Shown one piece after another: positions 1 through 64,000 of a DNA stretch of 64,000 nucleotides. Under the pieces are notes generated by a model. That model searched no databases and had not been told where the DNA came from. It saw only the letters and a list, made by a program, of their open reading frames with translations. Position 1 is the stretch's first letter; each line of letters opens with the position of its first letter. The stretch is from Planctomycetota bacterium (GTDB taxonomy: Bacteria; Planctomycetota; UBA1135; UBA2386), in NCBI GenBank assembly GCA_965223545.1, contig OZ245006.1, positions 352,001 through 416,000 of the forward strand, written 5' to 3'. The position numbers and the translations under genes were made by a program.

Positions 1-242
1 TCCCGCGCCAACGGGTTGAACTCGTCGACGCTGTGGAACAAGCCCCAGTCGTGGTTGCCCATGATCGTCCAGGCGCAGCGCTGCATGACCATCGTCACGC
101 ACTCCTCGGGGTCGGCGCCATAGCCGACGACGTCGCCGAGGCAGCAGACCTCGTCGACGCCGAGCCGGTCGATCCTCGCCAGCACCGCCTCCAGCGCCTC
201 CGCGTTGCTGTGCAGATCGGAGATCAGGGCGACCGTCGTCAC
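1..242 (-). CDS. Calcineurin-like metallophosphoesterase (N-terminal part; runs off the left edge)
   Basis: Not in the ORF track. Manual translation from GTG at 242 gives MTTVALISDLHSNAEAL...CCLGDVVGYG...IMGNHDWG, with the DxH, GDxV and GNHD motifs. GTGA overlap with the stop of the DHH gene. Confidence 0.9.
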   Translation of the reverse strand, partial: MTTVALISDLHSNAEALEAVLARIDRLGVDEVCCLGDVVGYGADPEECVTMVMQRCAWTIMGNHDWGLFHSVDEFNPLAR

Positions 243-1234
243 CGCCCCCCCGCGTCGATCCCCGCGCACTGCAGCGCCTGCGCCACCCGTTCCGACAGGA
301 CCTCCGCGGCTTTGCTCAGCGGGCCGTCGAGCACCGCGCCGGCCGCCTTGACGTGACCGCCCCCACCGAACTCGGCGGCGATGGCGCGCACGTCGACCGC
401 GCCGCTGGCGCGCAGCGAGAGCTTCACCGCGCCGTCGAAGCGCTCCTTCAACAACGCGACCACCTCGATCCCACCGATGCAACGCAACGGCTCCAGCACG
501 CCATCGGTCTCGAACGAGATCTCGGCTGCCCGCGCCATCGCCGCCTTGTCCATCATTGCGTACGCGTAGCGCCCGCCCAGCTCGACCCGATGTGTCGCCA
601 ACGCACGCTGCAGCAATTCCACCGAACCGGTGTGCATCTGTCGGTGCATCGCGTCGTAGATCCGCGCCGGTTCGACACCGGCCCGCACCAGTTCCGCTGC
701 GATCGACAGAGTCTCGGCGTCGGTATTGGAGTAGCGGAACCAACCGGTGTCCGCCACCAGCGAGACGAACACACCTTCGGCGGCCGCCTGCGACAGTTGC
801 ACGCGGTAGTGCTCATAGAGCCGGTGGACCAACGTCCCGGTGGAGGCAGCCGTGCTGTCCACGTAGCACACCTGGCCATCGCCATCTTCGCTGCCGACGT
901 GGTGGTCGATGACCGCCAGCGGCAACCCGGCCCGGCGAATGCACTGGCCCAGGTCCGCGAGCCGGCTCAGCTGGGCGCAGTCCAACAGGACGACCAAAGA
1001 GATGTCCGAGAGATCGGTCTCGCCTCGCGCCACCCCATAAGGCGTGTGTGCCGTGAGAGCGGCATGCGCCGCCGGCACGGGATCCGGGTTGAGGATGCGC
1101 ACCTCCTTGCCCTGCGCGCGCAGCAGGTGATAGAGCGCCGCTTGCGCCCCCAGGCAGTCACCGTCCGGGTGCTCGTGCCCGCAGAGCAAGAAGCTCGAGT
1201 GACTCTCGATCAGCTGGAGAAAGCGGGAATCCAC
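239..1234 (-). CDS. nrnA: DHH/DHHA1 phosphoesterase (NanoRNase A / pAp phosphatase-like)
   Basis: Motifs HEHPDGDCLG, LLDC, IDHH, DTGWF, GGGH. The start is probably GTG at 1234; the track's 1450 start overlaps the divergent gene. Confidence 0.85.
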   Translation of the reverse strand: MDSRFLQLIESHSSFLLCGHEHPDGDCLGAQAALYHLLRAQGKEVRILNPDPVPAAHAALTAHTPYGVARGETDLSDISLVVLLDCAQLSRLADLGQCIRRAGLPLAVIDHHVGSEDGDGQVCYVDSTAASTGTLVHRLYEHYRVQLSQAAAEGVFVSLVADTGWFRYSNTDAETLSIAAELVRAGVEPARIYDAMHRQMHTGSVELLQRALATHRVELGGRYAYAMMDKAAMARAAEISFETDGVLEPLRCIGGIEVVALLKERFDGAVKLSLRASGAVDVRAIAAEFGGGGHVKAAGAVLDGPLSKAAEVLSERVAQALQCAGIDAGGR

Positions 1235-1358
1235 GATGAGGCTGCTCTGCCGGACTGTAGGGCAGCGCTCCGCACAGCTCAATGCGGGGGCGCTGCGGGA
1301 CGCACAGAACTCCTCCGAACCTCTACGCTGGCCGGCAAAGCCAGATGCGACTCGACCC

Positions 1359-2876
1359 ATGACCCCGAACATGACCCTCGCGACCGCGCTGTCGGTGCTT
1401 TCTCTGTGCGCCCCGTTGGCCGCCCAGCCCCAGCTGTCCGCGCCGCGCACCCTCGCCGCCCAAGCTGGGCAGATCGCGCTGGCCTACGACGAGCCCAACG
1501 ATCGATTCCTCGTCGCCTACACCAGCGCCGCGGGAGTGAAGGGCACCTTGGTCCAGGCCGACGGCTCGATCGCGGCCGGGCCGTTTCCGATATCCACCCG
1601 CAATGCCCGTGACGTCGCCGTCGGCAACGTCGCTGCCCGCGGCGCATTCGTCGCGGTGTACCCCCGCGGAATCCCGTCGGCGCTCTACGGCGTGGTGATC
1701 GACGCGGCGACCGGCGCGGTGTCTCCGGAGATCCTCGTCGACTCGACCGAGGGCTTTGCGCTGTTCGAGCCGGCGCTCTCCGACGCGACCACCGGGCTCG
1801 ACGCGCTGACGTTGGCCTACACCCGCCGAGACAACGCCGCGTGCTTCGTCAACTGCCTCTCGATCGGCGCCGCCCGACTCGCCGTCAGTGCCGCTCTGCG
1901 GCTGCAGGTCGTCCGCCGCGCGGTCATCGGCCACGACATCAGCCGGCCGCGGCTGGCCGAGTCCACCGTCGCTGCCGGCACCGTGGTGATGAGCTATACG
2001 GGCTACAGCACGATCAGCACCACCGTGCACGCGTCGTTCCAGACGGTCGACGCGACCTTGACCGGCACCGGCGCGACCTGGCTCCACTCGATCGCGGACA
2101 ACCTCTCCACCGGCATCGGCGGAGACGGATCCTCCTGGCACGTCGCGGTCGGCACCGCGTTCGACCTCCGTGGCTACCGCCTCGACTCCGGTGGGCAAGC
2201 GCCGGTCCTCGGCACTGGCGGCGTGTTGGTCTCCGGCGTGACCTCGGCGGTGCAGCCCGTCGTCCTCGGCCAATCCGCGCTCGTGTTCCACCAAACGCTC
2301 AGCAGCGGGCGGTCGGAACTCTGGCTGCGGTCGCGCACGCCAACCGGCTGTGGAGCGTGCGAGGCACCGCGCCTGGTGGCAGCCGACAGTCCCGGGTTCG
2401 CGGTCGCCGCGCGGCGGCGCAATGGTCGGCCGGCCGACCGCGCGCTGCTCGCATGGCGCGTCGCGGCAACGCTGCAATCGGCCGTGGTGAACGTCGCCGA
2501 CGGCGCGGTGACCGACCTGGGCGGCGGCTGCGGCGCGGGCGCGCGCGCGTTCGTCGGCTGCGCCCGCCCCGGCAACGCGTGCTTCGTCCACGAGGTGCGC
2601 GGCGCTCCACCGCGCTCGTTGGCCTGGCTGGCGATCGGCAGTCGGCCAGCTCTGCTCTCCTGCGGTCCCTGTCAGCTGCGCGTCGACCCCGTCGGCGCGG
2701 CCCTCCTCTGGACCCGCATCGATACGCGCGGACAGGGCAGGCAGACCACCCCGCTGCCGGCATCACCGGCGCTGGTCGGGGCTCGATTCGTCGAGCAGTG
2801 GTTGGTCTTCGAGCCCTCGGGCTGCGCGCCGTATGGCGTCGCCCTCAGCAACGCCCTGGACACAACCATCCAGTAG
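1359..2876 (+). CDS. Secreted beta-rich hypothetical protein with a ~120-aa C-terminal domain
   Basis: Signal peptide (LATALSVLSLCAPLAA-Q). The C-terminus GGGCG...PLPASPALVG...ALSNALDTTIQ resembles that of the ELWxxDGT protein. Start is ATG 1359 or 1371. Confidence 0.75.
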   Translation: MTPNMTLATALSVLSLCAPLAAQPQLSAPRTLAAQAGQIALAYDEPNDRFLVAYTSAAGVKGTLVQADGSIAAGPFPISTRNARDVAVGNVAARGAFVAVYPRGIPSALYGVVIDAATGAVSPEILVDSTEGFALFEPALSDATTGLDALTLAYTRRDNAACFVNCLSIGAARLAVSAALRLQVVRRAVIGHDISRPRLAESTVAAGTVVMSYTGYSTISTTVHASFQTVDATLTGTGATWLHSIADNLSTGIGGDGSSWHVAVGTAFDLRGYRLDSGGQAPVLGTGGVLVSGVTSAVQPVVLGQSALVFHQTLSSGRSELWLRSRTPTGCGACEAPRLVAADSPGFAVAARRRNGRPADRALLAWRVAATLQSAVVNVADGAVTDLGGGCGAGARAFVGCARPGNACFVHEVRGAPPRSLAWLAIGSRPALLSCGPCQLRVDPVGAALLWTRIDTRGQGRQTTPLPASPALVGARFVEQWLVFEPSGCAPYGVALSNALDTTIQ

Positions 2877-2904
2877 ACGGTACGGAGCCTGGCTCCGTAC
2901 CATC
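2876..2904. terminator. Hairpin between convergent genes (possible bidirectional terminator)
   Basis: GGTACGGAGC-ctg-GCTCCGTACC perfect 10-bp stem; no clear U-tract. Confidence 0.5.
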
Positions 2905-2936
2905 ACGCTGACGGTAGGTCAGGTTCGGCGGGGTGA

Positions 2937-5519
2937 TCAGGCCTCGAAGTAGACCGTTACGCGGGTGATCTCGATGCTGGCGGAGACCGCGAGGTCGTAG
3001 AGCACCAGGAACCGATAGCCGGTGGCGTCGTCGTCGTCGAGCACGCCTTCGCCGGCCGGTGCGAAGCGGCCGACGTAGCGGCGCCAGTCGCCGATCGTGG
3101 CGGGGTCGACTTGGCCGGTGGTGGCCTGCACCTGCGCGCCCTGGAAGTAGACCTGCACGGCGGAACCCATTCCGATCGCCGGCCCCATGGCGCGGAAGCC
3201 ACTGGGCCCGGTCCAGCTCGGGTCGTCCGAGTAGAACACGTCCTGCCCGTCCAGCTTGGCGCGCACTTCGTAGCGCAGGAACGTCGGCTTGAACAGCTGT
3301 CGCGTCGGGTAGAAGCGCGACTGGTCGCCGACCTGCAGGTCGGAGTCGCTGAGCACCCCGACGCTGTTCGCGGTGGCCGCCGGCACGGTGTTCGGAAGCA
3401 GGCTCGGACCGCCGCCGTTGGGGGTCTCCAGCCGCACCGAGCCCGCGGCTCCGTCGCCACCGACGACGTGCACGATGTAGATCGCGCCGTCTTGATAGGT
3501 GCCGCCCTTGCCGCCGCTGGTGTCGATCGCGCCGAGCACACTCGACGCCCCGCCGCACTGCATCAGGATCGAGCCACCCGAGCCGCCACCGCCGGGAGAC
3601 AGGGGCGGCGAGCCCGACGGGCTCAGACCACCACGGCCGCCGAAGGCCTGGATCTCCGAGCCGGCTTCGGTGCGAATGTTGCCGCCGGCGCGGAACAGGA
3701 TCGCGCCACCGCCACCGCCACCACCGGTCCCCGGCTTCCACACCACCGGCGTGTTCAGCAAGGAGAAGTGGGGGTGCGAACCGGAACCACCGCCACCGGA
3801 GCCGCCGACCATGAAGTGATCCACGGACCGGGTGCCGGACGGCACCGGGAACAGGTCGAACGCGATGCCGCCCGTCGAGTCGGGCCCGGCGTTCTGCTTG
3901 CTGCCGTTGGTCGAGATCACCTCGCCCTTGGCGCCCTGGGCGGCGAAGCCACCACCGGCACCACCGGCCGCGATCTGCGCGGAGAACTGACCCGCCTGCA
4001 GCGAGTAAGTGACCTGCAGCGGCGCCACCGGATACTGCAACGAGCCGCCACCACCGGTGCCGACCGCCCGCGCCGAGTAGGCGTGACCCGCCGGCAGGAG
4101 CACGTCCTCACCGGGCAAGCCATTCGAGGGGTTGGTCAAGCCGGTCGACGCACGCGCGCCATCGCCGCCCTTGGCGCCACCAGGGGCTCCGGCAGCGCCG
4201 GGCTGGCCGAGCAGCCCACCCTGATAGACACCGGGCGACGGCGCGTTGAGCTCGATCTTGCCGCGCACGTTGATTTCACCGCGAACGAACACCTGGGGCG
4301 GGGTCGAACCGACCCAACGCAGGACGGTGTTCTCGGGCACTTCGAAGCGCGAGAAGAAGAACACGCCGTCGGTGACGGTCACGTCGTTGCCATCCAGCGT
4401 GCGGGCACCGGGAATGGTCTGGTTGTCGGTGTTCCACTCGTAGATCGGATCGGCACCCAGCGGCACGGTGACCGCCCTGCCGTCCCGGATGTCGAATTCG
4501 CCCATCAAGCCGTGGCCGCCGATGACGCCCGGCTTCGCGCTGCCGTTGCCCCAGGAACCCGACGAGTACGCCGGGTCGAGCTGACCGCCGGTACCGAAGC
4601 TCTCGGACACCTCGAACTCCTGCGGCTGGCCGGCATCGGTGATGAAGGAGAAGACCCGGCGCGCGGCGGGCTTGCCGGACAGGTCGGTGACCCGGTCGGT
4701 GACCTCCACCTCGACGCAAACTCCGCCCGGCAGCTGCACGGTCGGCTTGAGGACGACCTGGGTCGTCTTGTTGATGGGATCGACGATCGCCTGCGGCACG
4801 CCGCCGAGGTCGACCGCCGGCTGGGCGGGATCACATTCGACACCACCACCCGCCTTTGGACGGGTGCGACGCAGCCGATACAGCACCGGCGCGGTCGCCG
4901 TGGTCGCCCCCTGGAACGGCTGCACGTCGAGGATCTCGCTGAACGCCAGGATGATCGTCACCGACGTCGGCACCCCCGTCGTGCTCGCCGGTGAGATCAT
5001 CGTGCCGACGGGCGGTTGGCCGTCGAGGTCCTCGACCCCGCGCGTCACGTTGAGAGTGCACGACAGGGTCTGCGGCAACCGGTCGCCCGACGTCGAGCGC
5101 AGCGACTGTGGCTCGGCCGGCCCACCCGGCAGCGTCAGGATGTAGGTCTCGTTGGCGCGGAAGCCGAATGACGTCACTCCACCGACGATCTTGATGTCCG
5201 GCTCGAACCGCAGCTCGTTCCCGTTGACCAGCAGCCGGCCGACCGGTGCCTCGCCGTTGCGCGTCTGGATCGACACCGAGGCCGCGTTGACCGACGACGG
5301 GTCGATGGGCGCGTTGAACTGAATGACGATCGGCTGGTTCTGGGCGATGTCCGTCACCCCACAACCTCCGTTCGCACAGCCGAGGTTGCAGTTTTGGATG
5401 CAGAACTGGCCCCCACCCGCGCAGCGCGCCGACGCCGAGGTCGGGCCATCGGAGCCACCGGAGCACGATGCGAACAGGAAGCCGCCGAGCAGCAAGGCGA
5501 TCAGGAACGGATTCTTCAT
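2937..5519 (-). CDS. Large lipoprotein, family A (Cys-rich N-terminus, Ig-like domains, Gly-rich region), 860 aa
   Basis: Lipobox FAS-C; I.F..PID..SV and VTDLSG patterns typical of Big_5/SbsA-like Ig domains; GGxGG runs; collinear with the 888-aa neighbour. Confidence 0.8.
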   Translation of the reverse strand: MKNPFLIALLLGGFLFASCSGGSDGPTSASARCAGGGQFCIQNCNLGCANGGCGVTDIAQNQPIVIQFNAPIDPSSVNAASVSIQTRNGEAPVGRLLVNGNELRFEPDIKIVGGVTSFGFRANETYILTLPGGPAEPQSLRSTSGDRLPQTLSCTLNVTRGVEDLDGQPPVGTMISPASTTGVPTSVTIILAFSEILDVQPFQGATTATAPVLYRLRRTRPKAGGGVECDPAQPAVDLGGVPQAIVDPINKTTQVVLKPTVQLPGGVCVEVEVTDRVTDLSGKPAARRVFSFITDAGQPQEFEVSESFGTGGQLDPAYSSGSWGNGSAKPGVIGGHGLMGEFDIRDGRAVTVPLGADPIYEWNTDNQTIPGARTLDGNDVTVTDGVFFFSRFEVPENTVLRWVGSTPPQVFVRGEINVRGKIELNAPSPGVYQGGLLGQPGAAGAPGGAKGGDGARASTGLTNPSNGLPGEDVLLPAGHAYSARAVGTGGGGSLQYPVAPLQVTYSLQAGQFSAQIAAGGAGGGFAAQGAKGEVISTNGSKQNAGPDSTGGIAFDLFPVPSGTRSVDHFMVGGSGGGGSGSHPHFSLLNTPVVWKPGTGGGGGGGAILFRAGGNIRTEAGSEIQAFGGRGGLSPSGSPPLSPGGGGSGGSILMQCGGASSVLGAIDTSGGKGGTYQDGAIYIVHVVGGDGAAGSVRLETPNGGGPSLLPNTVPAATANSVGVLSDSDLQVGDQSRFYPTRQLFKPTFLRYEVRAKLDGQDVFYSDDPSWTGPSGFRAMGPAIGMGSAVQVYFQGAQVQATTGQVDPATIGDWRRYVGRFAPAGEGVLDDDDATGYRFLVLYDLAVSASIEITRVTVYFEA

Positions 5520-5580
5520 GGAACGCGGAACGAAGCGGAGGGAAACGGGGGGAAAGGCCGACGGCCGGGCACGCGCTGGT

Positions 5581-8247
5581 TCACAGGGGGCGGAACACGA
5601 TGCGCACGTGGTCGACGACCGCGGTGGTCGACAGTGCGCGGTCGAACAGCAGCAAGAAGCGAATCATCACCGCGCCGTCGGTGTGCACCGATGCCTGGCC
5701 CGCGGCGTGGTCGCCGACGTAGCGACGCCAGGGCTTGATGCTGTCGGGATCGACCTGGCCGAGCGCGTCGACACCGGCACCCTGCGCGTAGAAGCGCACC
5801 GGCTGACCCTGTCCGGCCAACATGCCGACCGCGGGGTCGTCGCTGTAGGTCACCACCGGCGCACCCGGCGATGGGATCAGGTCCATCTCGTAGCGCTCGA
5901 AGATCGGCGGGAACACCTGCAGGGTCGGGGTCCAGATGGAGACCGCACCGACCAACGAGTCCTCCGCCGTCAGCGGGGCCACGGTGATGGACGGTGTGAT
6001 GACTTGACCTTGCGGACCTAGCGCCATGGGCTCGGTTTCCTTCAACAGGGTCAGTGCCGGTGTCTGGGTCGTCTCCAGCCGGAGGAAGCCATGGCTGGCG
6101 TCTCCGCCCTTGGACTGCATGTTCCAGTTGGTCGGAATGCCGAACGACGAACCGCCGAGGCCGCCGGCGATCGAGATCTTGCCGGTCTGCAGGACCGAGG
6201 ATGCGACTTGCAGCAGGACGCTGCCGCCGGCACCCGCGCCTCCCGGCACCCCGAAGTTGTTGGCGCTGAAACTCGGCGCGTCCCCCGTGCTCCCGCCGGA
6301 GGCATCGATCACGCCATCCAGCCCGAGCTCGAAGTCACGGCCGATGCGCAAACCGAGCGCACCGCCGCCACCGGCGCCGCCGCCACCGGACCGCCAGCGA
6401 ATCTGCGTGCTGCCGGGCTGCGACACCGACAGGAACGGGTGCGACCCCGCGCCGCCGCCGCCGGCACCGCCGATCAGCATGTGATCCCACGCGTCGACGC
6501 CGGCGGGAATCGGCAGCAGGTCGAACTGGGTCCCCGCGTCTGCCGGCGGGCCAGCCTCTGCCGGCGCGCCCGTCGGCGTGACCAGCACCTCGCCCTCACT
6601 GCCCGCGACGGCAAAGCCAGCGCCACCACCACCGGCCGCGACTTGCCCGGAGAACTGTCCCAGGACCTGCGTCATGTCGACGTCGCTGTCCAAGCCGGTC
6701 GCCGGGAACTGGCCGGAGCCGCGACCGGCCGAGTTGCGCGCCCGCGTCGCATAGGCGTGCCCCGCCGGCACCTGTGCATCCTGACCGTTGCGGCCGTTGA
6801 ACCGGGGCTGGTTGCCCTGGCCATCGCCCATGTCGGCACCGTCGCCACCCGCGGCGGAACCCGCCGCGCCGCCGCTGCTGCCGCCGACCGCACCGGCCTG
6901 CCCGACCGGGTCGTTGCCGTCCGGCGCCATCAAGCTGCCCCCGGCGAGGTCGAGGATGCCGTCGACCTTCATCAGGCCGCGCACGAAGATCCGCGCCGGG
7001 TTGCTTCCCACGAAGCGCACCCGCACGCCCTTGGTCAGCACGAACTTGCTGAACCGGAACACACCGTCGGTGACGACTTCGTCGTTCCCGCTGAGGGTGT
7101 GCGAGCGGACGCCGGCGAAGTTGTGGGTGCGCGGAATCAGCTGATTGTCGGTGTTCCACTCCCACACGTTGGGCTCGACCTCGACGCCCAGCTCGGGGGC
7201 GAACACTCCGTGCGCGCCGTCCCAGCCGATGTCACCGGCCATCGCAACACCACCGCCCCACGCCCCGGAGGACGAGTCGAACTCCATGCCGAGACTGTTC
7301 TGGAACGACTCGTGCAGCGTCACCGCTGGCTGTGGAGTTGGCCGGGTGGTGAACTGGAAGCGTTGGCCCGGCGACGGAGTGCCGGCGAGATCCTCGACGC
7401 GCGCGGTGACCTCGACGTGGATGCAGACGCCGCTCGGTGCCGTCTGCGCCGGCACGAAGGTCGCGGTCGTCAGCTGGCGCACCAAGTCGTCGCGCAGATC
7501 CCAGGTGCCCAACAGCTCCTGCGGAACGAACGCCGGATCGCACTCGGTGCCGCCGCCCGCCGCCGGCCGCTGGCGCTGGACGCGCACGACGATCGGCTGG
7601 TTGGCGGCCGTCGAGGTGAGGAACGGCGCGTGGGTGATGAACTCGCTGAACTCGAGCACGATCTGCGCATTCGGCGCGAACGGACCGTTCCCGGCCGGCG
7701 AGATCATGTCCGCCTGCGGCGGCGCCTCGTCGAGGTCGAGCACGCCGCGCGACACGGTCAGCGCGCACTGGTACGGCGCGGCGAGCTCGTCGCCGGACAC
7801 CGAACGCAGCACGGAAGGCTGCGACGCGCCCGCCGGCAGCGATAGCAAGTAGGTCTCGCCGGCGCGGAAGCCGAAGAAGCTCGTGGCGCCGACCGACAGC
7901 ACCTCGGGCAAGAAGGTGACCACCGAACCCGACACCAAGAAGGTGCCCACCGGCTCTTCACCGGCGGCCGTGCGCAGCGACACCGTCGACGAGTTGACCG
8001 TCGCGGGATCCACGTCCTGGTTGAAGGTGAAGATCAGCGGTTGGTTCTGCGCGATCTGGTTGATGCTGCAGCCCGCGGTCGTGCAGCCCAGGTTGCAGGA
8101 AGCCAGGCACAGGGCCTCGCTCTGCGGAACTCCCGTGGCGCAGCTCGGCACTACCGGTCCCGGGTCGGTGGCGGAACCGCCGGAGCAGGCGGCCAGCGCC
8201 AAGAGACACGGAATCGACAAGAGTACGGAGCGGCTCAGCATGGGCAC
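5581..8247 (-). CDS. Large lipoprotein, family A, 888 aa (paralog of 2937-5519)
   Basis: Lipobox LAA-C. Shares IAQNQP, GFRAxETY, EWNTDNQ, VTDGVF, PAGHAY, GSHP and WRRYVG with its neighbour. Start is 8247 or 8241. Confidence 0.8.
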   Translation of the reverse strand: MPMLSRSVLLSIPCLLALAACSGGSATDPGPVVPSCATGVPQSEALCLASCNLGCTTAGCSINQIAQNQPLIFTFNQDVDPATVNSSTVSLRTAAGEEPVGTFLVSGSVVTFLPEVLSVGATSFFGFRAGETYLLSLPAGASQPSVLRSVSGDELAAPYQCALTVSRGVLDLDEAPPQADMISPAGNGPFAPNAQIVLEFSEFITHAPFLTSTAANQPIVVRVQRQRPAAGGGTECDPAFVPQELLGTWDLRDDLVRQLTTATFVPAQTAPSGVCIHVEVTARVEDLAGTPSPGQRFQFTTRPTPQPAVTLHESFQNSLGMEFDSSSGAWGGGVAMAGDIGWDGAHGVFAPELGVEVEPNVWEWNTDNQLIPRTHNFAGVRSHTLSGNDEVVTDGVFRFSKFVLTKGVRVRFVGSNPARIFVRGLMKVDGILDLAGGSLMAPDGNDPVGQAGAVGGSSGGAAGSAAGGDGADMGDGQGNQPRFNGRNGQDAQVPAGHAYATRARNSAGRGSGQFPATGLDSDVDMTQVLGQFSGQVAAGGGGAGFAVAGSEGEVLVTPTGAPAEAGPPADAGTQFDLLPIPAGVDAWDHMLIGGAGGGGAGSHPFLSVSQPGSTQIRWRSGGGGAGGGGALGLRIGRDFELGLDGVIDASGGSTGDAPSFSANNFGVPGGAGAGGSVLLQVASSVLQTGKISIAGGLGGSSFGIPTNWNMQSKGGDASHGFLRLETTQTPALTLLKETEPMALGPQGQVITPSITVAPLTAEDSLVGAVSIWTPTLQVFPPIFERYEMDLIPSPGAPVVTYSDDPAVGMLAGQGQPVRFYAQGAGVDALGQVDPDSIKPWRRYVGDHAAGQASVHTDGAVMIRFLLLFDRALSTTAVVDHVRIVFRPL

Positions 8248-8640
8248 CCCTCGGTGACCGGGAACAGAGTCGAAAACACGGAAGGGCCGGACCCGATCGG
8301 GGCTGCCGGGGGGCGGCCAAGGGCACTCATAAACATACCAAAACCAGGAGGATATGGCGGTGGATTCACCGCGTGGGCAGCATCGCCCCGCAGCATCGCA
8401 CCAAACACCATACCAGCGGAGCGCAAGCCGACCACGCGGGGCTGTGGGCCGGTGAGCCTAACCGCTGTTCGCAACGGTCCCCAGCTGGATCCGCGCGGCC
8501 TTGGGCAGTTTTTCGCCACCCCCGACGGACCGGGCGAACGCCCCCGCGCGCCGCCCGTGGTGAGCGTTATCCCACGCCCAACTGTTCGACAACGAACGCC
8601 ACGGTGACCGCCCGCAATCGCGGTGCTAGTCTGCGGCGCC

Positions 8641-9687
8641 ATGGCCACCGCCGATCCGTCCAGCTCCCCGCCGCCACCCGGCCGCGCCGCCCATCCCGCG
8701 CTGATCGGGTTGTCGGTGATCACCCTCGGTTGCGTCGCCTACGGGCTCTACTCGAGTCAGCGGCGTCACGACCAGCTCGAGGACCGGCTCGCGGAGGTGC
8801 GTGCAGCGGTCGAGAAGCAGGCCGCCGGCCTGCAGCTGCTGCGCTTCGAGAGCCGCAGCAAGAAAGGCCTCGGGATGGAGGCACTGTGCGATCAACTCGC
8901 GTTCTGGGGGGAACAGTACGACCACGCGTCCACCCCTCAGGTCGAGCGCCCGGCGATCCAGGAGCGCCTCGACGGCGTCCTCGAGGCGATGGAGTTCATC
9001 GGCGGGGAGCGCGCCGTCGCCGAGCTCGAGCGTCGCTTCGTCGCGCTCGATGCCGAACGGGAGGCCGCGGTGCGCGAGTGGGTCCTGCGCGCACTGGCTC
9101 ATCTGAACACCGAACGCAGCCGCGAGGTCCTGGCGACCGTCGCCCGCGGGCTCGAGTTCCGCACCACTCCGGCGATCCGCCTGTTCGCCGCCAAGGAGCT
9201 GCTGCGCTTGGCGCCGGACCGGGGCGCAGAAGTGGTGCGCGACATCCTGCGCCTGGAGAGCGCGCATGGGCTCGACATCCAGCGCGTGCCGGTCGACCAG
9301 CGGCCGTTGTACGAGCGCCACATCGACAACTTCCCCGCCAACCGCGCCTTCTACAACTACGTCGACCTCTTCGCCAGCTCGGGGAGCGACGATCGGGAGA
9401 GCGAGCTCTTGATGCTTCTGGGTCGGTACCGCGAGCACGATCTGCTCACCACCCAGCAAGCCGTGAAATCGCTGGCGGCGCTCGGCTCGCGGCAGGCGTC
9501 CGACACCATCAAACAGCTGTTCGAACGGCCACCCGACAGCTTCAACCCGCTGTTCCGCAACCACTGCCTCGACGCGCTGGCGGCGATTCTCGCCGACGAC
9601 GCCCACCCCTACTTTCGCGAGGCACTGGCCAAGGAGCGCAACGAGCTGGTGCGCGCCAAGCTGAACGACCTGCTCGGCAGCGGCTGA
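8641..9687 (+). CDS. Membrane-anchored HEAT-repeat-like helical protein
   Basis: N-terminal TM (LIGLSVITLGCVAYGLY), coiled coil, then HEAT-like repeats (VREWVLRALAHL, AVKSLAALG, CLDALAAI). TAGTCT lies 8 nt before ATG 8641. Confidence 0.7.
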   Translation: MATADPSSSPPPPGRAAHPALIGLSVITLGCVAYGLYSSQRRHDQLEDRLAEVRAAVEKQAAGLQLLRFESRSKKGLGMEALCDQLAFWGEQYDHASTPQVERPAIQERLDGVLEAMEFIGGERAVAELERRFVALDAEREAAVREWVLRALAHLNTERSREVLATVARGLEFRTTPAIRLFAAKELLRLAPDRGAEVVRDILRLESAHGLDIQRVPVDQRPLYERHIDNFPANRAFYNYVDLFASSGSDDRESELLMLLGRYREHDLLTTQQAVKSLAALGSRQASDTIKQLFERPPDSFNPLFRNHCLDALAAILADDAHPYFREALAKERNELVRAKLNDLLGSG

Positions 9688-9704
9688 GGGCCGGGCTGGC
9701 GGGC

Positions 9705-11540
9705 TCAGTCGCGTGGCGCTGCCGCCAGCCCCTGCAGCGCGGCCAGAACCGCGGGCTCGAACGGCGCCTGCTGCGCGGCGCGACGGACGTCGGCCGCGGC
9801 GGCGGCTGGCTGACCCGCGGCGCGGTGGGCGTCGGCGCGGTCGAGCAACACGGTCCAGTGATCCAGTCCCAACGACACGCTCTCGTCCAGCAGCTCCACC
9901 GCCAGGTCGGGGCGCCCCTGGAGACGGCGCGCGTGCGCCGCGGTGCGGTAGACCAGGCCCTTGGGCGCCTCGAACTCGTGCACTGACAGGGCCGCCGCCA
10001 CCGCCTGATCGTAGCCGGCCGGGTCGCCGGTGCGGCGCGCCGCGGCCGCCAGCGCCCGGCTGAGGAGGAGGCGGAAGAACGGGTTGTTCGCCCCGCGCTC
10101 CACCAGCCAGCGCGCGTGCGCCAGGGCTACCACCGGATCGCCGCGCTCGCCGAGCTGCAGATTCAGCTCGGCGATGCTGCGCCGCGCGGAGACGTAGTCG
10201 GGGTAGCGCGCCACCGCGGCGCGCATGTGGCGGAGCGCCGGCTCCAGCGCGCCCGCCCGCATCGCCAGCGCACCGAGGCTGTAGTGCGCCCGGTAGGACT
10301 CCGGCGCGAGCACCAGCGCGCGGCGCCAGAGCTCGCACTCGTCCCGATAGGCGGCACTGCGCTCGAACGCCACCGCGCCGAAGCCGAGCGCGAAGCTGGC
10401 CGGAATCGCCACGGCAACGGCCCTGAGCCAACCGCGGTCGGCGCGCCGCGGCAGCGCGGCGCCCGCCGCCAGCGCGGCGCCGGCGACCAGGCCGTACATG
10501 CGATGCTCGCTGAGCGGCACGTTGAGCGGCACCACGATCCACGGCAGCGACGTCAGCCAAGCGAGCGCGGTGGCCGCGAACAGCACCGGCCGCCGCGCGG
10601 GTCGCGCCAGCCCCCACGCCGTGAGCCCGCCGATCAGAACGACGCCGAACAGGACCGTCGCGGACGCCGGGCCGCGCACGAACTCGACCGCTGGATCGAG
10701 AGTCAGCGCGTTCGGCCAAACCAGCTGTGCCAAGTAGCCGGGCAGCGCGCTCGCCATCGTGCACAGCTGCGTCAGCAGATCGCGGCCGGCACCGGTCAGC
10801 GGGTCGGCCCCACCGACCACGACGACGCGGGGCAGGGTCGCGGCGCCGAACAGGGCGCGACGGATCAGCAGATAGCCCACCGCGACGGCCACCACCGGCA
10901 GCAGCCGCACCACCACCGCCCGCGGCCGCAGCGCTCCGGACTGCCGCCAATGCACCAGCTCCAGCGCCACGACGAGCGCCGGCAGGACCACCCCGGTCTC
11001 CTTCGCGCCGCACGCGATCACCCCACACAGTGCCACCACCCAGGGCCAGCCGCGCCCCCGCGCCTGGGCGTACAGATGGGCGTGCAGACCGGCCAGCAGC
11101 GCGACCAGAAGCAGGCCCTCGCTGCGCGCCGAGATCATGTTGACGGTCTCCGATACCAGCGGATGCACGGCGAACAGGAGGCCCGCTGCGGCAGCCGCCC
11201 ACCGACCCAGCCCGAGGCGCCGGCCAAGCCCGGCCAGCAGCAGGGCCGCGGCCGCGTGCAGGAGTACGTTGGTCAGCTTGAACATCCAGACCGCACCGCC
11301 GGCGATGGCGTGGTCCACCGCGAACGTGGTGAGCAGCACCGGCCGGTACATGCGGTTGTCGAGCGAGCTGAACAGCGTCACGTCGGTGAAGAACGCGGGC
11401 ACGTTGGCGAGCGACCACAGCGCGGTGTTCTCCGCCACCGAGTGGTGGTCGTCGTAGACGAACGCCCCACCGAGGGCCACGCCGTACGCACCGAACGCGC
11501 CCACCAACACCAGGATCCACGGCAACCCAATGCGCTTCAT
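9705..11540 (-). CDS. TMTC-like GT-C membrane glycosyltransferase with C-terminal TPRs
   Basis: True start MKRIGLPW at 11540 (ATGA overlap). FVYDD, YRPV, HPLVSETV, KETG and SEHRMY match the TMTC/DUF1736 pattern; multiple TMs, then TPR-like repeats. Confidence 0.75.
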   Translation of the reverse strand: MKRIGLPWILVLVGAFGAYGVALGGAFVYDDHHSVAENTALWSLANVPAFFTDVTLFSSLDNRMYRPVLLTTFAVDHAIAGGAVWMFKLTNVLLHAAAALLLAGLGRRLGLGRWAAAAAGLLFAVHPLVSETVNMISARSEGLLLVALLAGLHAHLYAQARGRGWPWVVALCGVIACGAKETGVVLPALVVALELVHWRQSGALRPRAVVVRLLPVVAVAVGYLLIRRALFGAATLPRVVVVGGADPLTGAGRDLLTQLCTMASALPGYLAQLVWPNALTLDPAVEFVRGPASATVLFGVVLIGGLTAWGLARPARRPVLFAATALAWLTSLPWIVVPLNVPLSEHRMYGLVAGAALAAGAALPRRADRGWLRAVAVAIPASFALGFGAVAFERSAAYRDECELWRRALVLAPESYRAHYSLGALAMRAGALEPALRHMRAAVARYPDYVSARRSIAELNLQLGERGDPVVALAHARWLVERGANNPFFRLLLSRALAAAARRTGDPAGYDQAVAAALSVHEFEAPKGLVYRTAAHARRLQGRPDLAVELLDESVSLGLDHWTVLLDRADAHRAAGQPAAAAADVRRAAQQAPFEPAVLAALQGLAAAPRD

Positions 11541-12745
11541 CGCGACGCCGCCCCCGACGCGATCACGCTCTCCCCGCGCGGGCGAGGTCCCGCAGCGCTC
11601 GGTCCCGGAAGCGAAGCGGTCTCGATGCCGGCCTGTGCCAGTGCGAGCCGCAGCGAGGCGGCAACCGCGCCGCTGGAAAAGCGCCGGTCGTAGGCGGGCC
11701 GGGCCGCGGCGGCCCGCGCCGCCAAACCCTCTGCATCGTCGCGCGCCGCCCCGAGCGCGCGGCCGATCGCCGCCGGATCGCCGGGTGGCACGAGCAGCGC
11801 CGCCGCGGCCGCGGCTCGTCGCACGGGTGGCGCGTCGACAGTCAGCACCGGACGCCCCGCGGCCAGCGCGTGCATCACCTTGAACGGCACTACGCGCGAC
11901 GCCTTGGCCGAGGCGCCGAACACGCCACACACCAGATGGGCCGCCGCGATCGCGCTGTCGAGATCGGGACGGTCGACGAACACCGGGCCGAGGCGCACTC
12001 CACCGTGGGCCGCGGCACGGCGCCGGTCTTCTTCGCCACCGCCGATCAACGTCAGCTCGACGCCGGAGGCCCCCACGGCGGCGTCCAGCAGGTGCCGCAG
12101 GCCGTGCAGCGGAACGCCGGTGCCGAAGAACAGCGCGCGCAGCGGCGCGCCGGCGCGCGGCGGCTCGAACCGCGGCGCTTCCGCCGGCGCCCACGGATCG
12201 GACACCGGTACCCATGAGAACCGCTCGCCGCCGACACCGACGATCTCGGCGACCGCCTGCGCGTGCTCGGGGGTGTCGAGCAAGACGACGTCCGCGGCGC
12301 GGCAGGCGCGGCGGTCCAGCGCGCTGAACACCGCGCCTGCCGCCCGCCCGGCACCGAGCAGCTGCCGGTCGCCGACCACGGTGTCGTAGGCGGACAAGAA
12401 CAGGTCGAGTACGATCGGACCGTCGAAGCAGCGCCGCAGCCATGGTGCGACCAGGTGGCCCGGGTAGGGGATCAAGACGACGTCCGGGCGGTGGGCGGCC
12501 AGCGCGGCGCGCACCTGGCGCCGAGTTCCGCTGCCCGACGCCAGAACGCGCGGCACCGCGCGCGCCATCGCCCCCCACGAGGACAGAGCCCGTCGCTTGG
12601 CAGCGCCGGCGAACGGCGTCGGCAGCCGACACTCCACGACGTCGAGCGGCAGCGCGCGCAAGCCCGCCAGCAACGCGGCGGGCCGGGGGTAGCCGGGACC
12701 GGTATCCCAGCAACCACAGACCATGATCTTGGCCACGGACCTCAC
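11537..12745 (-). CDS. Glycosyltransferase family 4 (GT-B)
   Basis: FFGTGVPLHG, VPFKVMHALAAGRPVL, LLVPPGDPAAI; overlaps both neighbours by 4 nt. Confidence 0.8.
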   Translation of the reverse strand: MRSVAKIMVCGCWDTGPGYPRPAALLAGLRALPLDVVECRLPTPFAGAAKRRALSSWGAMARAVPRVLASGSGTRRQVRAALAAHRPDVVLIPYPGHLVAPWLRRCFDGPIVLDLFLSAYDTVVGDRQLLGAGRAAGAVFSALDRRACRAADVVLLDTPEHAQAVAEIVGVGGERFSWVPVSDPWAPAEAPRFEPPRAGAPLRALFFGTGVPLHGLRHLLDAAVGASGVELTLIGGGEEDRRRAAAHGGVRLGPVFVDRPDLDSAIAAAHLVCGVFGASAKASRVVPFKVMHALAAGRPVLTVDAPPVRRAAAAAALLVPPGDPAAIGRALGAARDDAEGLAARAAAARPAYDRRFSSGAVAASLRLALAQAGIETASLPGPSAAGPRPRGESVIASGAASR

Positions 12746-13737
12746 TCGCGGCTACTGCGCTCCATGCGCAGCGCGGCGACCTGCTCCGAGATCAAGCCCA
12801 GGCCGAAGATGACGGTCGCCTGCGTCAGCAGGAACACGGCCATGTTGGTGAACCGGCTCTGGCTGAAGTAGGTGTAGCCGTACCACGCCAAGCCCATTGC
12901 GGCGAACGCCAGCGCCAGCGGCCCGAACACCCGCAGGGGAGCGAAGAACGTGGCGATCCGCATGATGATCAACAGGAACCGGCTGCCATCCCGCAGCAGG
13001 CGGATGTGGCTCTTGCCCTGCCGGCGGCGCACGACGATGTCGCAGAAACCGACGGCGTAACCGCCGCGCAGCATGGCGAGCGTGATCGTCGTCGGGTAGC
13101 TGAACGTGTTGGGCAGCAGATAGGCGTAGCTCTTGGCGACTTCCGCCCGCATCAGCCGGTAGCCACTGGTGAGGTCCGGGATCGGCCGGCTGGTGACGTA
13201 GCTCGCCAGCCCGTTGTAGACCTTGTTGGCCAGGTTGCGGTGCCAGTCACCCCCACTGCCGCCGCGCGAGCCGACGACCATGTCGTGGTCCGCCGCCATC
13301 CGCAGCATGCCGGGGATGTGCTCCGGCGGGTGCTGGCCGTCGCCGTCGAGCAGGAGGATCCACTCGGCGGTCGCCGCCCGAATGCCGCGCTTCACCGCGG
13401 CACCGTTCCCCAGGCTGCGCGGGTGCCGGAGCACGCGCGCGCCGCAGCGCCGGCCGATCTCGGCGGTGTCGTCCTCGCTGCCGTCATCGATCAGCAGCAG
13501 CTCGTAGCGCAGGCCCGTCTGCGCGCGCAGCACCGTCTGCAGCTCCACCAGGAGGGCGTCCAGGCCGGCGGCCTCGTTCTTCGCCGGGATCACCACCGAC
13601 AGCGACCGCACCGCCGCCTCCGGGGCGGGCGCGCCGTCGGACACCCGCTCCGGCAGGTCGCCGGTCGCCATCAGAGTCGCGACCTGCGCGCGGCCCTCGG
13701 TTGCCGAAACGATCATGCCATCGGGCCTATCGACCAC
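12742..13737 (-). CDS. Glycosyltransferase family 2 (DPM1 / polyprenol-phosphate glycosyltransferase-like) with C-terminal TMs
   Basis: SVVIPAKNE, IDDGSEDDT, LLDGDGQHPP, DLTSGYR and two C-terminal TMs. Start uncertain (13737, 13718-13672 region). Confidence 0.85.
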   Translation of the reverse strand: MVDRPDGMIVSATEGRAQVATLMATGDLPERVSDGAPAPEAAVRSLSVVIPAKNEAAGLDALLVELQTVLRAQTGLRYELLLIDDGSEDDTAEIGRRCGARVLRHPRSLGNGAAVKRGIRAATAEWILLLDGDGQHPPEHIPGMLRMAADHDMVVGSRGGSGGDWHRNLANKVYNGLASYVTSRPIPDLTSGYRLMRAEVAKSYAYLLPNTFSYPTTITLAMLRGGYAVGFCDIVVRRRQGKSHIRLLRDGSRFLLIIMRIATFFAPLRVFGPLALAFAAMGLAWYGYTYFSQSRFTNMAVFLLTQATVIFGLGLISEQVAALRMERSSRE

Positions 13738-13772
13738 CGCCGGCAGCCGACTTGATGGCGGTTAAGCGGCAA

Positions 13773-13805
13773 GAAGCCGCCCCTCGTTGCCGAGGGAGCG
13801 GCTTC
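13773..13805 (-). terminator. Putative intrinsic terminator after the pilin gene
   Basis: GAAGCCGC-CCCTCG-ttgc-CGAGGG-a-GCGGCTTC hairpin about 30 bp past the pilin stop; weak U-tract. Confidence 0.55.
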
Positions 13806-13836
13806 CGGCCGTTGCCCCAGAGGGACGGTGCGTCGA

Positions 13837-14538
13837 TCAGTTGACGACGACCCAGCGCTGGTTGTCCAGGCCGGTGGAGTTGGCGGCGTTGGTGCTGCCC
13901 ATGTTCGCGCTGGTGATGCCAGTCAGGAACGCGGCGGTCACGGCCGGAGTGGTCGTGGTGCCGTTGTAGCGCGTGACGCTGTTGCGGCCGGAGAGCACGT
14001 CACCCTGCTGGTTGACGAAGAACACCCGCTTGCCGGAGTTGCCGTAGCTGGTCGGCCAGGCGTAGCACATCCACATGACCTCGGAGGTCGAGGCACCGAT
14101 GGTGACGCCACTGCCGCCGCCCGAGGCCGCCTCGGACTGCGCCACGGCCGAGCCGTTCGGCAGGTACAGCTGGAAGAAGTAGCCCGAGCGCTGCACGCGC
14201 GCGCTGATGACGTTGGTGAAGGCGCCCGACAGGAACGGCGGGCTGATGCGCTCGGTGCCGACGCCGCCGGTCTCGTTGTTGCGGACGGCAGTGCCGCCGG
14301 CGAGCTCGGCGAAGAAGCCGTACTCACCCGCGCCGTTGTTGTTGGTGTCGATGATGCCGGAAGCCTGGCACTGCGACTGGGCGGACGAGATGTTCTTCAG
14401 CGTGGCGATCGCGGCCGACTCATTGGCGTTGAGCCGCGCGCTGAGCAAGTTCGGAATCGCGATCGACGCGATGATGGCGATGATCGCAACCACGATCATC
14501 AGCTCGATGAGGGTGAAACCCTGTTCGCGCTTGGTCAT
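13837..14538 (-). CDS. pilA: Type IV pilin (probable major pilin), 233 aa
   Basis: Class III leader MTKREQG|FTLIELMIVVAIIAIIASIAIP with E5; own long upstream region and downstream hairpin; Ser/Thr-rich C-terminus. Confidence 0.85.
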   Translation of the reverse strand: MTKREQGFTLIELMIVVAIIAIIASIAIPNLLSARLNANESAAIATLKNISSAQSQCQASGIIDTNNNGAGEYGFFAELAGGTAVRNNETGGVGTERISPPFLSGAFTNVISARVQRSGYFFQLYLPNGSAVAQSEAASGGGSGVTIGASTSEVMWMCYAWPTSYGNSGKRVFFVNQQGDVLSGRNSVTRYNGTTTTPAVTAAFLTGITSANMGSTNAANSTGLDNQRWVVVN

Positions 14539-14880
14539 TTCTTTCTCCCTATTGCGTGGACTGTGACGCGGACCTCCCGCAGGCCCGGCCCGACTCTCCC
14601 TCTCCGGGGACCCCCCGATCCCGACGGCAACACACCGCGATCACGGTTGGGCGCCGAGGTCCAGCGGACTGCGCTTCGTTGTTTCGCGAAGCCCACTGAA
14701 GAACGGCATGTGGAGGCCTATCGATCCGCTCGAGGGGGCGTCTTTAGTACTGCCCAGAGGAATCTCGCAACGGTGCCAGGCGCGCTATCGGAGTCGGCGA
14801 TGCCATCGCGACAACGGCGCGTGCGGCCCGGTCGAAGCGCCGCGAGCCCCTGAGCGCGTCCCGAGCGAGGCGGCGGCGCC

Positions 14881-15435
14881 TCAGCCGGCCGGCGTGGCCG
14901 ACGCGGGGCCGGCTGCCGCCTTGGCCGGATCCGCCCGCAGGATCTTCTCCACCCAAGGGCGGTTGGCCGGCAGGAAGCTGGCCTCGTGTTCATGCAGGAG
15001 AGCGCGGGCGCTGTCGGTATCGCCCTGCAGGGCCAACAGCTGGGCTTCCTTCATCAGCGACTGGTCGCGCTGCTCCGGTGTGCACTGCGGCATGCCGCGC
15101 ATCGCGCGGTAGTGCCCCAGCGCCGCGGCGGAGTCCCCCTGCAGGTAGGCGAACACGGCGCGATACTCGCGCAGCGCGACCAGCTCGGGTTGCTGCCGCT
15201 CGATGCGGTCGAGGTAGTCCTCGACAGTGCTGACGATACGCTCCCGCTCGGCCACCGGGGCTCCGTCCTCGGTCTTCGCCGGCATCATCGCCATCAGCCG
15301 CAGCTGGACCTCGACCGAGTTGGCCAAGGTCAGGACGTCGGGCTCGGCCTCGTAGACGAACCCGCCCCAGACCAGCCCGCCCGCGATCAGACAAGCACCG
15401 CCGTAGCCGGCGATCCGTTGCGCCATCTTGCTCAT
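14881..15435 (-). CDS. Hypothetical membrane-anchored helical (TPR-like) protein
   Basis: Start MSKMAQ at 15435; N-terminal TM; helical body; lies between pilC and pilA. Confidence 0.65.
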   Translation of the reverse strand: MSKMAQRIAGYGGACLIAGGLVWGGFVYEAEPDVLTLANSVEVQLRLMAMMPAKTEDGAPVAERERIVSTVEDYLDRIERQQPELVALREYRAVFAYLQGDSAAALGHYRAMRGMPQCTPEQRDQSLMKEAQLLALQGDTDSARALLHEHEASFLPANRPWVEKILRADPAKAAAGPASATPAG

Positions 15436-15583
15436 GCCACACTCCTTTGCCTGCCACCGCGCGATGCGCGGTGTCTTGCCGCTGGCCCGTGCCAGCGGTG
15501 TTCTTCTTGGCTCACGTGCCGGGGCGTGAGCAGCGCGCCGGCCAGGTGCGCGCGGCGGACCGCGCGCCTGCGCCGGCAGCCTG

Positions 15584-16822
15584 CTATCCGCCGGACAGCT
15601 TCTCTTGCAGCTTGAAGATCGGCAGGAACACCGCGAGCACGATGCCACCGACGACGAAGCCCATGATTGCGATCATGATCGGCTCGATCAGGGACGTCAG
15701 TCCCTTGACCTCAGCCTCGACCTGCTGGTCGTAGAACTCGGAGATCTTCTCCAGCAGCGAGTCGAGCGCACCGGAACGCTCGCCGATGCCGATCATCTTG
15801 GTCACCATCGGCGGGAACACCGGGTGTTCGGCAAACGGCGCCGACAGGGTCTCGCCTTGCTTGACGCTGTCCCGCGCCTGCTCGACGATCCTCGAGATCA
15901 CGCGGTTGCCGACCGTCTCCGACACGATCTCCATCGCGCCGAGGATCGGCACACCGCTCTTGACCAGCGTCGAGAACGTGCGCGCGAAGCGCGACAGGCC
16001 GACCTTCTTGAACAGCGAGCCGAACACCGGCACGCGCAACATCATCGCGTCCCAGATGTAGGCGCCCTTTTCGGTCGTCTTCCACGTCTTGATGCCGAAG
16101 ATCGCCGCGGCGATGGCGCCGAAGATCACGTACCACTGGGCACGCATGAACTCCGCCGCGTCCATGATCGCGACCGTCAGCGCGGGCAGGTCCACCTCGA
16201 GCGATTCGAACACCGGCCGGAACGACGGTACGATGCCGATCATCAAGAACGAGGCGATGCCGAAGACCAAGAACAACGACACGACCGGATAGGTCATCGC
16301 CGACTTGATCTCCTGGCGCAGGTGGGCGGCGGCCTCGAGATACTCGGCCAACCGGGTCAGGATGATGTCGAGCTGGCCGGAGACCTCGCCGGCGCGGATC
16401 ATGCTGACGTAGATGTCGGAGAACACCTTGGGGTGCGGCTCCAACGCCTTGGACAGATCGGCGCCCGAGCGAATGTCGTCGACCACCTGGTTGAGGCAGT
16501 AGCCGAAGCCAGGGCTCTCCGCCTGCTCGGAGAGGATCTCCAGCGCCTCGAGCATCGGGATGCCCGCCGCCAGCATGGTCGACAGCTGGCGGGTGAAGAC
16601 CTCCAGCTCGCCCTTCTTGACCGATGACTTCTTGGCGCCCTTCTTGCGCTTCTGGGCACCAGTCCCTTTGCCGCGGCCGGCACCCGCCTTCTTGATCTGA
16701 ATGGGCGTCAGCGATCGGCGGCGCAGGTCCGCCACCACGTCGGTCTGCGAGTTGGCCGTGATCGTGCCGTTCACCGTGCGGCCCGAAGCGTCCTTCGCCT
16801 GGTACTTGAATGTCGTCGCCAT
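15584..16822 (-). CDS. pilC: T4P/T2SS platform protein PilC/GspF
   Basis: FTRQLSTMLAAGIP, AGEVSGQL, AMTYP, GERSGAL, LIEP, LPIF. Confidence 0.95.
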   Translation of the reverse strand: MATTFKYQAKDASGRTVNGTITANSQTDVVADLRRRSLTPIQIKKAGAGRGKGTGAQKRKKGAKKSSVKKGELEVFTRQLSTMLAAGIPMLEALEILSEQAESPGFGYCLNQVVDDIRSGADLSKALEPHPKVFSDIYVSMIRAGEVSGQLDIILTRLAEYLEAAAHLRQEIKSAMTYPVVSLFLVFGIASFLMIGIVPSFRPVFESLEVDLPALTVAIMDAAEFMRAQWYVIFGAIAAAIFGIKTWKTTEKGAYIWDAMMLRVPVFGSLFKKVGLSRFARTFSTLVKSGVPILGAMEIVSETVGNRVISRIVEQARDSVKQGETLSAPFAEHPVFPPMVTKMIGIGERSGALDSLLEKISEFYDQQVEAEVKGLTSLIEPIMIAIMGFVVGGIVLAVFLPIFKLQEKLSGG

Positions 16823-16841
16823 CTCTTGTTTTCCCGCGAAC

Positions 16842-18554
16842 TCAGTCCGCCATCGTCACTCGCTCGATCTCCTCGAGGCTGGTCTTGCCCCGGCCCACGT
16901 TCATCAGGCCGCATCGACGCAGCGTGAGCATGCCCTCGCTCAGCGCTTGCGCCTTGACGTCCGCGATGTGGGCTCGGTTGACCACCAACCGCTTGACCTC
17001 GTCGCTCATCCGCATGGTCTCCAGCAGAGCGAAGCGGCCCTTGTATCCGTGTGTGCACCGGCTGCAGCCCTTGGGCTGAAACACCTGGAAGTCCTCGACC
17101 TCGAGGTCTTCCTCGGTGTACCCAGCCGCCAACAGAGCGTCCTTGCCGATCTGCAGCGGCACCTTGCAGTGCGTGCACAGCACGCGCGCCAGACGCTGGG
17201 CGCAGATCAGGATGGTCGAGCTCGCCACCATGAACGGGTCCATGCCCATGTCGACCATTCGAGTGATCGTCGACGGGGCGTCGTTGGTGTGCAGCGTGCT
17301 CAGCACCAAGTGGCCCGTGAGCGCCGCCTTGACCGCGATCTCCAGGGTCTCCTTGTCGCGAATCTCGCCGAGCAAGACGACATCGGGGTCCTGACGCAGA
17401 ATCGAGCGGAGCGCACCGGCAAACGTCATCCCGCGCTTGGGGTTGACCGGCACCTGGTTGATGCCCGCCATGGTGTACTCGACCGGATCCTCCACCGTGA
17501 CCAGGTTGATCTCCGGGTTGGCGATGTGCGCCACCGCCGAGTAGAGCGTCGTCGACTTGCCCGATCCCGTCGGCCCGGTGACGAGGATCATCCCGTAAGG
17601 CCGATCGATCGCCCACATGTAGTCGTCCATGCTGCGCTGCTCGAAGTTCAGCGAGTGGATGTCGAGGGCGAGGTTGGACGAGTCGAGGATGCGGAAGACG
17701 ACCTTCTCGCCCCATACCACCGGCAGCACCGAGACGCGAAAGTCGATCGCGTGCTTGCCGATCTTCATCTGGATCTTGCCGTCTTGCGGCCGCTGCTTCT
17801 CGGCGATGTCCAGCTTGGACATGATCTTGATGCGCGACGTCACGTTGTTCTGCATGCGCTTGGGCAGCGACAACGCCTCGACCAAGCGCCCGTCCCGCCG
17901 GTAGCGCACGACGACCTTCTTCTCGAACGGCTCGATGTGAATGTCGCTCACACCGGACATGCAGGCGTCGGCGATGATCTTGTTGACCATCTTCACCACC
18001 GGGCCTTCCTCGTCGCTCAGCGCGGTCAGGTCGAGGGTGCTGTCCTCCTCCTCACCCTCGCCCTTGACCTCGAGGTCACCGCCTTCGAACGACTCGAGGA
18101 TTTCGCCAACGCTCTCCTCGTCGGTCTTGTAGGCGACCGGCAGCGTGCGCTCCAACGCCTCCTGGGTCGTCACCACCGGCCGCAGCTGGCAGCCGGTGAT
18201 GATCCGGATGTCGTCCAGCTTGAGTACGTCGAACGGGTTGGCGACCGCCACGGTCAGCATCGCGCCGATGCGCTCGAGCGGGAAGACCTGGTACTCCTTG
18301 GCGACGTCGAGCGGAATCGACTCCAGGATCTCCTTGTCGACGGTGACTTTGGCCAGATCGATCGGCGGACAATTCGCCGCCTGTGCCAGCCAGTACAGCA
18401 CCTCTCCCTCGGTGAGGATGCCCTTCTTGACCACCAGCTCGGTCAGCGGTCGCTGCTCTTGCTGCACCGCCGCCATCAGCTCTTCGCCTTGCTCGGCTTC
18501 GAGCTTGCCGGCCTTCTCGAGGATCGCGCGGACTTTCTTCGACAGTTGGATCAT
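16842..18554 (-). CDS. pilB: T4P assembly ATPase PilB/GspE
   Basis: SDIHIEP, Walker A GPTGSGKST, LRQDPD, TGHLVLSTLHTN, tetracysteine CTHC...CSRC, N-terminal extension. Confidence 0.95.
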   Translation of the reverse strand: MIQLSKKVRAILEKAGKLEAEQGEELMAAVQQEQRPLTELVVKKGILTEGEVLYWLAQAANCPPIDLAKVTVDKEILESIPLDVAKEYQVFPLERIGAMLTVAVANPFDVLKLDDIRIITGCQLRPVVTTQEALERTLPVAYKTDEESVGEILESFEGGDLEVKGEGEEEDSTLDLTALSDEEGPVVKMVNKIIADACMSGVSDIHIEPFEKKVVVRYRRDGRLVEALSLPKRMQNNVTSRIKIMSKLDIAEKQRPQDGKIQMKIGKHAIDFRVSVLPVVWGEKVVFRILDSSNLALDIHSLNFEQRSMDDYMWAIDRPYGMILVTGPTGSGKSTTLYSAVAHIANPEINLVTVEDPVEYTMAGINQVPVNPKRGMTFAGALRSILRQDPDVVLLGEIRDKETLEIAVKAALTGHLVLSTLHTNDAPSTITRMVDMGMDPFMVASSTILICAQRLARVLCTHCKVPLQIGKDALLAAGYTEEDLEVEDFQVFQPKGCSRCTHGYKGRFALLETMRMSDEVKRLVVNRAHIADVKAQALSEGMLTLRRCGLMNVGRGKTSLEEIERVTMAD

Positions 18555-19636
18555 CGGCTACGCGCGCCGCGAGGTGATCTCTGGATCAACCGCTGGAAGT
18601 CGGTCGGATCTGGGGCGTGGAAGATGGCGTCCTCGTAGGTGATCTGGCCGGAGCGATAGAGCTCGTAGATCGACTGGTTCATGGTGCGCATGCCCAGCTG
18701 ACCCCCGGTCTGGATCAACGACGCGATCTGGTGCGCCTTGTCGTCGCGGACCAGGGCGCGGATCGCCGGGTTGACGACCATCACTTCGGCAGCCAGACAG
18801 CGCCCCTTGCCCTGCGCCCGTGGCAGCAGCACCTGGCTCATCACCGCCTGGAGGGTGAACGACAGCATCGTGCGGATCTGCTGCTGCTGGTGCGCCGGGA
18901 ACACGTCGACGATGCGGTTGATCGTCTGCACCGTGTCCGAGGTGTGCAGGGTGGCGAACGTCAAGTGCCCGGTCTCGGCCAGCGTCAAGGCCGCCTCGAT
19001 CGTCTCCAGGTCGCGCATCTCGCCGACCAGCACCACGTCCGGGTCCTGGCGCAGGACCGAGCGGAGGGCGCGGGAGAACTTGTGGGTGTCGCTGCCGACC
19101 TCGCGCTGGTTGACCAGGCAGCGGCGGTTGCGGTGCAGGAACTCGATCGGGTCCTCGATGGTGACGATGTGCCCGTAGCGCCGCCGGTTGATGAAGTCGA
19201 CGAGCGATGCCAGCGTGGTCGACTTACCCGAACCGGTGGCGCCGGTGCACAGCACCAGCCCCTTCTGCAGGCCGCAGATCCACTCGCAGACCCCCTCCGG
19301 CAGCCCCAGCTGCTCGAAGCTGAAGGTCTCGAAAGGAATCACCCGGAACACGGCAGCCACCGTGCCGCGCTGGATGAACGCGTTGGTACGAAAGCGACCG
19401 AGGTTGGAGACGCCGAAGGAGAAGTCGAGCTCGAGCTCCTTCTCGAACCGCGCCACCTGGTCCGCGGACAGCACCGAGTAGACCAGCTTCTTGGCCAGCT
19501 CCGGGTTCACCGGATCGAACTCGGTGTCCTGCACCCGACCGTCGACGCGAATCCGCGGCGGCGACCCCACCGATAGGTGAAGATCGGACCCGCCACGCTG
19601 AACCATCAGGTTCAACAGCTCTTCCATCGATACCAT
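18551..19636 (-). CDS. pilT: Retraction ATPase PilT
   Basis: SDLHL, GATGSGKST, LRQDPD, GEMRDLET, and the AIRALVRD variant of AIRNLIRE. Confidence 0.95.
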   Translation of the reverse strand: MVSMEELLNLMVQRGGSDLHLSVGSPPRIRVDGRVQDTEFDPVNPELAKKLVYSVLSADQVARFEKELELDFSFGVSNLGRFRTNAFIQRGTVAAVFRVIPFETFSFEQLGLPEGVCEWICGLQKGLVLCTGATGSGKSTTLASLVDFINRRRYGHIVTIEDPIEFLHRNRRCLVNQREVGSDTHKFSRALRSVLRQDPDVVLVGEMRDLETIEAALTLAETGHLTFATLHTSDTVQTINRIVDVFPAHQQQQIRTMLSFTLQAVMSQVLLPRAQGKGRCLAAEVMVVNPAIRALVRDDKAHQIASLIQTGGQLGMRTMNQSIYELYRSGQITYEDAIFHAPDPTDFQRLIQRSPRGARSR

Positions 19637-19785
19637 GGCTGCTTCCCACGACCCGTGCGCGACTGTGGCGCTGTGGCCGTTCGTGCCATGGTTATCGACC
19701 GCGCCCCGCTCCCGTGTTGAGGCGGCCAGCGCACAATCCTCGTCCCGGCGCTAATGGGGCGCCGGGCAAGGTTGTCGAGGCGGCG

Positions 19786-21810
19786 CTACTTCTCTTCCTG
19801 AGCGCGCTTGTACGCCGCGACGATCTCGGCCTGGAGGTTGGACGGCACCTGCTCGAAGTTGGCTGGTGTCATCGTGAACGAGCCCTCGCCGGCGGTGATC
19901 GACCGCAGCTGTGTCGCGTACTCCTGCATCTCCTTGAGCGGGACCTGGGCGCGGATTTCCTGGATCCCGTCGGTCACTTCCATCCCTGCCAGCCGACCGC
20001 GGATGCTCGACAGGTTGCCGGCGACGTCACCGGTGAAGCGCTCGGGCACGTGGATGACCACGTCCATGATCGGCTCCAGCAGGATCGGCTTGGCCTTGGC
20101 GAAGGCGTCGGCAAACCCGCGCTCGCCGGCCAGCTGGAACGAGATCTGGTCGGAGTCGACGTCGTGGAACTTGCCGTCGTAGATCTCGGCACTGACGTCG
20201 ACCACCGGGCAGCCCGCCAATCCGCCCTTGTCCAGGAACTTGCGGATGCCCTTTTCCACTTCCGGGATGAACTGCCGCGGGATCGAGCCGCCGACGATGC
20301 TGTCGATGAACTCGAAGCCGGCGCCTTGCTCGCGCGGCGCGATGCGCATGTAGACCTCGCCGAACTGACCCTTGCCGCCCGACTGCTTCTTGTGGCGGTG
20401 ATGGCCCTCGGCCTTGGCCGTCACGGTCTCGCGGTACGGGATCTTCGGCGTCCGGTGCTCGCTGTTGACGCCGTAGCGGCGGAGCAGACGCGCCAACTGC
20501 AATTCCAAGTGCAAAGGACTCAGCCCGGAGACGATCAGCTCGCCGGTGATCGGGTGCCGTTCGACCCGGAACGTCGGGTCCTCGGCCGACAGCTTCTCCA
20601 GACCTTCGTTGATCTTCTGTTCGTCGCCGCGACTCTTCGGGGTGACCGCGAACGACGACGCCGGCGGCGGATAATCAGGCGTCGGAAACTGGATGGCGTG
20701 GCCATCGGCAGTCACCGTGTCGCCCAGGTCGAGCGTCTCCAGCTTGCCCACCGCGAACAGGTCACCGGCCTGCACCGAGCTGGCCGCGACGAGCTCCGCG
20801 CCCTTCGCCATCAGCACCCCGCCGACCCGGTCGTGCTTCTCGGTGCGGACGTTGAAGAAGCCGTCCTCGGCCTTCATCGAGCCACGCAGGCAGCGCAAGT
20901 AGGAGACGCGCCCGACGTACGGGTCGACCACGACCTTGTACACCTTCGCGGCAAACGGCTGATCGGTCGCCGGCTCGACGAGTTGTTCGAAGCTCTCACT
21001 GCCCGGCGCGCCCGCGTTGCGCGGGCCGAACTGGACCGGCGACGCGAAGTACTCGTTGACGACCTTGCACATCGCCATGAGCCCGTGGTCCTTGTTTGGC
21101 GTCAGCGTGAACATCGGCACCAACTTGCCGAGCGCCACCGCCGTGGTGAAGTGCTCGTGCAGCGCGTCCTCGTCGATGCTCCCGTTCTCCAGGTACGCCT
21201 CGAGCACGTCGTCATCGGCCTCGGCGACCCTCTCCTCCAGGCGCTCGCGGAACTCCGCCGCCCGCGGCCCCTCGTTGGCCAACACGTTGTGCACGGTCTG
21301 CATCGCGGGACCACTGGCGTCGGGATAGCTCACCGGCACGACCACGTCGCCAAACACCTCGGTCAGCGCCTCGAGCGCCTCGTCGAAGTCGGTGTTCTCG
21401 GCATCCATGTGGGTGAGCACGATGGCCCGGCCAACGCCAGCCTTGCCGGCCTCCGCCCAGAGCCGGCGGCCGTGGAACGTCGGCCCCCCCGCCGCGCTGA
21501 CGAACAGCAGCGCGTTCTCCACCACGTTGACCGCCGAGATCACGTCGGCGACGAAATCCGAGTGGCCGGGAGTGTCGATGACGTTGTAGCGGCAACCGTC
21601 GACCTCGAAGCCCAACACGTGCGAGGTCAGCGTCTGCTTGCGCTCCTTCTCCTCGGGCTCGGTGTTGCTGATGCTGCTGCCGTCGGCCGAATCGCCGCGC
21701 CGGTTGGCGGCTCCGCTTTTCAGCGCCAGGGCGTCGACGAGCGCGGTCTTCCCGGTCCCACCGTGGCCGATCAAAACGAGGTTGCGAACGTCTTGCGCGG
21801 CATGTGCCAT
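19786..21810 (-). CDS. Elongation factor G-like paralog (divergent G motifs)
   Basis: GHGGTGKT, DTPGH, HKKQSGGKGQFG, VDSDQISF, LLEPIM; full EF-G length; not in an rpsL-rpsG-tuf operon. Start MAHAAQ at 21810. Confidence 0.9.
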   Translation of the reverse strand: MAHAAQDVRNLVLIGHGGTGKTALVDALALKSGAANRRGDSADGSSISNTEPEEKERKQTLTSHVLGFEVDGCRYNVIDTPGHSDFVADVISAVNVVENALLFVSAAGGPTFHGRRLWAEAGKAGVGRAIVLTHMDAENTDFDEALEALTEVFGDVVVPVSYPDASGPAMQTVHNVLANEGPRAAEFRERLEERVAEADDDVLEAYLENGSIDEDALHEHFTTAVALGKLVPMFTLTPNKDHGLMAMCKVVNEYFASPVQFGPRNAGAPGSESFEQLVEPATDQPFAAKVYKVVVDPYVGRVSYLRCLRGSMKAEDGFFNVRTEKHDRVGGVLMAKGAELVAASSVQAGDLFAVGKLETLDLGDTVTADGHAIQFPTPDYPPPASSFAVTPKSRGDEQKINEGLEKLSAEDPTFRVERHPITGELIVSGLSPLHLELQLARLLRRYGVNSEHRTPKIPYRETVTAKAEGHHRHKKQSGGKGQFGEVYMRIAPREQGAGFEFIDSIVGGSIPRQFIPEVEKGIRKFLDKGGLAGCPVVDVSAEIYDGKFHDVDSDQISFQLAGERGFADAFAKAKPILLEPIMDVVIHVPERFTGDVAGNLSSIRGRLAGMEVTDGIQEIRAQVPLKEMQEYATQLRSITAGEGSFTMTPANFEQVPSNLQAEIVAAYKRAQEEK

Positions 21811-21994
21811 CTGCTGCTCCGTACTACAATTGGACCAAAGGGCCGGTGAGCCGGGCGGACGGCCCACGGCTCCACCCGCGTCGCGACGCCGGGCAGAGGC
21901 GGCGGACTATAGGCGCCATGGGCGTGAGAATCCCACCTCACGCCACGAGTTTGGGCCGGCCCGCGGCCGGCCCTTTCTGCGGCTCGAGCGCGGC

Positions 21995-22663
21995 CTACAG
22001 CGGATCGCCGACGACGATCTCGACGCGCCGGTTGCGGGCCTTCGCCTGCTCACCGCCGCCGCCGTCGACCGGATCGTTGGGGCCAAAACCCACGATCACG
22101 ACCTGGGAGGGGTCGATGCCCCCGACCCGCACCAGGTGGTCGGCGACCGCGTCGGCGCGCTCGGCCGACAAGTGGCGGTTGGTGCGGAAGGAGGACTTGC
22201 GGATCGGATCGGTATCGGTGTGGCCCTCGACGTAGATGCGGCGTTCGGGGAAGCGGCGCCGCAAGACATCGGCGACCCGCCGCAGCACGCCGTCAGCGGT
22301 CGATTTCAGGTCCGAGCTGCCGGACGCGAACGTCACGGTGTTCTCGATACCGATCGAGACCCGGCCACGGCTGTAGCGCACGTCGAGATCGGCCAGCTCG
22401 CTGCGCAGCCCACCGAGATCGTCGACCTCCTGCGCCGGCTCGGGTGTGGTGTTGAGCTGGTTGCGCAGCGAGTCCACCTCACCGCGCGCCAGCCGCTCCC
22501 GGCGCGCGAGATCCGCGTTGGCAGCCCGCTGCTCGGCGAGATCCTCGGTCAGCTCGCGGATCGTGGTGTCACGATCGCGCAGCAAGTCTTGGTATTTGGC
22601 AGTGCAGCTGCCGAGCGTAGCGCTCGCGACAGCCATCAGAATCAGCATGGGGATGCGTCTCAT
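21995..22663 (-). CDS. OmpA/MotB-family peptidoglycan-binding lipoprotein with coiled coil
   Basis: Lipobox LGS-C; VEGHTD, NRHLSAERADAV, NRRVEI. Confidence 0.9.
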   Translation of the reverse strand: MRRIPMLILMAVASATLGSCTAKYQDLLRDRDTTIRELTEDLAEQRAANADLARRERLARGEVDSLRNQLNTTPEPAQEVDDLGGLRSELADLDVRYSRGRVSIGIENTVTFASGSSDLKSTADGVLRRVADVLRRRFPERRIYVEGHTDTDPIRKSSFRTNRHLSAERADAVADHLVRVGGIDPSQVVIVGFGPNDPVDGGGGEQAKARNRRVEIVVGDPL

Positions 22664-22705
22664 CGAAGGAGTTCCTCCAGTTGAGGGAGCACGGTCAATC
22701 GAGGG

Positions 22706-23665
22706 TCAGGACGCGCGTCCACGGCGCACGAGAACGAACAAGGAGACCAGGCACAGGACCGCGGTGATCGCCGCGACCCAAGCCGCGCTCGGGCCGCTGC
22801 GCTGCCAGTCTTGCAGACCGCGCAGCATGCGGTCGAGCACGTCCCCCGCCAACAGCGTGGTCAACGCACCAGCCGCGAGGAACGGTCCGAAGAAGATGTA
22901 GGCGTCGCCGGTCAGGCGACGGTGCACGACGCCGACCACGGCGCCGTAGACACTTCCCAGGAAGAAGGTGGTCACCACGCCTTCCCAGCCGAGAAAGGCG
23001 CCGATCCCGGCCATCAGCTTGACGTCGCCGTAGCCCATGGCCTCGCGGCGAAACAGCGCCCGCGCACCCCGGCGCACGGCGTCGGTCAGGCCGTAGCCCA
23101 CGGCGGCGCCGGCGGCCGCAAACAGCAGCTCGCGCACCGCGGGCGACACTCCCAAGAGCGAGATCGCGCCCGGAAAGCCCGGCACCAACAGCGCCCCCAC
23201 CAGACCGACGACCACCGTGGTCTTGGTCAGCGCGTCCGGCAGGATGCGATGGTCGATGTCGATGAACGTGTTGGCGATGAGGGTCGCGACGAAGAAGGCG
23301 TAGAGCAAAAACGCCGCCACAGCCGCGCCATCCACGCGACCGTCGACGACCAGCGGGCCGCCCGGCGCGAGCCAGCAGAGCGCGGCAAAAAGCACCGCCG
23401 TCAGCAGCTCCACCGCGGGGTAGCGCGCGCTGATCCGCGCCCCGCAGCAGCGCGCGCGGCCGCGCAGCAGGAGCCAACCGACGATCGGCAGATTGTCGTA
23501 CCAGGCGATCGGTGCGCCGCACGCGGGGTTGGCGCAGCGCGAGCGCGCCCCACCCGAGAAGAACGTGCCGTTGGGCAGCCTGTAGATGACGACGTTGAGA
23601 AACGAGCCGACGACCGCGCCAAGCAGCGCTCCCGCTGCCAGCAACCAACCGTCCAGGCCCACCAT
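22706..23665 (-). CDS. pilD: Prepilin peptidase
   Basis: GSFLNVVIYRLP, SRC..C, WYDNLP, YPAVE, IDIDHRILP, MGYGDVKL, FGPFL. Confidence 0.95.
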   Translation of the reverse strand: MVGLDGWLLAAGALLGAVVGSFLNVVIYRLPNGTFFSGGARSRCANPACGAPIAWYDNLPIVGWLLLRGRARCCGARISARYPAVELLTAVLFAALCWLAPGGPLVVDGRVDGAAVAAFLLYAFFVATLIANTFIDIDHRILPDALTKTTVVVGLVGALLVPGFPGAISLLGVSPAVRELLFAAAGAAVGYGLTDAVRRGARALFRREAMGYGDVKLMAGIGAFLGWEGVVTTFFLGSVYGAVVGVVHRRLTGDAYIFFGPFLAAGALTTLLAGDVLDRMLRGLQDWQRSGPSAAWVAAITAVLCLVSLFVLVRRGRAS

Positions 23666-23829
23666 CTACCGCCATGCCTCCACGTCACTCGAGCGGTTGG
23701 AAGGACGTCCCGGCGCTGACCCGCCGGAGGAACGACCGCTCGATCACAACACCGAGAGCCTAGCCAACCGGCATGCCAAGGTCCATTGTCCGCCGGAACT
23801 CATGGCCGCGAGGGGGCCGCTTCGTTGGG

Positions 23830-25761
23830 TCAGTAGAGCGTGACCGAGCGGAGGGTCGGGAGCGGCGCACCCGGGTGCACGTCGGCGGTGAGGAAGAACC
23901 TGACGAAGCCGCCGGATGGCACCTCGACCGCAGCCGACAGGGGCAAGCCGAGCGGCGGCGACAGCTGCCCCTCGGCATCGGCGGGACGCCCCGGGGCCGT
24001 GGCGTCCGGGGCGGCGAACTGGAGGGAGACGCGCACGCCGGGGTCGCCGGCCGCCACCACCTCGCGGACCCGCGTCGCGCCGCGGGGCAGGGGAATCCAG
24101 CTGGTCACCGCCGCCGCTCTGACTGCACCGGGGCCGCCCCAAGCGCCGAGCATCGGGGCCAGCCGCACCCAGAGCACCGACTGCTGCGAGCTGCCGGCCA
24201 CCGCCCCGCGATCGTCGGTGGCCAGCACCGTCCGCGGCGGCACCGTTCCGACCAGGCCGATGCCACCGCCGGCGATCAGCAGCAGCCGCGATCCCGCCTC
24301 GCCATCCACCGCATCGCCGTCTCGGATTGCGCCGGCGACCAGGATGTCCCCGCCGGCCACGACCACCGCTCCGCATTCCTCGATCAGCCGCGCGGCAGCG
24401 ACCTCCATGCCCTGGGTCGGCCAGGTGCCGCTCGGCGCGCCCTCGACGATGAGAACCCCCTCGATGTGCACCGAGCCGCGCACCCGGATGCGGGGCGGAC
24501 GATCCCCGCGCGCCCGCAACCGCACCGTCACCCCCTTGGGAATGACCACGCCGGCGAAGTCGAACCAGTCGCCATCGGCGCGCACGCGCACTCCGTCGCC
24601 GCGGTCGAACGGTTGCCCGATCACGAGGTCGGTCGAGGCACTGGGTGCGAATACCCCGAGTCCGCCACCGCCCGCCAACGTCCGCACTCGGGGCACCGCG
24701 GCTCCCGCGCGCGCCTCGAAGCCGAGCGCAGCCGGGTCGGTCGGGGCCAGGCCGAGACTGCCGTTGAACGACTCGACCAGCAGCGGGACGCGCGCCCCCG
24801 CGAACACCTCGACCAACAGCTTGAGGCCGAGGAGCTCCATCCGTTCGACACCCCCGGCCCCCCGGGTGACCACCTGGTGCGGCGGTTGTCCGGCGGGATC
24901 GCGAACGCACACCGCCTCGTCCGCCACCAGCTCGAGGCCGCAGTACCCCGGGCCAGCGACCGGCGGACTGTCGAACTCGAGCTCCACGACCCACGGCGCC
25001 TGGCCGTAGGGAGCGTCTACCTGCCGCAACCGGGTCTCGCGCGGTTGGAGTGGCGCCTGCACCGCGCCGTTGTCGCCGACCCGGTAGAGTCGGAACGCGG
25101 CCGGCGTGATCGTCGTCGGCAGCGGCGCCTCGTGAAACATCAGCCGGAGGACCCGGCTGTCGGCGGCCATCGCCAGCGAATCGCCGTCCAGCGCGAAGCC
25201 GTACGGGCTGGTCGCGGCCTTGAGCAACGGCGCCGGCTTGGCGTCGACACCGACCGCGCGGAAGCGGCGCGTGAAGCCCTCGTCGAGCACGCGCCCGGCG
25301 CGCGAGCGCACCGCATTGGCGATCGGAAAGCCCCGCACTTCGAGCCGGTATTCCTCGCCGGGCCGAAAGCTGCCGTCGTCGAGCGCGGGAGTCACCGGCG
25401 CACGGGGCACGAACGTCACCGCGTGCGACGAAACCCGCAGCTTGCCCTCGACGCGCTGGCCGAACGCGTCCAGCACGCGCACGGTGTCCGGCGTCACCGA
25501 GATCCGCTCCACCGGATCGTTGAAGCGGACCTCGATCTCCTGATTGAGATAGATCGCCGCGGCGCCGCCGGCCTCTGATTGCGGGAACACGTGGACCGCG
25601 ACGAACGGCCTCACCCGCCGGTCATCGGGTCGGTCGCAGGCGCCGAGCGCCAAGAGGGCGAGGGCGAGGGCGAGCCCACCCGCGACCACCACCGTCCCGC
25701 CGGCGCGGCGGCGGCGTTGCGATGGCTGCGGGGTCGCCTCGAAAACCATTTGGGGAATCAT
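23830..25761 (-). CDS. Lipoprotein, short member of family A (Ig-like), 643 aa
   Basis: Lipobox LGA-C; YLNQEIEVRF, GSFRPGEEY, ESF, FDFAGVVIPKGV. Most Gly runs are absent. Ends PLPTLRSVTLY. Confidence 0.75.
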   Translation of the reverse strand: MIPQMVFEATPQPSQRRRRAGGTVVVAGGLALALALLALGACDRPDDRRVRPFVAVHVFPQSEAGGAAAIYLNQEIEVRFNDPVERISVTPDTVRVLDAFGQRVEGKLRVSSHAVTFVPRAPVTPALDDGSFRPGEEYRLEVRGFPIANAVRSRAGRVLDEGFTRRFRAVGVDAKPAPLLKAATSPYGFALDGDSLAMAADSRVLRLMFHEAPLPTTITPAAFRLYRVGDNGAVQAPLQPRETRLRQVDAPYGQAPWVVELEFDSPPVAGPGYCGLELVADEAVCVRDPAGQPPHQVVTRGAGGVERMELLGLKLLVEVFAGARVPLLVESFNGSLGLAPTDPAALGFEARAGAAVPRVRTLAGGGGLGVFAPSASTDLVIGQPFDRGDGVRVRADGDWFDFAGVVIPKGVTVRLRARGDRPPRIRVRGSVHIEGVLIVEGAPSGTWPTQGMEVAAARLIEECGAVVVAGGDILVAGAIRDGDAVDGEAGSRLLLIAGGGIGLVGTVPPRTVLATDDRGAVAGSSQQSVLWVRLAPMLGAWGGPGAVRAAAVTSWIPLPRGATRVREVVAAGDPGVRVSLQFAAPDATAPGRPADAEGQLSPPLGLPLSAAVEVPSGGFVRFFLTADVHPGAPLPTLRSVTLY

Positions 25762-25826
25762 CGACGAATCGGCGTCTGGACTCCTCGGTGTGGCCGGGAA
25801 ATCGCGATTCGCCCTGATTAACCGAA

Positions 25827-25860
25827 CGCGGCCCGGATCGCCAGATGGCGCCGGGCCGCG
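25827..25860. terminator. Intergenic GC-rich hairpin (terminator or mRNA stabiliser)
   Basis: CGCGGCCCGG...CCGGGCCGCG 10-bp stem with an inner CGCCA/TGGCG pair. Confidence 0.4.
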
Positions 25861-25896
25861 GCCGGTGGGCAGATCGCCCGGATCAGGCGCCTCGGC

Positions 25897-28800
25897 TCAG
25901 AGGCCCTCGTAGCGGAACACGACCGCCAGGCTGCGCAGCGACGGCGACACCGCCGGCGCACTGACGATGTTGTTCTCGAACACGATCCGCATGTTCGCGT
26001 AGCGCGGCAGCAAACCGGCGGGATCGCGCACTCGATCGAGGCCCTCTTCGGTCACGTAGGGCGTCAGGCCCGACGCGCGCACGCGCGGGTTCGTCGCGGT
26101 CTCCTGGCTGAAGCTCGGGTCCCAGTTCGGCGTCGCGTAGCGGTACGCCTCACAGGCGTAGTTCGGGTTCAGCAAGTTGCCGAACGTCCCCAACGGGCTG
26201 GTCGTGGTCGGGATCGCTGCCGGGTCGTTCGGATCGTAGAACACATCCGCCCGATCGAAGTCGTCCACGAAGCGGAACTCGATCCGCACCGAGGTGCCGG
26301 CCGGCTGCTGCGCATCCGGCGGATCCTGCACGGTGATCAGATCGCGCACCCCGTTGGCCAGCGGAACCAAGTTGGGGAAGCCCTCTTGGCTGGTGCTGCC
26401 CGACCAGGGCGCGATCTGGTACGCGTTCGGCCGCAAGGTGTCGAAGAACCCGTACGTCACGCTGGACACCCGCCGCACGAAGTCGGCCTGCGCCCAGTGC
26501 AAGTGGTCGTCGCCGAACGGCGCGCGGCGCACACCCTTGACCGGATCGCCGATGCCCGGGTTGAAGATGAAGCCGCCCGTCGCGCGGAACTCGTTGGCCG
26601 GATCGACGAAGATCTCGTTGTCGAGGATGTCGATGCCGCCGCTCGAGTGGACGCGGAACGCCGGCCACAACACGCCGTTGCAGCCGGGCACGCCACCACT
26701 GGCGTTCAGGTTGTAGAAGCCACCGGGTCCGCCGGGGAACGGCGCCCAGCATGGGCCGACCATGGCGATGTGCTGGCTGTTGGCGCCGCTGGCCAGGCCG
26801 TTGACCGGGCTGTCGGGGAAGGTCATGAACTCGACCAACAGCGGCATCGCGATCGGATCGTGGTCGCGCCGGCGATGGCCGAGGAAGTCACCCGCATCCA
26901 CATCCCAGGTGGTGCCGGTGAAGCCGGCCGGAATGCCGGGCCCCGCCGGGTTGGCCGGGTCCTGTGGGAACTCGAACGCCCACGGCGAAGAGATGTGCGC
27001 AGTGCGATCTCGGGACGGGAACACACCGTCGGGCAGCTTGGCGCCCGACAGCCCGATCGCGGAGTCGTTGGCCATGTCCCACGACACCAGCCGCGAATCG
27101 CGCCACGTGTAGGTGGTCTCGAACGTCGGGTACGGCGTGAACAGCGTGCCGGTGCTGGCCGACCGGAACGAGTCGTTGGGACTGAGCTGGTAGACCTTGT
27201 CCACCACCACGTCGACGCGTTGCGTGCCCTCGAGGTAGTTCGACTCGAACACGTCGGTCAAACCGCTGAACGCCGACGCGCAGTCGAAGTCGCAGGTCGC
27301 CGCCGCCGCCCCCTGCACGAACACCAGGTTGTACAGCAGGTCCGGCCGCCAATCGGCGTGGGCCAGCGACATCGTCATCCGATCGAACGTGTCGAAATCG
27401 ACCTGGTCGCCATTCCACGGCGCCCAGTGCAGCTGCTCGACGTCGATCATCATGCTCGACGGGTCGGTGTAGGAGAGCGAGAAGTCGTCCTCCCGATAGG
27501 TCATCTGCAGCCGCGACCCGCGCGGGTTGAGCGGCTCCAACACACCACCGAACACCACCGGCGTGCCAACGACGAAGGGCGCCGGCGGCTGGAAGATGGT
27601 CACCACGTGCGTCGGGCACTGGTACAGCTGGCCCGGAGGCCAGATGGTGGGGTCCGGCGGCGTGGTCGTCGGCACCGGCTGGGCTTGAGGATCCCAGCAG
27701 GAGCCCTGGTTGAAGCGCTGGATGCCGGCCAGGTTCGCCGCGTCGGCGGTTTGCTGGAACCGGCTGGTCTCGGCGCCGCTCAACCGGCCATCGATCAGCT
27801 GGAACTGACCGAAGAAGTCGACCGAGCCCGGCACCGTGCCGTCCTCGTCCGCGCTCTCGAAGCGGAACACGCGCCCGCCCACCAAGTTCTCCTCCGCGGC
27901 AGCGTCGATCGCCACCGACACGGACAGCGAAGTCGCCGGGTTCAGGAGATTGCGGTCGAACAGGTCGACGACGTTGCCCGACAGGTCCGCCGGCGCCGGA
28001 ATCTCGCTGTCCGGATCGACGATCAGGTGCAGCCAATAGATCTCGGGCACCCCCGCCTCGTGGAAGAACCCCAGTGGCGGCACCAGCTGCAACAACGTCG
28101 CGTTGCGCTCGGCATCGACCAGCCGTGCGGGCTGGACCGACAGCCCAGCGACCTTCGGGTCGCTGAGCAGGCCGACGATGTCCGGCGACTCGAGCGGACT
28201 GACCGAGTTGTCGGTCAGCAGGAAGTTGTCGTAGCGATCGATGGTCTCGAGATCCATCGGCTCGGTGAACCGCAGCGACACCGTGGCGAACGGGTCGGGT
28301 GCGCCACTGGTCGAGCCGGACTCGACCACCACGAACTGGTCGAGGCGGTCGGCGTCCCGGACCAAGCCCGCGCCGAAGCTCGCCACGTACGGCACGTTGT
28401 GGTAGTAGCTGACGTTGACCGTGCAATCCCGCCCCGCGCCGGCTGCGGACTCGAAGGAGACGCGGTTGCCCTGCGAATCGACGGCGCTCAGCTGCGTCAC
28501 GCGCAAGCGGACCACGGGGTTGCTGCCATTGTCGGAGCCCGAGGCGTTCATGCCGAGCACCGGCATGTTGGGATCACCGACGACGCTGCCGACGTCGAGA
28601 TTCTGCACCACCTCGGCCCGGATCCGCACGGTCTCACCCGTGATCGGACTGACCACGTCCTGCAAGACGACGTCACCCGACCGCAGCGGCACTTCCGTCG
28701 GGACCTGCGCCGGCCCACCGGGCAGCCCACTGGAGGGCAACAAACCACCGTCGACGAACGGAATCCGAGCGCGGATCGCGACGTTCGCACCGCGCTTCTC

Positions 28801-29823
28801 GATCGTCAGCACGCGCTCCGCGGTGTCGACCGCGACGATGCCCATGCCGAACGAGCCCATCACCATCGGCGGATCGACGTCGCGCAGCGCGCCGACCAAA
28901 CCGTCGTCCGGGTTGCCGGAACGGAAATCGCGAATCACGGCCGGCCGACCGGCGCTGCCGATGGCGTTGAGGGCGGTGACCGAATCAGGCTCGACTTCGA
29001 GCAGCGAGGACACCGCTCCGCCCGACGGAATCGCGACGCGGATGTTCGCGGTCTCGTTGTCCAAGCTGGTCGGCAAGCCGGTGCTGGTCAGGCCGCCACC
29101 GGCCTCGGCGCCGATCAAGGTCGTGTCGATCACCAAGGACGACCCCTGCGGCAGGAAGCGCACCTGGACCGGCCGGAACGCCTGGCTCGCGCCGACCACG
29201 GCGGGATCACCGGTGAACTCCAGGACTTGCACCGCACCGGGGTTGGCGGCGAAGAACTGCTGGGAGAGACCGAGATTGCGGTCGAAGGTCAGCTTGAGAG
29301 CGGCATTGCGCGGCACCACCGGAATCGGCCGCACCACGGTGTTCTGACCACGGAACGAACCCGGCACGGTCACCAGACCGGTCTGCGCGGTGTTCAGGGC
29401 GGCGGTGAACCGCGCCCCCTCGTCCTCATCGCGGTCGTCCCACAGGATCAACAGCTCGTCGTGGCCCACCGCCACGTCGAACGGAAGAAAGCGATAGTTG
29501 GCGCCGGTGTTCTCCGCCCCGGTGGCATCGAACAGATCCTCGGACTGGATGTCCGGTCCGACCATCACGTCACGGCGGATCAACGCGGGCTCCCGGTTCA
29601 GCGTGTCCCGCCGTTCCGGGTTGGTCCGGTCGATCCGGCGGAAGGCGTAGATGTCGACCAAACGGCCGTACTCGAGGCCGATCAGTGACGCCTTGCCACC
29701 CGTTTGCGTCGGCGGCACGGCCCCGCCGGAGGAGCTCCCATCACACCCGCCGAGCACGCCGGCCCCCAGTAGAGCCAGGGCCGCGGACCAGGCGCTCGTC
29801 TTCTGTTCAACCGCTCTCTTCAT
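25897..29823 (-). CDS. Very large lipoprotein, family B, 1308 aa
   Basis: Lipobox LGG-C; full-length collinear motifs with 33468-37430. Confidence 0.8.
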   Translation of the reverse strand: MKRAVEQKTSAWSAALALLGAGVLGGCDGSSSGGAVPPTQTGGKASLIGLEYGRLVDIYAFRRIDRTNPERRDTLNREPALIRRDVMVGPDIQSEDLFDATGAENTGANYRFLPFDVAVGHDELLILWDDRDEDEGARFTAALNTAQTGLVTVPGSFRGQNTVVRPIPVVPRNAALKLTFDRNLGLSQQFFAANPGAVQVLEFTGDPAVVGASQAFRPVQVRFLPQGSSLVIDTTLIGAEAGGGLTSTGLPTSLDNETANIRVAIPSGGAVSSLLEVEPDSVTALNAIGSAGRPAVIRDFRSGNPDDGLVGALRDVDPPMVMGSFGMGIVAVDTAERVLTIEKRGANVAIRARIPFVDGGLLPSSGLPGGPAQVPTEVPLRSGDVVLQDVVSPITGETVRIRAEVVQNLDVGSVVGDPNMPVLGMNASGSDNGSNPVVRLRVTQLSAVDSQGNRVSFESAAGAGRDCTVNVSYYHNVPYVASFGAGLVRDADRLDQFVVVESGSTSGAPDPFATVSLRFTEPMDLETIDRYDNFLLTDNSVSPLESPDIVGLLSDPKVAGLSVQPARLVDAERNATLLQLVPPLGFFHEAGVPEIYWLHLIVDPDSEIPAPADLSGNVVDLFDRNLLNPATSLSVSVAIDAAAEENLVGGRVFRFESADEDGTVPGSVDFFGQFQLIDGRLSGAETSRFQQTADAANLAGIQRFNQGSCWDPQAQPVPTTTPPDPTIWPPGQLYQCPTHVVTIFQPPAPFVVGTPVVFGGVLEPLNPRGSRLQMTYREDDFSLSYTDPSSMMIDVEQLHWAPWNGDQVDFDTFDRMTMSLAHADWRPDLLYNLVFVQGAAAATCDFDCASAFSGLTDVFESNYLEGTQRVDVVVDKVYQLSPNDSFRSASTGTLFTPYPTFETTYTWRDSRLVSWDMANDSAIGLSGAKLPDGVFPSRDRTAHISSPWAFEFPQDPANPAGPGIPAGFTGTTWDVDAGDFLGHRRRDHDPIAMPLLVEFMTFPDSPVNGLASGANSQHIAMVGPCWAPFPGGPGGFYNLNASGGVPGCNGVLWPAFRVHSSGGIDILDNEIFVDPANEFRATGGFIFNPGIGDPVKGVRRAPFGDDHLHWAQADFVRRVSSVTYGFFDTLRPNAYQIAPWSGSTSQEGFPNLVPLANGVRDLITVQDPPDAQQPAGTSVRIEFRFVDDFDRADVFYDPNDPAAIPTTTSPLGTFGNLLNPNYACEAYRYATPNWDPSFSQETATNPRVRASGLTPYVTEEGLDRVRDPAGLLPRYANMRIVFENNIVSAPAVSPSLRSLAVVFRYEGL

Positions 29824-29914
29824 GACTGTTTACTCGCTGCGAATCGCGGGGCTTGCTTCTCCGGACCTTGTTCGAACGGTGCACCGCCAAGAGCGGCACA
29901 CCTCTTGTCTCCGC

Positions 29915-32900
29915 TCAGAACCGATAGGGAATCACCAGGGAGCGCAGCTCCGGCAACGGACTCGACGGGGTCAACGGAATGTTCGGCGCCGTGTTGTTCG
30001 GCGCGTCTTCCGAGTACCGCGTGTTGAACACGACGTCCCACTGCACGAAGGCAGCTCCGCCCATGAACTGTCGGACCTCCTCTTGCCGGGCCGGGTCGCC
30101 CAGGTCGTAGAGGAAGGTGCCGACCGTCGTCGGCAGGCGGTCGGGGTCGTCGCCCTTGGTAATCGGCGGCTGGCCGAGCTTCGGCGTCGGGTCCCGGTGG
30201 AACGCGAAGCCGATCTGGATGTTGGCCACCGGCAGGTTCTTCGATGTGGTCGCGCCGGTCGGCACCTGATAGGTCGGGCCAAGACCACGCGATCCGTTGG
30301 TGAACACCTGGACGAAGCGCTCGATCACAGCCAACCGCATGTCGTTCTGGCTGGGCAGCGAGCCCTGGTCCGGGCTGAGATAGACGACCCGCTGGTCGTG
30401 ACCGACGATCCGGAACTCGCCCAGCACCGTGCCACCCGAATCGGTGATCCGCGCCTGGTACTGCGAGTAGCGGTCGGCGATCGAGCCCATCACGGCGTCG
30501 GTCAGCGTCACCCGGTAGGCCAGCTCGCCCTCGAAGGTGCTGTTGCGATCGGCAGACGCGATCGAAGTCGGCGCCACGACGGTCGGGCCCTTCAGCGCGA
30601 TCCCGGTCACCGTCTGGTCGTAGTCCAGATACCCGGTCCAGTTCGAGCTGGTGTCCGCGTTGGTGCCGGTGAACGTGTAGGTCGGCCCGGCCAGGAAGTT
30701 CTGGCTCTCCTGAATGGTCCGCGCGCCGGGCCCGTTGGTGGCGAACGGAAGGCGCACCGACCGACCCGTGTCGATCCACTTCGAGCGCACGCGCGACTTG
30801 TGGCTGATCGGGCTCGGCAACAGCACCGGCGCCGGCCGGATGTCGCCCTCGTCGTCGATCGTGGCACCGTTCGAGTAGGTCAGGTTGCCCTCGTCGTCGA
30901 CCCACTCGCCCGCGCCGTTGAGGAAGCCGCGCCAGGCGAGGTAGCGGATCTTGTCGGCCGGGTCGGTCACCAGGTTGCCGTTGGCCTCGTAGAGCAGGAT
31001 GTTGTCGTCCAGCACCGTGTTGGTGCCGTCGGCGTTGTCGACACCGGCCGGCGCCATCAGCTGCACCAGACCCATGCCACCCAACGCACCACTCGGGTTG
31101 CTGTCCCACTGCGTGCGCGGGCTCGGCGGCGGATACTTGCCGAACCACTCGGCGCCACCGAACTGGCCCTGCGTACCCGTGCTGCCATCCGCCGAGATCG
31201 CGTACGAGTAGTCGCCGTTGGCGTAGGTCTCGCCGTGCATGGTGAGCTCGATGCGGTCACCCGCCATCAACACGACCATGCCGCCGGAGCCGCCGCCGCC
31301 GCCACCACCTTGGTTGTTGCCGCCGGCCTGCTCGCCGCCACCACCGGTGCCGCCATCCGCACTGACGACGCCCTGCGCGCCGATGCGGATCTTGCCCAGC
31401 GCCTGGATGACGAGCACGCCGCCGCCGGCGCCGCCGCCGCCGCCCTTGTTGTTCGAGATCCAGTTGTTGTTGCCGACGCTCGGCGCCTTGTCGCCGCCGC
31501 CGCCGCCGCCGGAGCCACCGATCGGCGCCGCCAGCTCACCGTTGATGCGAATCAACCGCGCCAGGTCGACGCCGCTGCCCCAGAAGTTGTTGTCCTTGCG
31601 CGAGTCGCGGAACACTTCGGGACCCGGCAGACCACCGGGCAGAGTGCGGCTGGCCGCACCGCTCGAACCGGAGCAGCCGTAGCCACCCTGGCCGATCTGC
31701 TGGACGAACGACGTGCCCTGCGCCTTGGCCGGGAAGTTGGGGTCGCCCTGCGTGGACATCGAGCCGCCACCGCCACCGGAACCACGGCTGCAGGAGCCCG
31801 CACCGAGCAGGCCGCCACCACCGCCGCCCTCCGGCACCTGGCCCGGGCCGAAGCCGGCCTCACCCGTCGGGCTCTGCCCGCTGGTGTTGGGGCTGCCGAC
31901 GCCACCGTTGCCACCACCGCAGCTGCCGACTCCACCACCGGTGACGAAGTTGGCCGAGCGCAGCGTGTTGACGCGGTCGCCCGCACCACCGTTGACCTGC
32001 AGGATGCCATCGACCTCGAAGTCGTTGGTGACCTGCCAGATCATCGGCTTGGTGCCGCGACCGATCACCGACACGCCTTCCGGAATGCGGACATTGCGGA
32101 AGCGGAACACGCCGCCGGCGACGTTGAACGGAGGTGCGCCCTTCGGCGTGATCTGCGTGAAGTCGGTGTTGAGGAAGACCTGCGAGGCGGCCGGCTCGTA
32201 GTCGAGGATCGTCGACGAACCGTCGAACTCGAACGCCGCCTTGACGAACCCGTTGCCGACCTCGGCGAACGGCTCGAGGAACGGAGCTTCGAAATCGATC
32301 TGCTCCGAGTTCTGGTCGAACTGCGCCACGATGGCGTCGAACTGCGGCTCGTACGACTCCCGCGTGAAGATCTTGGCGAACTGCCGGCTGTACGAAGCGT
32401 CGCCGACGTTCGACTCACCCGACATGTCCTCGAGCGTGTTCTCGACGATCACGCGGATCTCGGCGTTGTTGGGCAGCACACCCACCGGGAACAGCCGCAC
32501 CTCCGAGCTGCTCAGCGTGTTCTCGGTCAAGCGCACGACCGCCGGAATCCACACCGAGCTGCCGACCAGGGGGTCGGGGTCGTCGTACTCGAGGAAGATC
32601 CGTCCGCGCTGTCCCTCGACGCGCGCCAGCGGATCGGGGTCGAAGTCGACCGGCACGTTGCTGGTCGCCGGGTTCAGTGGCTGGTTGAACTGCAGCACGA
32701 TCTGCACCAGCGCCTGGCCCGACTTGTTGAGCGCGGTGCCCGGGTTCGAGCCACCCGACGTGGTCGGCGTCACCGAGAAGCCGACGCGCCGCGGTCCGCC
32801 CGCCAGGCGGTCGCGGAACAGCTCCGCCGGCGTGGTGCCGTTGGCCGTGCTGAACTGGAACGACTGCGGGATCGCCAGCGACTTGCCGCTGATGTCCTTC

Positions 32901-33364
32901 AAGACGTTGTTGTTGCGCGCGTTGCCCCCGACCAGGTTGACCAGGTAGGTCCGGCCCGGCCGGAACCCACCGTTGGTGTAGGAGTTGTTGCTCGGAAACT
33001 GCGGCACGAACTCCAGGCGACGCCCGGGCTCGGTGTCGCCGGGCGAAGTCGCCAACCGGAACGAGCCGACCGGCTGCTCTGCCAGGGCGGTCCCCGCCGC
33101 GTCGAACACCTCGAACGCCACCGTGTTCAGGTTCGCGGTGGAGATGTCCACCCGATTGGTGAAGTCGATGGCGATCGGGTCGTTCAAGAACAGGCGCCCG
33201 TTGGGAGCCGGCTCGGTCCGCAAGACGATGAAGTCACCACCGGCGAGGGTGCTCGCCGTGTCGCTGCCGCTGGTGCAACCGGAAAAACCCAAGAAGGCGA
33301 CAGCGAGCGCCGCCGGCACGAGGCCGCCGCGGCGCGTGTTTTGGAAGGCAAAACTCATCATCAT
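29915..33364 (-). CDS. Very large lipoprotein, family A (Ig-like plus long Gly-rich region), ~1150 aa
   Basis: Lipobox FSG-C; LNDPIAIDF, GGFRPGRTY, DMSG, GGVFRFRNVRIPEGV, many GGGGG runs. Start is among the ATGs at 33358-33364. Confidence 0.8.
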   Translation of the reverse strand: MMMSFAFQNTRRGGLVPAALAVAFLGFSGCTSGSDTASTLAGGDFIVLRTEPAPNGRLFLNDPIAIDFTNRVDISTANLNTVAFEVFDAAGTALAEQPVGSFRLATSPGDTEPGRRLEFVPQFPSNNSYTNGGFRPGRTYLVNLVGGNARNNNVLKDISGKSLAIPQSFQFSTANGTTPAELFRDRLAGGPRRVGFSVTPTTSGGSNPGTALNKSGQALVQIVLQFNQPLNPATSNVPVDFDPDPLARVEGQRGRIFLEYDDPDPLVGSSVWIPAVVRLTENTLSSSEVRLFPVGVLPNNAEIRVIVENTLEDMSGESNVGDASYSRQFAKIFTRESYEPQFDAIVAQFDQNSEQIDFEAPFLEPFAEVGNGFVKAAFEFDGSSTILDYEPAASQVFLNTDFTQITPKGAPPFNVAGGVFRFRNVRIPEGVSVIGRGTKPMIWQVTNDFEVDGILQVNGGAGDRVNTLRSANFVTGGGVGSCGGGNGGVGSPNTSGQSPTGEAGFGPGQVPEGGGGGGLLGAGSCSRGSGGGGGSMSTQGDPNFPAKAQGTSFVQQIGQGGYGCSGSSGAASRTLPGGLPGPEVFRDSRKDNNFWGSGVDLARLIRINGELAAPIGGSGGGGGGDKAPSVGNNNWISNNKGGGGGAGGGVLVIQALGKIRIGAQGVVSADGGTGGGGEQAGGNNQGGGGGGGSGGMVVLMAGDRIELTMHGETYANGDYSYAISADGSTGTQGQFGGAEWFGKYPPPSPRTQWDSNPSGALGGMGLVQLMAPAGVDNADGTNTVLDDNILLYEANGNLVTDPADKIRYLAWRGFLNGAGEWVDDEGNLTYSNGATIDDEGDIRPAPVLLPSPISHKSRVRSKWIDTGRSVRLPFATNGPGARTIQESQNFLAGPTYTFTGTNADTSSNWTGYLDYDQTVTGIALKGPTVVAPTSIASADRNSTFEGELAYRVTLTDAVMGSIADRYSQYQARITDSGGTVLGEFRIVGHDQRVVYLSPDQGSLPSQNDMRLAVIERFVQVFTNGSRGLGPTYQVPTGATTSKNLPVANIQIGFAFHRDPTPKLGQPPITKGDDPDRLPTTVGTFLYDLGDPARQEEVRQFMGGAAFVQWDVVFNTRYSEDAPNNTAPNIPLTPSSPLPELRSLVIPYRF

Positions 33365-33467
33365 CACGTCGTTGAGGGAACTCGGGGGCAGGGAGAGCAA
33401 GAGGGGGGTCGGGGAGCAGCGCCGGTCGGTTCGAGTTCGAACCTCGCGGCCCCTCCCGGCAAAGCAA

Positions 33468-36400
33468 CTAGCGATTCTCGAAGCGATAGGTCACCACGAA
33501 CGAATCGATGGTCGGGGTGATCGGCGGCGTCGCGGCGACGTTGTTCTCGAACACGAACCGCCAGTTGAAGTAGCGTACATCTTCCGGGAGGAAGCTCTCG
33601 CTGGGGGCTGCGAACTGGGTGGTGAAGGTGTCCAACATCAGGGCGTTCGGATCACCCACGTACTCGGTGATATGGCGGTTGTAGTAATACGTCCACCACT
33701 TCCGCGACTGCCCGCCGGTGTCCGGACGATCATCGAACTTCCGGATGTGGGCATCGCCGGCCTTGAGCGGGTCGAGCGGGAAGTTGGTCTCGTTCGGTTG
33801 CGGCATGTAGCCGTTCTGCGCGGCCTGCGCCGCCCACGGTTGCGGGTCGACGATGCCAGCGCCGCGGAACTCGGGCACCAACCGGGTGCCGCCCGGCAGC
33901 TGTGACAACGGCGGCTCGAAGTAGAAATCGAACGCCGGCAGCACGCCCTGCGGGCCAGCCACGTCGAAGTACGGCCCCATCCGCGGATCCGGAGGCGGCC
34001 AGCCCTGCGTGCGCTGGGGGTCCATTCGGTGTGGGTCGATGATGTCGACGAAACCGGCGGTCAGCACCGAGACGCGCTTGACGTAGTCGGCCATCATCCA
34101 GAACAGCGTGTTGTCGACGCTCCGGGTGCGCGCTCCGCCCGGAGTGAAGCCGCCCTTGGCGTTGATCCAGTCGGGCGAGCCGGGCGAAACCGTCACCGCC
34201 GAGCCCTGCACCAAGCCGCCGGCCGAGTAGGACCGGAACCCGGGCTGAGGACCGGAGGTCAACGCCAGCGACACCTGCCAACCGTTGGTACCAGCGGCGA
34301 GGAACGGGCCCTCGACCGGCAACAGCGGGTCATCGGGGTAGACCCAGAAGTCGGCCATCAGCGGCAGCGCGATCGACCCGACCAAACCACCGGTCTGGCT
34401 CTCGGCGTTGCGCGTCGAGCTGATCTGGAAGTTGCGCCGGTTGTCCCAGAACCCACTGTTGAACGCCGGCGAAACGACCGGCACGGGCGGCTGGCCGACC
34501 ATCGTGGTCCGCGTCGACGCGAAGCGGCCCTGGCCGCCCAAGAACGGCGACAGGACGTAGGGCGTGTAGTTGTTGGCGCGCCCGGTCTGGGTGTCGTAGC
34601 CCTGCCCGGAGTTGGCGCCCTGCAGCATCAGCCGCTCGTCGCGCCAGACGAAGTAGGGCTCCTCGAACTCGGGCAGCGGCAGGTAGCGGTAGACACCGTT
34701 CACCTCGGTGATCGCCTGGCTGGCCAGGATGGTCAGCTGCTGGTCGACGAACGCCGGCCAGGGCTGCTCGGCCTCTTCCTTGTTGTTGCCGGTGATGTCG
34801 GGGTTGTAGACGTAGTTGTCGGCGAAGGCCGTGCCGATGCCCGAGTTCTGCAGCGTCGGCAGCGCGCCGAACTGACCGACGCAGGGCTCCGGACGCTTCT
34901 CGGCGTGACCGAGGAACAGCGAGATGCGGTCGAACTCGTCGAACGACACCGCGGTGGTGATGAAGGGGCACCAGTAGATCTGCTCGACGTCGAGGTTGAA
35001 GTCGTTGGGATCGGACTTCGACAGGCTGACGTCGATCTCGCGCCACACCATCTGCAGCCGGCAACCGTTGGGGTTGAGCGGGTTCTGCAGCGGGCTGCCG
35101 AAGCGCGCCGTCGCGGTGCCCGCCACCGTCTGCTGCTCTCCCCCGATCGAGTACGGGCAGAAGTTGTTGTTCGAGTTCTCCTCCTGCGGCGGCGCGGGCT
35201 GCTGGTTGAGGTCGTCGACCGCCTGGCGGACACGCGTCGTCGGCCGCGCCGACAGGGTGCCATCCGAGAGGTAGACGACGGCGCCGAAAGCGTCGATCAA
35301 GTTGTGCGCCTTGGCGTTGTAACCCGCGCCACTCGGCACCTCGTCGGCGACGTAGTAGGACGGCTGCTCGTCTTCGTCGGGGTTCTCGAACCGCCGGGCA
35401 ATGGTGACCACGCGGTTGTCGGCGAACAGCGGTGAACCGCTCGTGCTCGAGCGCGTATCCAGGCTGAACGGGATGACCACGTTGGACTTGACCGAGACCT
35501 CGGACTGGAAGTCGAGCTCGTTGCCGGCCAAGTCCTTGATGCCGTCCGGTCCACCGACCAGGTGCAGGAAGTAGCGGAACTTCTTCTGCTCGAACGGGAC
35601 GCCCTCGTCCTCCTGCCGCATCTGGTCGTCGAGATAGAAGCCCTTGCTCGGCAGCAGGCGGATCGACGTCTGCGAGCCGTCCTCGTCGAACACCTGGGCG
35701 GCGACGAGGTGCGGGGTGACGAACTTGGCGTGGATGAACGCGCTCGGGTCGATCCCCTGCGCGACCTGGAACCCGGTGACCTCGGCCGGATCGAGCAAGT
35801 CCCGAGTGCCGAAGAAGAAGGTGTCGAGCGCCTTGACCGTGTTCATGTCGACCGGCTTCGTGAACCGCACGATGGCACCGGCGAACGGCGACACGTTCTC
35901 GTTGGGCTCACTCGGCGTGCCGTTGGCGAACGGCTGCGGCGCCGGCGTGAAGTTGACGAAGTAGCGCGGGTCGTCGCCGTAGGCGTTGCTCAGCGAGTCC
36001 AGCCGCTCGGCGGTGTACTCGGCGACCAGCACCAGCCGCGGCGCGTACTGCACCAGCCACTGCTCGCGCTGCTGCTGGTTGCTCGGGTAGGCCGGGATGC
36101 CCTGGTTCTGCTGCCAGAATAGGTTGCCGGCCGCCGGCGGATCGCTCGGATCCCACGCCGCGAACACGTCGAGCTCGCCACCGCCGGGCTGCGGGGCCAA
36201 GACGCGCCGCACCACCGCGCGCACGTGCTGCACGTTGGGGCGCTCGAAGTCGTCGACCGGGTCGATGGTGATCTCGGAGACGGCCGCCGGCACGCCGCTG
36301 TTGTCGACCATCAGGCGCACCGCGTCGCCGCGATCGAGCTCGTGCAGGGCGCCGCCCTTGTAGATCGTCACCACCTGGGTGAACTCGTCCACCGGCTCGA

Positions 36401-37430
36401 CGCTCTCGACGTACATCAGGATCTGGCCGGCGATGCGCGGCGGGATCGCGTCACGCAGAAAGCCCTGCGCGATGTCCGGCGTGTTGTCGTTCTTGTTGCC
36501 CGAGCGGAAGTCGCGAATCACCGCCTGCTGGCCGCTGAGGTTGTTGCCGTTGAGGTTGCCGGCACGGTCGGGGCGCAGCCCCGGAATCGCCAGCGGCCCC
36601 TCGAGCGCGATCGCGACGCGGATGTTGGCGCCGATCTGATCGGGCGACGCCGGCATGCCCGAAGCGCTGTTGCGCGTCTGGTACTGCAGGCCCTCGCTGC
36701 CGAGCAGCACCGGGTCGAGGATCAGCTGGTTGCCGCGCGGCACGTAGCGCGTCGCCACCTGCTCGAGCGATCCAGGCTGGTTCGGATCGCCACCGATCTC
36801 CAGCAGCTGCACGGCCTCGGTGTTCTTCAGCCCGACCACCTGACCGCTGCTGCCGCGCTCGACGAAGAAGCTCTCGTCGAGCGGCAGGTCCTGGGTGAAC
36901 GTCAACCGCAGGGCGGCGTCACGCGCCACCAAGGAGAACGGTTGGGTCGCCGTGTTCTGCCCGAACGAACCCGGCTGCACCAGGCGCAGCTCGTCGTCGA
37001 GCGCGTCGAACGCGGCGTCGAACTCGGCGCTGCCGATGACGCGGGTGATCAGCAGCCGCGGCGCCAACGTGTCCGGGTCCGAGCTCAGGAAGTCGTAGAG
37101 GATCTCCGAGTCCGGCTTGTTGGAGTTGCTCGACCGCTCGTCCTCGATGTCGGGCCCCACCATCACGTCGGCCAAGTACAGATCGACCGTGGTGCCGCCC
37201 GCCGACTGCCGCAGCCCGTAGACATCGACCAGCTTGCCGAACTCCATGGTCGCCAGCCGCAGGCTGTTGCCCGACACCCCCGGCACGTTCGACGCGCCAC
37301 CGCCACTGCCGCCGCAACCGACCAAACCCAGCGCCAGCATCGCCGCCGCCGGCCACGTGCAAAGCGACATCCCCGCCGCGCGGGGCCTGGCCGCCGGCTC
37401 TGGAGTGACTCGAGGCTGCGAAGTGGTCAC
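33468..37430 (-). CDS. Very large lipoprotein, family B, ~1320 aa
   Basis: GTG 37430 is preceded by AGGAG; lipobox LVG-C. Shares DVMVGPDI, NIRVAI, VIRDFRSGN, RLQM..RE, DVEQ and VFENN with 25897-29823. Confidence 0.8.
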   Translation of the reverse strand: MTTSQPRVTPEPAARPRAAGMSLCTWPAAAMLALGLVGCGGSGGGASNVPGVSGNSLRLATMEFGKLVDVYGLRQSAGGTTVDLYLADVMVGPDIEDERSSNSNKPDSEILYDFLSSDPDTLAPRLLITRVIGSAEFDAAFDALDDELRLVQPGSFGQNTATQPFSLVARDAALRLTFTQDLPLDESFFVERGSSGQVVGLKNTEAVQLLEIGGDPNQPGSLEQVATRYVPRGNQLILDPVLLGSEGLQYQTRNSASGMPASPDQIGANIRVAIALEGPLAIPGLRPDRAGNLNGNNLSGQQAVIRDFRSGNKNDNTPDIAQGFLRDAIPPRIAGQILMYVESVEPVDEFTQVVTIYKGGALHELDRGDAVRLMVDNSGVPAAVSEITIDPVDDFERPNVQHVRAVVRRVLAPQPGGGELDVFAAWDPSDPPAAGNLFWQQNQGIPAYPSNQQQREQWLVQYAPRLVLVAEYTAERLDSLSNAYGDDPRYFVNFTPAPQPFANGTPSEPNENVSPFAGAIVRFTKPVDMNTVKALDTFFFGTRDLLDPAEVTGFQVAQGIDPSAFIHAKFVTPHLVAAQVFDEDGSQTSIRLLPSKGFYLDDQMRQEDEGVPFEQKKFRYFLHLVGGPDGIKDLAGNELDFQSEVSVKSNVVIPFSLDTRSSTSGSPLFADNRVVTIARRFENPDEDEQPSYYVADEVPSGAGYNAKAHNLIDAFGAVVYLSDGTLSARPTTRVRQAVDDLNQQPAPPQEENSNNNFCPYSIGGEQQTVAGTATARFGSPLQNPLNPNGCRLQMVWREIDVSLSKSDPNDFNLDVEQIYWCPFITTAVSFDEFDRISLFLGHAEKRPEPCVGQFGALPTLQNSGIGTAFADNYVYNPDITGNNKEEAEQPWPAFVDQQLTILASQAITEVNGVYRYLPLPEFEEPYFVWRDERLMLQGANSGQGYDTQTGRANNYTPYVLSPFLGGQGRFASTRTTMVGQPPVPVVSPAFNSGFWDNRRNFQISSTRNAESQTGGLVGSIALPLMADFWVYPDDPLLPVEGPFLAAGTNGWQVSLALTSGPQPGFRSYSAGGLVQGSAVTVSPGSPDWINAKGGFTPGGARTRSVDNTLFWMMADYVKRVSVLTAGFVDIIDPHRMDPQRTQGWPPPDPRMGPYFDVAGPQGVLPAFDFYFEPPLSQLPGGTRLVPEFRGAGIVDPQPWAAQAAQNGYMPQPNETNFPLDPLKAGDAHIRKFDDRPDTGGQSRKWWTYYYNRHITEYVGDPNALMLDTFTTQFAAPSESFLPEDVRYFNWRFVFENNVAATPPITPTIDSFVVTYRFENR

Positions 37431-37644
37431 GGGGTCTCCTGCCGTTGGAGCTGAGTGGTTGGGTTGGTGCTGAGGCATGCGAAAGAAACCTCCGACTCGG
37501 CCGCCCCACGCCCGGACCTAGACGCGGACAGCGACGACGAGAGGGTGCTTGCGAGGGTACCAGAGGGTTGTCCGGCTCCGCACAGCAACGCGCTGCAACG
37601 GCCGCGGAGGGCCGGCGCGGAATCCGTGACGGAGCTGGGCAATC

Positions 37645-37659
37645 ACAACAATCATGCCA
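37645..37659 (-). promoter_or_regulatory. Possible sigma-54 (-24/-12) site upstream of the lipoprotein operon
   Basis: Minus strand TGGCATG-ATTG-TTGT; spacing is correct but the -12 C is replaced by T. Confidence 0.35.
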
Positions 37660-37799
37660 TGACTCCGCCTCCGGTGCACGGTCTGTTAGCCCCTACTCAG
37701 CAAAGATTTAGCACCTTTGGCTTGGTCTGGTCGGCGCCGCCACCCGGCGCATTCGCGCGCTTCGGTGAGCGATACCGCTCGGCGGAACCCGCCGCGGCC

Positions 37800-39149
37800 T
37801 CACGCCTTGGAGCGAAACTGTGCCGCCAGAGCCTGCTCGGGGGATTCGAAGTAGACCCGCTGGGCAGGGCGGATCCGCTCCGCCGCCGGGTCTTCGTGCG
37901 GGTAGAAGATCCCGGCATCTCGGTCGCCGACGAAGCGCGCCACGAGCTCGCGCCCGCAGTAGGTGCAAACCAGCAGAGGAGGGTTCACTTCCTTCAGAAC
38001 GAAATCGGGGACGAGATAGCGGCGGCCCTCGCCGTGCGTCACGCAGCGATCGTTCTGGCAGCGCAGCACCGGACCGACCGGCGCTCGCTCCTGCGGCTTG
38101 GTCGGCGTCGGCGGCTGTGCCTCGAGCTCGATCGTGCCCAGCAGAAAGGCCATCAGCGCCATCCGAATCGGCACGCCGAGCTCCGCCTGGCGGAAGTACA
38201 CCGAGCGCGGGTCGCTGTCGATCTCGTAGTCGATCTCGTCGGTGCGCGGCAGTGGGTGCATGACGCGCGCGTCGCGCATCAACGACGAGCGCATCGAGGC
38301 CGACGACAGCCGCGGATAGCCCTCGGTCGACTCGCCGAGGTGACGCTCGCGCTGCGCGCGCGTCATGTAGATCGCGTCGATGCGATCCACCTGGTGCGGC
38401 GTCAAGTGGGTGAACAGCGCCAGCTGGTGGGGCTTGCTCGCGGTGAGGTAGGCGGCCGCCCCCTCCTGGCTGGCGATGCCCGGCAGGTCGCCGACCTCGG
38501 CGTGCTGCGCCTGGACCCCGAAGTCGCGCCGCAGCCGCTCGAGCACGAACTGAGGCATCTCGAACCCGGGGTACGGAATGGTGATGACGTTCGCCCGGAA
38601 CCGCGCCAGCGCGTAGGCAAAGGAGTGCACGGTGCGCGAGTAGCGCAGATCGCCGCAGAGCACGACCTCGAGCCCCTCGAGCTGCCCCTTCTCCTTCCAC
38701 AGCGTGTAGAGATCGCACAAGGTCTGCGTCGGGTGCTCGTGGGCGCCGTCGCCGCCGTTGATCACCGGCACGTGGGCGTAGCGCGCCGCGACCCGGGCGG
38801 CGCCGTCCTCGGGGTGACGTACGACGATGATGTCGGCGTAGCTGCCGCCCACGACCCGCACCGTGTCGGCCAACGACTCACCCTTCACCTGGCTCGACAT
38901 GGCGGGATCGGCGGTGGTGATCACGCCACCGCCGAGACGCAGCATCGCCGACTCGAAGCTGAGCCGCGTGCGGGTGCTCGGCTCGAAGAACAGCGTCGCC
39001 ATGATCGAGCCGCGGCAAAGCTGCGAGAAACCGCGCAGATCGTCGCGAAAGCGGTCGGCATGGCGAAACAGCTCGAGGATCTCGCCGGTGGAGAGATCGT
39101 CGATCGAGACCAGGTGCCGCTGCGGGTCGGTCATGCTGCCTGCGCTCAT
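37800..39149 (-). CDS. pyrB: Aspartate carbamoyltransferase catalytic chain fused to a PyrI-like Zn domain
   Basis: FFEPSTRTRLSF, KGESLADT, HPTQ, HPLPR, then CQNDRC...CTYC. Start at 39149 (ATGA overlap) or 39134. Confidence 0.9.
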   Translation of the reverse strand: MSAGSMTDPQRHLVSIDDLSTGEILELFRHADRFRDDLRGFSQLCRGSIMATLFFEPSTRTRLSFESAMLRLGGGVITTADPAMSSQVKGESLADTVRVVGGSYADIIVVRHPEDGAARVAARYAHVPVINGGDGAHEHPTQTLCDLYTLWKEKGQLEGLEVVLCGDLRYSRTVHSFAYALARFRANVITIPYPGFEMPQFVLERLRRDFGVQAQHAEVGDLPGIASQEGAAAYLTASKPHQLALFTHLTPHQVDRIDAIYMTRAQRERHLGESTEGYPRLSSASMRSSLMRDARVMHPLPRTDEIDYEIDSDPRSVYFRQAELGVPIRMALMAFLLGTIELEAQPPTPTKPQERAPVGPVLRCQNDRCVTHGEGRRYLVPDFVLKEVNPPLLVCTYCGRELVARFVGDRDAGIFYPHEDPAAERIRPAQRVYFESPEQALAAQFRSKA

Positions 39150-40234
39150 TCTGGCGCACCACCGCCGTACAGAGAAGCGCGCAGTGCGCGCAAGTCGGCG
39201 CGCTGTGCGTCGTCGAGGGCGGCGGCGCCACCCACCGGTCCCGCCGCCGGCAGACGCCGGCGATGGCGCAGCCAGGCGCCGAGACGACCGCGCAGCGCCG
39301 CGTGCGCGGCGGGATCGATGCAGCAGGCCTCGAGGTCGGCCGGCGGCCACGGCCAGGCGGCCTGAGGCAGGTCGGTCTTGTTGCGGACCACGCAGGTGCG
39401 CGCGGTGCGCAAGTCCCCGTCGAGCGCACTCGGCCCCGCCGCCCCGTCGATCACCAGCACGCGCCACGCCCCCCGCCGGCGCTGCCGCCCACGGCGCAGC
39501 GCGACCCGATCGATGGCGTCGGCAGGAGACCCCGCGGCCGCGCCGGGTTCGCCGGCGGTGTCCACCACCTCGTAGGGGTAGCCGTCGAGCAGGACCACCT
39601 CGCCCACCGGGTCGCGGGTCAACCCCGGCAGCGGCCCGACCAGGGCCCGAGGGCGGCCGACCAAGGCGTTCAGCAGGCTCGACTTGCCCGCGTTCTGCCG
39701 GCCACAGAGCACCAGCGGACACGGCGTGAGCAACGCCCGCGCGATGGCGCTGCGCCGCGCCAGGGCGCGGGTCGCGCTGCGCCGGCGGCCCGGCTCCAGA
39801 GCCGCGATGCGGGCGCGCTCGACGGGCCACGACCACTGGCGCTGTTCGAGCGCCAGCCGCAGCTGGCCCTCGCCGCGCGCTGCCACCGCCGCGTCTTCCC
39901 CCGCGCCCAGCGGCAGCGGCGACAGCCAACCCTCCGGAGCCACGCGGTGCCCGGCGTGCTCGAGCCACTCGGCCAAACGCCGGACCAGCGCCGGGCTGCC
40001 GTGCAGGTGCAGCTCGAAGTGCCCGTCCGCCGCGCACACCAGGACCCGGTCGAGGCGCCGGCCGTCGAGCCACAGCCAGCCGCCGGCAATCGGCGCCCGG
40101 TCGGTGAGCGGGCCGCCATCGCGGCGGCGCACGATGCGACCCAGCACAGCCGCCGCGGACTCTCCATCGAGCACGACGACGGCGATGCCCCCGGGCGAGG
40201 GCGGCGTCGCCAACCACGCGCGCAGCGCGGTCAC
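39146..40234 (-). CDS. MnmE/TrmE-like GTPase (short, ~362 aa)
   Basis: TPPSPGGIAVV N-terminus, ELHLHGS, GRQNAGKSS, GLTRD, DTAG, NKTD. GTG 40234 overlaps the coaX stop. Confidence 0.75.
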   Translation of the reverse strand: MTALRAWLATPPSPGGIAVVVLDGESAAAVLGRIVRRRDGGPLTDRAPIAGGWLWLDGRRLDRVLVCAADGHFELHLHGSPALVRRLAEWLEHAGHRVAPEGWLSPLPLGAGEDAAVAARGEGQLRLALEQRQWSWPVERARIAALEPGRRRSATRALARRSAIARALLTPCPLVLCGRQNAGKSSLLNALVGRPRALVGPLPGLTRDPVGEVVLLDGYPYEVVDTAGEPGAAAGSPADAIDRVALRRGRQRRRGAWRVLVIDGAAGPSALDGDLRTARTCVVRNKTDLPQAAWPWPPADLEACCIDPAAHAALRGRLGAWLRHRRRLPAAGPVGGAAALDDAQRADLRALRASLYGGGAPE

Positions 40235-40989
40235 GGCCGGTCCGCCAACAGCGCCAGGCCGCGGTGCACCAAGTCCTCGACCAGCTCCACCGCCAGCACA
40301 CCGCGCCGCAGGTAGAGCGGCGCGTCGCCACCGGTGAGCAGAACCGGCGTGTCGGGCGGCAAGCCGGCGGCGTGCCGGACCTCCGCGACGAGGCGCTCGA
40401 CGGCACCGCAGAACGCCAGCTGGAGACCGGAGCGCACCGCCTCCTCGCTCGAGTTGGGCAGCGCGGCGCCGGCCACTTCGAGATCCGGGACGGGCAACCC
40501 GGGCGCCGCCCCGGCCAGCCCTGCGCGCATCGTGCGGGCCCCCGGAGCGATGCATCCACCGAGGAAGACCCCGGGCTCGGCGCCCGGCCCGGCGCCGGTG
40601 CGCGCCACGGCATCGACGGTCAACGCGGTGCCGGCGTCGACGACGATGGCGCGGGGATGCAGCGCGCACGCCGCGAACGCCGCCACCCACCGGTCCACGC
40701 CCAGGGCTTCGGCGGGCTCGTAGGTCAGGCGCAACGGACAGGGGAGATCGTCGCCCGCGATCGCGAGGGGCACGCCGTGCGAACGCAGCGCAGCGCCGAC
40801 GGCCGCCAGACCGTCCGCTACGACCGTGCACGCCACCGCCCGCGCGACACCGCCGGCCCCCGCCACCAAACGCAGCACACCATCGAGGTCATCGGGCGAC
40901 AGCCGCACGCGCTGCAGCCGCTCGGCGTCGTCGTGCACGCAGCAATCGAGCGTGCTGTTGCCGCGGTCCAGCGTGAGAAGGCCGGTCAC
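40231..40989 (-). CDS. coaX: Type III pantothenate kinase
   Basis: LDRGNS, LGVDR, VDAGTALTVD, GGCIAPG, LTGGDA. Start is GTG 40989 or 41022. Confidence 0.9.
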   Translation of the reverse strand: MTGLLTLDRGNSTLDCCVHDDAERLQRVRLSPDDLDGVLRLVAGAGGVARAVACTVVADGLAAVGAALRSHGVPLAIAGDDLPCPLRLTYEPAEALGVDRWVAAFAACALHPRAIVVDAGTALTVDAVARTGAGPGAEPGVFLGGCIAPGARTMRAGLAGAAPGLPVPDLEVAGAALPNSSEEAVRSGLQLAFCGAVERLVAEVRHAAGLPPDTPVLLTGGDAPLYLRRGVLAVELVEDLVHRGLALLADRP

Positions 40990-41026
40990 CGCACGGCGCT
41001 CACGGCCTCCGCCCACCGCCACGCCC

Positions 41027-42259
41027 CTACTCGTTGGGGACGTAGTACGTGCGCTCCTCGATGCGGCCGTAGCGGTTGAGGATCTTGGCGGTGAACGCGC
41101 GGACTCCGGCGCGGTACTGCTTCTTGCCCACCGACAGGGCCTCGGCCTTGCTGCGCACCGGCACGCCGTTGAGCTCCAGCAGCACGTCCCCGGCCTGCAC
41201 GCCGAACCGCTGCATCCTGGGCGACACCTTGTTGACGATGACGCCGCGAATGCTCCCGCTGCGCGAGGTGTAGGTGCGCAGCGAGATGTCCTGGTGGAAC
41301 ACCTCCTCGGCCTGCCGGGTCAGCATCTCGTTGTCCTGCCGGCTGATGTGCCATTGGCCGGGCTCCACCGCCTTGGTGCGGGCGCCGACATCCTGCCACT
41401 GACCGCCCGGCGCCTGCGCCGCGGTCGCTTCGCCACGCGGCCGTGGCGCCGTGTCGGCCGACACCGCGCCGTTCTCGCTGAGGTGCTCGAAGACCTCGTC
41501 GTCCAAGTCCAACACCTTGTGGAACACCCGCTCCTCGGCCGCCACTCCCTCCGGCAACTTGCCCTCGCGGCGGAACACCACCGCCAGCGGCCGCTCCTGC
41601 ACCGACGCCATCACGACGTCGCTGTACGGCTCCCACAGTGAATCACCGATCGCCAGGTGGTGGTAGAGCGCATCGTCGCCCCCGAACGTCGGCATCGGCG
41701 AGACCGGCCGCGCCCCGGGTTGCTGGTTGCCCGGCCGGCGGCCGCGCCCGCGATTGGCGAGTGCCGGCGCCGCCGGGGTCACCGGCGCCGCGCCGACGTC
41801 GCCCGGTCCACTGTAGCTGCCCTCGCCGTCGCCACCGCCGAACTTGCTCGGCGGCCGCTGCACGTTGGCCTCTGGCTTGTAGCGGACCACGCACGTCGAC
41901 TCGCCATTGGACATGAAGACGGCGCAGTCGACGTCGAGCAGGTCCTTGATCGGCGTCACCGTCTGCACCACCGGCTCTTCCTCCACCGGCGCCGCGACCT
42001 CGACCGGCTTGGGCGGCAGCTTGCCGATGAAGTTTGCCTGCCGGAACTGCTCCCACCAGGCCTGGCTGGCCTGGGAATAGTCGTCGCGGAGGTCGTCCGG
42101 CGTGCGCTCGCGGCCGGCCTGCAGGGTGGCCTGGGTCTCCTCGCTGATCGCCGCTTGCTGCGACGGCGGGATCTGCATGCTCTCGTAGAACAGATAACCG
42201 CTGCCGCCGGCCAGGCCGAGGGAGCTCAAGTACAGCAAGCTGTTGATGGGAAGCTTCAT
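41027..42259 (-). CDS. GspC-like membrane-anchored protein with C-terminal PDZ-like domain
   Basis: N-terminal TM, Pro/Gly-rich linkers, C-terminal GVIVNKVS...GVQAGDVLLELNGVPV. Confidence 0.6.
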   Translation of the reverse strand: MKLPINSLLYLSSLGLAGGSGYLFYESMQIPPSQQAAISEETQATLQAGRERTPDDLRDDYSQASQAWWEQFRQANFIGKLPPKPVEVAAPVEEEPVVQTVTPIKDLLDVDCAVFMSNGESTCVVRYKPEANVQRPPSKFGGGDGEGSYSGPGDVGAAPVTPAAPALANRGRGRRPGNQQPGARPVSPMPTFGGDDALYHHLAIGDSLWEPYSDVVMASVQERPLAVVFRREGKLPEGVAAEERVFHKVLDLDDEVFEHLSENGAVSADTAPRPRGEATAAQAPGGQWQDVGARTKAVEPGQWHISRQDNEMLTRQAEEVFHQDISLRTYTSRSGSIRGVIVNKVSPRMQRFGVQAGDVLLELNGVPVRSKAEALSVGKKQYRAGVRAFTAKILNRYGRIEERTYYVPNE

Positions 42260-42395
42260 GCGGATCGCCTGACCGCGGAGTGTAACGACCGCGCCGCGGG
42301 CCACCAAGGCGAGCGCTGGCCGAACCGCGCCAGGCTACGACGCCGAGCGGACCGGGATCTTCCAGGAAAGACCGCGCGGCGCCCGCGCCGGAGGA

Positions 42396-43493
42396 TCAGA
42401 CCATCACCGTGCCGCGGGTGATGCCGCGCATCTGCATCTTCAGCTCCTCGGGGTTGTCCGAGGCCGCCAGCGCCTCCTCCAGGGCGATGTTGCCGGCATC
42501 GAACAGCCGGATGAGCGACTGGTTGAAGGTCATGGTGCCGTAGTGGGTGCCCTCGGACAGCGCGCGCGGTAGCTCGCGGGTGCTGCCCTTCTCGAGCAGC
42601 TCGCGCACGGTCGGCGTGCTGATCAGCAGCTCGACCGCCGGCAGCGAGCCGGTGCCGACCTTGGTGGCGATCAGCCGCATCGAGATGACCCCGGCCAGGT
42701 TGAGGGCGAGCTGCAGCCGGATCAGGTCGTGATGGTGCGGCTCGAAGAAGGTGATGATGCGCTCGACGGTCTGCACCGCGTTGACCGTGTGCAGGGTGGA
42801 GAACACCAGGTGACCGGTCTCCGCCGCCGCCATCGCGGCCTCGGCGGTCTCGCGGTCGCGCATCTCGCCGATCATGATGACGTCGGGCGCCTGCCGCACC
42901 GCGTCGCGCAGCGCCGCCGGAAAGCTGATCGCGTCGGTGCCGATCTCGCGCTGATTGACGATCGAGCGCTTGTCGGCGAACTGGTACTCGATCGGGTCCT
43001 CGATCGTGATGATGTGCTTGGCCTCGGTGCGGTTGATGTACTCGAGCATCGCCGCCAGCGTCGTCGACTTGCCCGACCCCGCGGTGCCGGTGACCAGCAC
43101 CAGGCCGCGCCGGCGGGTGGACAGCTCCTTGAGCGGGTCCACCGGCAAGTGGAGATCCTTGAACGGCGGGATGTCGGTGCGGATGCCGCGCAGCACCAGC
43201 CCGACGTCGCCGCTCTGATGAAACGCGTTGCAGCGATAACGCCCCAGCCCGGCGATGCTGAGCGCTCGGTCGGCCGAACCGCGCTTGCGGAACTTGGCCA
43301 TCCGCTTCTCGCCGAGCACGTGCTCGAGGAACTGCTGCACCACCGCGCGCGGCAGCGGCTGATCGCCCAGAAAGCGGATCCCCTTCGCGGTGCGCACCGC
43401 CGGGCACCCACCGGACTTCAGGATGAGATCCGAGGCCTCGGCCGCTTGCATGGCCTTCAACAGCTGGGTCATCTCGTGTGGCGCGTCGCTCAC
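42396..43493 (-). CDS. Second PilT/PilU-family ATPase
   Basis: ASDLIL, GTAGSGKST, EDPIEY, RQAPDVI, ETGHLVFSTLH; lacks AIRNLIRE (has TVRELLEK). GTG 43493 follows GGAGG. Confidence 0.9.
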   Translation of the reverse strand: MSDAPHEMTQLLKAMQAAEASDLILKSGGCPAVRTAKGIRFLGDQPLPRAVVQQFLEHVLGEKRMAKFRKRGSADRALSIAGLGRYRCNAFHQSGDVGLVLRGIRTDIPPFKDLHLPVDPLKELSTRRRGLVLVTGTAGSGKSTTLAAMLEYINRTEAKHIITIEDPIEYQFADKRSIVNQREIGTDAISFPAALRDAVRQAPDVIMIGEMRDRETAEAAMAAAETGHLVFSTLHTVNAVQTVERIITFFEPHHHDLIRLQLALNLAGVISMRLIATKVGTGSLPAVELLISTPTVRELLEKGSTRELPRALSEGTHYGTMTFNQSLIRLFDAGNIALEEALAASDNPEELKMQMRGITRGTVMV

Positions 43494-43618
43494 GTGTGTC
43501 ACCTCCCCTCTCCGTATCGGACCGCGACGCGCGGGATCGCTGGGCACTGGCTCGAAATGAGACTGGGCCCGGCTTCGCGCCGGGAGACGCGGCCCCGACC
43601 GCGCCCGGACACCGCGCC

Positions 43619-46574
43619 TCAGAACCCCAGATGCAGGTCGATCCCGTTGCTGAGCGCGAAGCCCAGTGGATCAGGCGTCGGTGCGTGGATGGACTGCAGC
43701 GCCACCCGCAAGCCCAGCAACGCCGGGGTCGCGGGCAACGGCAGTGCGACGGACCACCGCGCGGTTCTCGGCACAACGTTGGCCAACAACACCACAGTCC
43801 ATGCGTCGAGGTAGCTGGTGCAGCCGCCTCGACCGAGCCAGGACGGCTGGCGGGGCCCAGAGGCGAGCAACAGAGCGGGCACCCCGATCGGAGCGAAGTC
43901 GCCGACCACCGACAGCGTCGTGCCGAGGACCGGGTCGGGGCAGCGCAGAACCGGATCGAGGCCGGCGCCGCAGCCGCGGCCCAGGGGGCGCGCAGTCGCG
44001 CCTGGCCGCCACGCCCAGGGCTCGGAACCGATCGACCCATCGCCGCCCGCGAAGAACAGGAACCCCGCACCGAAGTGCATGTCACCCGTCGCCGACGCGA
44101 TGTTGCCGAACTCGAACGTACCGCCGGCGGTACCGTCGGTGACCCAAAGCCCAGTTCCGCTGGTTGGCCGGGTCAGGACCAGCGCCAGACGGCGTGTGCC
44201 GACGGCTTCCAACCCTCTGACGCGAATCCCGGCCGGCCCCGGCTCCAGGTCGGCAACCAAACGCGTCCCCGCCGCAGTGCCATCGGAGACCCACAACTCC
44301 TCGCCGAAGGCGCTGGTGATCGCGGTGAAGAACACCCGATCACCCACGACCGTCATTTGACGTGGAGCGCTGTTGCCGGGCCCTGACTCGATATCCGCAA
44401 CGCGACGCGTCCCACCAGCAGTGCCGTCCGTGCACCACAGCTCGACCCCGCCGCTGTCTCGTGCACTGAAGAACGTCAGGTCATTGGCGACCGCGAACCC
44501 GTCGTACCACCCCGCCGTAGCAATCTGAAGCGTGCCTGCGACGGTGCCGTCGGTGCGCCAGATGCCGTCCGAACGGCCCCACAACACCGAATCTCGATAG
44601 CGTACCAAAGCACTCGGTCCAGTCACGGAGGGCTGCGTGATCAGCGACGTACCGGCGGAGGTCCCATCGGTACGCCACAGCTGGAGCAAAGAACCTTGCT
44701 CGAAGGCCAAGAAGAGCACGACATCCCCGAGCACCGTGAAGTCACGCGGATTGCTCGACTGCGCGCCAGCGAGGTTTCGGACCCAAGTCGTGCCCGCGGG
44801 GGTTCCGTCGCTACGCCACATCTCGGCACCACCGGTGGGCTCGTGCGCGCGAAACAACAGCAGGTCGTCCAAGAACACGAACTCGTCCGGATACGACGGG
44901 GAGGATCCGCGATGGATGTCCTTTACCAGTCGCGTTCCCGCCTCCGTGCCGTCACTGAACCACAGCTCGTTCCCGCGTTGCGCATCGGCAGCGCTGAAGA
45001 ACACGCCTCGACCGTCGGCAATCTGTGACACGCGGCCCACGGTTGAACCGGCGGCCCCGGGATTGAGATCTTTCAGCATCCGCGTTCCGCTGGCCTGGCC
45101 CGATGTGAACCACGGTTCGCGACCGAGTACACCATCGTCCGCCCAGAACAGGACGCCGCCGAACGCTGCGATCGCGTCTCGCGGAGAACTACTGGCCCCA
45201 CCTGATAGCGGCTGCACGAGGTCTCCCGTCAGAACTGTCCCGAACACCGTGCCATCGGTGCGCCACAACTCGTCGCCCGTCGCTCCATCGTCGGCGACGA
45301 AGAACAAGTTGCCGTTGGTCGCGGGGAACAGCTCCGTTGGGTTCGAGCCAACCGCACCCGGATTGAGGTCGACCACCAGCCTCGTGTTGGCCGCGCTCCC
45401 ATCCGAAACCCACAGCTCGCGACCCCGGGCATCATCGTTGACGATGTACAACGCGTCCCGGGTTGCGCCGAGTTCACTGGCCTGCAAACCAGACATGACC
45501 AACGACGTCCCGCTGGCGGTTCCATCCGTTCGCCACAGGTTGGCCGCCAATGCAAACCCAGCCGGCTGGACCGAGGACCGCTCCAAGAAATAGACGTGTC
45601 CTCGAAACGCTCGAGGGGCCCAATACACCGGCATCGTGGTACTGGGCGAGAGCTGCGTGACTCGCTGCGTCCCAGCCACCGTGCCGTCCGTGACCCACGG
45701 ATGAACCCCTGTGCCGTCGTCGGCAAAGAACACGAGCCGGGAACCCAGCCGAGTGAACACCCGAGGTTGGGCGACTCCCAGAGTGGTGCCCGGCGGAATC
45801 GTGGCCAGCTGCATCGTGCCACCCACCGTGCCGTCCGAGACCCAGGGCTGCGCGGCCAAGCCCAAGTCGAGGCACCAGAACACTGCACGGCTGCCGAGAG
45901 CCGTCAGCCCTACGCAGCTCGACGTGGTCAGCTGTCGGAGCTGCGCCGTCACGCCGTCGAACGCCCACAGTCCGTTCGACGACCAGACGAACAGAATGTC
46001 ATCGACCGCGAGCAGCGAGCCCCATACCGCGGAACTGATCGGCCGAACGGTCCCCGCAGAATCCACTGCCCACAGCCCGCTGGGAGAGACGGTCGTGAAG
46101 TACAGCTCGCCCTGAAACGACACCAAGTCCCGCACGCTCAACCACGGTCCTGCACCCGTGATGCTCTGCGTGCCAGCACTGGTTCCATCGCTACGCCAGA
46201 TCTCGCGGCCAACGGCCTGGCTCAACACTGAACAGTAGACGTGCGCACCAACCGTCGTCAGTTGCTCGGGCATCGAGTGCGAAGGACCGGGGGCGATGTC
46301 CGCGACGAGGGTCGCGTCGCCCGGATTCCCATAGGTCCGGTAAGAGCTCACGTCCGAACGGGCCGTTCGCCGAGAAAAACACCGCCGCGCCGAGCTGGGC
46401 CATGGGGACGGGACAAGCGTTGCCAGCCACCGGCGCCTGGTTGAGGTCTCGAATCAAGCTCGGATTGCCCTGCGCTGCGACCGCCGCAAGGGCGACGCTC
46501 ATCACGAGCCAAGCGCGAACGGCGCGCGCAGCGGCTGACGGCGCCGACCGGAGGAGGAACGAGACGTGCTTCAT
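43619..46574 (-). pseudogene. Secreted ELWxxDGT-repeat beta-propeller protein, split by a 1-nt frameshift near 46342
   Basis: Many (E)LW.SDGT..GT repeats. The signal peptide and first repeat half (…GPFGREL) are in one frame and continue as YRTYGNPGDAT… in another. Could be a sequencing error. Confidence 0.75.
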
Positions 46575-46706
46575 TGCGGCCCTCACTTGGCGAAGGTGAC
46601 TGGCAGCCTCCGAACCTCGCCAGAGGCTCCCACCGGACGCGGCTCATGCTACTCGATTGATCGAGGTGTGCCGGCCCCGGTCTCGGTGACGATCTCGACG
46701 AGATGG

Positions 46707-47093
46707 CTATCGAGTCAGCTTCGACAGCCATCGGGCGAAGGTGTCTCGGTCGACCCTGTCGGTCGCGAGACCTTCGATCATGACGACGGCCTCCGCGTTG
46801 TCTCCCCGGAACGCCGCGCCGTTGATCCGCAGAAACGTCATGGCACAGGCGAGCGCCGTTCGCTTGTTGCCGTCGACGAAACCGTGGTTCTTGACGATCG
46901 CCTGGGCGTAGGTCGCGGCGAGGATCGCGAGGCTGGACGGCTCGTAGGCCTGGACATTCTTCGGCCTGGCCAGCGCACTCTCGATGAGATTCAGATCCCT
47001 CGTGCCGGGCTCACCGCCGAACAGGCCGATCATCGCCTCGTGGATGGCCAGCGCATCGTCGAGAGTGATCCACCGGGGCTCCGTGGCCGTCAC
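46707..47093 (-). CDS. doc: Doc/Fic-family toxin
   Basis: Fic/Doc motif HGFVDGNKRTA; ESALARP; 128 aa. Confidence 0.9.
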   Translation of the reverse strand: MTATEPRWITLDDALAIHEAMIGLFGGEPGTRDLNLIESALARPKNVQAYEPSSLAILAATYAQAIVKNHGFVDGNKRTALACAMTFLRINGAAFRGDNAEAVVMIEGLATDRVDRDTFARWLSKLTR

Positions 47094-47344
47094 TTCGCCA
47101 GCTCACGCAGAGCATCTTCATAGTGCTCGACGACCTCCCTGAGAGCGGCAAGCTTGTCCTGGAAGTCGCCGTTCTCCACCGATAGCTCCAGCCGCTGCGA
47201 CGTGGGGCACCGCGACAGGATCAGGCGCTCGCCGGCCCGTCGCTTGACCCCCAGGTCGTCGAGCACTTCGACCGGCAAGATCACCCCGAGCGAATTCCCG
47301 ATCTGAGTGAGCCGCAGCGTCTTGGGCGTGGTCAGGTTGGTCAT
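47090..47344 (-). CDS. AbrB/MazE-fold antitoxin
   Basis: LTQIGNSLGVILP; C-terminal YEDALRELAK; 4-nt overlap with the toxin. Confidence 0.85.
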   Translation of the reverse strand: MTNLTTPKTLRLTQIGNSLGVILPVEVLDDLGVKRRAGERLILSRCPTSQRLELSVENGDFQDKLAALREVVEHYEDALRELAK

Positions 47345-47385
47345 GGGCCATCTCCGAGCGGAACGCGCAGCCCGCGGGCCACCGC

Positions 47386-47405
47386 GTTATAACAAACGTT
47401 AGAAC
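47386..47405. promoter_or_regulatory. Probable TA operator (two palindromic boxes)
   Basis: GTTATAAC-aaac-GTTAGAAC, AT-rich, about 40 bp upstream of the antitoxin start. Confidence 0.6.
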
Positions 47406-47479
47406 ATCTTACTCGGCATGACAACCTGCGGGGTTGAGTTGGGATTTGCGTCGCCCCCTTAGCTGGACGGCCCCCTTTC

Positions 47480-48774
<1,295 letters not shown>

Positions 48775-48797
48775 CGCTCAAACCTCTTCTTGGGGCA

Positions 48798-49109
48798 TCA
48801 GCCCGAGATGCCCTCGATGCGAAGCTCGGTGTAGCGCGCGCGAAAACCGACGCGCGAGCGCGAGTTCTTGCGGCGGCGCAGCTTGGCGACCACCAGCTTG
48901 GGCCCCTTCACCACGCCCTCGACCACCGCCGTCACCGAGGCGCCGTCCACGTAGGGCGTGCCGATCCGCGGCTCGTCGCCGCCCACGGCGCACACCTTGT
49001 CGAAGGTCACCGCGCTGCCGGCTTCGAGGGTGGAGTTCAGCGGCACCAGAACCCGGTCGCCCACGGCGACGCGGAACTGTTGATTGCGGTCTTCGAAGAC
49101 GGCGTACAT
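48798..49109 (-). CDS. rplU: 50S ribosomal protein L21
   Basis: [20 protein letters not shown]...[10 protein letters not shown]; adjacent to rpmA. Confidence 0.95.
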
Positions 49110-49220
49110 GGCGGGTCTCGCGCGGAAAAAGGGGCAGGGACGATAGCCCTTGGACTGCGCGAATCAAGCGTCTCCGGGACCACCGTCCCACGAGTCGCCT
49201 CGGGCGGGCCGCGGGCGGGC

Positions 49221-51506
49221 TCAGACCCGCACGCCGAGGCCCGCCGGCACCGGCACCCGCGCCTCCTGGCCGTCGGCGGTCAGGAAGCGATAGTGCACCA
49301 TGTCGACCGGGTAGGCGGGCTCGGACTTGACCGCGATCCGCTTGCCGGCGGCCTCCTCGAGGTCGAGCAGCGCCCGCCGCTTGTAGTTGGTCAGGTAGTC
49401 GTCGACCGCGGGCGAGGCGTAGACCTGCAAGATCGAGTAGCCCTTGAGCGGCAGCATGGCGCGGATCTCGCGCAGGGTGGTGACCGCCCGGCTCTGCACG
49501 GTGCGGGTCAACCCGGTGCCCTTGCAGTGCGAGCAGGTGCTGAACACGGTGTGCTTGAGGCCGGGACCGACGCGCTGGCGGGTCAGCTCGAGCATGCCGA
49601 AGGCCGAGATCCGCCCCACTTTGATCCGCGCCCGGTCCCCCTTCAGCGCGTTGATGATGGCCCGCTCCACCCCCCGCCGGTGGCGCTCGTCGGCCATGTC
49701 GATGAAGTCGATGATGATGACGCCGCCCAGATCGCGCAGCCGCAGCTGACGCACGATCTCGGGCACCGCCTCGAGGTTGGTCCGGTACGCGGTCTCCTCG
49801 AGATCCGCGCCAGGCTTGAACTTGCCCGAGTTGATGTCGATCGCCACCAGTGCCTCGGCCTGGTCGATGACGATGCTGACGCCGTTGGGGAGCTCGACCC
49901 GCGGCTGGTAGAGGTTCTGCACCTCGGTCTCGATGCCGAACGAGTGGAACAGCGGCGTGGTCAGCTCGTGCAGGCGGATGCGCTCGGCCATCTTCGGCAT
50001 CAGCTTCTCGGCGAAGTCCTTGATGCGCAGGTACACGTCGCGCGAGTCGACGACCACCTCTTCGATGTCCGGCGAGAACAGGTCGCGCATCGCCTTCAGC
50101 ACCAGGTCGGACTCCTGGTAGAGCAGCGCGGGCGCGCGCGTGCGGCCCAGACGTTGCGCGATCAAGCCCCAGATCTTGTTGAGGTAGTCGCGGTCGCGCT
50201 CGAGGTCGGTCTGGCTCTTGTTGATGCCGGCGGTGCGGACGATGAAGCCGATGCCACCGTTGCCGGTGTTGTCGAGGGCGCGGACGATCTTCTTCAGCCG
50301 CCGGCGCTCCTTCAGCGACTCGATCTTGCGCGACACGCCGCACTTGGGCAGGCTCGGCATCAGCACCAGCGAGCGGCCGGGCAGCGAGATGTAGGTGGTC
50401 AGCGTCGGCCCCTTGGCGCCGATGCCTTCCTTGGTGACCTGCACGACGACCTCTTGGCCCCGCTTGAGGAGCGCGTCGATCGGCGTCGACACCTTGGGGC
50501 GGGATCGGCCGCGGCCGCCACGGCCGGCCTTGGGCGCGGCCTCGGTCGCCACCGCGGTGGCCCCGCCGCGAGATCGCCGGCGGGCGGGCTTCGTCTCGTC
50601 GGCATCGGCGGCCTTGGCCTTGCGCCCGCCGCGCCGGCGCGTCCGACCGCCCTTCGGCCCCTCCGCGGCGCCGTCGCCACCGGCCTCGACGGCGCTCTGC
50701 TGATCCGCGCTCTCCGCCTCGTCGAGGCCGGCGGCGAAGCCGGTGCCGCCGCCGATCGCCTCGGCTTCGCCGGCAGCGTCCGCCGACACCTCGGCATCCG
50801 GCTGCTGGCGCCGCCGCGCGCGCGTGCGGCGCACACCGACTTCGGTGGCGCGACCCGCGTCGGGGTCCTCGTCGTCGTCGTCCTCGGCGTCGTCGCCGGC
50901 GGCGTCGGCGTCCTCGGTGTCGGCTTCCTCGCCGTCGGCCTCCGCGGTGTCCGCGGCCTCGGCGTCGATGTCCGTGTCGGCGGCCTCGGTGTCGGCTTCG
51001 GTGGGGCTCGCCTGTTCGAGCTCCGACTCGCCCCCGCCCGAATCCGGCTCCTCGTCGGCCGACTCGTCACTCGCCGCGGCGGCCGCCTTCGCGGTGCGGC
51101 GCTTCTTCGCCGACTTCGGCGGCGCGTCGCCATTGGCGGCGGCATCCTCCGCCTCGCCGTCGGCGCTGTCGTCGTCGCTGTCATCCAACACCGAGCGCAC
51201 CACGGCCGGCCCCTCGGTGCCGGTCACCCGCGCCCGGCCCTCGACCACGTCGTCGAGCCGGAAGTCGTCGCGGGCGTAGGCGGGCAGCACGTCGGACGCG
51301 TGCAGGAAGCCGTTGGTCCGGCCGCCGAAGCTGACGAACGCCGCGCCGATGCTCGGCTCGATGTTGGCGACCTTGCCCTTGTAGATGTTACCGAGATACG
51401 CCTCCCGGCTGGCAATCTCCACGTGGAGCTCTTGTAGAACTCCATTCTCGACCACCGCGATCCGGCTCTCTTCCGGATCGACGGCGTTGATCAGCATTCT
51501 CTTCAA
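49221..51506 (-). CDS. rne: Ribonuclease E/G family with a long acidic insertion
   Basis: [56 protein letters not shown]. Start is TTG 51506 or ATG 51497. Confidence 0.9.
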
Positions 51507-51864
51507 CGGTGGGTTCCTCTCTGCGAGCGAGAGCGGCGCCTGGGCGGGGCCAGCGCGCGACCACGACAGCGGGGCCCCCTCCGGGCCCGGTCCGGTCGCG
51601 GCGCGCCACTGGCAACGCAGGCCACGGGCGCGCTCTCGCGACGTCGTGCACGCGCGGCCGGGCGCGTGCAGCGCCGCCGCGGAGCTCGATGGGAGCCCTC
51701 GCCACGGGCGCGCTGCGCGCCAACCCTCGCGTGCCAGATTCCATGATGACGGTTCTCGGGCGAGGCCACGCCGGCGCGCCACAAGGCGGCGACGGGATTC
51801 GTTTCGGGCCCCGACCGGTCGGGATGATACGGCAGGAGAACCGCCGGGCGAACCGAATTGTACG

Positions 51865-51888
51865 GCACCGCCCTTCGGCGGGCGGTGC
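51865..51888 (-). terminator. Hairpin after pilQ
   Basis: GCACCGCCC-ttcggc-GGGCGGTGC 9-bp stem about 30 bp past the stop. Confidence 0.45.
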
Positions 51889-51915
51889 GCGTCGAGGCAC
51901 GGGCGGCCGGCGCCG

Positions 51916-53745
51916 TCAGTTGGTGCTCGACTGCTCGCCGCCGCCGAAGATCCGATCGTACTCGGCCTTCATCTGCTCGCGGCGCTCGCGCAGGATGCGG
52001 TCCAGGTTGTCCTGGACTTCCTCGGCGGTGCGGATGATCGACGGGGTCACGAACACCACCAAGTTGGTGCGCGCCTTCTGCGTCGACCGGCTCTTGAACA
52101 GCCACCCCAACAGCGGGATGTCGCCGAGCAGCGGCAGCTGGGTCACGGTCTCGCTGGTGCTGTCGGTGACCAAGCCACCCAGCACCGCCGTCTGCCCCGA
52201 GTGCAGCATGATCTTGGTGGCGATCGTGCTCGAGGCGATGCGCGGCAGGGCGATGCTGCCGGAGCCGCCCTGGGTGCCGGCGCCCACCGTGAACACGTCG
52301 AAGCCGGCCGGCGCCAGACTGGACTGGCCAGTGCCGGACAGCGAATCGGACTTCGGGATGATCTCCATGATCACCTGGTCGGTGCCCGGCACGATGTGCG
52401 GGATCACGAGCAGCTGGAAGCCGGTGCTCACCGGCGAGTTGGGCGCCTCCTCGACGACCAGGGTCAGACCGCCGGCCTGGCCCTGCTCGGCGCGCGCCTG
52501 CGCGTAGCGGATCGTCTCGCCGACGAAGATCGTCGCCTCCTGGTGGTCGAGCGCGATCAGCTTCGGCGCCTGGGTGATCTCCGCCGAGCTGTCACGGCGC
52601 AGCAGGCGCAGCGCCGCGGTGACCTGGGTGAAGTTGAGGGCGCCGTAGACCACGTCGGGGATCACGGTGTTGCCCGCGTTCAGCGCCTCGTCGGCGAACG
52701 GACCGATGCCGTTCGGCGCGGCGATCAGGTCGTCGTCGAAGCCACCGGCACCGAGGTTGAACGGCAGCCGCGTCGGGATCTGGCCGAGGCTCAGGCCCGC
52801 GGTCCAGCCGTTGTCGCCGACGTTGACGCCGTACTCGAGCAGGTCGTTGTTGGTCGTGGTGACGAAGGTGACGTCGATGAACACCTGGCCCGGCTCGACG
52901 TCGACGCTCTCGATGATCTTGGCCACCTGCTCGACGACGGGCTTGGTGTCCTTGATGATGATCACGTTGTTGGCGTCGAAGTACTCGAGCCGGCCGAGAT
53001 CGGGGGTCATCGTGCGCTCGAGCGCCTCCAGCAGGGCGAACGTCGCGCTCTCCTGCTGCATCTCGGTCGACACCTGCGGCCGCACGTACTGCGACGTCAG
53101 CATCGGCACGTAGGTCGAGCGCGGACGCACGTAGCGCAGCTGGAAGTGCCGCGTGACGGTGTCCTCCTTGAGGTTGCTCGGCGGGATGACGCGCAGGATG
53201 CCGCGGCCTTCCTCGACCACGACATAGCCCAGCGTCTTGACCGCCGCGTCCAGCGCATCCCGCCACGGGATGTTGCGCAACCGCAGCGTGATCGTGCCCT
53301 GCACCTCCGGCGCCACGACGATGTTGGCGCCCGAGATCTTGGCGATCGTGTCGATGACGTTCTGGATGTCGGCGTTCTCGAAGGCGAAGTAGACGCGCGG
53401 CGGCTTCTCGACCTTGAGCACGTTGCCGGCCTCCTCGACGACGACGCACTTGGCGGCCTCGGCGACCAGCTCGAGCGCCCGACGCCACGGCACATCCTTG
53501 AGGTCGATGGTCACCGTTTCGTCGATCTCGTCGTCGATGATGATGTTGGCACCCGCCTTGCGGCGAATGCTGTGCACCACGTCCGACAAGAGCCGGTCCT
53601 TGAGCCGCAGCGTCAGTAGCGTCTGCGAGCTGCCAGGAGCCTGCGACTCGACGCCGACGTCCTCGGACTGCGCGCTGAGCCTGGTGCCGGCCAACGCCAG
53701 CACGGAGGACAGAATCGTGACGGTCGTCCAGATCTTTGCCTGCAT
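51916..53745 (-). CDS. pilQ: Outer-membrane secretin PilQ/GspD
   Basis: Start MQAKIW at 53745 with a signal peptide; two N0/STN-like repeats (L.DVPW..AL); secretin motifs GQTAVLGGL, PLLGDIPLLGWLF, LVVFVTPSII. Confidence 0.92.
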   Translation of the reverse strand: MQAKIWTTVTILSSVLALAGTRLSAQSEDVGVESQAPGSSQTLLTLRLKDRLLSDVVHSIRRKAGANIIIDDEIDETVTIDLKDVPWRRALELVAEAAKCVVVEEAGNVLKVEKPPRVYFAFENADIQNVIDTIAKISGANIVVAPEVQGTITLRLRNIPWRDALDAAVKTLGYVVVEEGRGILRVIPPSNLKEDTVTRHFQLRYVRPRSTYVPMLTSQYVRPQVSTEMQQESATFALLEALERTMTPDLGRLEYFDANNVIIIKDTKPVVEQVAKIIESVDVEPGQVFIDVTFVTTTNNDLLEYGVNVGDNGWTAGLSLGQIPTRLPFNLGAGGFDDDLIAAPNGIGPFADEALNAGNTVIPDVVYGALNFTQVTAALRLLRRDSSAEITQAPKLIALDHQEATIFVGETIRYAQARAEQGQAGGLTLVVEEAPNSPVSTGFQLLVIPHIVPGTDQVIMEIIPKSDSLSGTGQSSLAPAGFDVFTVGAGTQGGSGSIALPRIASSTIATKIMLHSGQTAVLGGLVTDSTSETVTQLPLLGDIPLLGWLFKSRSTQKARTNLVVFVTPSIIRTAEEVQDNLDRILRERREQMKAEYDRIFGGGEQSSTN

Positions 53746-53980
53746 CTTGTTCCCGTTCCTGAGGGGTGAAGCCCTCGTTCGCCGCAGGTGTGATCGACCG
53801 GCACGCCGGCTCGTCTTGAACGCAAAAGCTCGTTCGCACGAAGATCTGAGCGCAAGGCGCATGGCATCCGTCCAGCGCGGAGCGGCCATCGGCCGCGGAC
53901 GGCAGCGCAACGCGCAACACGCTGCGGGTGCGGCTCGACCCCCTGGGGAGCGCACCAGACGGCACCCGCGACCCCGTAGT

Positions 53981-54380
53981 GAGCCTCCGGCGCCTCGAAT
54001 CTTCGAGCTTCGACAACATTTTCGAGGCGACGTCGCTGCCATGGCAACGTCGCCGCGGCGCCGGAGGCTCGGAGAGACAGTGCCTCCTGGCTCAGCGCGG
54101 CGGCGGATGGGTCGGGCCTTCCAAGCCGCTCCGGGAAAAGCGGCATCCGAGTTTGGTTGCGGCCGTGGCCGCGCTGAGCCTCGGGGTCCGCAAATCTTCG
54201 CGCGGCGACAACCTTTCGGAAGGCTCGATGCCGCTGGAACTTCGACAACGCAGCTCCCGGAGGCTCGAAGACAACACTGGCCTCTGGGCTCAGCGCGGCC
54301 GCCGGCGACCGCCGGACCCGCGACCGACGCTCGGGTCGCGGAATGCTCCGTGTTTGTTTGCGGCCTCGGCCGCGTTGAGG
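53981..54380. repeat. Two degenerate ~200-bp tandem units, each with two long inverted repeats (REP/BIME-like or structured RNA)
   Basis: IR pairs 53981-53994/54057-54070, 54089-54101/54168-54180, 54176-54185/54256-54266 and 54289-54301/54367-54379. Shared motifs AATCTTCG-N5-CGACAAC and GTTTGnTTGCGGCC. Confidence 0.75.
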
Positions 54381-54401
54381 GTCAGGCGGGTGCAAACCGC
54401 A

Positions 54402-55814
54402 TCACAGGATGCGGACGACCGTGAAGCCCTTGTAGACGAACTCGATCCGGTCGTTGTCGACCCGCTTCAGCAGCAGGTTGTTGTCGACGTACTCGCCTTC
54501 TTGATAGACGATGCCGTTGAGGATCACGCCCGAGCGGCCGACGTCGGTGACGCACATGCCGGAGATGTCGAGCTTGAGCGCCGAGAACTCGCGCGCCAGC
54601 TTGGCGCGCAGGTAGACGCCTTCGATCGCCAACCGGAGCTCGTGGCGCGGGTCGTCCTCGGGCACCGACAGCTTGTCGCGGATCGTATCGCAACGGTCGA
54701 TGGCCGTGCCCATGTCACCTGCGCTGAGGTCGCTGCGCATCGCCGCCAGCAGGTCCTTCATCTCGGACTCCGGCAGCCAGCGGTCGGCGTCCGGGCCGCC
54801 CACGGCCGTCGCGTGCTGGCGCAGCCGCCCCAGCGGCTCGAGCACCTCGCGACCCCACGCCACCTTGATCGGCGTGTGGGTGATGTAGCCCTTGGTCTGC
54901 ATCTCGTCGACTTCCTCGCCGACGACGCCGAGCTTCTCACGCAGCTCGCGCTCCAGCGCGTAGCGCTCGAAGATGGTGATGGTGTCGTCCTGCAGGCGCT
55001 CGTGCACCTTGAGGCACTCGGCGACCTTGGCCCGCACCCGCTCGAGGATGCGCTGCTGATCGCGCGGCGACGGACCGGTGCGGTCCCCGCTCTGCGCCAG
55101 GCTGCTCTCGCGCGGGTCGACGAAGATGTCGCGACGTCCACGGCGGCCCTGGTAGCGGAAGCCATCGCTGACCACCGTCTGCCGCGCCTCGTAGATCTCT
55201 TCCTGCAGCTTCTCGACCTTGTTCTCGTAGTTGGGGATCTCGACGTCCTTGCCGGTCGACTTGCCGCTGTAGACGTAGGTCTCCACCGTCATCGAGATGG
55301 TGTGCACCGCGTCGGCACCGTTGCGCGACACGCCGGCGGCGATGTTGAAGTCGGTCACCTGGGCGAACCGCTCCCAGTTCTCGAAGAAGCTCGCGAACTG
55401 CAAGAACTGCCACACCGTGCCGGTCAGCTCGAACTTGTAGGTGTAGCGGGCGAACGCGCTGCCCTTGCTGGCGGACGCCTCGCGCCCCGGCAAGAACTGC
55501 TTCATGTTGACGCCCGACTGCGCAACGAAGTCCTGCGTGATGCGCAGGAAGTCGTTCACCTCCTGCGCCTCTGGCAGGATCTTGACGTACTCCAGCAGGT
55601 TCTCGCGCAGCACGATGACGTCCTGCTCGACCGCCGCGATCTTCTCGATCTTGGATTCCGCCTCGCGGATCTTGGTCCGCAGGTCGGCGATCACCAGCTG
55701 CTTCTCTTCGACCTTGCCCTTGGCCCACCACACGCCACCGCCGCCGGCGCCGCACAGCAGCGTCACGACACCGGCGATCAAGCCGAGCTTCTTGCCGTCT
55801 GAAAGTCTGCGCAT
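54402..55814 (-). CDS. pilO: PilO-like protein with a C-terminal PilP/HR-like extension, 470 aa
   Basis: TM, coiled coil, ILP...EV..FL, ferredoxin-like PilO region, then RRDIFVDP and C-terminal ILNG..YQEG..V. Lies between pilN and pilQ. Confidence 0.7.
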   Translation of the reverse strand: MRRLSDGKKLGLIAGVVTLLCGAGGGGVWWAKGKVEEKQLVIADLRTKIREAESKIEKIAAVEQDVIVLRENLLEYVKILPEAQEVNDFLRITQDFVAQSGVNMKQFLPGREASASKGSAFARYTYKFELTGTVWQFLQFASFFENWERFAQVTDFNIAAGVSRNGADAVHTISMTVETYVYSGKSTGKDVEIPNYENKVEKLQEEIYEARQTVVSDGFRYQGRRGRRDIFVDPRESSLAQSGDRTGPSPRDQQRILERVRAKVAECLKVHERLQDDTITIFERYALERELREKLGVVGEEVDEMQTKGYITHTPIKVAWGREVLEPLGRLRQHATAVGGPDADRWLPESEMKDLLAAMRSDLSAGDMGTAIDRCDTIRDKLSVPEDDPRHELRLAIEGVYLRAKLAREFSALKLDISGMCVTDVGRSGVILNGIVYQEGEYVDNNLLLKRVDNDRIEFVYKGFTVVRIL

Positions 55815-55817
55815 GAC

Positions 55818-56465
55818 TTAGTCCTTCTTGGCCCCGGCCTTCTTGTTCTTCTGCCACTTGGACGTCGGGTGGAACGTCCAGCTCATGTTGAAGAACTGTG
55901 ACTGCGGCGGAACCATCTTGGCGTTGGTCTCCAACACACCACTCGGCGCGCTCTTGCTGCGCACGTCCTTGAAGAACTCGGCGTTCTCCAGGTCCTCGTG
56001 GAAGTCGGCGACCTTGTCCATGGTGCTGCCCTGCACCCAGCCCGGCATGTTGACGGTCGGTCCGACCCTGGCGTTGCCGGCCTTGACGCTGATGCCGCGG
56101 AACCAGCCCACGTGGCGCTCCGAGTTGCCCTCGTTGTTCACCACGTCGAACAGCTCGTCGATGATCTTGGTCCACAAGATCCGCGACTGGCCGATCGACT
56201 GGATCGTGCGCGAGCGGTTCTCGTAGTCCTTCTTTTCCTTCTGCAGGTCGTTGAAGTAGGCGACCTGCTTCTGCTTGTTGGTCAGATCTTCGTTGACCGC
56301 GATCTCCTCGACCTCGAGGTTGCCGAGCTCGCCGAAGTAGACGAAACCGAACCAGCCCACCGAGGAGCACACCAAGATCACGCCGACCACGAGGGCTGCG
56401 AAGATCTTCGGCGACGTGCGCTCGGCGCGCCGGTACTGTTCAGGAAGTAGGTTGATCCGAATCAT
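55818..56465 (-). CDS. pilN: PilN
   Basis: N-terminal INLLP motif, TM, coiled coil. Confidence 0.9.
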   Translation of the reverse strand: MIRINLLPEQYRRAERTSPKIFAALVVGVILVCSSVGWFGFVYFGELGNLEVEEIAVNEDLTNKQKQVAYFNDLQKEKKDYENRSRTIQSIGQSRILWTKIIDELFDVVNNEGNSERHVGWFRGISVKAGNARVGPTVNMPGWVQGSTMDKVADFHEDLENAEFFKDVRSKSAPSGVLETNAKMVPPQSQFFNMSWTFHPTSKWQKNKKAGAKKD

Positions 56466-56476
56466 GCCTGCTCACC

Positions 56477-57505
56477 TCATCCCATGGTCGCCAAGCCAAC
56501 GCACACCGCGAGCTGTGGCGCCGAGCGGTTGAGCGCGTCGATGTCGACGTTGTCCGACTTGACCTTCAAGCCCTCGATCGGGTTCCAGACGCGCGTCTTC
56601 TTCTCGAAGATCTTCTCCAAGCTCTCCTCGAGGAACGGCAGCAGCACGGAGCCGCCCGAGAGGTGCACTTCCTGCACCTCGCCGTCGAACTGGTTCTCGA
56701 AGAAGTCGAACGACAGGTTGATCTCGTTGCCGAGATCGTCGAGCACGGCGCCCACCGCGTCCTGCAGCTCGACCAGCTGATCCTGCGGATCGCGCTTCAT
56801 CGCCTCGGCCTCGTAGGCCTCGAGGCCGAAGCGGCGGGTCACCGCGTTGGTCAGGTCCTGGCCACCCATCGGCACCTCGCGCGCGAAGTAGGTGACGTTG
56901 TTGCGCATGATGTTGATGCAGGACTTGACCGAACCGATGTCGATCAACGCGACGGTGTGGTCGCTCTCCTGCAGGCCCGGGCTGACGATGTCGTTCAGCT
57001 CATAAGCGTTGCCGATGGCGAAGCTGTCGACACCCACCGACACCGGCTGCAGGCTCAGGTCCTGCAGCATCTGCGCCTGATCGTCGAGCAGCGAGCGCTT
57101 GGCGGCGACCAGCAGTACCTTGACCTCGTCCTGGCCGCCCTCTTCGGCGGCCGGCAGGTCCATCAGCTTCTGCGTGTCGATCTGCACGTCGTCGACTTCG
57201 AAGGGGATGTACTTGTCCGCCTCGAAGCGCACCGCGTTGGCCAGATCGTCGTCCGACATCTGCACCATGTTGACGAAGCGGAAGATCACGGACTTGCCGC
57301 TGACCGCCGTCGCCACGCGCTTGGTGCGGAATCCCGCCGACTTGAACAGGTCGGAGATCGCATCGCGCCGGGCCTGCTCTCCCGGGACGTCGATTTGGCC
57401 GTAGGCCGTGATGATGAAGTCGTACTTGTCCTGGGTCAGCTCGATCGCCTTGATCGAGCTGGTCCCGATATCCAAGCCAACAATGCTCTTGCGCTGCTTG
57501 AGCAT
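56477..57505 (-). CDS. pilM: PilM (actin-like)
   Basis: VGLDIGTSSIK, YIPF, LIDIG, LSGG, VGLA; start MLKQRK at 57505. Confidence 0.95.
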   Translation of the reverse strand: MLKQRKSIVGLDIGTSSIKAIELTQDKYDFIITAYGQIDVPGEQARRDAISDLFKSAGFRTKRVATAVSGKSVIFRFVNMVQMSDDDLANAVRFEADKYIPFEVDDVQIDTQKLMDLPAAEEGGQDEVKVLLVAAKRSLLDDQAQMLQDLSLQPVSVGVDSFAIGNAYELNDIVSPGLQESDHTVALIDIGSVKSCINIMRNNVTYFAREVPMGGQDLTNAVTRRFGLEAYEAEAMKRDPQDQLVELQDAVGAVLDDLGNEINLSFDFFENQFDGEVQEVHLSGGSVLLPFLEESLEKIFEKKTRVWNPIEGLKVKSDNVDIDALNRSAPQLAVCVGLATMG

Positions 57506-57525
57506 GCTTCTTCCCTCGGCCGATG

Positions 57526-57542
57526 TGCAGCCAACGTGCCAC
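57526..57542 (-). promoter_or_regulatory. Probable sigma-54 promoter of pilMNOQ
   Basis: Minus strand GTGGCACG-TTGG-CTGCA, i.e. GG-N10-GC with TGGCACG intact, about 20 bp before the pilM ATG. Confidence 0.6.
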
Positions 57543-57740
57543 GGGCCCGTCACGCGGGGCCCACACGCCACCTATCGGCCGGCGGCCCCTGGCGAATTGA
57601 GTGCCGGCGAACGCGGCGCCCCGTCGACCCGCGCGGTGGGGCTCCGCCAGCCCGCCGACCACACCGACGACTGCTCCAAAACCGCACACCCGGGGGCGGA
57701 GGCACGGTCCCGATTCGGGACGGCGCCGCCTGGGCGCGAG

Positions 57741-58028
57741 TCACTCCTCGCCGAACGAGGCCTCGACCAGCTCGCGCAGGGCGCGCAGCTGGGCTTCGCA
57801 GTCGGGGCCCTCGGCCTCGAGCTCGAGGGTGGCGCCGCACTCGGCCGCCAGCATCATCACGCCCATGATCGACTTGCCGTCGACGGGCTCGCCGCCGTCG
57901 CGGCGCACCGACAGCCGGCTGGCGTAGGCGTTCGCCGTCTGTACCCACAGGTGCGCAGGCCGGGCGTGCAGGCCGTGCTTGTTGCGCAGCGTCAGCGACA
58001 GCTGGCAGGTCTGCGGCTGCGCGCTCAT
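57741..58028 (-). CDS. ptsH: HPr/NPr phosphocarrier
   Basis: GLHARPA (His15), DGKSIMG (Ser46). Confidence 0.92.
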   Translation of the reverse strand: MSAQPQTCQLSLTLRNKHGLHARPAHLWVQTANAYASRLSVRRDGGEPVDGKSIMGVMMLAAECGATLELEAEGPDCEAQLRALRELVEASFGEE

Positions 58029-58489
58029 TCGGGCGAGCTCATCTCGCGCAGCAGCTCGCGCATCTCGTCGGCGCCGGCGGCGGCCTGCACGAAACGGCGA
58101 AAATCGGCATTGCGCGCCAGCGACGACACCCAGCGCAGGATCTCCAGGTGCTCGGTCGACGGCTCGGCCGGGCCGACGAGAAAGAAGATCGTGTGCACCG
58201 GCTGGCCGTCGATCGCGTCGTATTCCAGGCCCTGCGGTGACCGTGCGAGGGCGAGCACCAGCTGATCGACCGCGGCGGTCTTGACGTGCGGCACGGCGAC
58301 GCCGTTGCCGATCCCGGTCGTGCCGAGCTCCTCGCGCCGGTGGATCAGCGCGCAGACCTCGTCGCGGGCCGCGGCGGGGATTCCACCGCCCTCAACCAGG
58401 CCGGCGACGACCTCTTCCAGGGCAGCCGCCTTGGTCTCGGCCTGTAGACCGGGCAACAGGGTTGCCGCATCGATCAGCGCGTCGTGCAT
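58025..58489 (-). CDS. ptsN: PTS EIIA (Ntr/Fru-type)
   Basis: RE.LGTTGIGNGVAVPH, DAIDGQPV; sits in the rpoN cluster. Confidence 0.88.
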   Translation of the reverse strand: MHDALIDAATLLPGLQAETKAAALEEVVAGLVEGGGIPAAARDEVCALIHRREELGTTGIGNGVAVPHVKTAAVDQLVLALARSPQGLEYDAIDGQPVHTIFFLVGPAEPSTEHLEILRWVSSLARNADFRRFVQAAAGADEMRELLREMSSPE

Positions 58490-58538
58490 CTCACTCGGAA
58501 CGAAGGGCGCGACATGAAGCCCGATGTCGGCAACAGGA

Positions 58539-58943
58539 TCAAGTGAGATCTCGACGCACCACGTCGTCGTAGGTCTCCTCCGACGCCTCGTCGGCGGGCA
58601 CCGGCTCGTCGATATCGGAGGCCCCGTGGCCCCGGTGGTGGTCCTTGCGCCGCTCGTTGTTCTTCTTCAGCTGGCGCTCCATCTTGTCCACGAGCAGATC
58701 CACCGCCGACTTGAAGTGCTCGCGGTGCTCCCTCGCAACCAGGGTTGCGCCGGAGTCGACGTGGATCAAGAGCTCCACCGACGGCTCCTCGTGGGCACCG
58801 TCGATCACCAGGTGGATGCGCGAGATCCGGTTGTGGAACCGCGTGAGGCGCCCGACCTTGTCGGTGGCATAGGCGCGCATGCGGTCGGACAACGGCTCGT
58901 GTCGGCTGGTGATCTCGATCGGGACGTCTCGGTTCTCGTGCAT
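58539..58943 (-). CDS. hpf: Ribosome hibernation factor HPF/RaiA
   Basis: IEITSRH...RAYA..KV..L..F, AVD...DKMERQLKK; start MHENRD at 58943. Confidence 0.88.
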   Translation of the reverse strand: MHENRDVPIEITSRHEPLSDRMRAYATDKVGRLTRFHNRISRIHLVIDGAHEEPSVELLIHVDSGATLVAREHREHFKSAVDLLVDKMERQLKKNNERRKDHHRGHGASDIDEPVPADEASEETYDDVVRRDLT

Positions 58944-59044
58944 CGGATTCCACTCGGCCCAGCGGGCCGCCAACGAAAGACTGAACTTCGCCCGGCCGGC
59001 GAAAGCGCCACCGCGGCGGAGATCGGTGCGAGAGGGGAACGCCA

Positions 59045-59833
59045 TCATAGCGCAGCGCCGCTGGGGCTCCCGGCGCGGTTTCCACCGCGCCGCGCGTACA
59101 GCACGCGCACCAAGAACAGCCCGCCGGGCTCGAGCGTCGGCCCCGCAGCGGCGCGGTCGCGGGCGGCGAGGATCTGCGGTGCGGCCTCGGCACGCAGCTT
59201 GCCCGAACCGACGTCGCGCAGCGTTCCCGCCATGGTACGGACCATGTTGTACAAGAAGCCGTCGCCCTGGACCATGACGTCGACGCCGTGCGGCCGCCGC
59301 ATCACGTGCAAGTGGTGCACCGTGCGCACCGTGCCACGGGTGCGCCGGTAGCCCGGGTTGCTGGCGAACGAGGCGAAGTCGTGCCGGCCGACGAGCGCGC
59401 GCGCGGCCGCGCGCATGGCGCGCACGTCGAGCGGCCGGCGACACCAGTGGTGGAACGGCACCCCCACCACCGGTCGCACCGGCGCGACCACGAACCGATA
59501 GACGTAGCGCTTGGCCACCGCCGAGAACCGCGCGTGGAACTCCGGCGCCTCGGGGCGCACCCGCAGCACCGCGATGTCGCGCGGCAGGTTGCCGTTGAGC
59601 GCGCTGCGCAGGACGTCGGGCTCCCACGCCGCCGGCAAGCGCGCGTGCGCCGCTTGGCCGAGGGCGTGCACACCGGCGTCGGTGCGCCCCGCGCCGTGCA
59701 CCGCGATCGACTCGCCGGTCAGCACGGTGACCGCCTCCTCCAGCCGCTCTTGCACGGTGTCGAAACCGTCCTGGCGCTGCCACCCTGAGTAGGCGCTGCC
59801 GTCGTAGGCGATGACCAGGCGATAGGTGTACAT
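59045..59833 (-). CDS. truA: tRNA pseudouridine(38-40) synthase
   Basis: IAYDGS.YSGWQRQ, GAGRTDAGVHA, FHARFSA, GFLYNMVR; start MYTYRL at 59833. Confidence 0.95.
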   Translation of the reverse strand: MYTYRLVIAYDGSAYSGWQRQDGFDTVQERLEEAVTVLTGESIAVHGAGRTDAGVHALGQAAHARLPAAWEPDVLRSALNGNLPRDIAVLRVRPEAPEFHARFSAVAKRYVYRFVVAPVRPVVGVPFHHWCRRPLDVRAMRAAARALVGRHDFASFASNPGYRRTRGTVRTVHHLHVMRRPHGVDVMVQGDGFLYNMVRTMAGTLRDVGSGKLRAEAAPQILAARDRAAAGPTLEPGGLFLVRVLYARRGGNRAGSPSGAAL

Positions 59834-59945
59834 GGGGAGCGGCGGTGGCAGCGGGACCGACACTCGATCCCTCGCCGAGAATCTGCGCGCGACGCCGCCG
59901 TTTGGCAAGCCAAAGGCCGCGGCCCCCGCTGCACCGCCGGGCTCG

Positions 59946-61253
59946 TCATTGCCGCCGTTGCCACATCGCCGGAATGCCGAGCTCGCCGCGGTATTTCGCG
60001 ATCGTGCGCCGCGCCACCGACAGGCCGCCGTCGGCCAGCCGGCGCACCAAGTCCTCGTCCGACAGCGGGTGCTGCGGATCCTCGCCGGCGATCAGCTCGG
60101 CGATGCGCTGCGCCACGCTGCGGCGGCCGCTCCGGCCGCCGGCTGCCCGACCGCCGTCGAAGAACGCGCGCAGCGGATACACGCCGCGCGCCGTCGCCAC
60201 GTTCTTGCCGGCGACCGCTCGGCTGACCGTGGAGGGGTGCAGGTCGAGGGAATCGGCGATCTCGGCCATGCGCAGCGGCCGGATCGCGGCCTCGCCGTGC
60301 GTCAAGAACGCGCGCTGGTGCTGCATCACCGCCGCCGCCACCCGCGCCAGGGTGCGCTGGCGCTGCTCGAGCGCGGTCAGCAGCCCGCGCGCCGCCTCGA
60401 TCTTGTCCCGCAGGTAGCGGCGCACGTCGGTCTTGCACTCGCGGTCGGCGGCCATCGCGCGGTAGTCCTCGTTGATCCAGAGATCGGGCAGTGAGGCGTC
60501 ATCGACTCGCACCTCGAGCTCGCCGTCGAATTCTTCGACGACCACGTCGGCGTGCAGCGCGGGCTCCACCGACTGCGCGAACTCGGCCGCGGGCACCGGG
60601 CGCAGGCCGCGGACGCGATCCACCAGCCGCTCGACCCGCGCGACGTCGCAGCCCAGGGCCCGCGCCACGGCGGTGAACCGGCGGCGCGCCACGTCGCGCA
60701 GCTGCTCGGTCAACAGGCGTTCGATGTCGGCGCGGTCGGGATCCGCCGCCGGCACCTGCAGCAGCAGAGCCTCCACCGCGTCCCGCGCACCGACGCCGCG
60801 CGGCTCCAGCGAGCGCAGCACCGCGAGGGCTTCCTCCAGGACGTCGCCGCCGACCAGCTCGGCGAGCTCCTGGTCGCTGGCCTGCAGGAGACCGCGGTCG
60901 TCCAGCTGCCCGGCGAGGAGCAGGACCGCGTGCTCGAGCCCAGGAGGCAGCTGCGCCCACGCGATCTGCGCGCGCAGGTGGTCGACCAGCGTCGGCGGCG
61001 GCCCCGCCACCGCGTGCAGCCAATCGGCCGCCCCATCGGCGTCACCCCCGCCGCCGCGGCCCGGGGCACGGTCGGCCGGCGCCGCCGCGCGCCGCGCGCC
61101 CACCTCCAAGACCTCGTTGGTTTCGAGCTCCCGCGCGATCGCCGCCTCGAGCTCGACCGCCGCCATGCGCAGGATCTCGATGGACTGCAGCATCTTCGGC
61201 GCCAGCGCCAGCCGCTGCTCCTGGCGTTGGGCGAGACCGGTCCACGATTGCAT
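59946..61253 (-). CDS. rpoN: RNA polymerase sigma-54 factor
   Basis: Q.Q.L.L.P.MLQSIEIL, EP.GVGAR, LHPSTVSRA, RpoN box ARRTIAKYR; start MQSWTG at 61253. Confidence 0.95.
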   Translation of the reverse strand: MQSWTGLAQRQEQRLALAPKMLQSIEILRMAAVELEAAIARELETNEVLEVGARRAAAPADRAPGRGGGGDADGAADWLHAVAGPPPTLVDHLRAQIAWAQLPPGLEHAVLLLAGQLDDRGLLQASDQELAELVGGDVLEEALAVLRSLEPRGVGARDAVEALLLQVPAADPDRADIERLLTEQLRDVARRRFTAVARALGCDVARVERLVDRVRGLRPVPAAEFAQSVEPALHADVVVEEFDGELEVRVDDASLPDLWINEDYRAMAADRECKTDVRRYLRDKIEAARGLLTALEQRQRTLARVAAAVMQHQRAFLTHGEAAIRPLRMAEIADSLDLHPSTVSRAVAGKNVATARGVYPLRAFFDGGRAAGGRSGRRSVAQRIAELIAGEDPQHPLSDEDLVRRLADGGLSVARRTIAKYRGELGIPAMWQRRQ

Positions 61254-61351
61254 GCGTGCCGGAACTTCGACGCCGGGAGGGTGCTGCTTGAGGCGCGGGG
61301 CGGGCGATGTCCAAAGTCGCAACAGCGGGGCGTCGCTGGGCGCGGCAAACG

Positions 61352-61690
61352 TGCGTGCCTGAACGGAGCCACCTCGGTTCGGGCCAGCGGAGCCACCCCA
61401 GTTCGCGCGCGTGGAGCCACCCTCGTTCGGCTGAACGGAGCCATCTGACGGTCCGAGCTGCCACCTGATCTGGAGTTTGGGTGAGCCGCCCGCCGCCCGG
61501 GATCCTCGTGGGATCTACCAAACCAACCACGAGGACCAGATGGGCAACGGGAGGCTCACGATGCATCGCCTACAAGATCTTGTCCAGCTCCACCGCCAAG
61601 CCTGCCAGCTCGAGCAATCGCGCGGCTGCTGCGGATGGGGCGCAACACGGTGTCGCGCTACTCCGAGGCGCTGAGGTTGGCCGTGCGCGG
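61352..61690 (+). mobile_element. IS21-family-like left end and frameshifted, truncated transposase (istA) remnant
   Basis: TG start; GGAGCCA repeated every 24 bp (61365, 61389, 61413, 61437); GAGGA + ATG 61540 gives MGNGRLTMHRLQDLVQLHRQ, then after a 1-nt shift LPARAIARLLRMGRNTVSRY (HTH). Confidence 0.7.
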
Positions 61691-61804
61691 CTCGAAAATA
61701 CTGAACAGACTGTCGTCGTTGGGCGCCTGCTCGCCACGTCGCCACGTAGCACGCGACAGTTGATCTGATCGACAACGCGAAGGCTGAGGCGCGGACTTGT
61801 TCGG

Positions 61805-62407
61805 TCAGTACCACGGGGGCAATCCTAACCGCCCCGAATAGGGGTCAACCGCACCGCTGCGCCTGCGAAACACAGGCCAATTCGGCGGGAACCCGAAGAA
61901 ATCGCGGAGCCTCTTCTCGGCGACGGCAACACCCGACTTCTCCATGGCTTCCCGATATATCTCAAAATGAACTCTTCGCCACCGGATTCGATCCTGCCGA
62001 TTCAAGTCCATACGCTCGACGATCCAACTGCCTTTCTTCGTCCGAGGCCAAACCTCACCAGTTTCGGAAATGCGAAGATGTAGGCCATAGGGTGCAACCT
62101 CCGGATGAAGCTCCGCCGGCAGCTCGCTGGTCCCCTTGATTCGATTGCATTCATTGCATGCATACACGAGATTCAAGTAATCCGTCGTGATTGCGGGGTA
62201 CCTACTCTTGGGTCGATAGTGATCGATACCAAAGAAAGAGGCGTTCAGGTTCCAAGTTTCACGGCTAAGACAGTAAACACATGCAAAAATGAATTCGTCA
62301 CGAAGAAAATCTCTATAGGACCTATAGGACCTATATGCAACTGGAGCATGGCGACGCACATGCTCTCGGGTCGGATACTCGAAGCTCGGTCGATCTCCTG
62401 CAACCAT
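61805..62407 (-). CDS. HNH endonuclease (Zn-binding)
   Basis: CVYC...IDHYRPKS...NLVYACNECNRIKG. Confidence 0.88.
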   Translation of the reverse strand: MVAGDRPSFEYPTREHVRRHAPVAYRSYRSYRDFLRDEFIFACVYCLSRETWNLNASFFGIDHYRPKSRYPAITTDYLNLVYACNECNRIKGTSELPAELHPEVAPYGLHLRISETGEVWPRTKKGSWIVERMDLNRQDRIRWRRVHFEIYREAMEKSGVAVAEKRLRDFFGFPPNWPVFRRRSGAVDPYSGRLGLPPWY

Positions 62408-62425
62408 CTTGCTGCTCCGGCGACG

Positions 62426-63061
62426 CTAGTCATGCCGCGTTCGTATCGACCTAAGCTCCTTTAGGGTCATCTCGGCCTGCGAGACATCGAGCGTAGAGAT
62501 GGATTCAAGTAGCCGCCGATGCTCTGTCTGCAGTTGAGCAAGGGAGTCCTCCTCTTCCCTGGTCAACCCCACCCCGCGGTGCTTCTTGTCGACCAGCGCA
62601 ACCCTTTCTCTATTCACTTGATCCGCCCGCTGTTCTATTCGCCAAACATCGATCAGCCTAGGGACCTTCTCGAACTCGTGTGCGAGGTCCGCCACCGGCT
62701 TCTCGACATAAAGGGACCCTCGAAACTCCTCGGCCTTAAGGCGGGTCACCTCGTCGCCGTGACCAGTCAAAAAAAAGATGAACGGGCCCGGAATTTTACG
62801 GCACGCCGCATTGATGCGAATACTCTCAGCGAGCCCGAATCCCCGAGACTCGTTCCCGAAACGAATATCGAGCACAACCAAGTCAACAACGAGGGCTTTG
62901 AGCTTCGCAACTCCGTCGTCCGGATCGCAACTTACTCCAAGGACAGCCCAACCCTCGTCTTCAAGAGCGTTCCGTGCCTGCTCTCCATGCAGATACTCGT
63001 CATCGATGACGAATGCGCACATCCCCACGCCCCCCTTTCTCCGTACGCCTGCTTTCGTCAT
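62426..63061 (-). CDS. Response regulator: receiver domain plus non-standard helical C-terminal domain
   Basis: VIDDE, VVLDIR, FLTG, VEKP; ~70-aa helical tail with no recognisable HTH. Confidence 0.85.
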   Translation of the reverse strand: MTKAGVRRKGGVGMCAFVIDDEYLHGEQARNALEDEGWAVLGVSCDPDDGVAKLKALVVDLVVLDIRFGNESRGFGLAESIRINAACRKIPGPFIFFLTGHGDEVTRLKAEEFRGSLYVEKPVADLAHEFEKVPRLIDVWRIEQRADQVNRERVALVDKKHRGVGLTREEEDSLAQLQTEHRRLLESISTLDVSQAEMTLKELRSIRTRHD

Positions 63062-64000
63062 TCTCGTTTCGGGTCAGGAGGAGGGGATGGGTCGCGAAAG
63101 GTGGCTGAAAAATAGGTGCCGCCCTGTTTACTGCCGAAGTCAACTCTACCCCTGAGTTGCTCTTCGATCAACCCAAAAACAAGTCGGAGGCCAAGCGACT
63201 CAGCCCTTCTTGGATCGAAACCAACAGGCAACCCGACTCCTGTATCGGTCACCTGAATCTGGATCTGGCGCTCCACGGTCTGCGTGAAACTGACGAAGAG
63301 GTTACCCCGCCCTCGGGTATCAGGAAACGCGTGCTTGAAAGCGTTCGAGACTAGCTCTTGCATTACGAGTGCGCACGGGACCATCGCGTCCAAGCTCATA
63401 CGCAGGCCGCTATCAGCATTCACTCGGGCGCTGACTTGCTGCCCATCATGGGAATAGGTCGAGACCAACTTGCGCACCAGATTCCGAACATAGTCACCGA
63501 CAACGATGTGATCGACTCGCTTTTCCCTATACAATAGCTCGTGCAGGTCGGCGATCGCGACTACTCGAGTCTGACAATCCCGGAGTGACGTCGCAGCCTC
63601 GCTTGAGCCCGTCGCCCGACGTTCGCGGTCTAATACGGCATTAATCGTCTGCAAATTGTTCTTTACGCGGTGGTGCACTTCCACCAGACGACGCTCTCCC
63701 GCCTGTTCCGGACGAAGATCTCGCGCGTAGCCGATTACACCAATGGGCTCGCCAGCTTGCAGCATGAGGCGAGAAGTGATTTCGACTGGTATCCTCTCGT
63801 CTTGGTTCCCCAAAAATGCCGCGTCATAGGTGGAGGTGGCCTCGGCCGGATTCGCACTATGCACCAGATTACGGATCTCGCGCGACACAATTTCCGCATA
63901 CTCCGGTGCAATGATTCTATCGGAGGGAATGAGCTTCGTCGAACTTAATCCTGACCATTCTTTTGTGCCGCGTCGGCCAACAATATCCAGAGCGGCATCG
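63058..64000 (-). CDS. PAS/PAC-containing HisKA_2-type histidine kinase (N-terminus outside the window)
   Basis: EVHHRVKNNLQ, ELVSNAFKHAF, DTGVG, SLGLRLV, PAC-like IGYARDL. The frame stays open from 63888 to the window edge. Confidence 0.9.
   Translation of the reverse strand, partial: DAALDIVGRRGTKEWSGLSSTKLIPSDRIIAPEYAEIVSREIRNLVHSANPAEATSTYDAAFLGNQDERIPVEITSRLMLQAGEPIGVIGYARDLRPEQAGERRLVEVHHRVKNNLQTINAVLDRERRATGSSEAATSLRDCQTRVVAIADLHELLYREKRVDHIVVGDYVRNLVRKLVSTYSHDGQQVSARVNADSGLRMSLDAMVPCALVMQELVSNAFKHAFPDTRGRGNLFVSFTQTVERQIQIQVTDTGVGLPVGFDPRRAESLGLRLVFGLIEEQLRGRVDFGSKQGGTYFSATFRDPSPPPDPKRE

Follow-up and report, generated by a model that had tools for sequence, protein, structure and literature searches.

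A 14-18 kb cassette of large lipobox protein genes is kept by every searched genome of the order to which this planctomycetal genome belongs, yet it is without a curated model. Our preferred reading, held tentatively and at somewhat less than an even chance, is that its B and A proteins pair into a lipid-anchored envelope coat, which is likely to lie on the outer surface and would be exported by the cell's type II secretion system (T2SS) and not by the neighbouring pilus. The six genes lie in the window, the whole 64,000-nucleotide stretch that was analysed, and their ORFs sum to 18,453 nt, all on the minus strand. The first-pass annotation had described six co-oriented lipobox genes of about 18 kb, with a B-A-B-A run upstream of pilD and two further members beyond the glycosylation genes, and we read the sizes, lipoboxes and order in the same way: B2-A4-B1-A3-pilD-ompA-EF-G2-pilT-pilB-pilC-(TPR)-pilA-GT2-GT4-(GT/TPR)-(HEAT, + strand)-A2-A1.

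2937..5519, minus strand: A1 lipoprotein gene, 860 aa
5581..8241, minus strand: A2 lipoprotein gene, 886 aa from ATG (ORF 5581-8247, 888 aa)
9705..13737, minus strand: GT2, GT4 and a membrane protein with TPRs (context)
13837..21867, minus strand: EF-G2, pilT, pilB, pilC, a small TPR gene and pilA (context)
21995..22663, minus strand: OmpA-domain lipoprotein (context gene)
22706..23665, minus strand: pilD prepilin peptidase (context gene)
23830..25761, minus strand: A3, a shortened A paralogue, 643 aa
25897..29823, minus strand: B1, a divergent B paralogue, 1308 aa, lipobox Cys27
29915..33364, minus strand: A4 lipoprotein gene, 1149 aa in the database call (ORF 29915-33400, 1161 aa); predicted domains are Ig1 (~32840-33238), Ig2 (32360-32821), a stem, a beta-helix/polyglycine head (30809-32272) and a small beta-barrel (30317-30586)
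33468..37430, minus strand: B2 lipoprotein gene, 1320 aa; layout, based on the model of its paralogue L041, Ig1-Ig2 (with a small beta-barrel insert), jelly-roll stem and lectin-like jelly-roll head
37800..48472, minus strand: pyrB, mnmE-like, coaX-like, PDZ/GspC-like, second pilT and obg genes (context)
51916..57571, minus strand: pilQ, pilO, pilN and pilM, which the first-pass annotation did not include

The TPR membrane protein within 9705..13737 presumably carries a TMTC-like motif, one that no Pfam match backs. A minor-pilin cluster is missing from the window, as had been noted, and two such clusters are found elsewhere in the genome.

All six proteins have a hydrophobic N-terminus and a lipobox cysteine (LFASC, ALAAC, ALGAC, VLGGC, GFSGC and LVGC), and none has a second clearly membrane-spanning stretch. 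A crude lipobox pattern, whose background rate over the first 40 residues is about 7%, is found in 111/119 B2 homologues and 110/119 A4 homologues; the homologues L036 and L039 are apparently without it. Lipoboxes do not discriminate surface from periplasm. The idea of sorting by Asp at position +2 was dropped because the residue is not conserved in the same-family genomes (B1 7/18, A3 1/16, A4 and B2 0/31). A scan for promoters and terminators gave results at chance level.

The proposed grouping into families A and B stands, with an A profile covering all four A proteins and a B profile both B proteins, but their separateness does not: the two profiles align at 98.5% across both Ig domains (hhalign), and by this profile comparison they make up a single superfamily, found across a deep-branching part of Planctomycetota. 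A1 and A2 are 40% identical, B1 and B2 26-35%, and A2 combines two Big_5 domains with a Gly-rich head and a Cys-rich N-terminal loop. The genome has 13 more A/B-module genes away from the pil genes (19 matches in total; the neighbours of 10 were inspected). Slower evolution than that of housekeeping genes holds only in part: median identities are 45-49% for B2, A4 and B1, 42% for mnmE, 48% for ompA, 51% for pilD, 57% for EF-G2, 70% for pyrB and 71-77% for pilT/B/C, the medians of A1/A2 and the second pilT being left out as they are confounded by paralogues.

The absence of a full-length match to any characterised family, on which the proposal depended, is borne out by our Pfam, NCBIfam, PDB profile and Foldseek searches, which returned no whole-length curated family or solved structure for A or B. 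NCBIfam has no match for any of the six proteins, PDB sequence searches with both profiles gave nothing under E 0.27, and Foldseek found nothing in the PDB that matches over the whole length (query TM below 0.1). A viral library yielded partial Gly-rich and Ig matches only, and the ESM Atlas hypothetical clusters only (scores 0.76-0.89, with one Myxococcota-rich cluster at 0.89). The B family alone comprises 768 clusters when grouped at 50% identity (E up to 1e-30), a contig search for related loci keyed on glycine patterns found at least four loci, and no description of the family was found in the searched literature.

The A4 model (pLDDT 94, pTM 0.88) and the model of L041 (pLDDT 91, pTM 0.88) have a common Ig-Ig-stem-head layout; L041 is the 43%-identical paralogue from which the B architecture was read, B2 itself being too long to fold. 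The proteins are predicted to be lipobox rods in which a lipid anchor and two Big_5/CopC-like Ig domains would carry a jelly-roll stem whose head is swappable, namely a beta-helix plus polyglycine in A and a lectin-like jelly roll in B. For Pfam Big_5 (PF13205, cut-off 23.6 bits), A1 (49.4) and A2 (40.5) score over the cut-off and A3 (22.3) and A4 (19.7) under it; the B proteins have no Pfam Big_5 match, yet their Ig domains match by profile and fold. With VIA-align the Ig domains match those of CopC, SbsC, LdtMt2 and alpha-2-macroglobulin (A4: Z 9-11, rmsd 2.1-3.3, about 95-100 residues aligned; B: Z 7.1-7.8). The top Foldseek matches for the Ig stalk belong to the cell wall or periplasm (LdtMt2), and so does its fold match alpha-2-macroglobulin. 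The head matches all sit at Z 7-8.5, a range the tool calls common: the A head (323-810) ties among beta-helices (an ice-binding protein at Z 8.5, rmsd 3.0, 119 aligned; TMEM2 at Z 7.9; ComZ at Z 7.1), and the B head (642-1001) among jelly rolls (7tog at Z 8.4, rmsd 3.3, 155 aligned; the Cwp84 lectin-like domain at 7.0). In a coat, these heads would bind glycans or surfaces. Pairwise conservation is even over Ig, stem and head (53-61%; 43% in the A barrel), as would be expected if the proteins were structural and not if they were fast-changing adhesins.

Another reading is a periplasm-facing scaffold, in which the lipoproteins would stay inside, their Ig stalks crossing or bracing the periplasm in concert with the OmpA-domain lipoprotein, as the stalks of alpha-2-macroglobulin and L,D-transpeptidases do. 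The Ig stalks match LdtMt2 (Foldseek E 4e-7) and the MG domains of E. coli alpha-2-macroglobulin (Z 9.9, rmsd 6.0, 192 aligned), and even conservation and presence in every searched genome of the order agree with such a role. The OmpA lipoprotein gene does lie two genes downstream, but ompA comes after pilD in cassette-free genomes too. Moreover, the folds of the heads are similar to those of adhesins or lectins, the heads turn up again on tail-domain proteins that have signal peptides, and no catalytic YkuD, thioester or peptidoglycan-binding domain was found in the six proteins. We regard this scaffold as unlikely.

B is found in 31/31 genomes of the order searched, and the full B2-A4-B1-A3-pilD run is present in 14 of 17 same-family genomes. 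Elsewhere in the order, B is followed directly by A4 in 13/13 main loci of its other families, and outside the order this holds for 10 genomes from three families; in 6/8 loci of family f68 the B and A4 genes overlap at start and stop. The B-A4-A3-pilD order reaches into other Planctomycetota orders. Read over several orders, this synteny agrees with the earlier proposal of a lineage-wide, uncatalogued envelope protein set conserved beside pilD. A complex model of B2 residues 55-660 with A4 Ig1-Ig2 weakly supports a contact, scoring 0.59 against 0.18 for the best control, where the controls are proteins unrelated to the pair instead of further Ig proteins; the B2 and A4 stalks are paralogues. 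The mark for this score is reached by 116/157 solved and 2/215 mismatched pairs, and among mark-reaching pairs 18/157 solved ones and both mismatches score 0.60 or under; at least 88% of contacts recur between the B2:A4 runs, with partner pLDDT of at least 83. B is likely to pair with A through the Ig stalks, and the pairs would build a conserved envelope coat, perhaps as a lattice or chain. That the cassette forms an assembly, as had been suggested, is probable from the conserved B-A tandem and the weak complex score. Families f19, f53 and f77 have a single member before pilD, so the same B:A pair is impossible there unless partners lie elsewhere.

Could the paralogues instead be stand-alone lipid-anchored binders of glycans or surfaces, clustered by descent in an old gene block? 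Their heads are modular, 13 A/B-module genes are scattered through the genome, A4-type tandem expansions occur away from pilD in families f30 and f96, and housekeeping genes are equally syntenic. However, the heads are no more variable than the stalks, the B-A arrangement and coupling persist across several orders, and the complex model lends B:A its weak support, and we consider independent adhesins improbable.

The claim that the cassette works with the window's retractile pilus machine is not upheld, since the cassette is kept without pilC, PilQ and PilM orthologs, and pyrB, mnmE, coaX, obg and EF-G2 are linked to it about as faithfully as the pil genes. The ortholog of the window's pilC was not found in 15/42 carrier genomes (best match 34-40% versus 51-76%), these gaps representing two lineages plus one more genome. 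A PilQ ortholog was also not found in 5/5 tested pilC-less carriers (E above 1e-18; the control search gave E 1e-139 to 1e-207 in 5/5 equally distant genomes), and PilM likewise. All 13 pilC-less carriers with a readable locus keep the cassette beside pilD. It is kept in genomes of families f6, f9 and f68 where pilB/C/M/Q orthologs were not found, these genomes being 84-92% complete and the pil gap being seen inside contiguous loci too. As relatives keep the cassette without the neighbouring pilus motor, the proteins are likely not type IV pilus components. Nothing was found for the attack complex or motility track that had also been proposed.

Adjacency to pilD, the other part of the expected synteny, holds in many families, whereas linkage to a pilC ortholog fails in those 15 carriers. 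A member lies directly upstream of pilD in 16/17 same-family genomes, in all order loci read, in families f26, f30, f68, f96 and f109 and in 10/28 further genomes, sometimes overlapping the pilD start. In our genome this is A3, the member which stays at this place and which, in several other families, has shrunk to some 250-320 aa. Such placement is a hint that the proteins are bound up more closely with type IV filament biology than a plain coat needs. One could imagine a general filament accessory, with the pilD-adjacent member, A3 or a single B-like gene, as anchor, chaperone or tip partner for T2SS or pilus filaments and the others as cargo or tip adhesins; pilD is single-copy in 28/29 other Planctomycetota genomes searched (PF06750), and the ComZ pilin solenoid is among the tied matches of the A head. 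Against this, no N_methyl match or class III prepilin motif was found in any of the six, the cassette is retained without pilTBC/pilMQ orthologs, 15/28 further genomes have no such member before pilD, and in families f62 and f98 the big A and B genes are away from pilD, still beside pyrB. We find this accessory role rather unlikely. Under the coat reading, display on the outer surface would proceed through the T2SS, which would use the single PilD. A T2SS cluster is present in this genome, and in pilC-less carriers the best PilB matches sit beside a GspD-like secretin. This secretin is retained in 13/13 pilC-less carriers searched and found in 56/58 genomes, cassette-free ones included, so that its retention is unspecific.

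The cassette is also a candidate partner for an uncatalogued 125-residue tail domain found on hundreds of exported proteins (337 proteins in this genome). Some A/B heads have neither lipobox nor Ig stalk and are fused to this tail instead, and in some homologues the tail replaces the lipobox, or the lipobox plus stalk (L039, E 1e-13). This leads to the idea of a docking scaffold, whose Ig stalks would bind the tail of about 340 exported proteins as cohesins bind dockerins. The substitutions fit it, as do A or B profile matches in 80/81 tail-rich genomes, but 57 genomes have A/B matches without tail expansion (with near full-length members in families f33, f42, f62 and f98), and shared ancestry explains the overlap; it is the least probable of our alternatives. 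One-to-one co-occurrence of cassette and tail domain was sought and not found. A bolder combination, a lattice of fixed B:A heterodimers, universal in the OM190/Saltatorellota-like branch, that would take the place of an S-layer in shape-shifting cells and dock about 340 tail-domain exoproteins per genome, is in our view quite unlikely.

Several known systems invite comparison. Like alpha-2-macroglobulin (ECAM) and LdtMt2, A and B are large, membrane-tethered proteins with N-terminal Ig stalks; unlike them, the six have no CxEQ thioester or YkuD, and the alpha-2-macroglobulin match is limited to the first 293 residues, the rest of the chain being unmatched. Type V pilins (Fim/Mfa lipoproteins) have two transthyretin-like domains and polymerise by strand exchange. 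Among the folds that VIA-align listed there was neither a type V pilin nor PilY1, nor any other fold of a whole protein, whole 1100-residue models being a weak test. The Thermus ComZ and PilY1 tip adhesins are, as A and B, large adhesin-like proteins near pil genes, and the ComZ beta-solenoid ties with the A head (Z 7.1, rmsd 3.1, 139 aligned). In contrast to them, A and B have a lipobox in place of a prepilin signal and are retained without pilus motor orthologs; the A4 and L041 models have no beta-propeller and show jelly-roll stems at their C-termini, and the six have no PF05567 match.

The Geobacillus S-layer protein SbsC has tandem Big_5/CopC-like Ig domains in common with our proteins (Pfam matches in 4/4 A, two over cut-off), and single domains match it (A4 Z 9.9, rmsd 2.8, 98 aligned; B Z 7.5). 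Nothing among the matches corresponds to the lipobox anchor, the split jelly-roll stem or the inserted head, the A/B host is diderm, several fixed paralogues replace one main gene, and a lattice is only proposed. No SLH was found in a Pfam search of the six, and the models, almost all beta, offer no helical wall anchor.

Among the likely members of the branch are the cultured, shape-shifting Saltatorellota (OM190), for which a type IV pilus cluster with PilB and PilT and a MamK-like actin are described in the available part of 10.1101/817700. This genome resembles those strains in having PilB, PilT and a MamK family match over cut-off. The accessible main text of that source makes no mention of lipoprotein, Ig-like or S-layer and leaves the envelope proteins undescribed, and a conserved lipid-anchored coat is a testable lead for their unusual envelope. 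A precedent for the gene arrangement is E. coli yghJ(sslE)-pppA-yghG-gsp, where, in the available parts of PMC3707838 and PMC8881592, the gene of a giant T2SS-exported, surface-anchored lipoprotein with a lipobox and flexible linker precedes a prepilin peptidase and a small lipoprotein. Differences exist, as the six have no M60 Pfam match or HExxH (SslE/AcfD), no sequence link was found, and the T2SS genes are about 310 kb off the cassette. The A/B cassette nevertheless has the lipobox, the linker and the place before the prepilin peptidase, and by this analogy A and B are probably exported by the T2SS as SslE is.

All six open reading frames that the first-pass annotation had described as giant lipobox-protein genes (A1-A4 of one family, B1 and B2 of another) are present at the coordinates given; together they occupy 18,453 nt of the minus strand, and the order claimed for the locus holds: B2-A4-B1-A3-pilD-ompA-EF-G2-pilT-pilB-pilC-TPR-pilA-GT2-GT4-GT/TPR-(HEAT)-A2-A1. 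From B2 through pilT the intergenic gaps measure 42-184 nt. The window further contains pilM-N-O-Q, a second pilT and a PDZ/GspC-like gene. Each of the six N-termini has a hydrophobic segment and a lipobox cysteine, followed in most by a Gly/Ser tether; the lipobox, assigned by pattern match rather than by SignalP, is found in 111 of 119 B2 homologues and 110 of 119 A4 homologues.

A membrane protein with TPRs (9705-11540, minus strand) is conserved within the family immediately before A2-A1. Its N-terminal motif, for which Pfam gave no match, we take to be reminiscent of TMTC-type O-mannosyltransferases, and the protein is a possible glycosylator of Ig domains. A Fic/Doc gene (46707-47344, minus strand) and a small AbrB-like gene upstream, recognised by eye, are inserted between obg and an ELWxxDGT gene and are likely a toxin-antitoxin pair. 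At 61800-64000 the GC content falls to 55% and HNH-like, response-regulator and histidine-kinase ORFs can be seen by eye; this stretch is likely a foreign insertion.

Big_5, in the A proteins, is the sole Pfam match among the six; NCBIfam gave no match for them and PDB sequence searches with A and B none. Confident AlphaFold models were obtained for A4 (ORF residues 55-1161; pLDDT 94, pTM 0.88) and for L041, a B paralogue 43% identical to B2 that stands in for it, B2 being too long to fold (pLDDT 91, pTM 0.88). Both are predicted to share one layout of Ig1, Ig2, jelly-roll stem, inserted head and small beta-barrel, the stem in each model being assembled from segments that flank the head. We found no whole-chain structural match for either model. 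The Ig domains resemble those of CopC, SbsC, LdtMt2 and alpha-2-macroglobulin (Z up to 11.1), and the stem was assigned from weak matches to CBM16 (Z 7.1) and Fbs2 (Z 6.1). The A head (323-810) is modelled as a beta-helix with interleaved glycine runs, which may bundle as polyglycine II by analogy with known examples; ice-binding proteins, TMEM2, two-partner secretion domains and ComZ tie as its best folds (Z 7-8.5). For the B head (642-1001) the tied best folds are jelly rolls (Z 7-8.4); a phage tail tip and the lectin-like domain of Cwp84 are among them. Diverse A and B profiles align across both Ig domains with 98.5% probability (E 2e-15; 63% with a narrower A profile). The two sets distinguished at first thus form one superfamily whose heads are exchangeable. 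Pairwise identity is even across Ig, stem and head in homologue sets chosen by likeness to the query. At family level B2, A4 and B1 retain 45-49% identity and A3 34%, which is near pilD and ompA and under pyrB and pilT/B/C.

Similar heads are also found on other mounts. Among 5,729 rough gene calls in the source genome, 19 proteins match the A or B profiles: three consist of an A head followed by an uncatalogued 125-residue tail domain, two have the tail domain preceding an A stem and head, and one has a weak copy of it preceding a B stem and head. In L039, a full B homologue from another family, the tail domain (E 1e-13) replaces the lipobox. The tail domain ends 337 proteins of the source genome. 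NCBIfam matched none of 22 copies tried, and Pfam neither of the two in the window:

1359-2876, plus strand: protein whose C-terminal ~125 residues are the uncatalogued tail domain
43619-46351, minus strand: second protein with these C-terminal ~125 residues

Since the same heads occur either on a lipobox and stalk or on the tail, the two mounts look like alternatives. The tail domain is a candidate sorting or surface tag, and if it serves in export or as a surface tag, the alternative mounts favour a location outside the cell. A scaffold confined to the periplasm, which the lipobox by itself would also suit, we regard as rather unlikely. The tail domain is multi-copy in 81 of 401 evenly sampled Planctomycetota genomes, of which 69 have A or B matches, and a broader B profile matches 11 of the other 12. 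Such co-occurrence would suit a dock for tail-domain proteins, which is compatible with a surface coat; with A/B matches in 57 genomes that do not have the tail domain in multiple copies, a dock seems improbable.

B2 was matched in all 31 genomes of the order searched, the source genome included. The B profile matches 65 of the 401 sampled genomes. Matches to the A profile occur in 123, but many of these are weak or confined to the Ig or glycine part; the 26 genomes of the same order listed in that sample are all positive for both. Tried on 35 chosen genomes, the broader B profile brought in 21; the 14 without a match include members of f11, f13-f18, f20, f22, f23, f29 and f90 (family handles of the genomes compared). 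At E up to 1e-30 it retrieved 768 clusters from a set of 1.84 billion representatives. The sampled genomes are incomplete, so that non-detection does not equal absence. Homologues with taxonomic names belong to Planctomycetota, except for a few odd MAG labels.

The position of the cassette B2-A4-B1-A3 relative to pilD was compared among genomes. From 17 of 18 same-family genomes that were fetched, the full run into pilD was recovered in 14 and A3-pilD in 16, one contig ending early. Main loci from other families of the order, compared in two sets, have B-A4-(A3)-pilD in 6 of 6 and 7 of 7 cases. Outside the order f26, f109 and 8 of 9 f68 genomes keep this run; in the ninth f68 genome the contig breaks off. 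In f30 and f96 just a short A3 precedes pilD (six loci; a seventh terminates at pilD) and the big A/B genes lie elsewhere, and in f12 no A/B member was found upstream of pilD. More distant genomes have pilD in single copy in 28 of 29 cases; an A/B member stands immediately before it in 10 of them, 15 have none there, and the flank is too short in 3. Because obg, coaX, mnmE, pyrB and EF-G2 share the conserved block, synteny alone is weak proof of a link with the pilus. The pyrB product (37800-39134, minus strand) is fused C-terminally to a PyrI-like metal-binding domain.

B also precedes A4 in several orders, with stop/start overlap in 6 of 8 f68 loci. A complex of B2 residues 55-660 with A4 Ig1-Ig2 is weakly supported by prediction (0.59, against 0.18 for the best control, the controls being non-Ig proteins); among solved complexes 116 of 157 attain this mark, among mismatched pairs 2 of 215, and scores at the mark but no higher than 0.60 come from just 18 of the 157 and from both mismatches. 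Contacts agree to at least 88% between runs, with partner pLDDT of at least 83. Stand-alone adhesins would not need such a pairing, and we consider them improbable. Five further B loci that were fetched are orphans, and f62 and f98 carry a B-like and an A gene after pyrB, away from pilD. Tandem A4-type arrays also lie away from pilD, with at least five genes in L155 (G403, f96) and at least three in L156 (G050, f30), and some f30 copies apparently have no lipobox.

The idea that the cassette works with the pilus machine of the window was not supported by comparison. Its pilC ortholog was found in 27 of 42 carriers (51-76% identity); in the other 15, namely all four f9 genomes, the one f6 genome and all ten of f68, the best match reaches 34-40%. 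In five of these the PilQ query gave weak secretin-domain matches alone and PilM at most 25%, whereas five equally distant controls have full-length PilQ (E 1e-139 or better). The best PilB matches in five of the 15 (38-42%) adjoin the GspD-like secretin. All 13 of the 15 with a readable locus retain B-A4-(A3)-pilD, and the window's retractile pilus is therefore not required by the cassette. In the f9 and f68 genomes the place expected for the motor genes, within a few kb past pilD or EF-G2, is taken by an A1/A2-like gene. The PDZ protein (41027-42307, minus strand; weak GspC-family matches) stays in the block where motor orthologs are missing (f6, f68). In f19, loci L141, L142 and L158 contain no pilB: pilT is directly followed by pilC and then by two pilA genes.

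The source genome has a separate gspD-E-F-G-H-I-J cluster, and a full-length T2SS secretin was matched in all 13 pilC-ortholog-less carriers searched and in 56 of 58 genomes overall. Its retention permits T2SS export and does not demonstrate it. A general accessory of type IV filaments would fit the place next to pilD, and would have to be kept in carriers in which the window's pilus motor orthologs were not found; we think it unlikely. A precedent for a giant lipoprotein at such a locus is the E. coli gene order yghJ-pppA-yghG-gsp, as described in PMC3707838 and PMC8881592.

The source genome encodes a MamK-family actin above cut-off, PilB and PilT, the set reported for cultured Saltatorellota/OM190 strains in 10.1101/817700, and we infer that it belongs in that branch. 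The actin gene, in the region G000:C1 7,076,990-7,090,900 (L184), adjoins two secretin genes and, by eye, an ExbB/ExbD-like set. A second pilin cluster (G000:C1 1,836,500-1,851,800, L181) encodes several prepilins, a TPR protein, an Amuc_1101-like PilM and a weakly GspK-like protein of 1751 aa.

Our tentative preference, at somewhat less than an even chance, is a surface lipoprotein coat. The A and B proteins would be exported by Sec and lipidated, as their lipoboxes suggest. By analogy with the yghJ locus they would then reach the surface through the T2SS, and the pseudopilins of that system would depend on the single PilD. There B and A may pair through their Ig stalks, as weakly predicted, and the heads would bind glycans, surfaces or one another. 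No description of the cassette proteins was found in the literature searched, which covered few subscription journals. Feature tests excluded membership in SslE, PilY1, pilin and alpha-2-macroglobulin. The A and B proteins would work in the way that S-layer proteins and surface lipoproteins with Ig stalks do.
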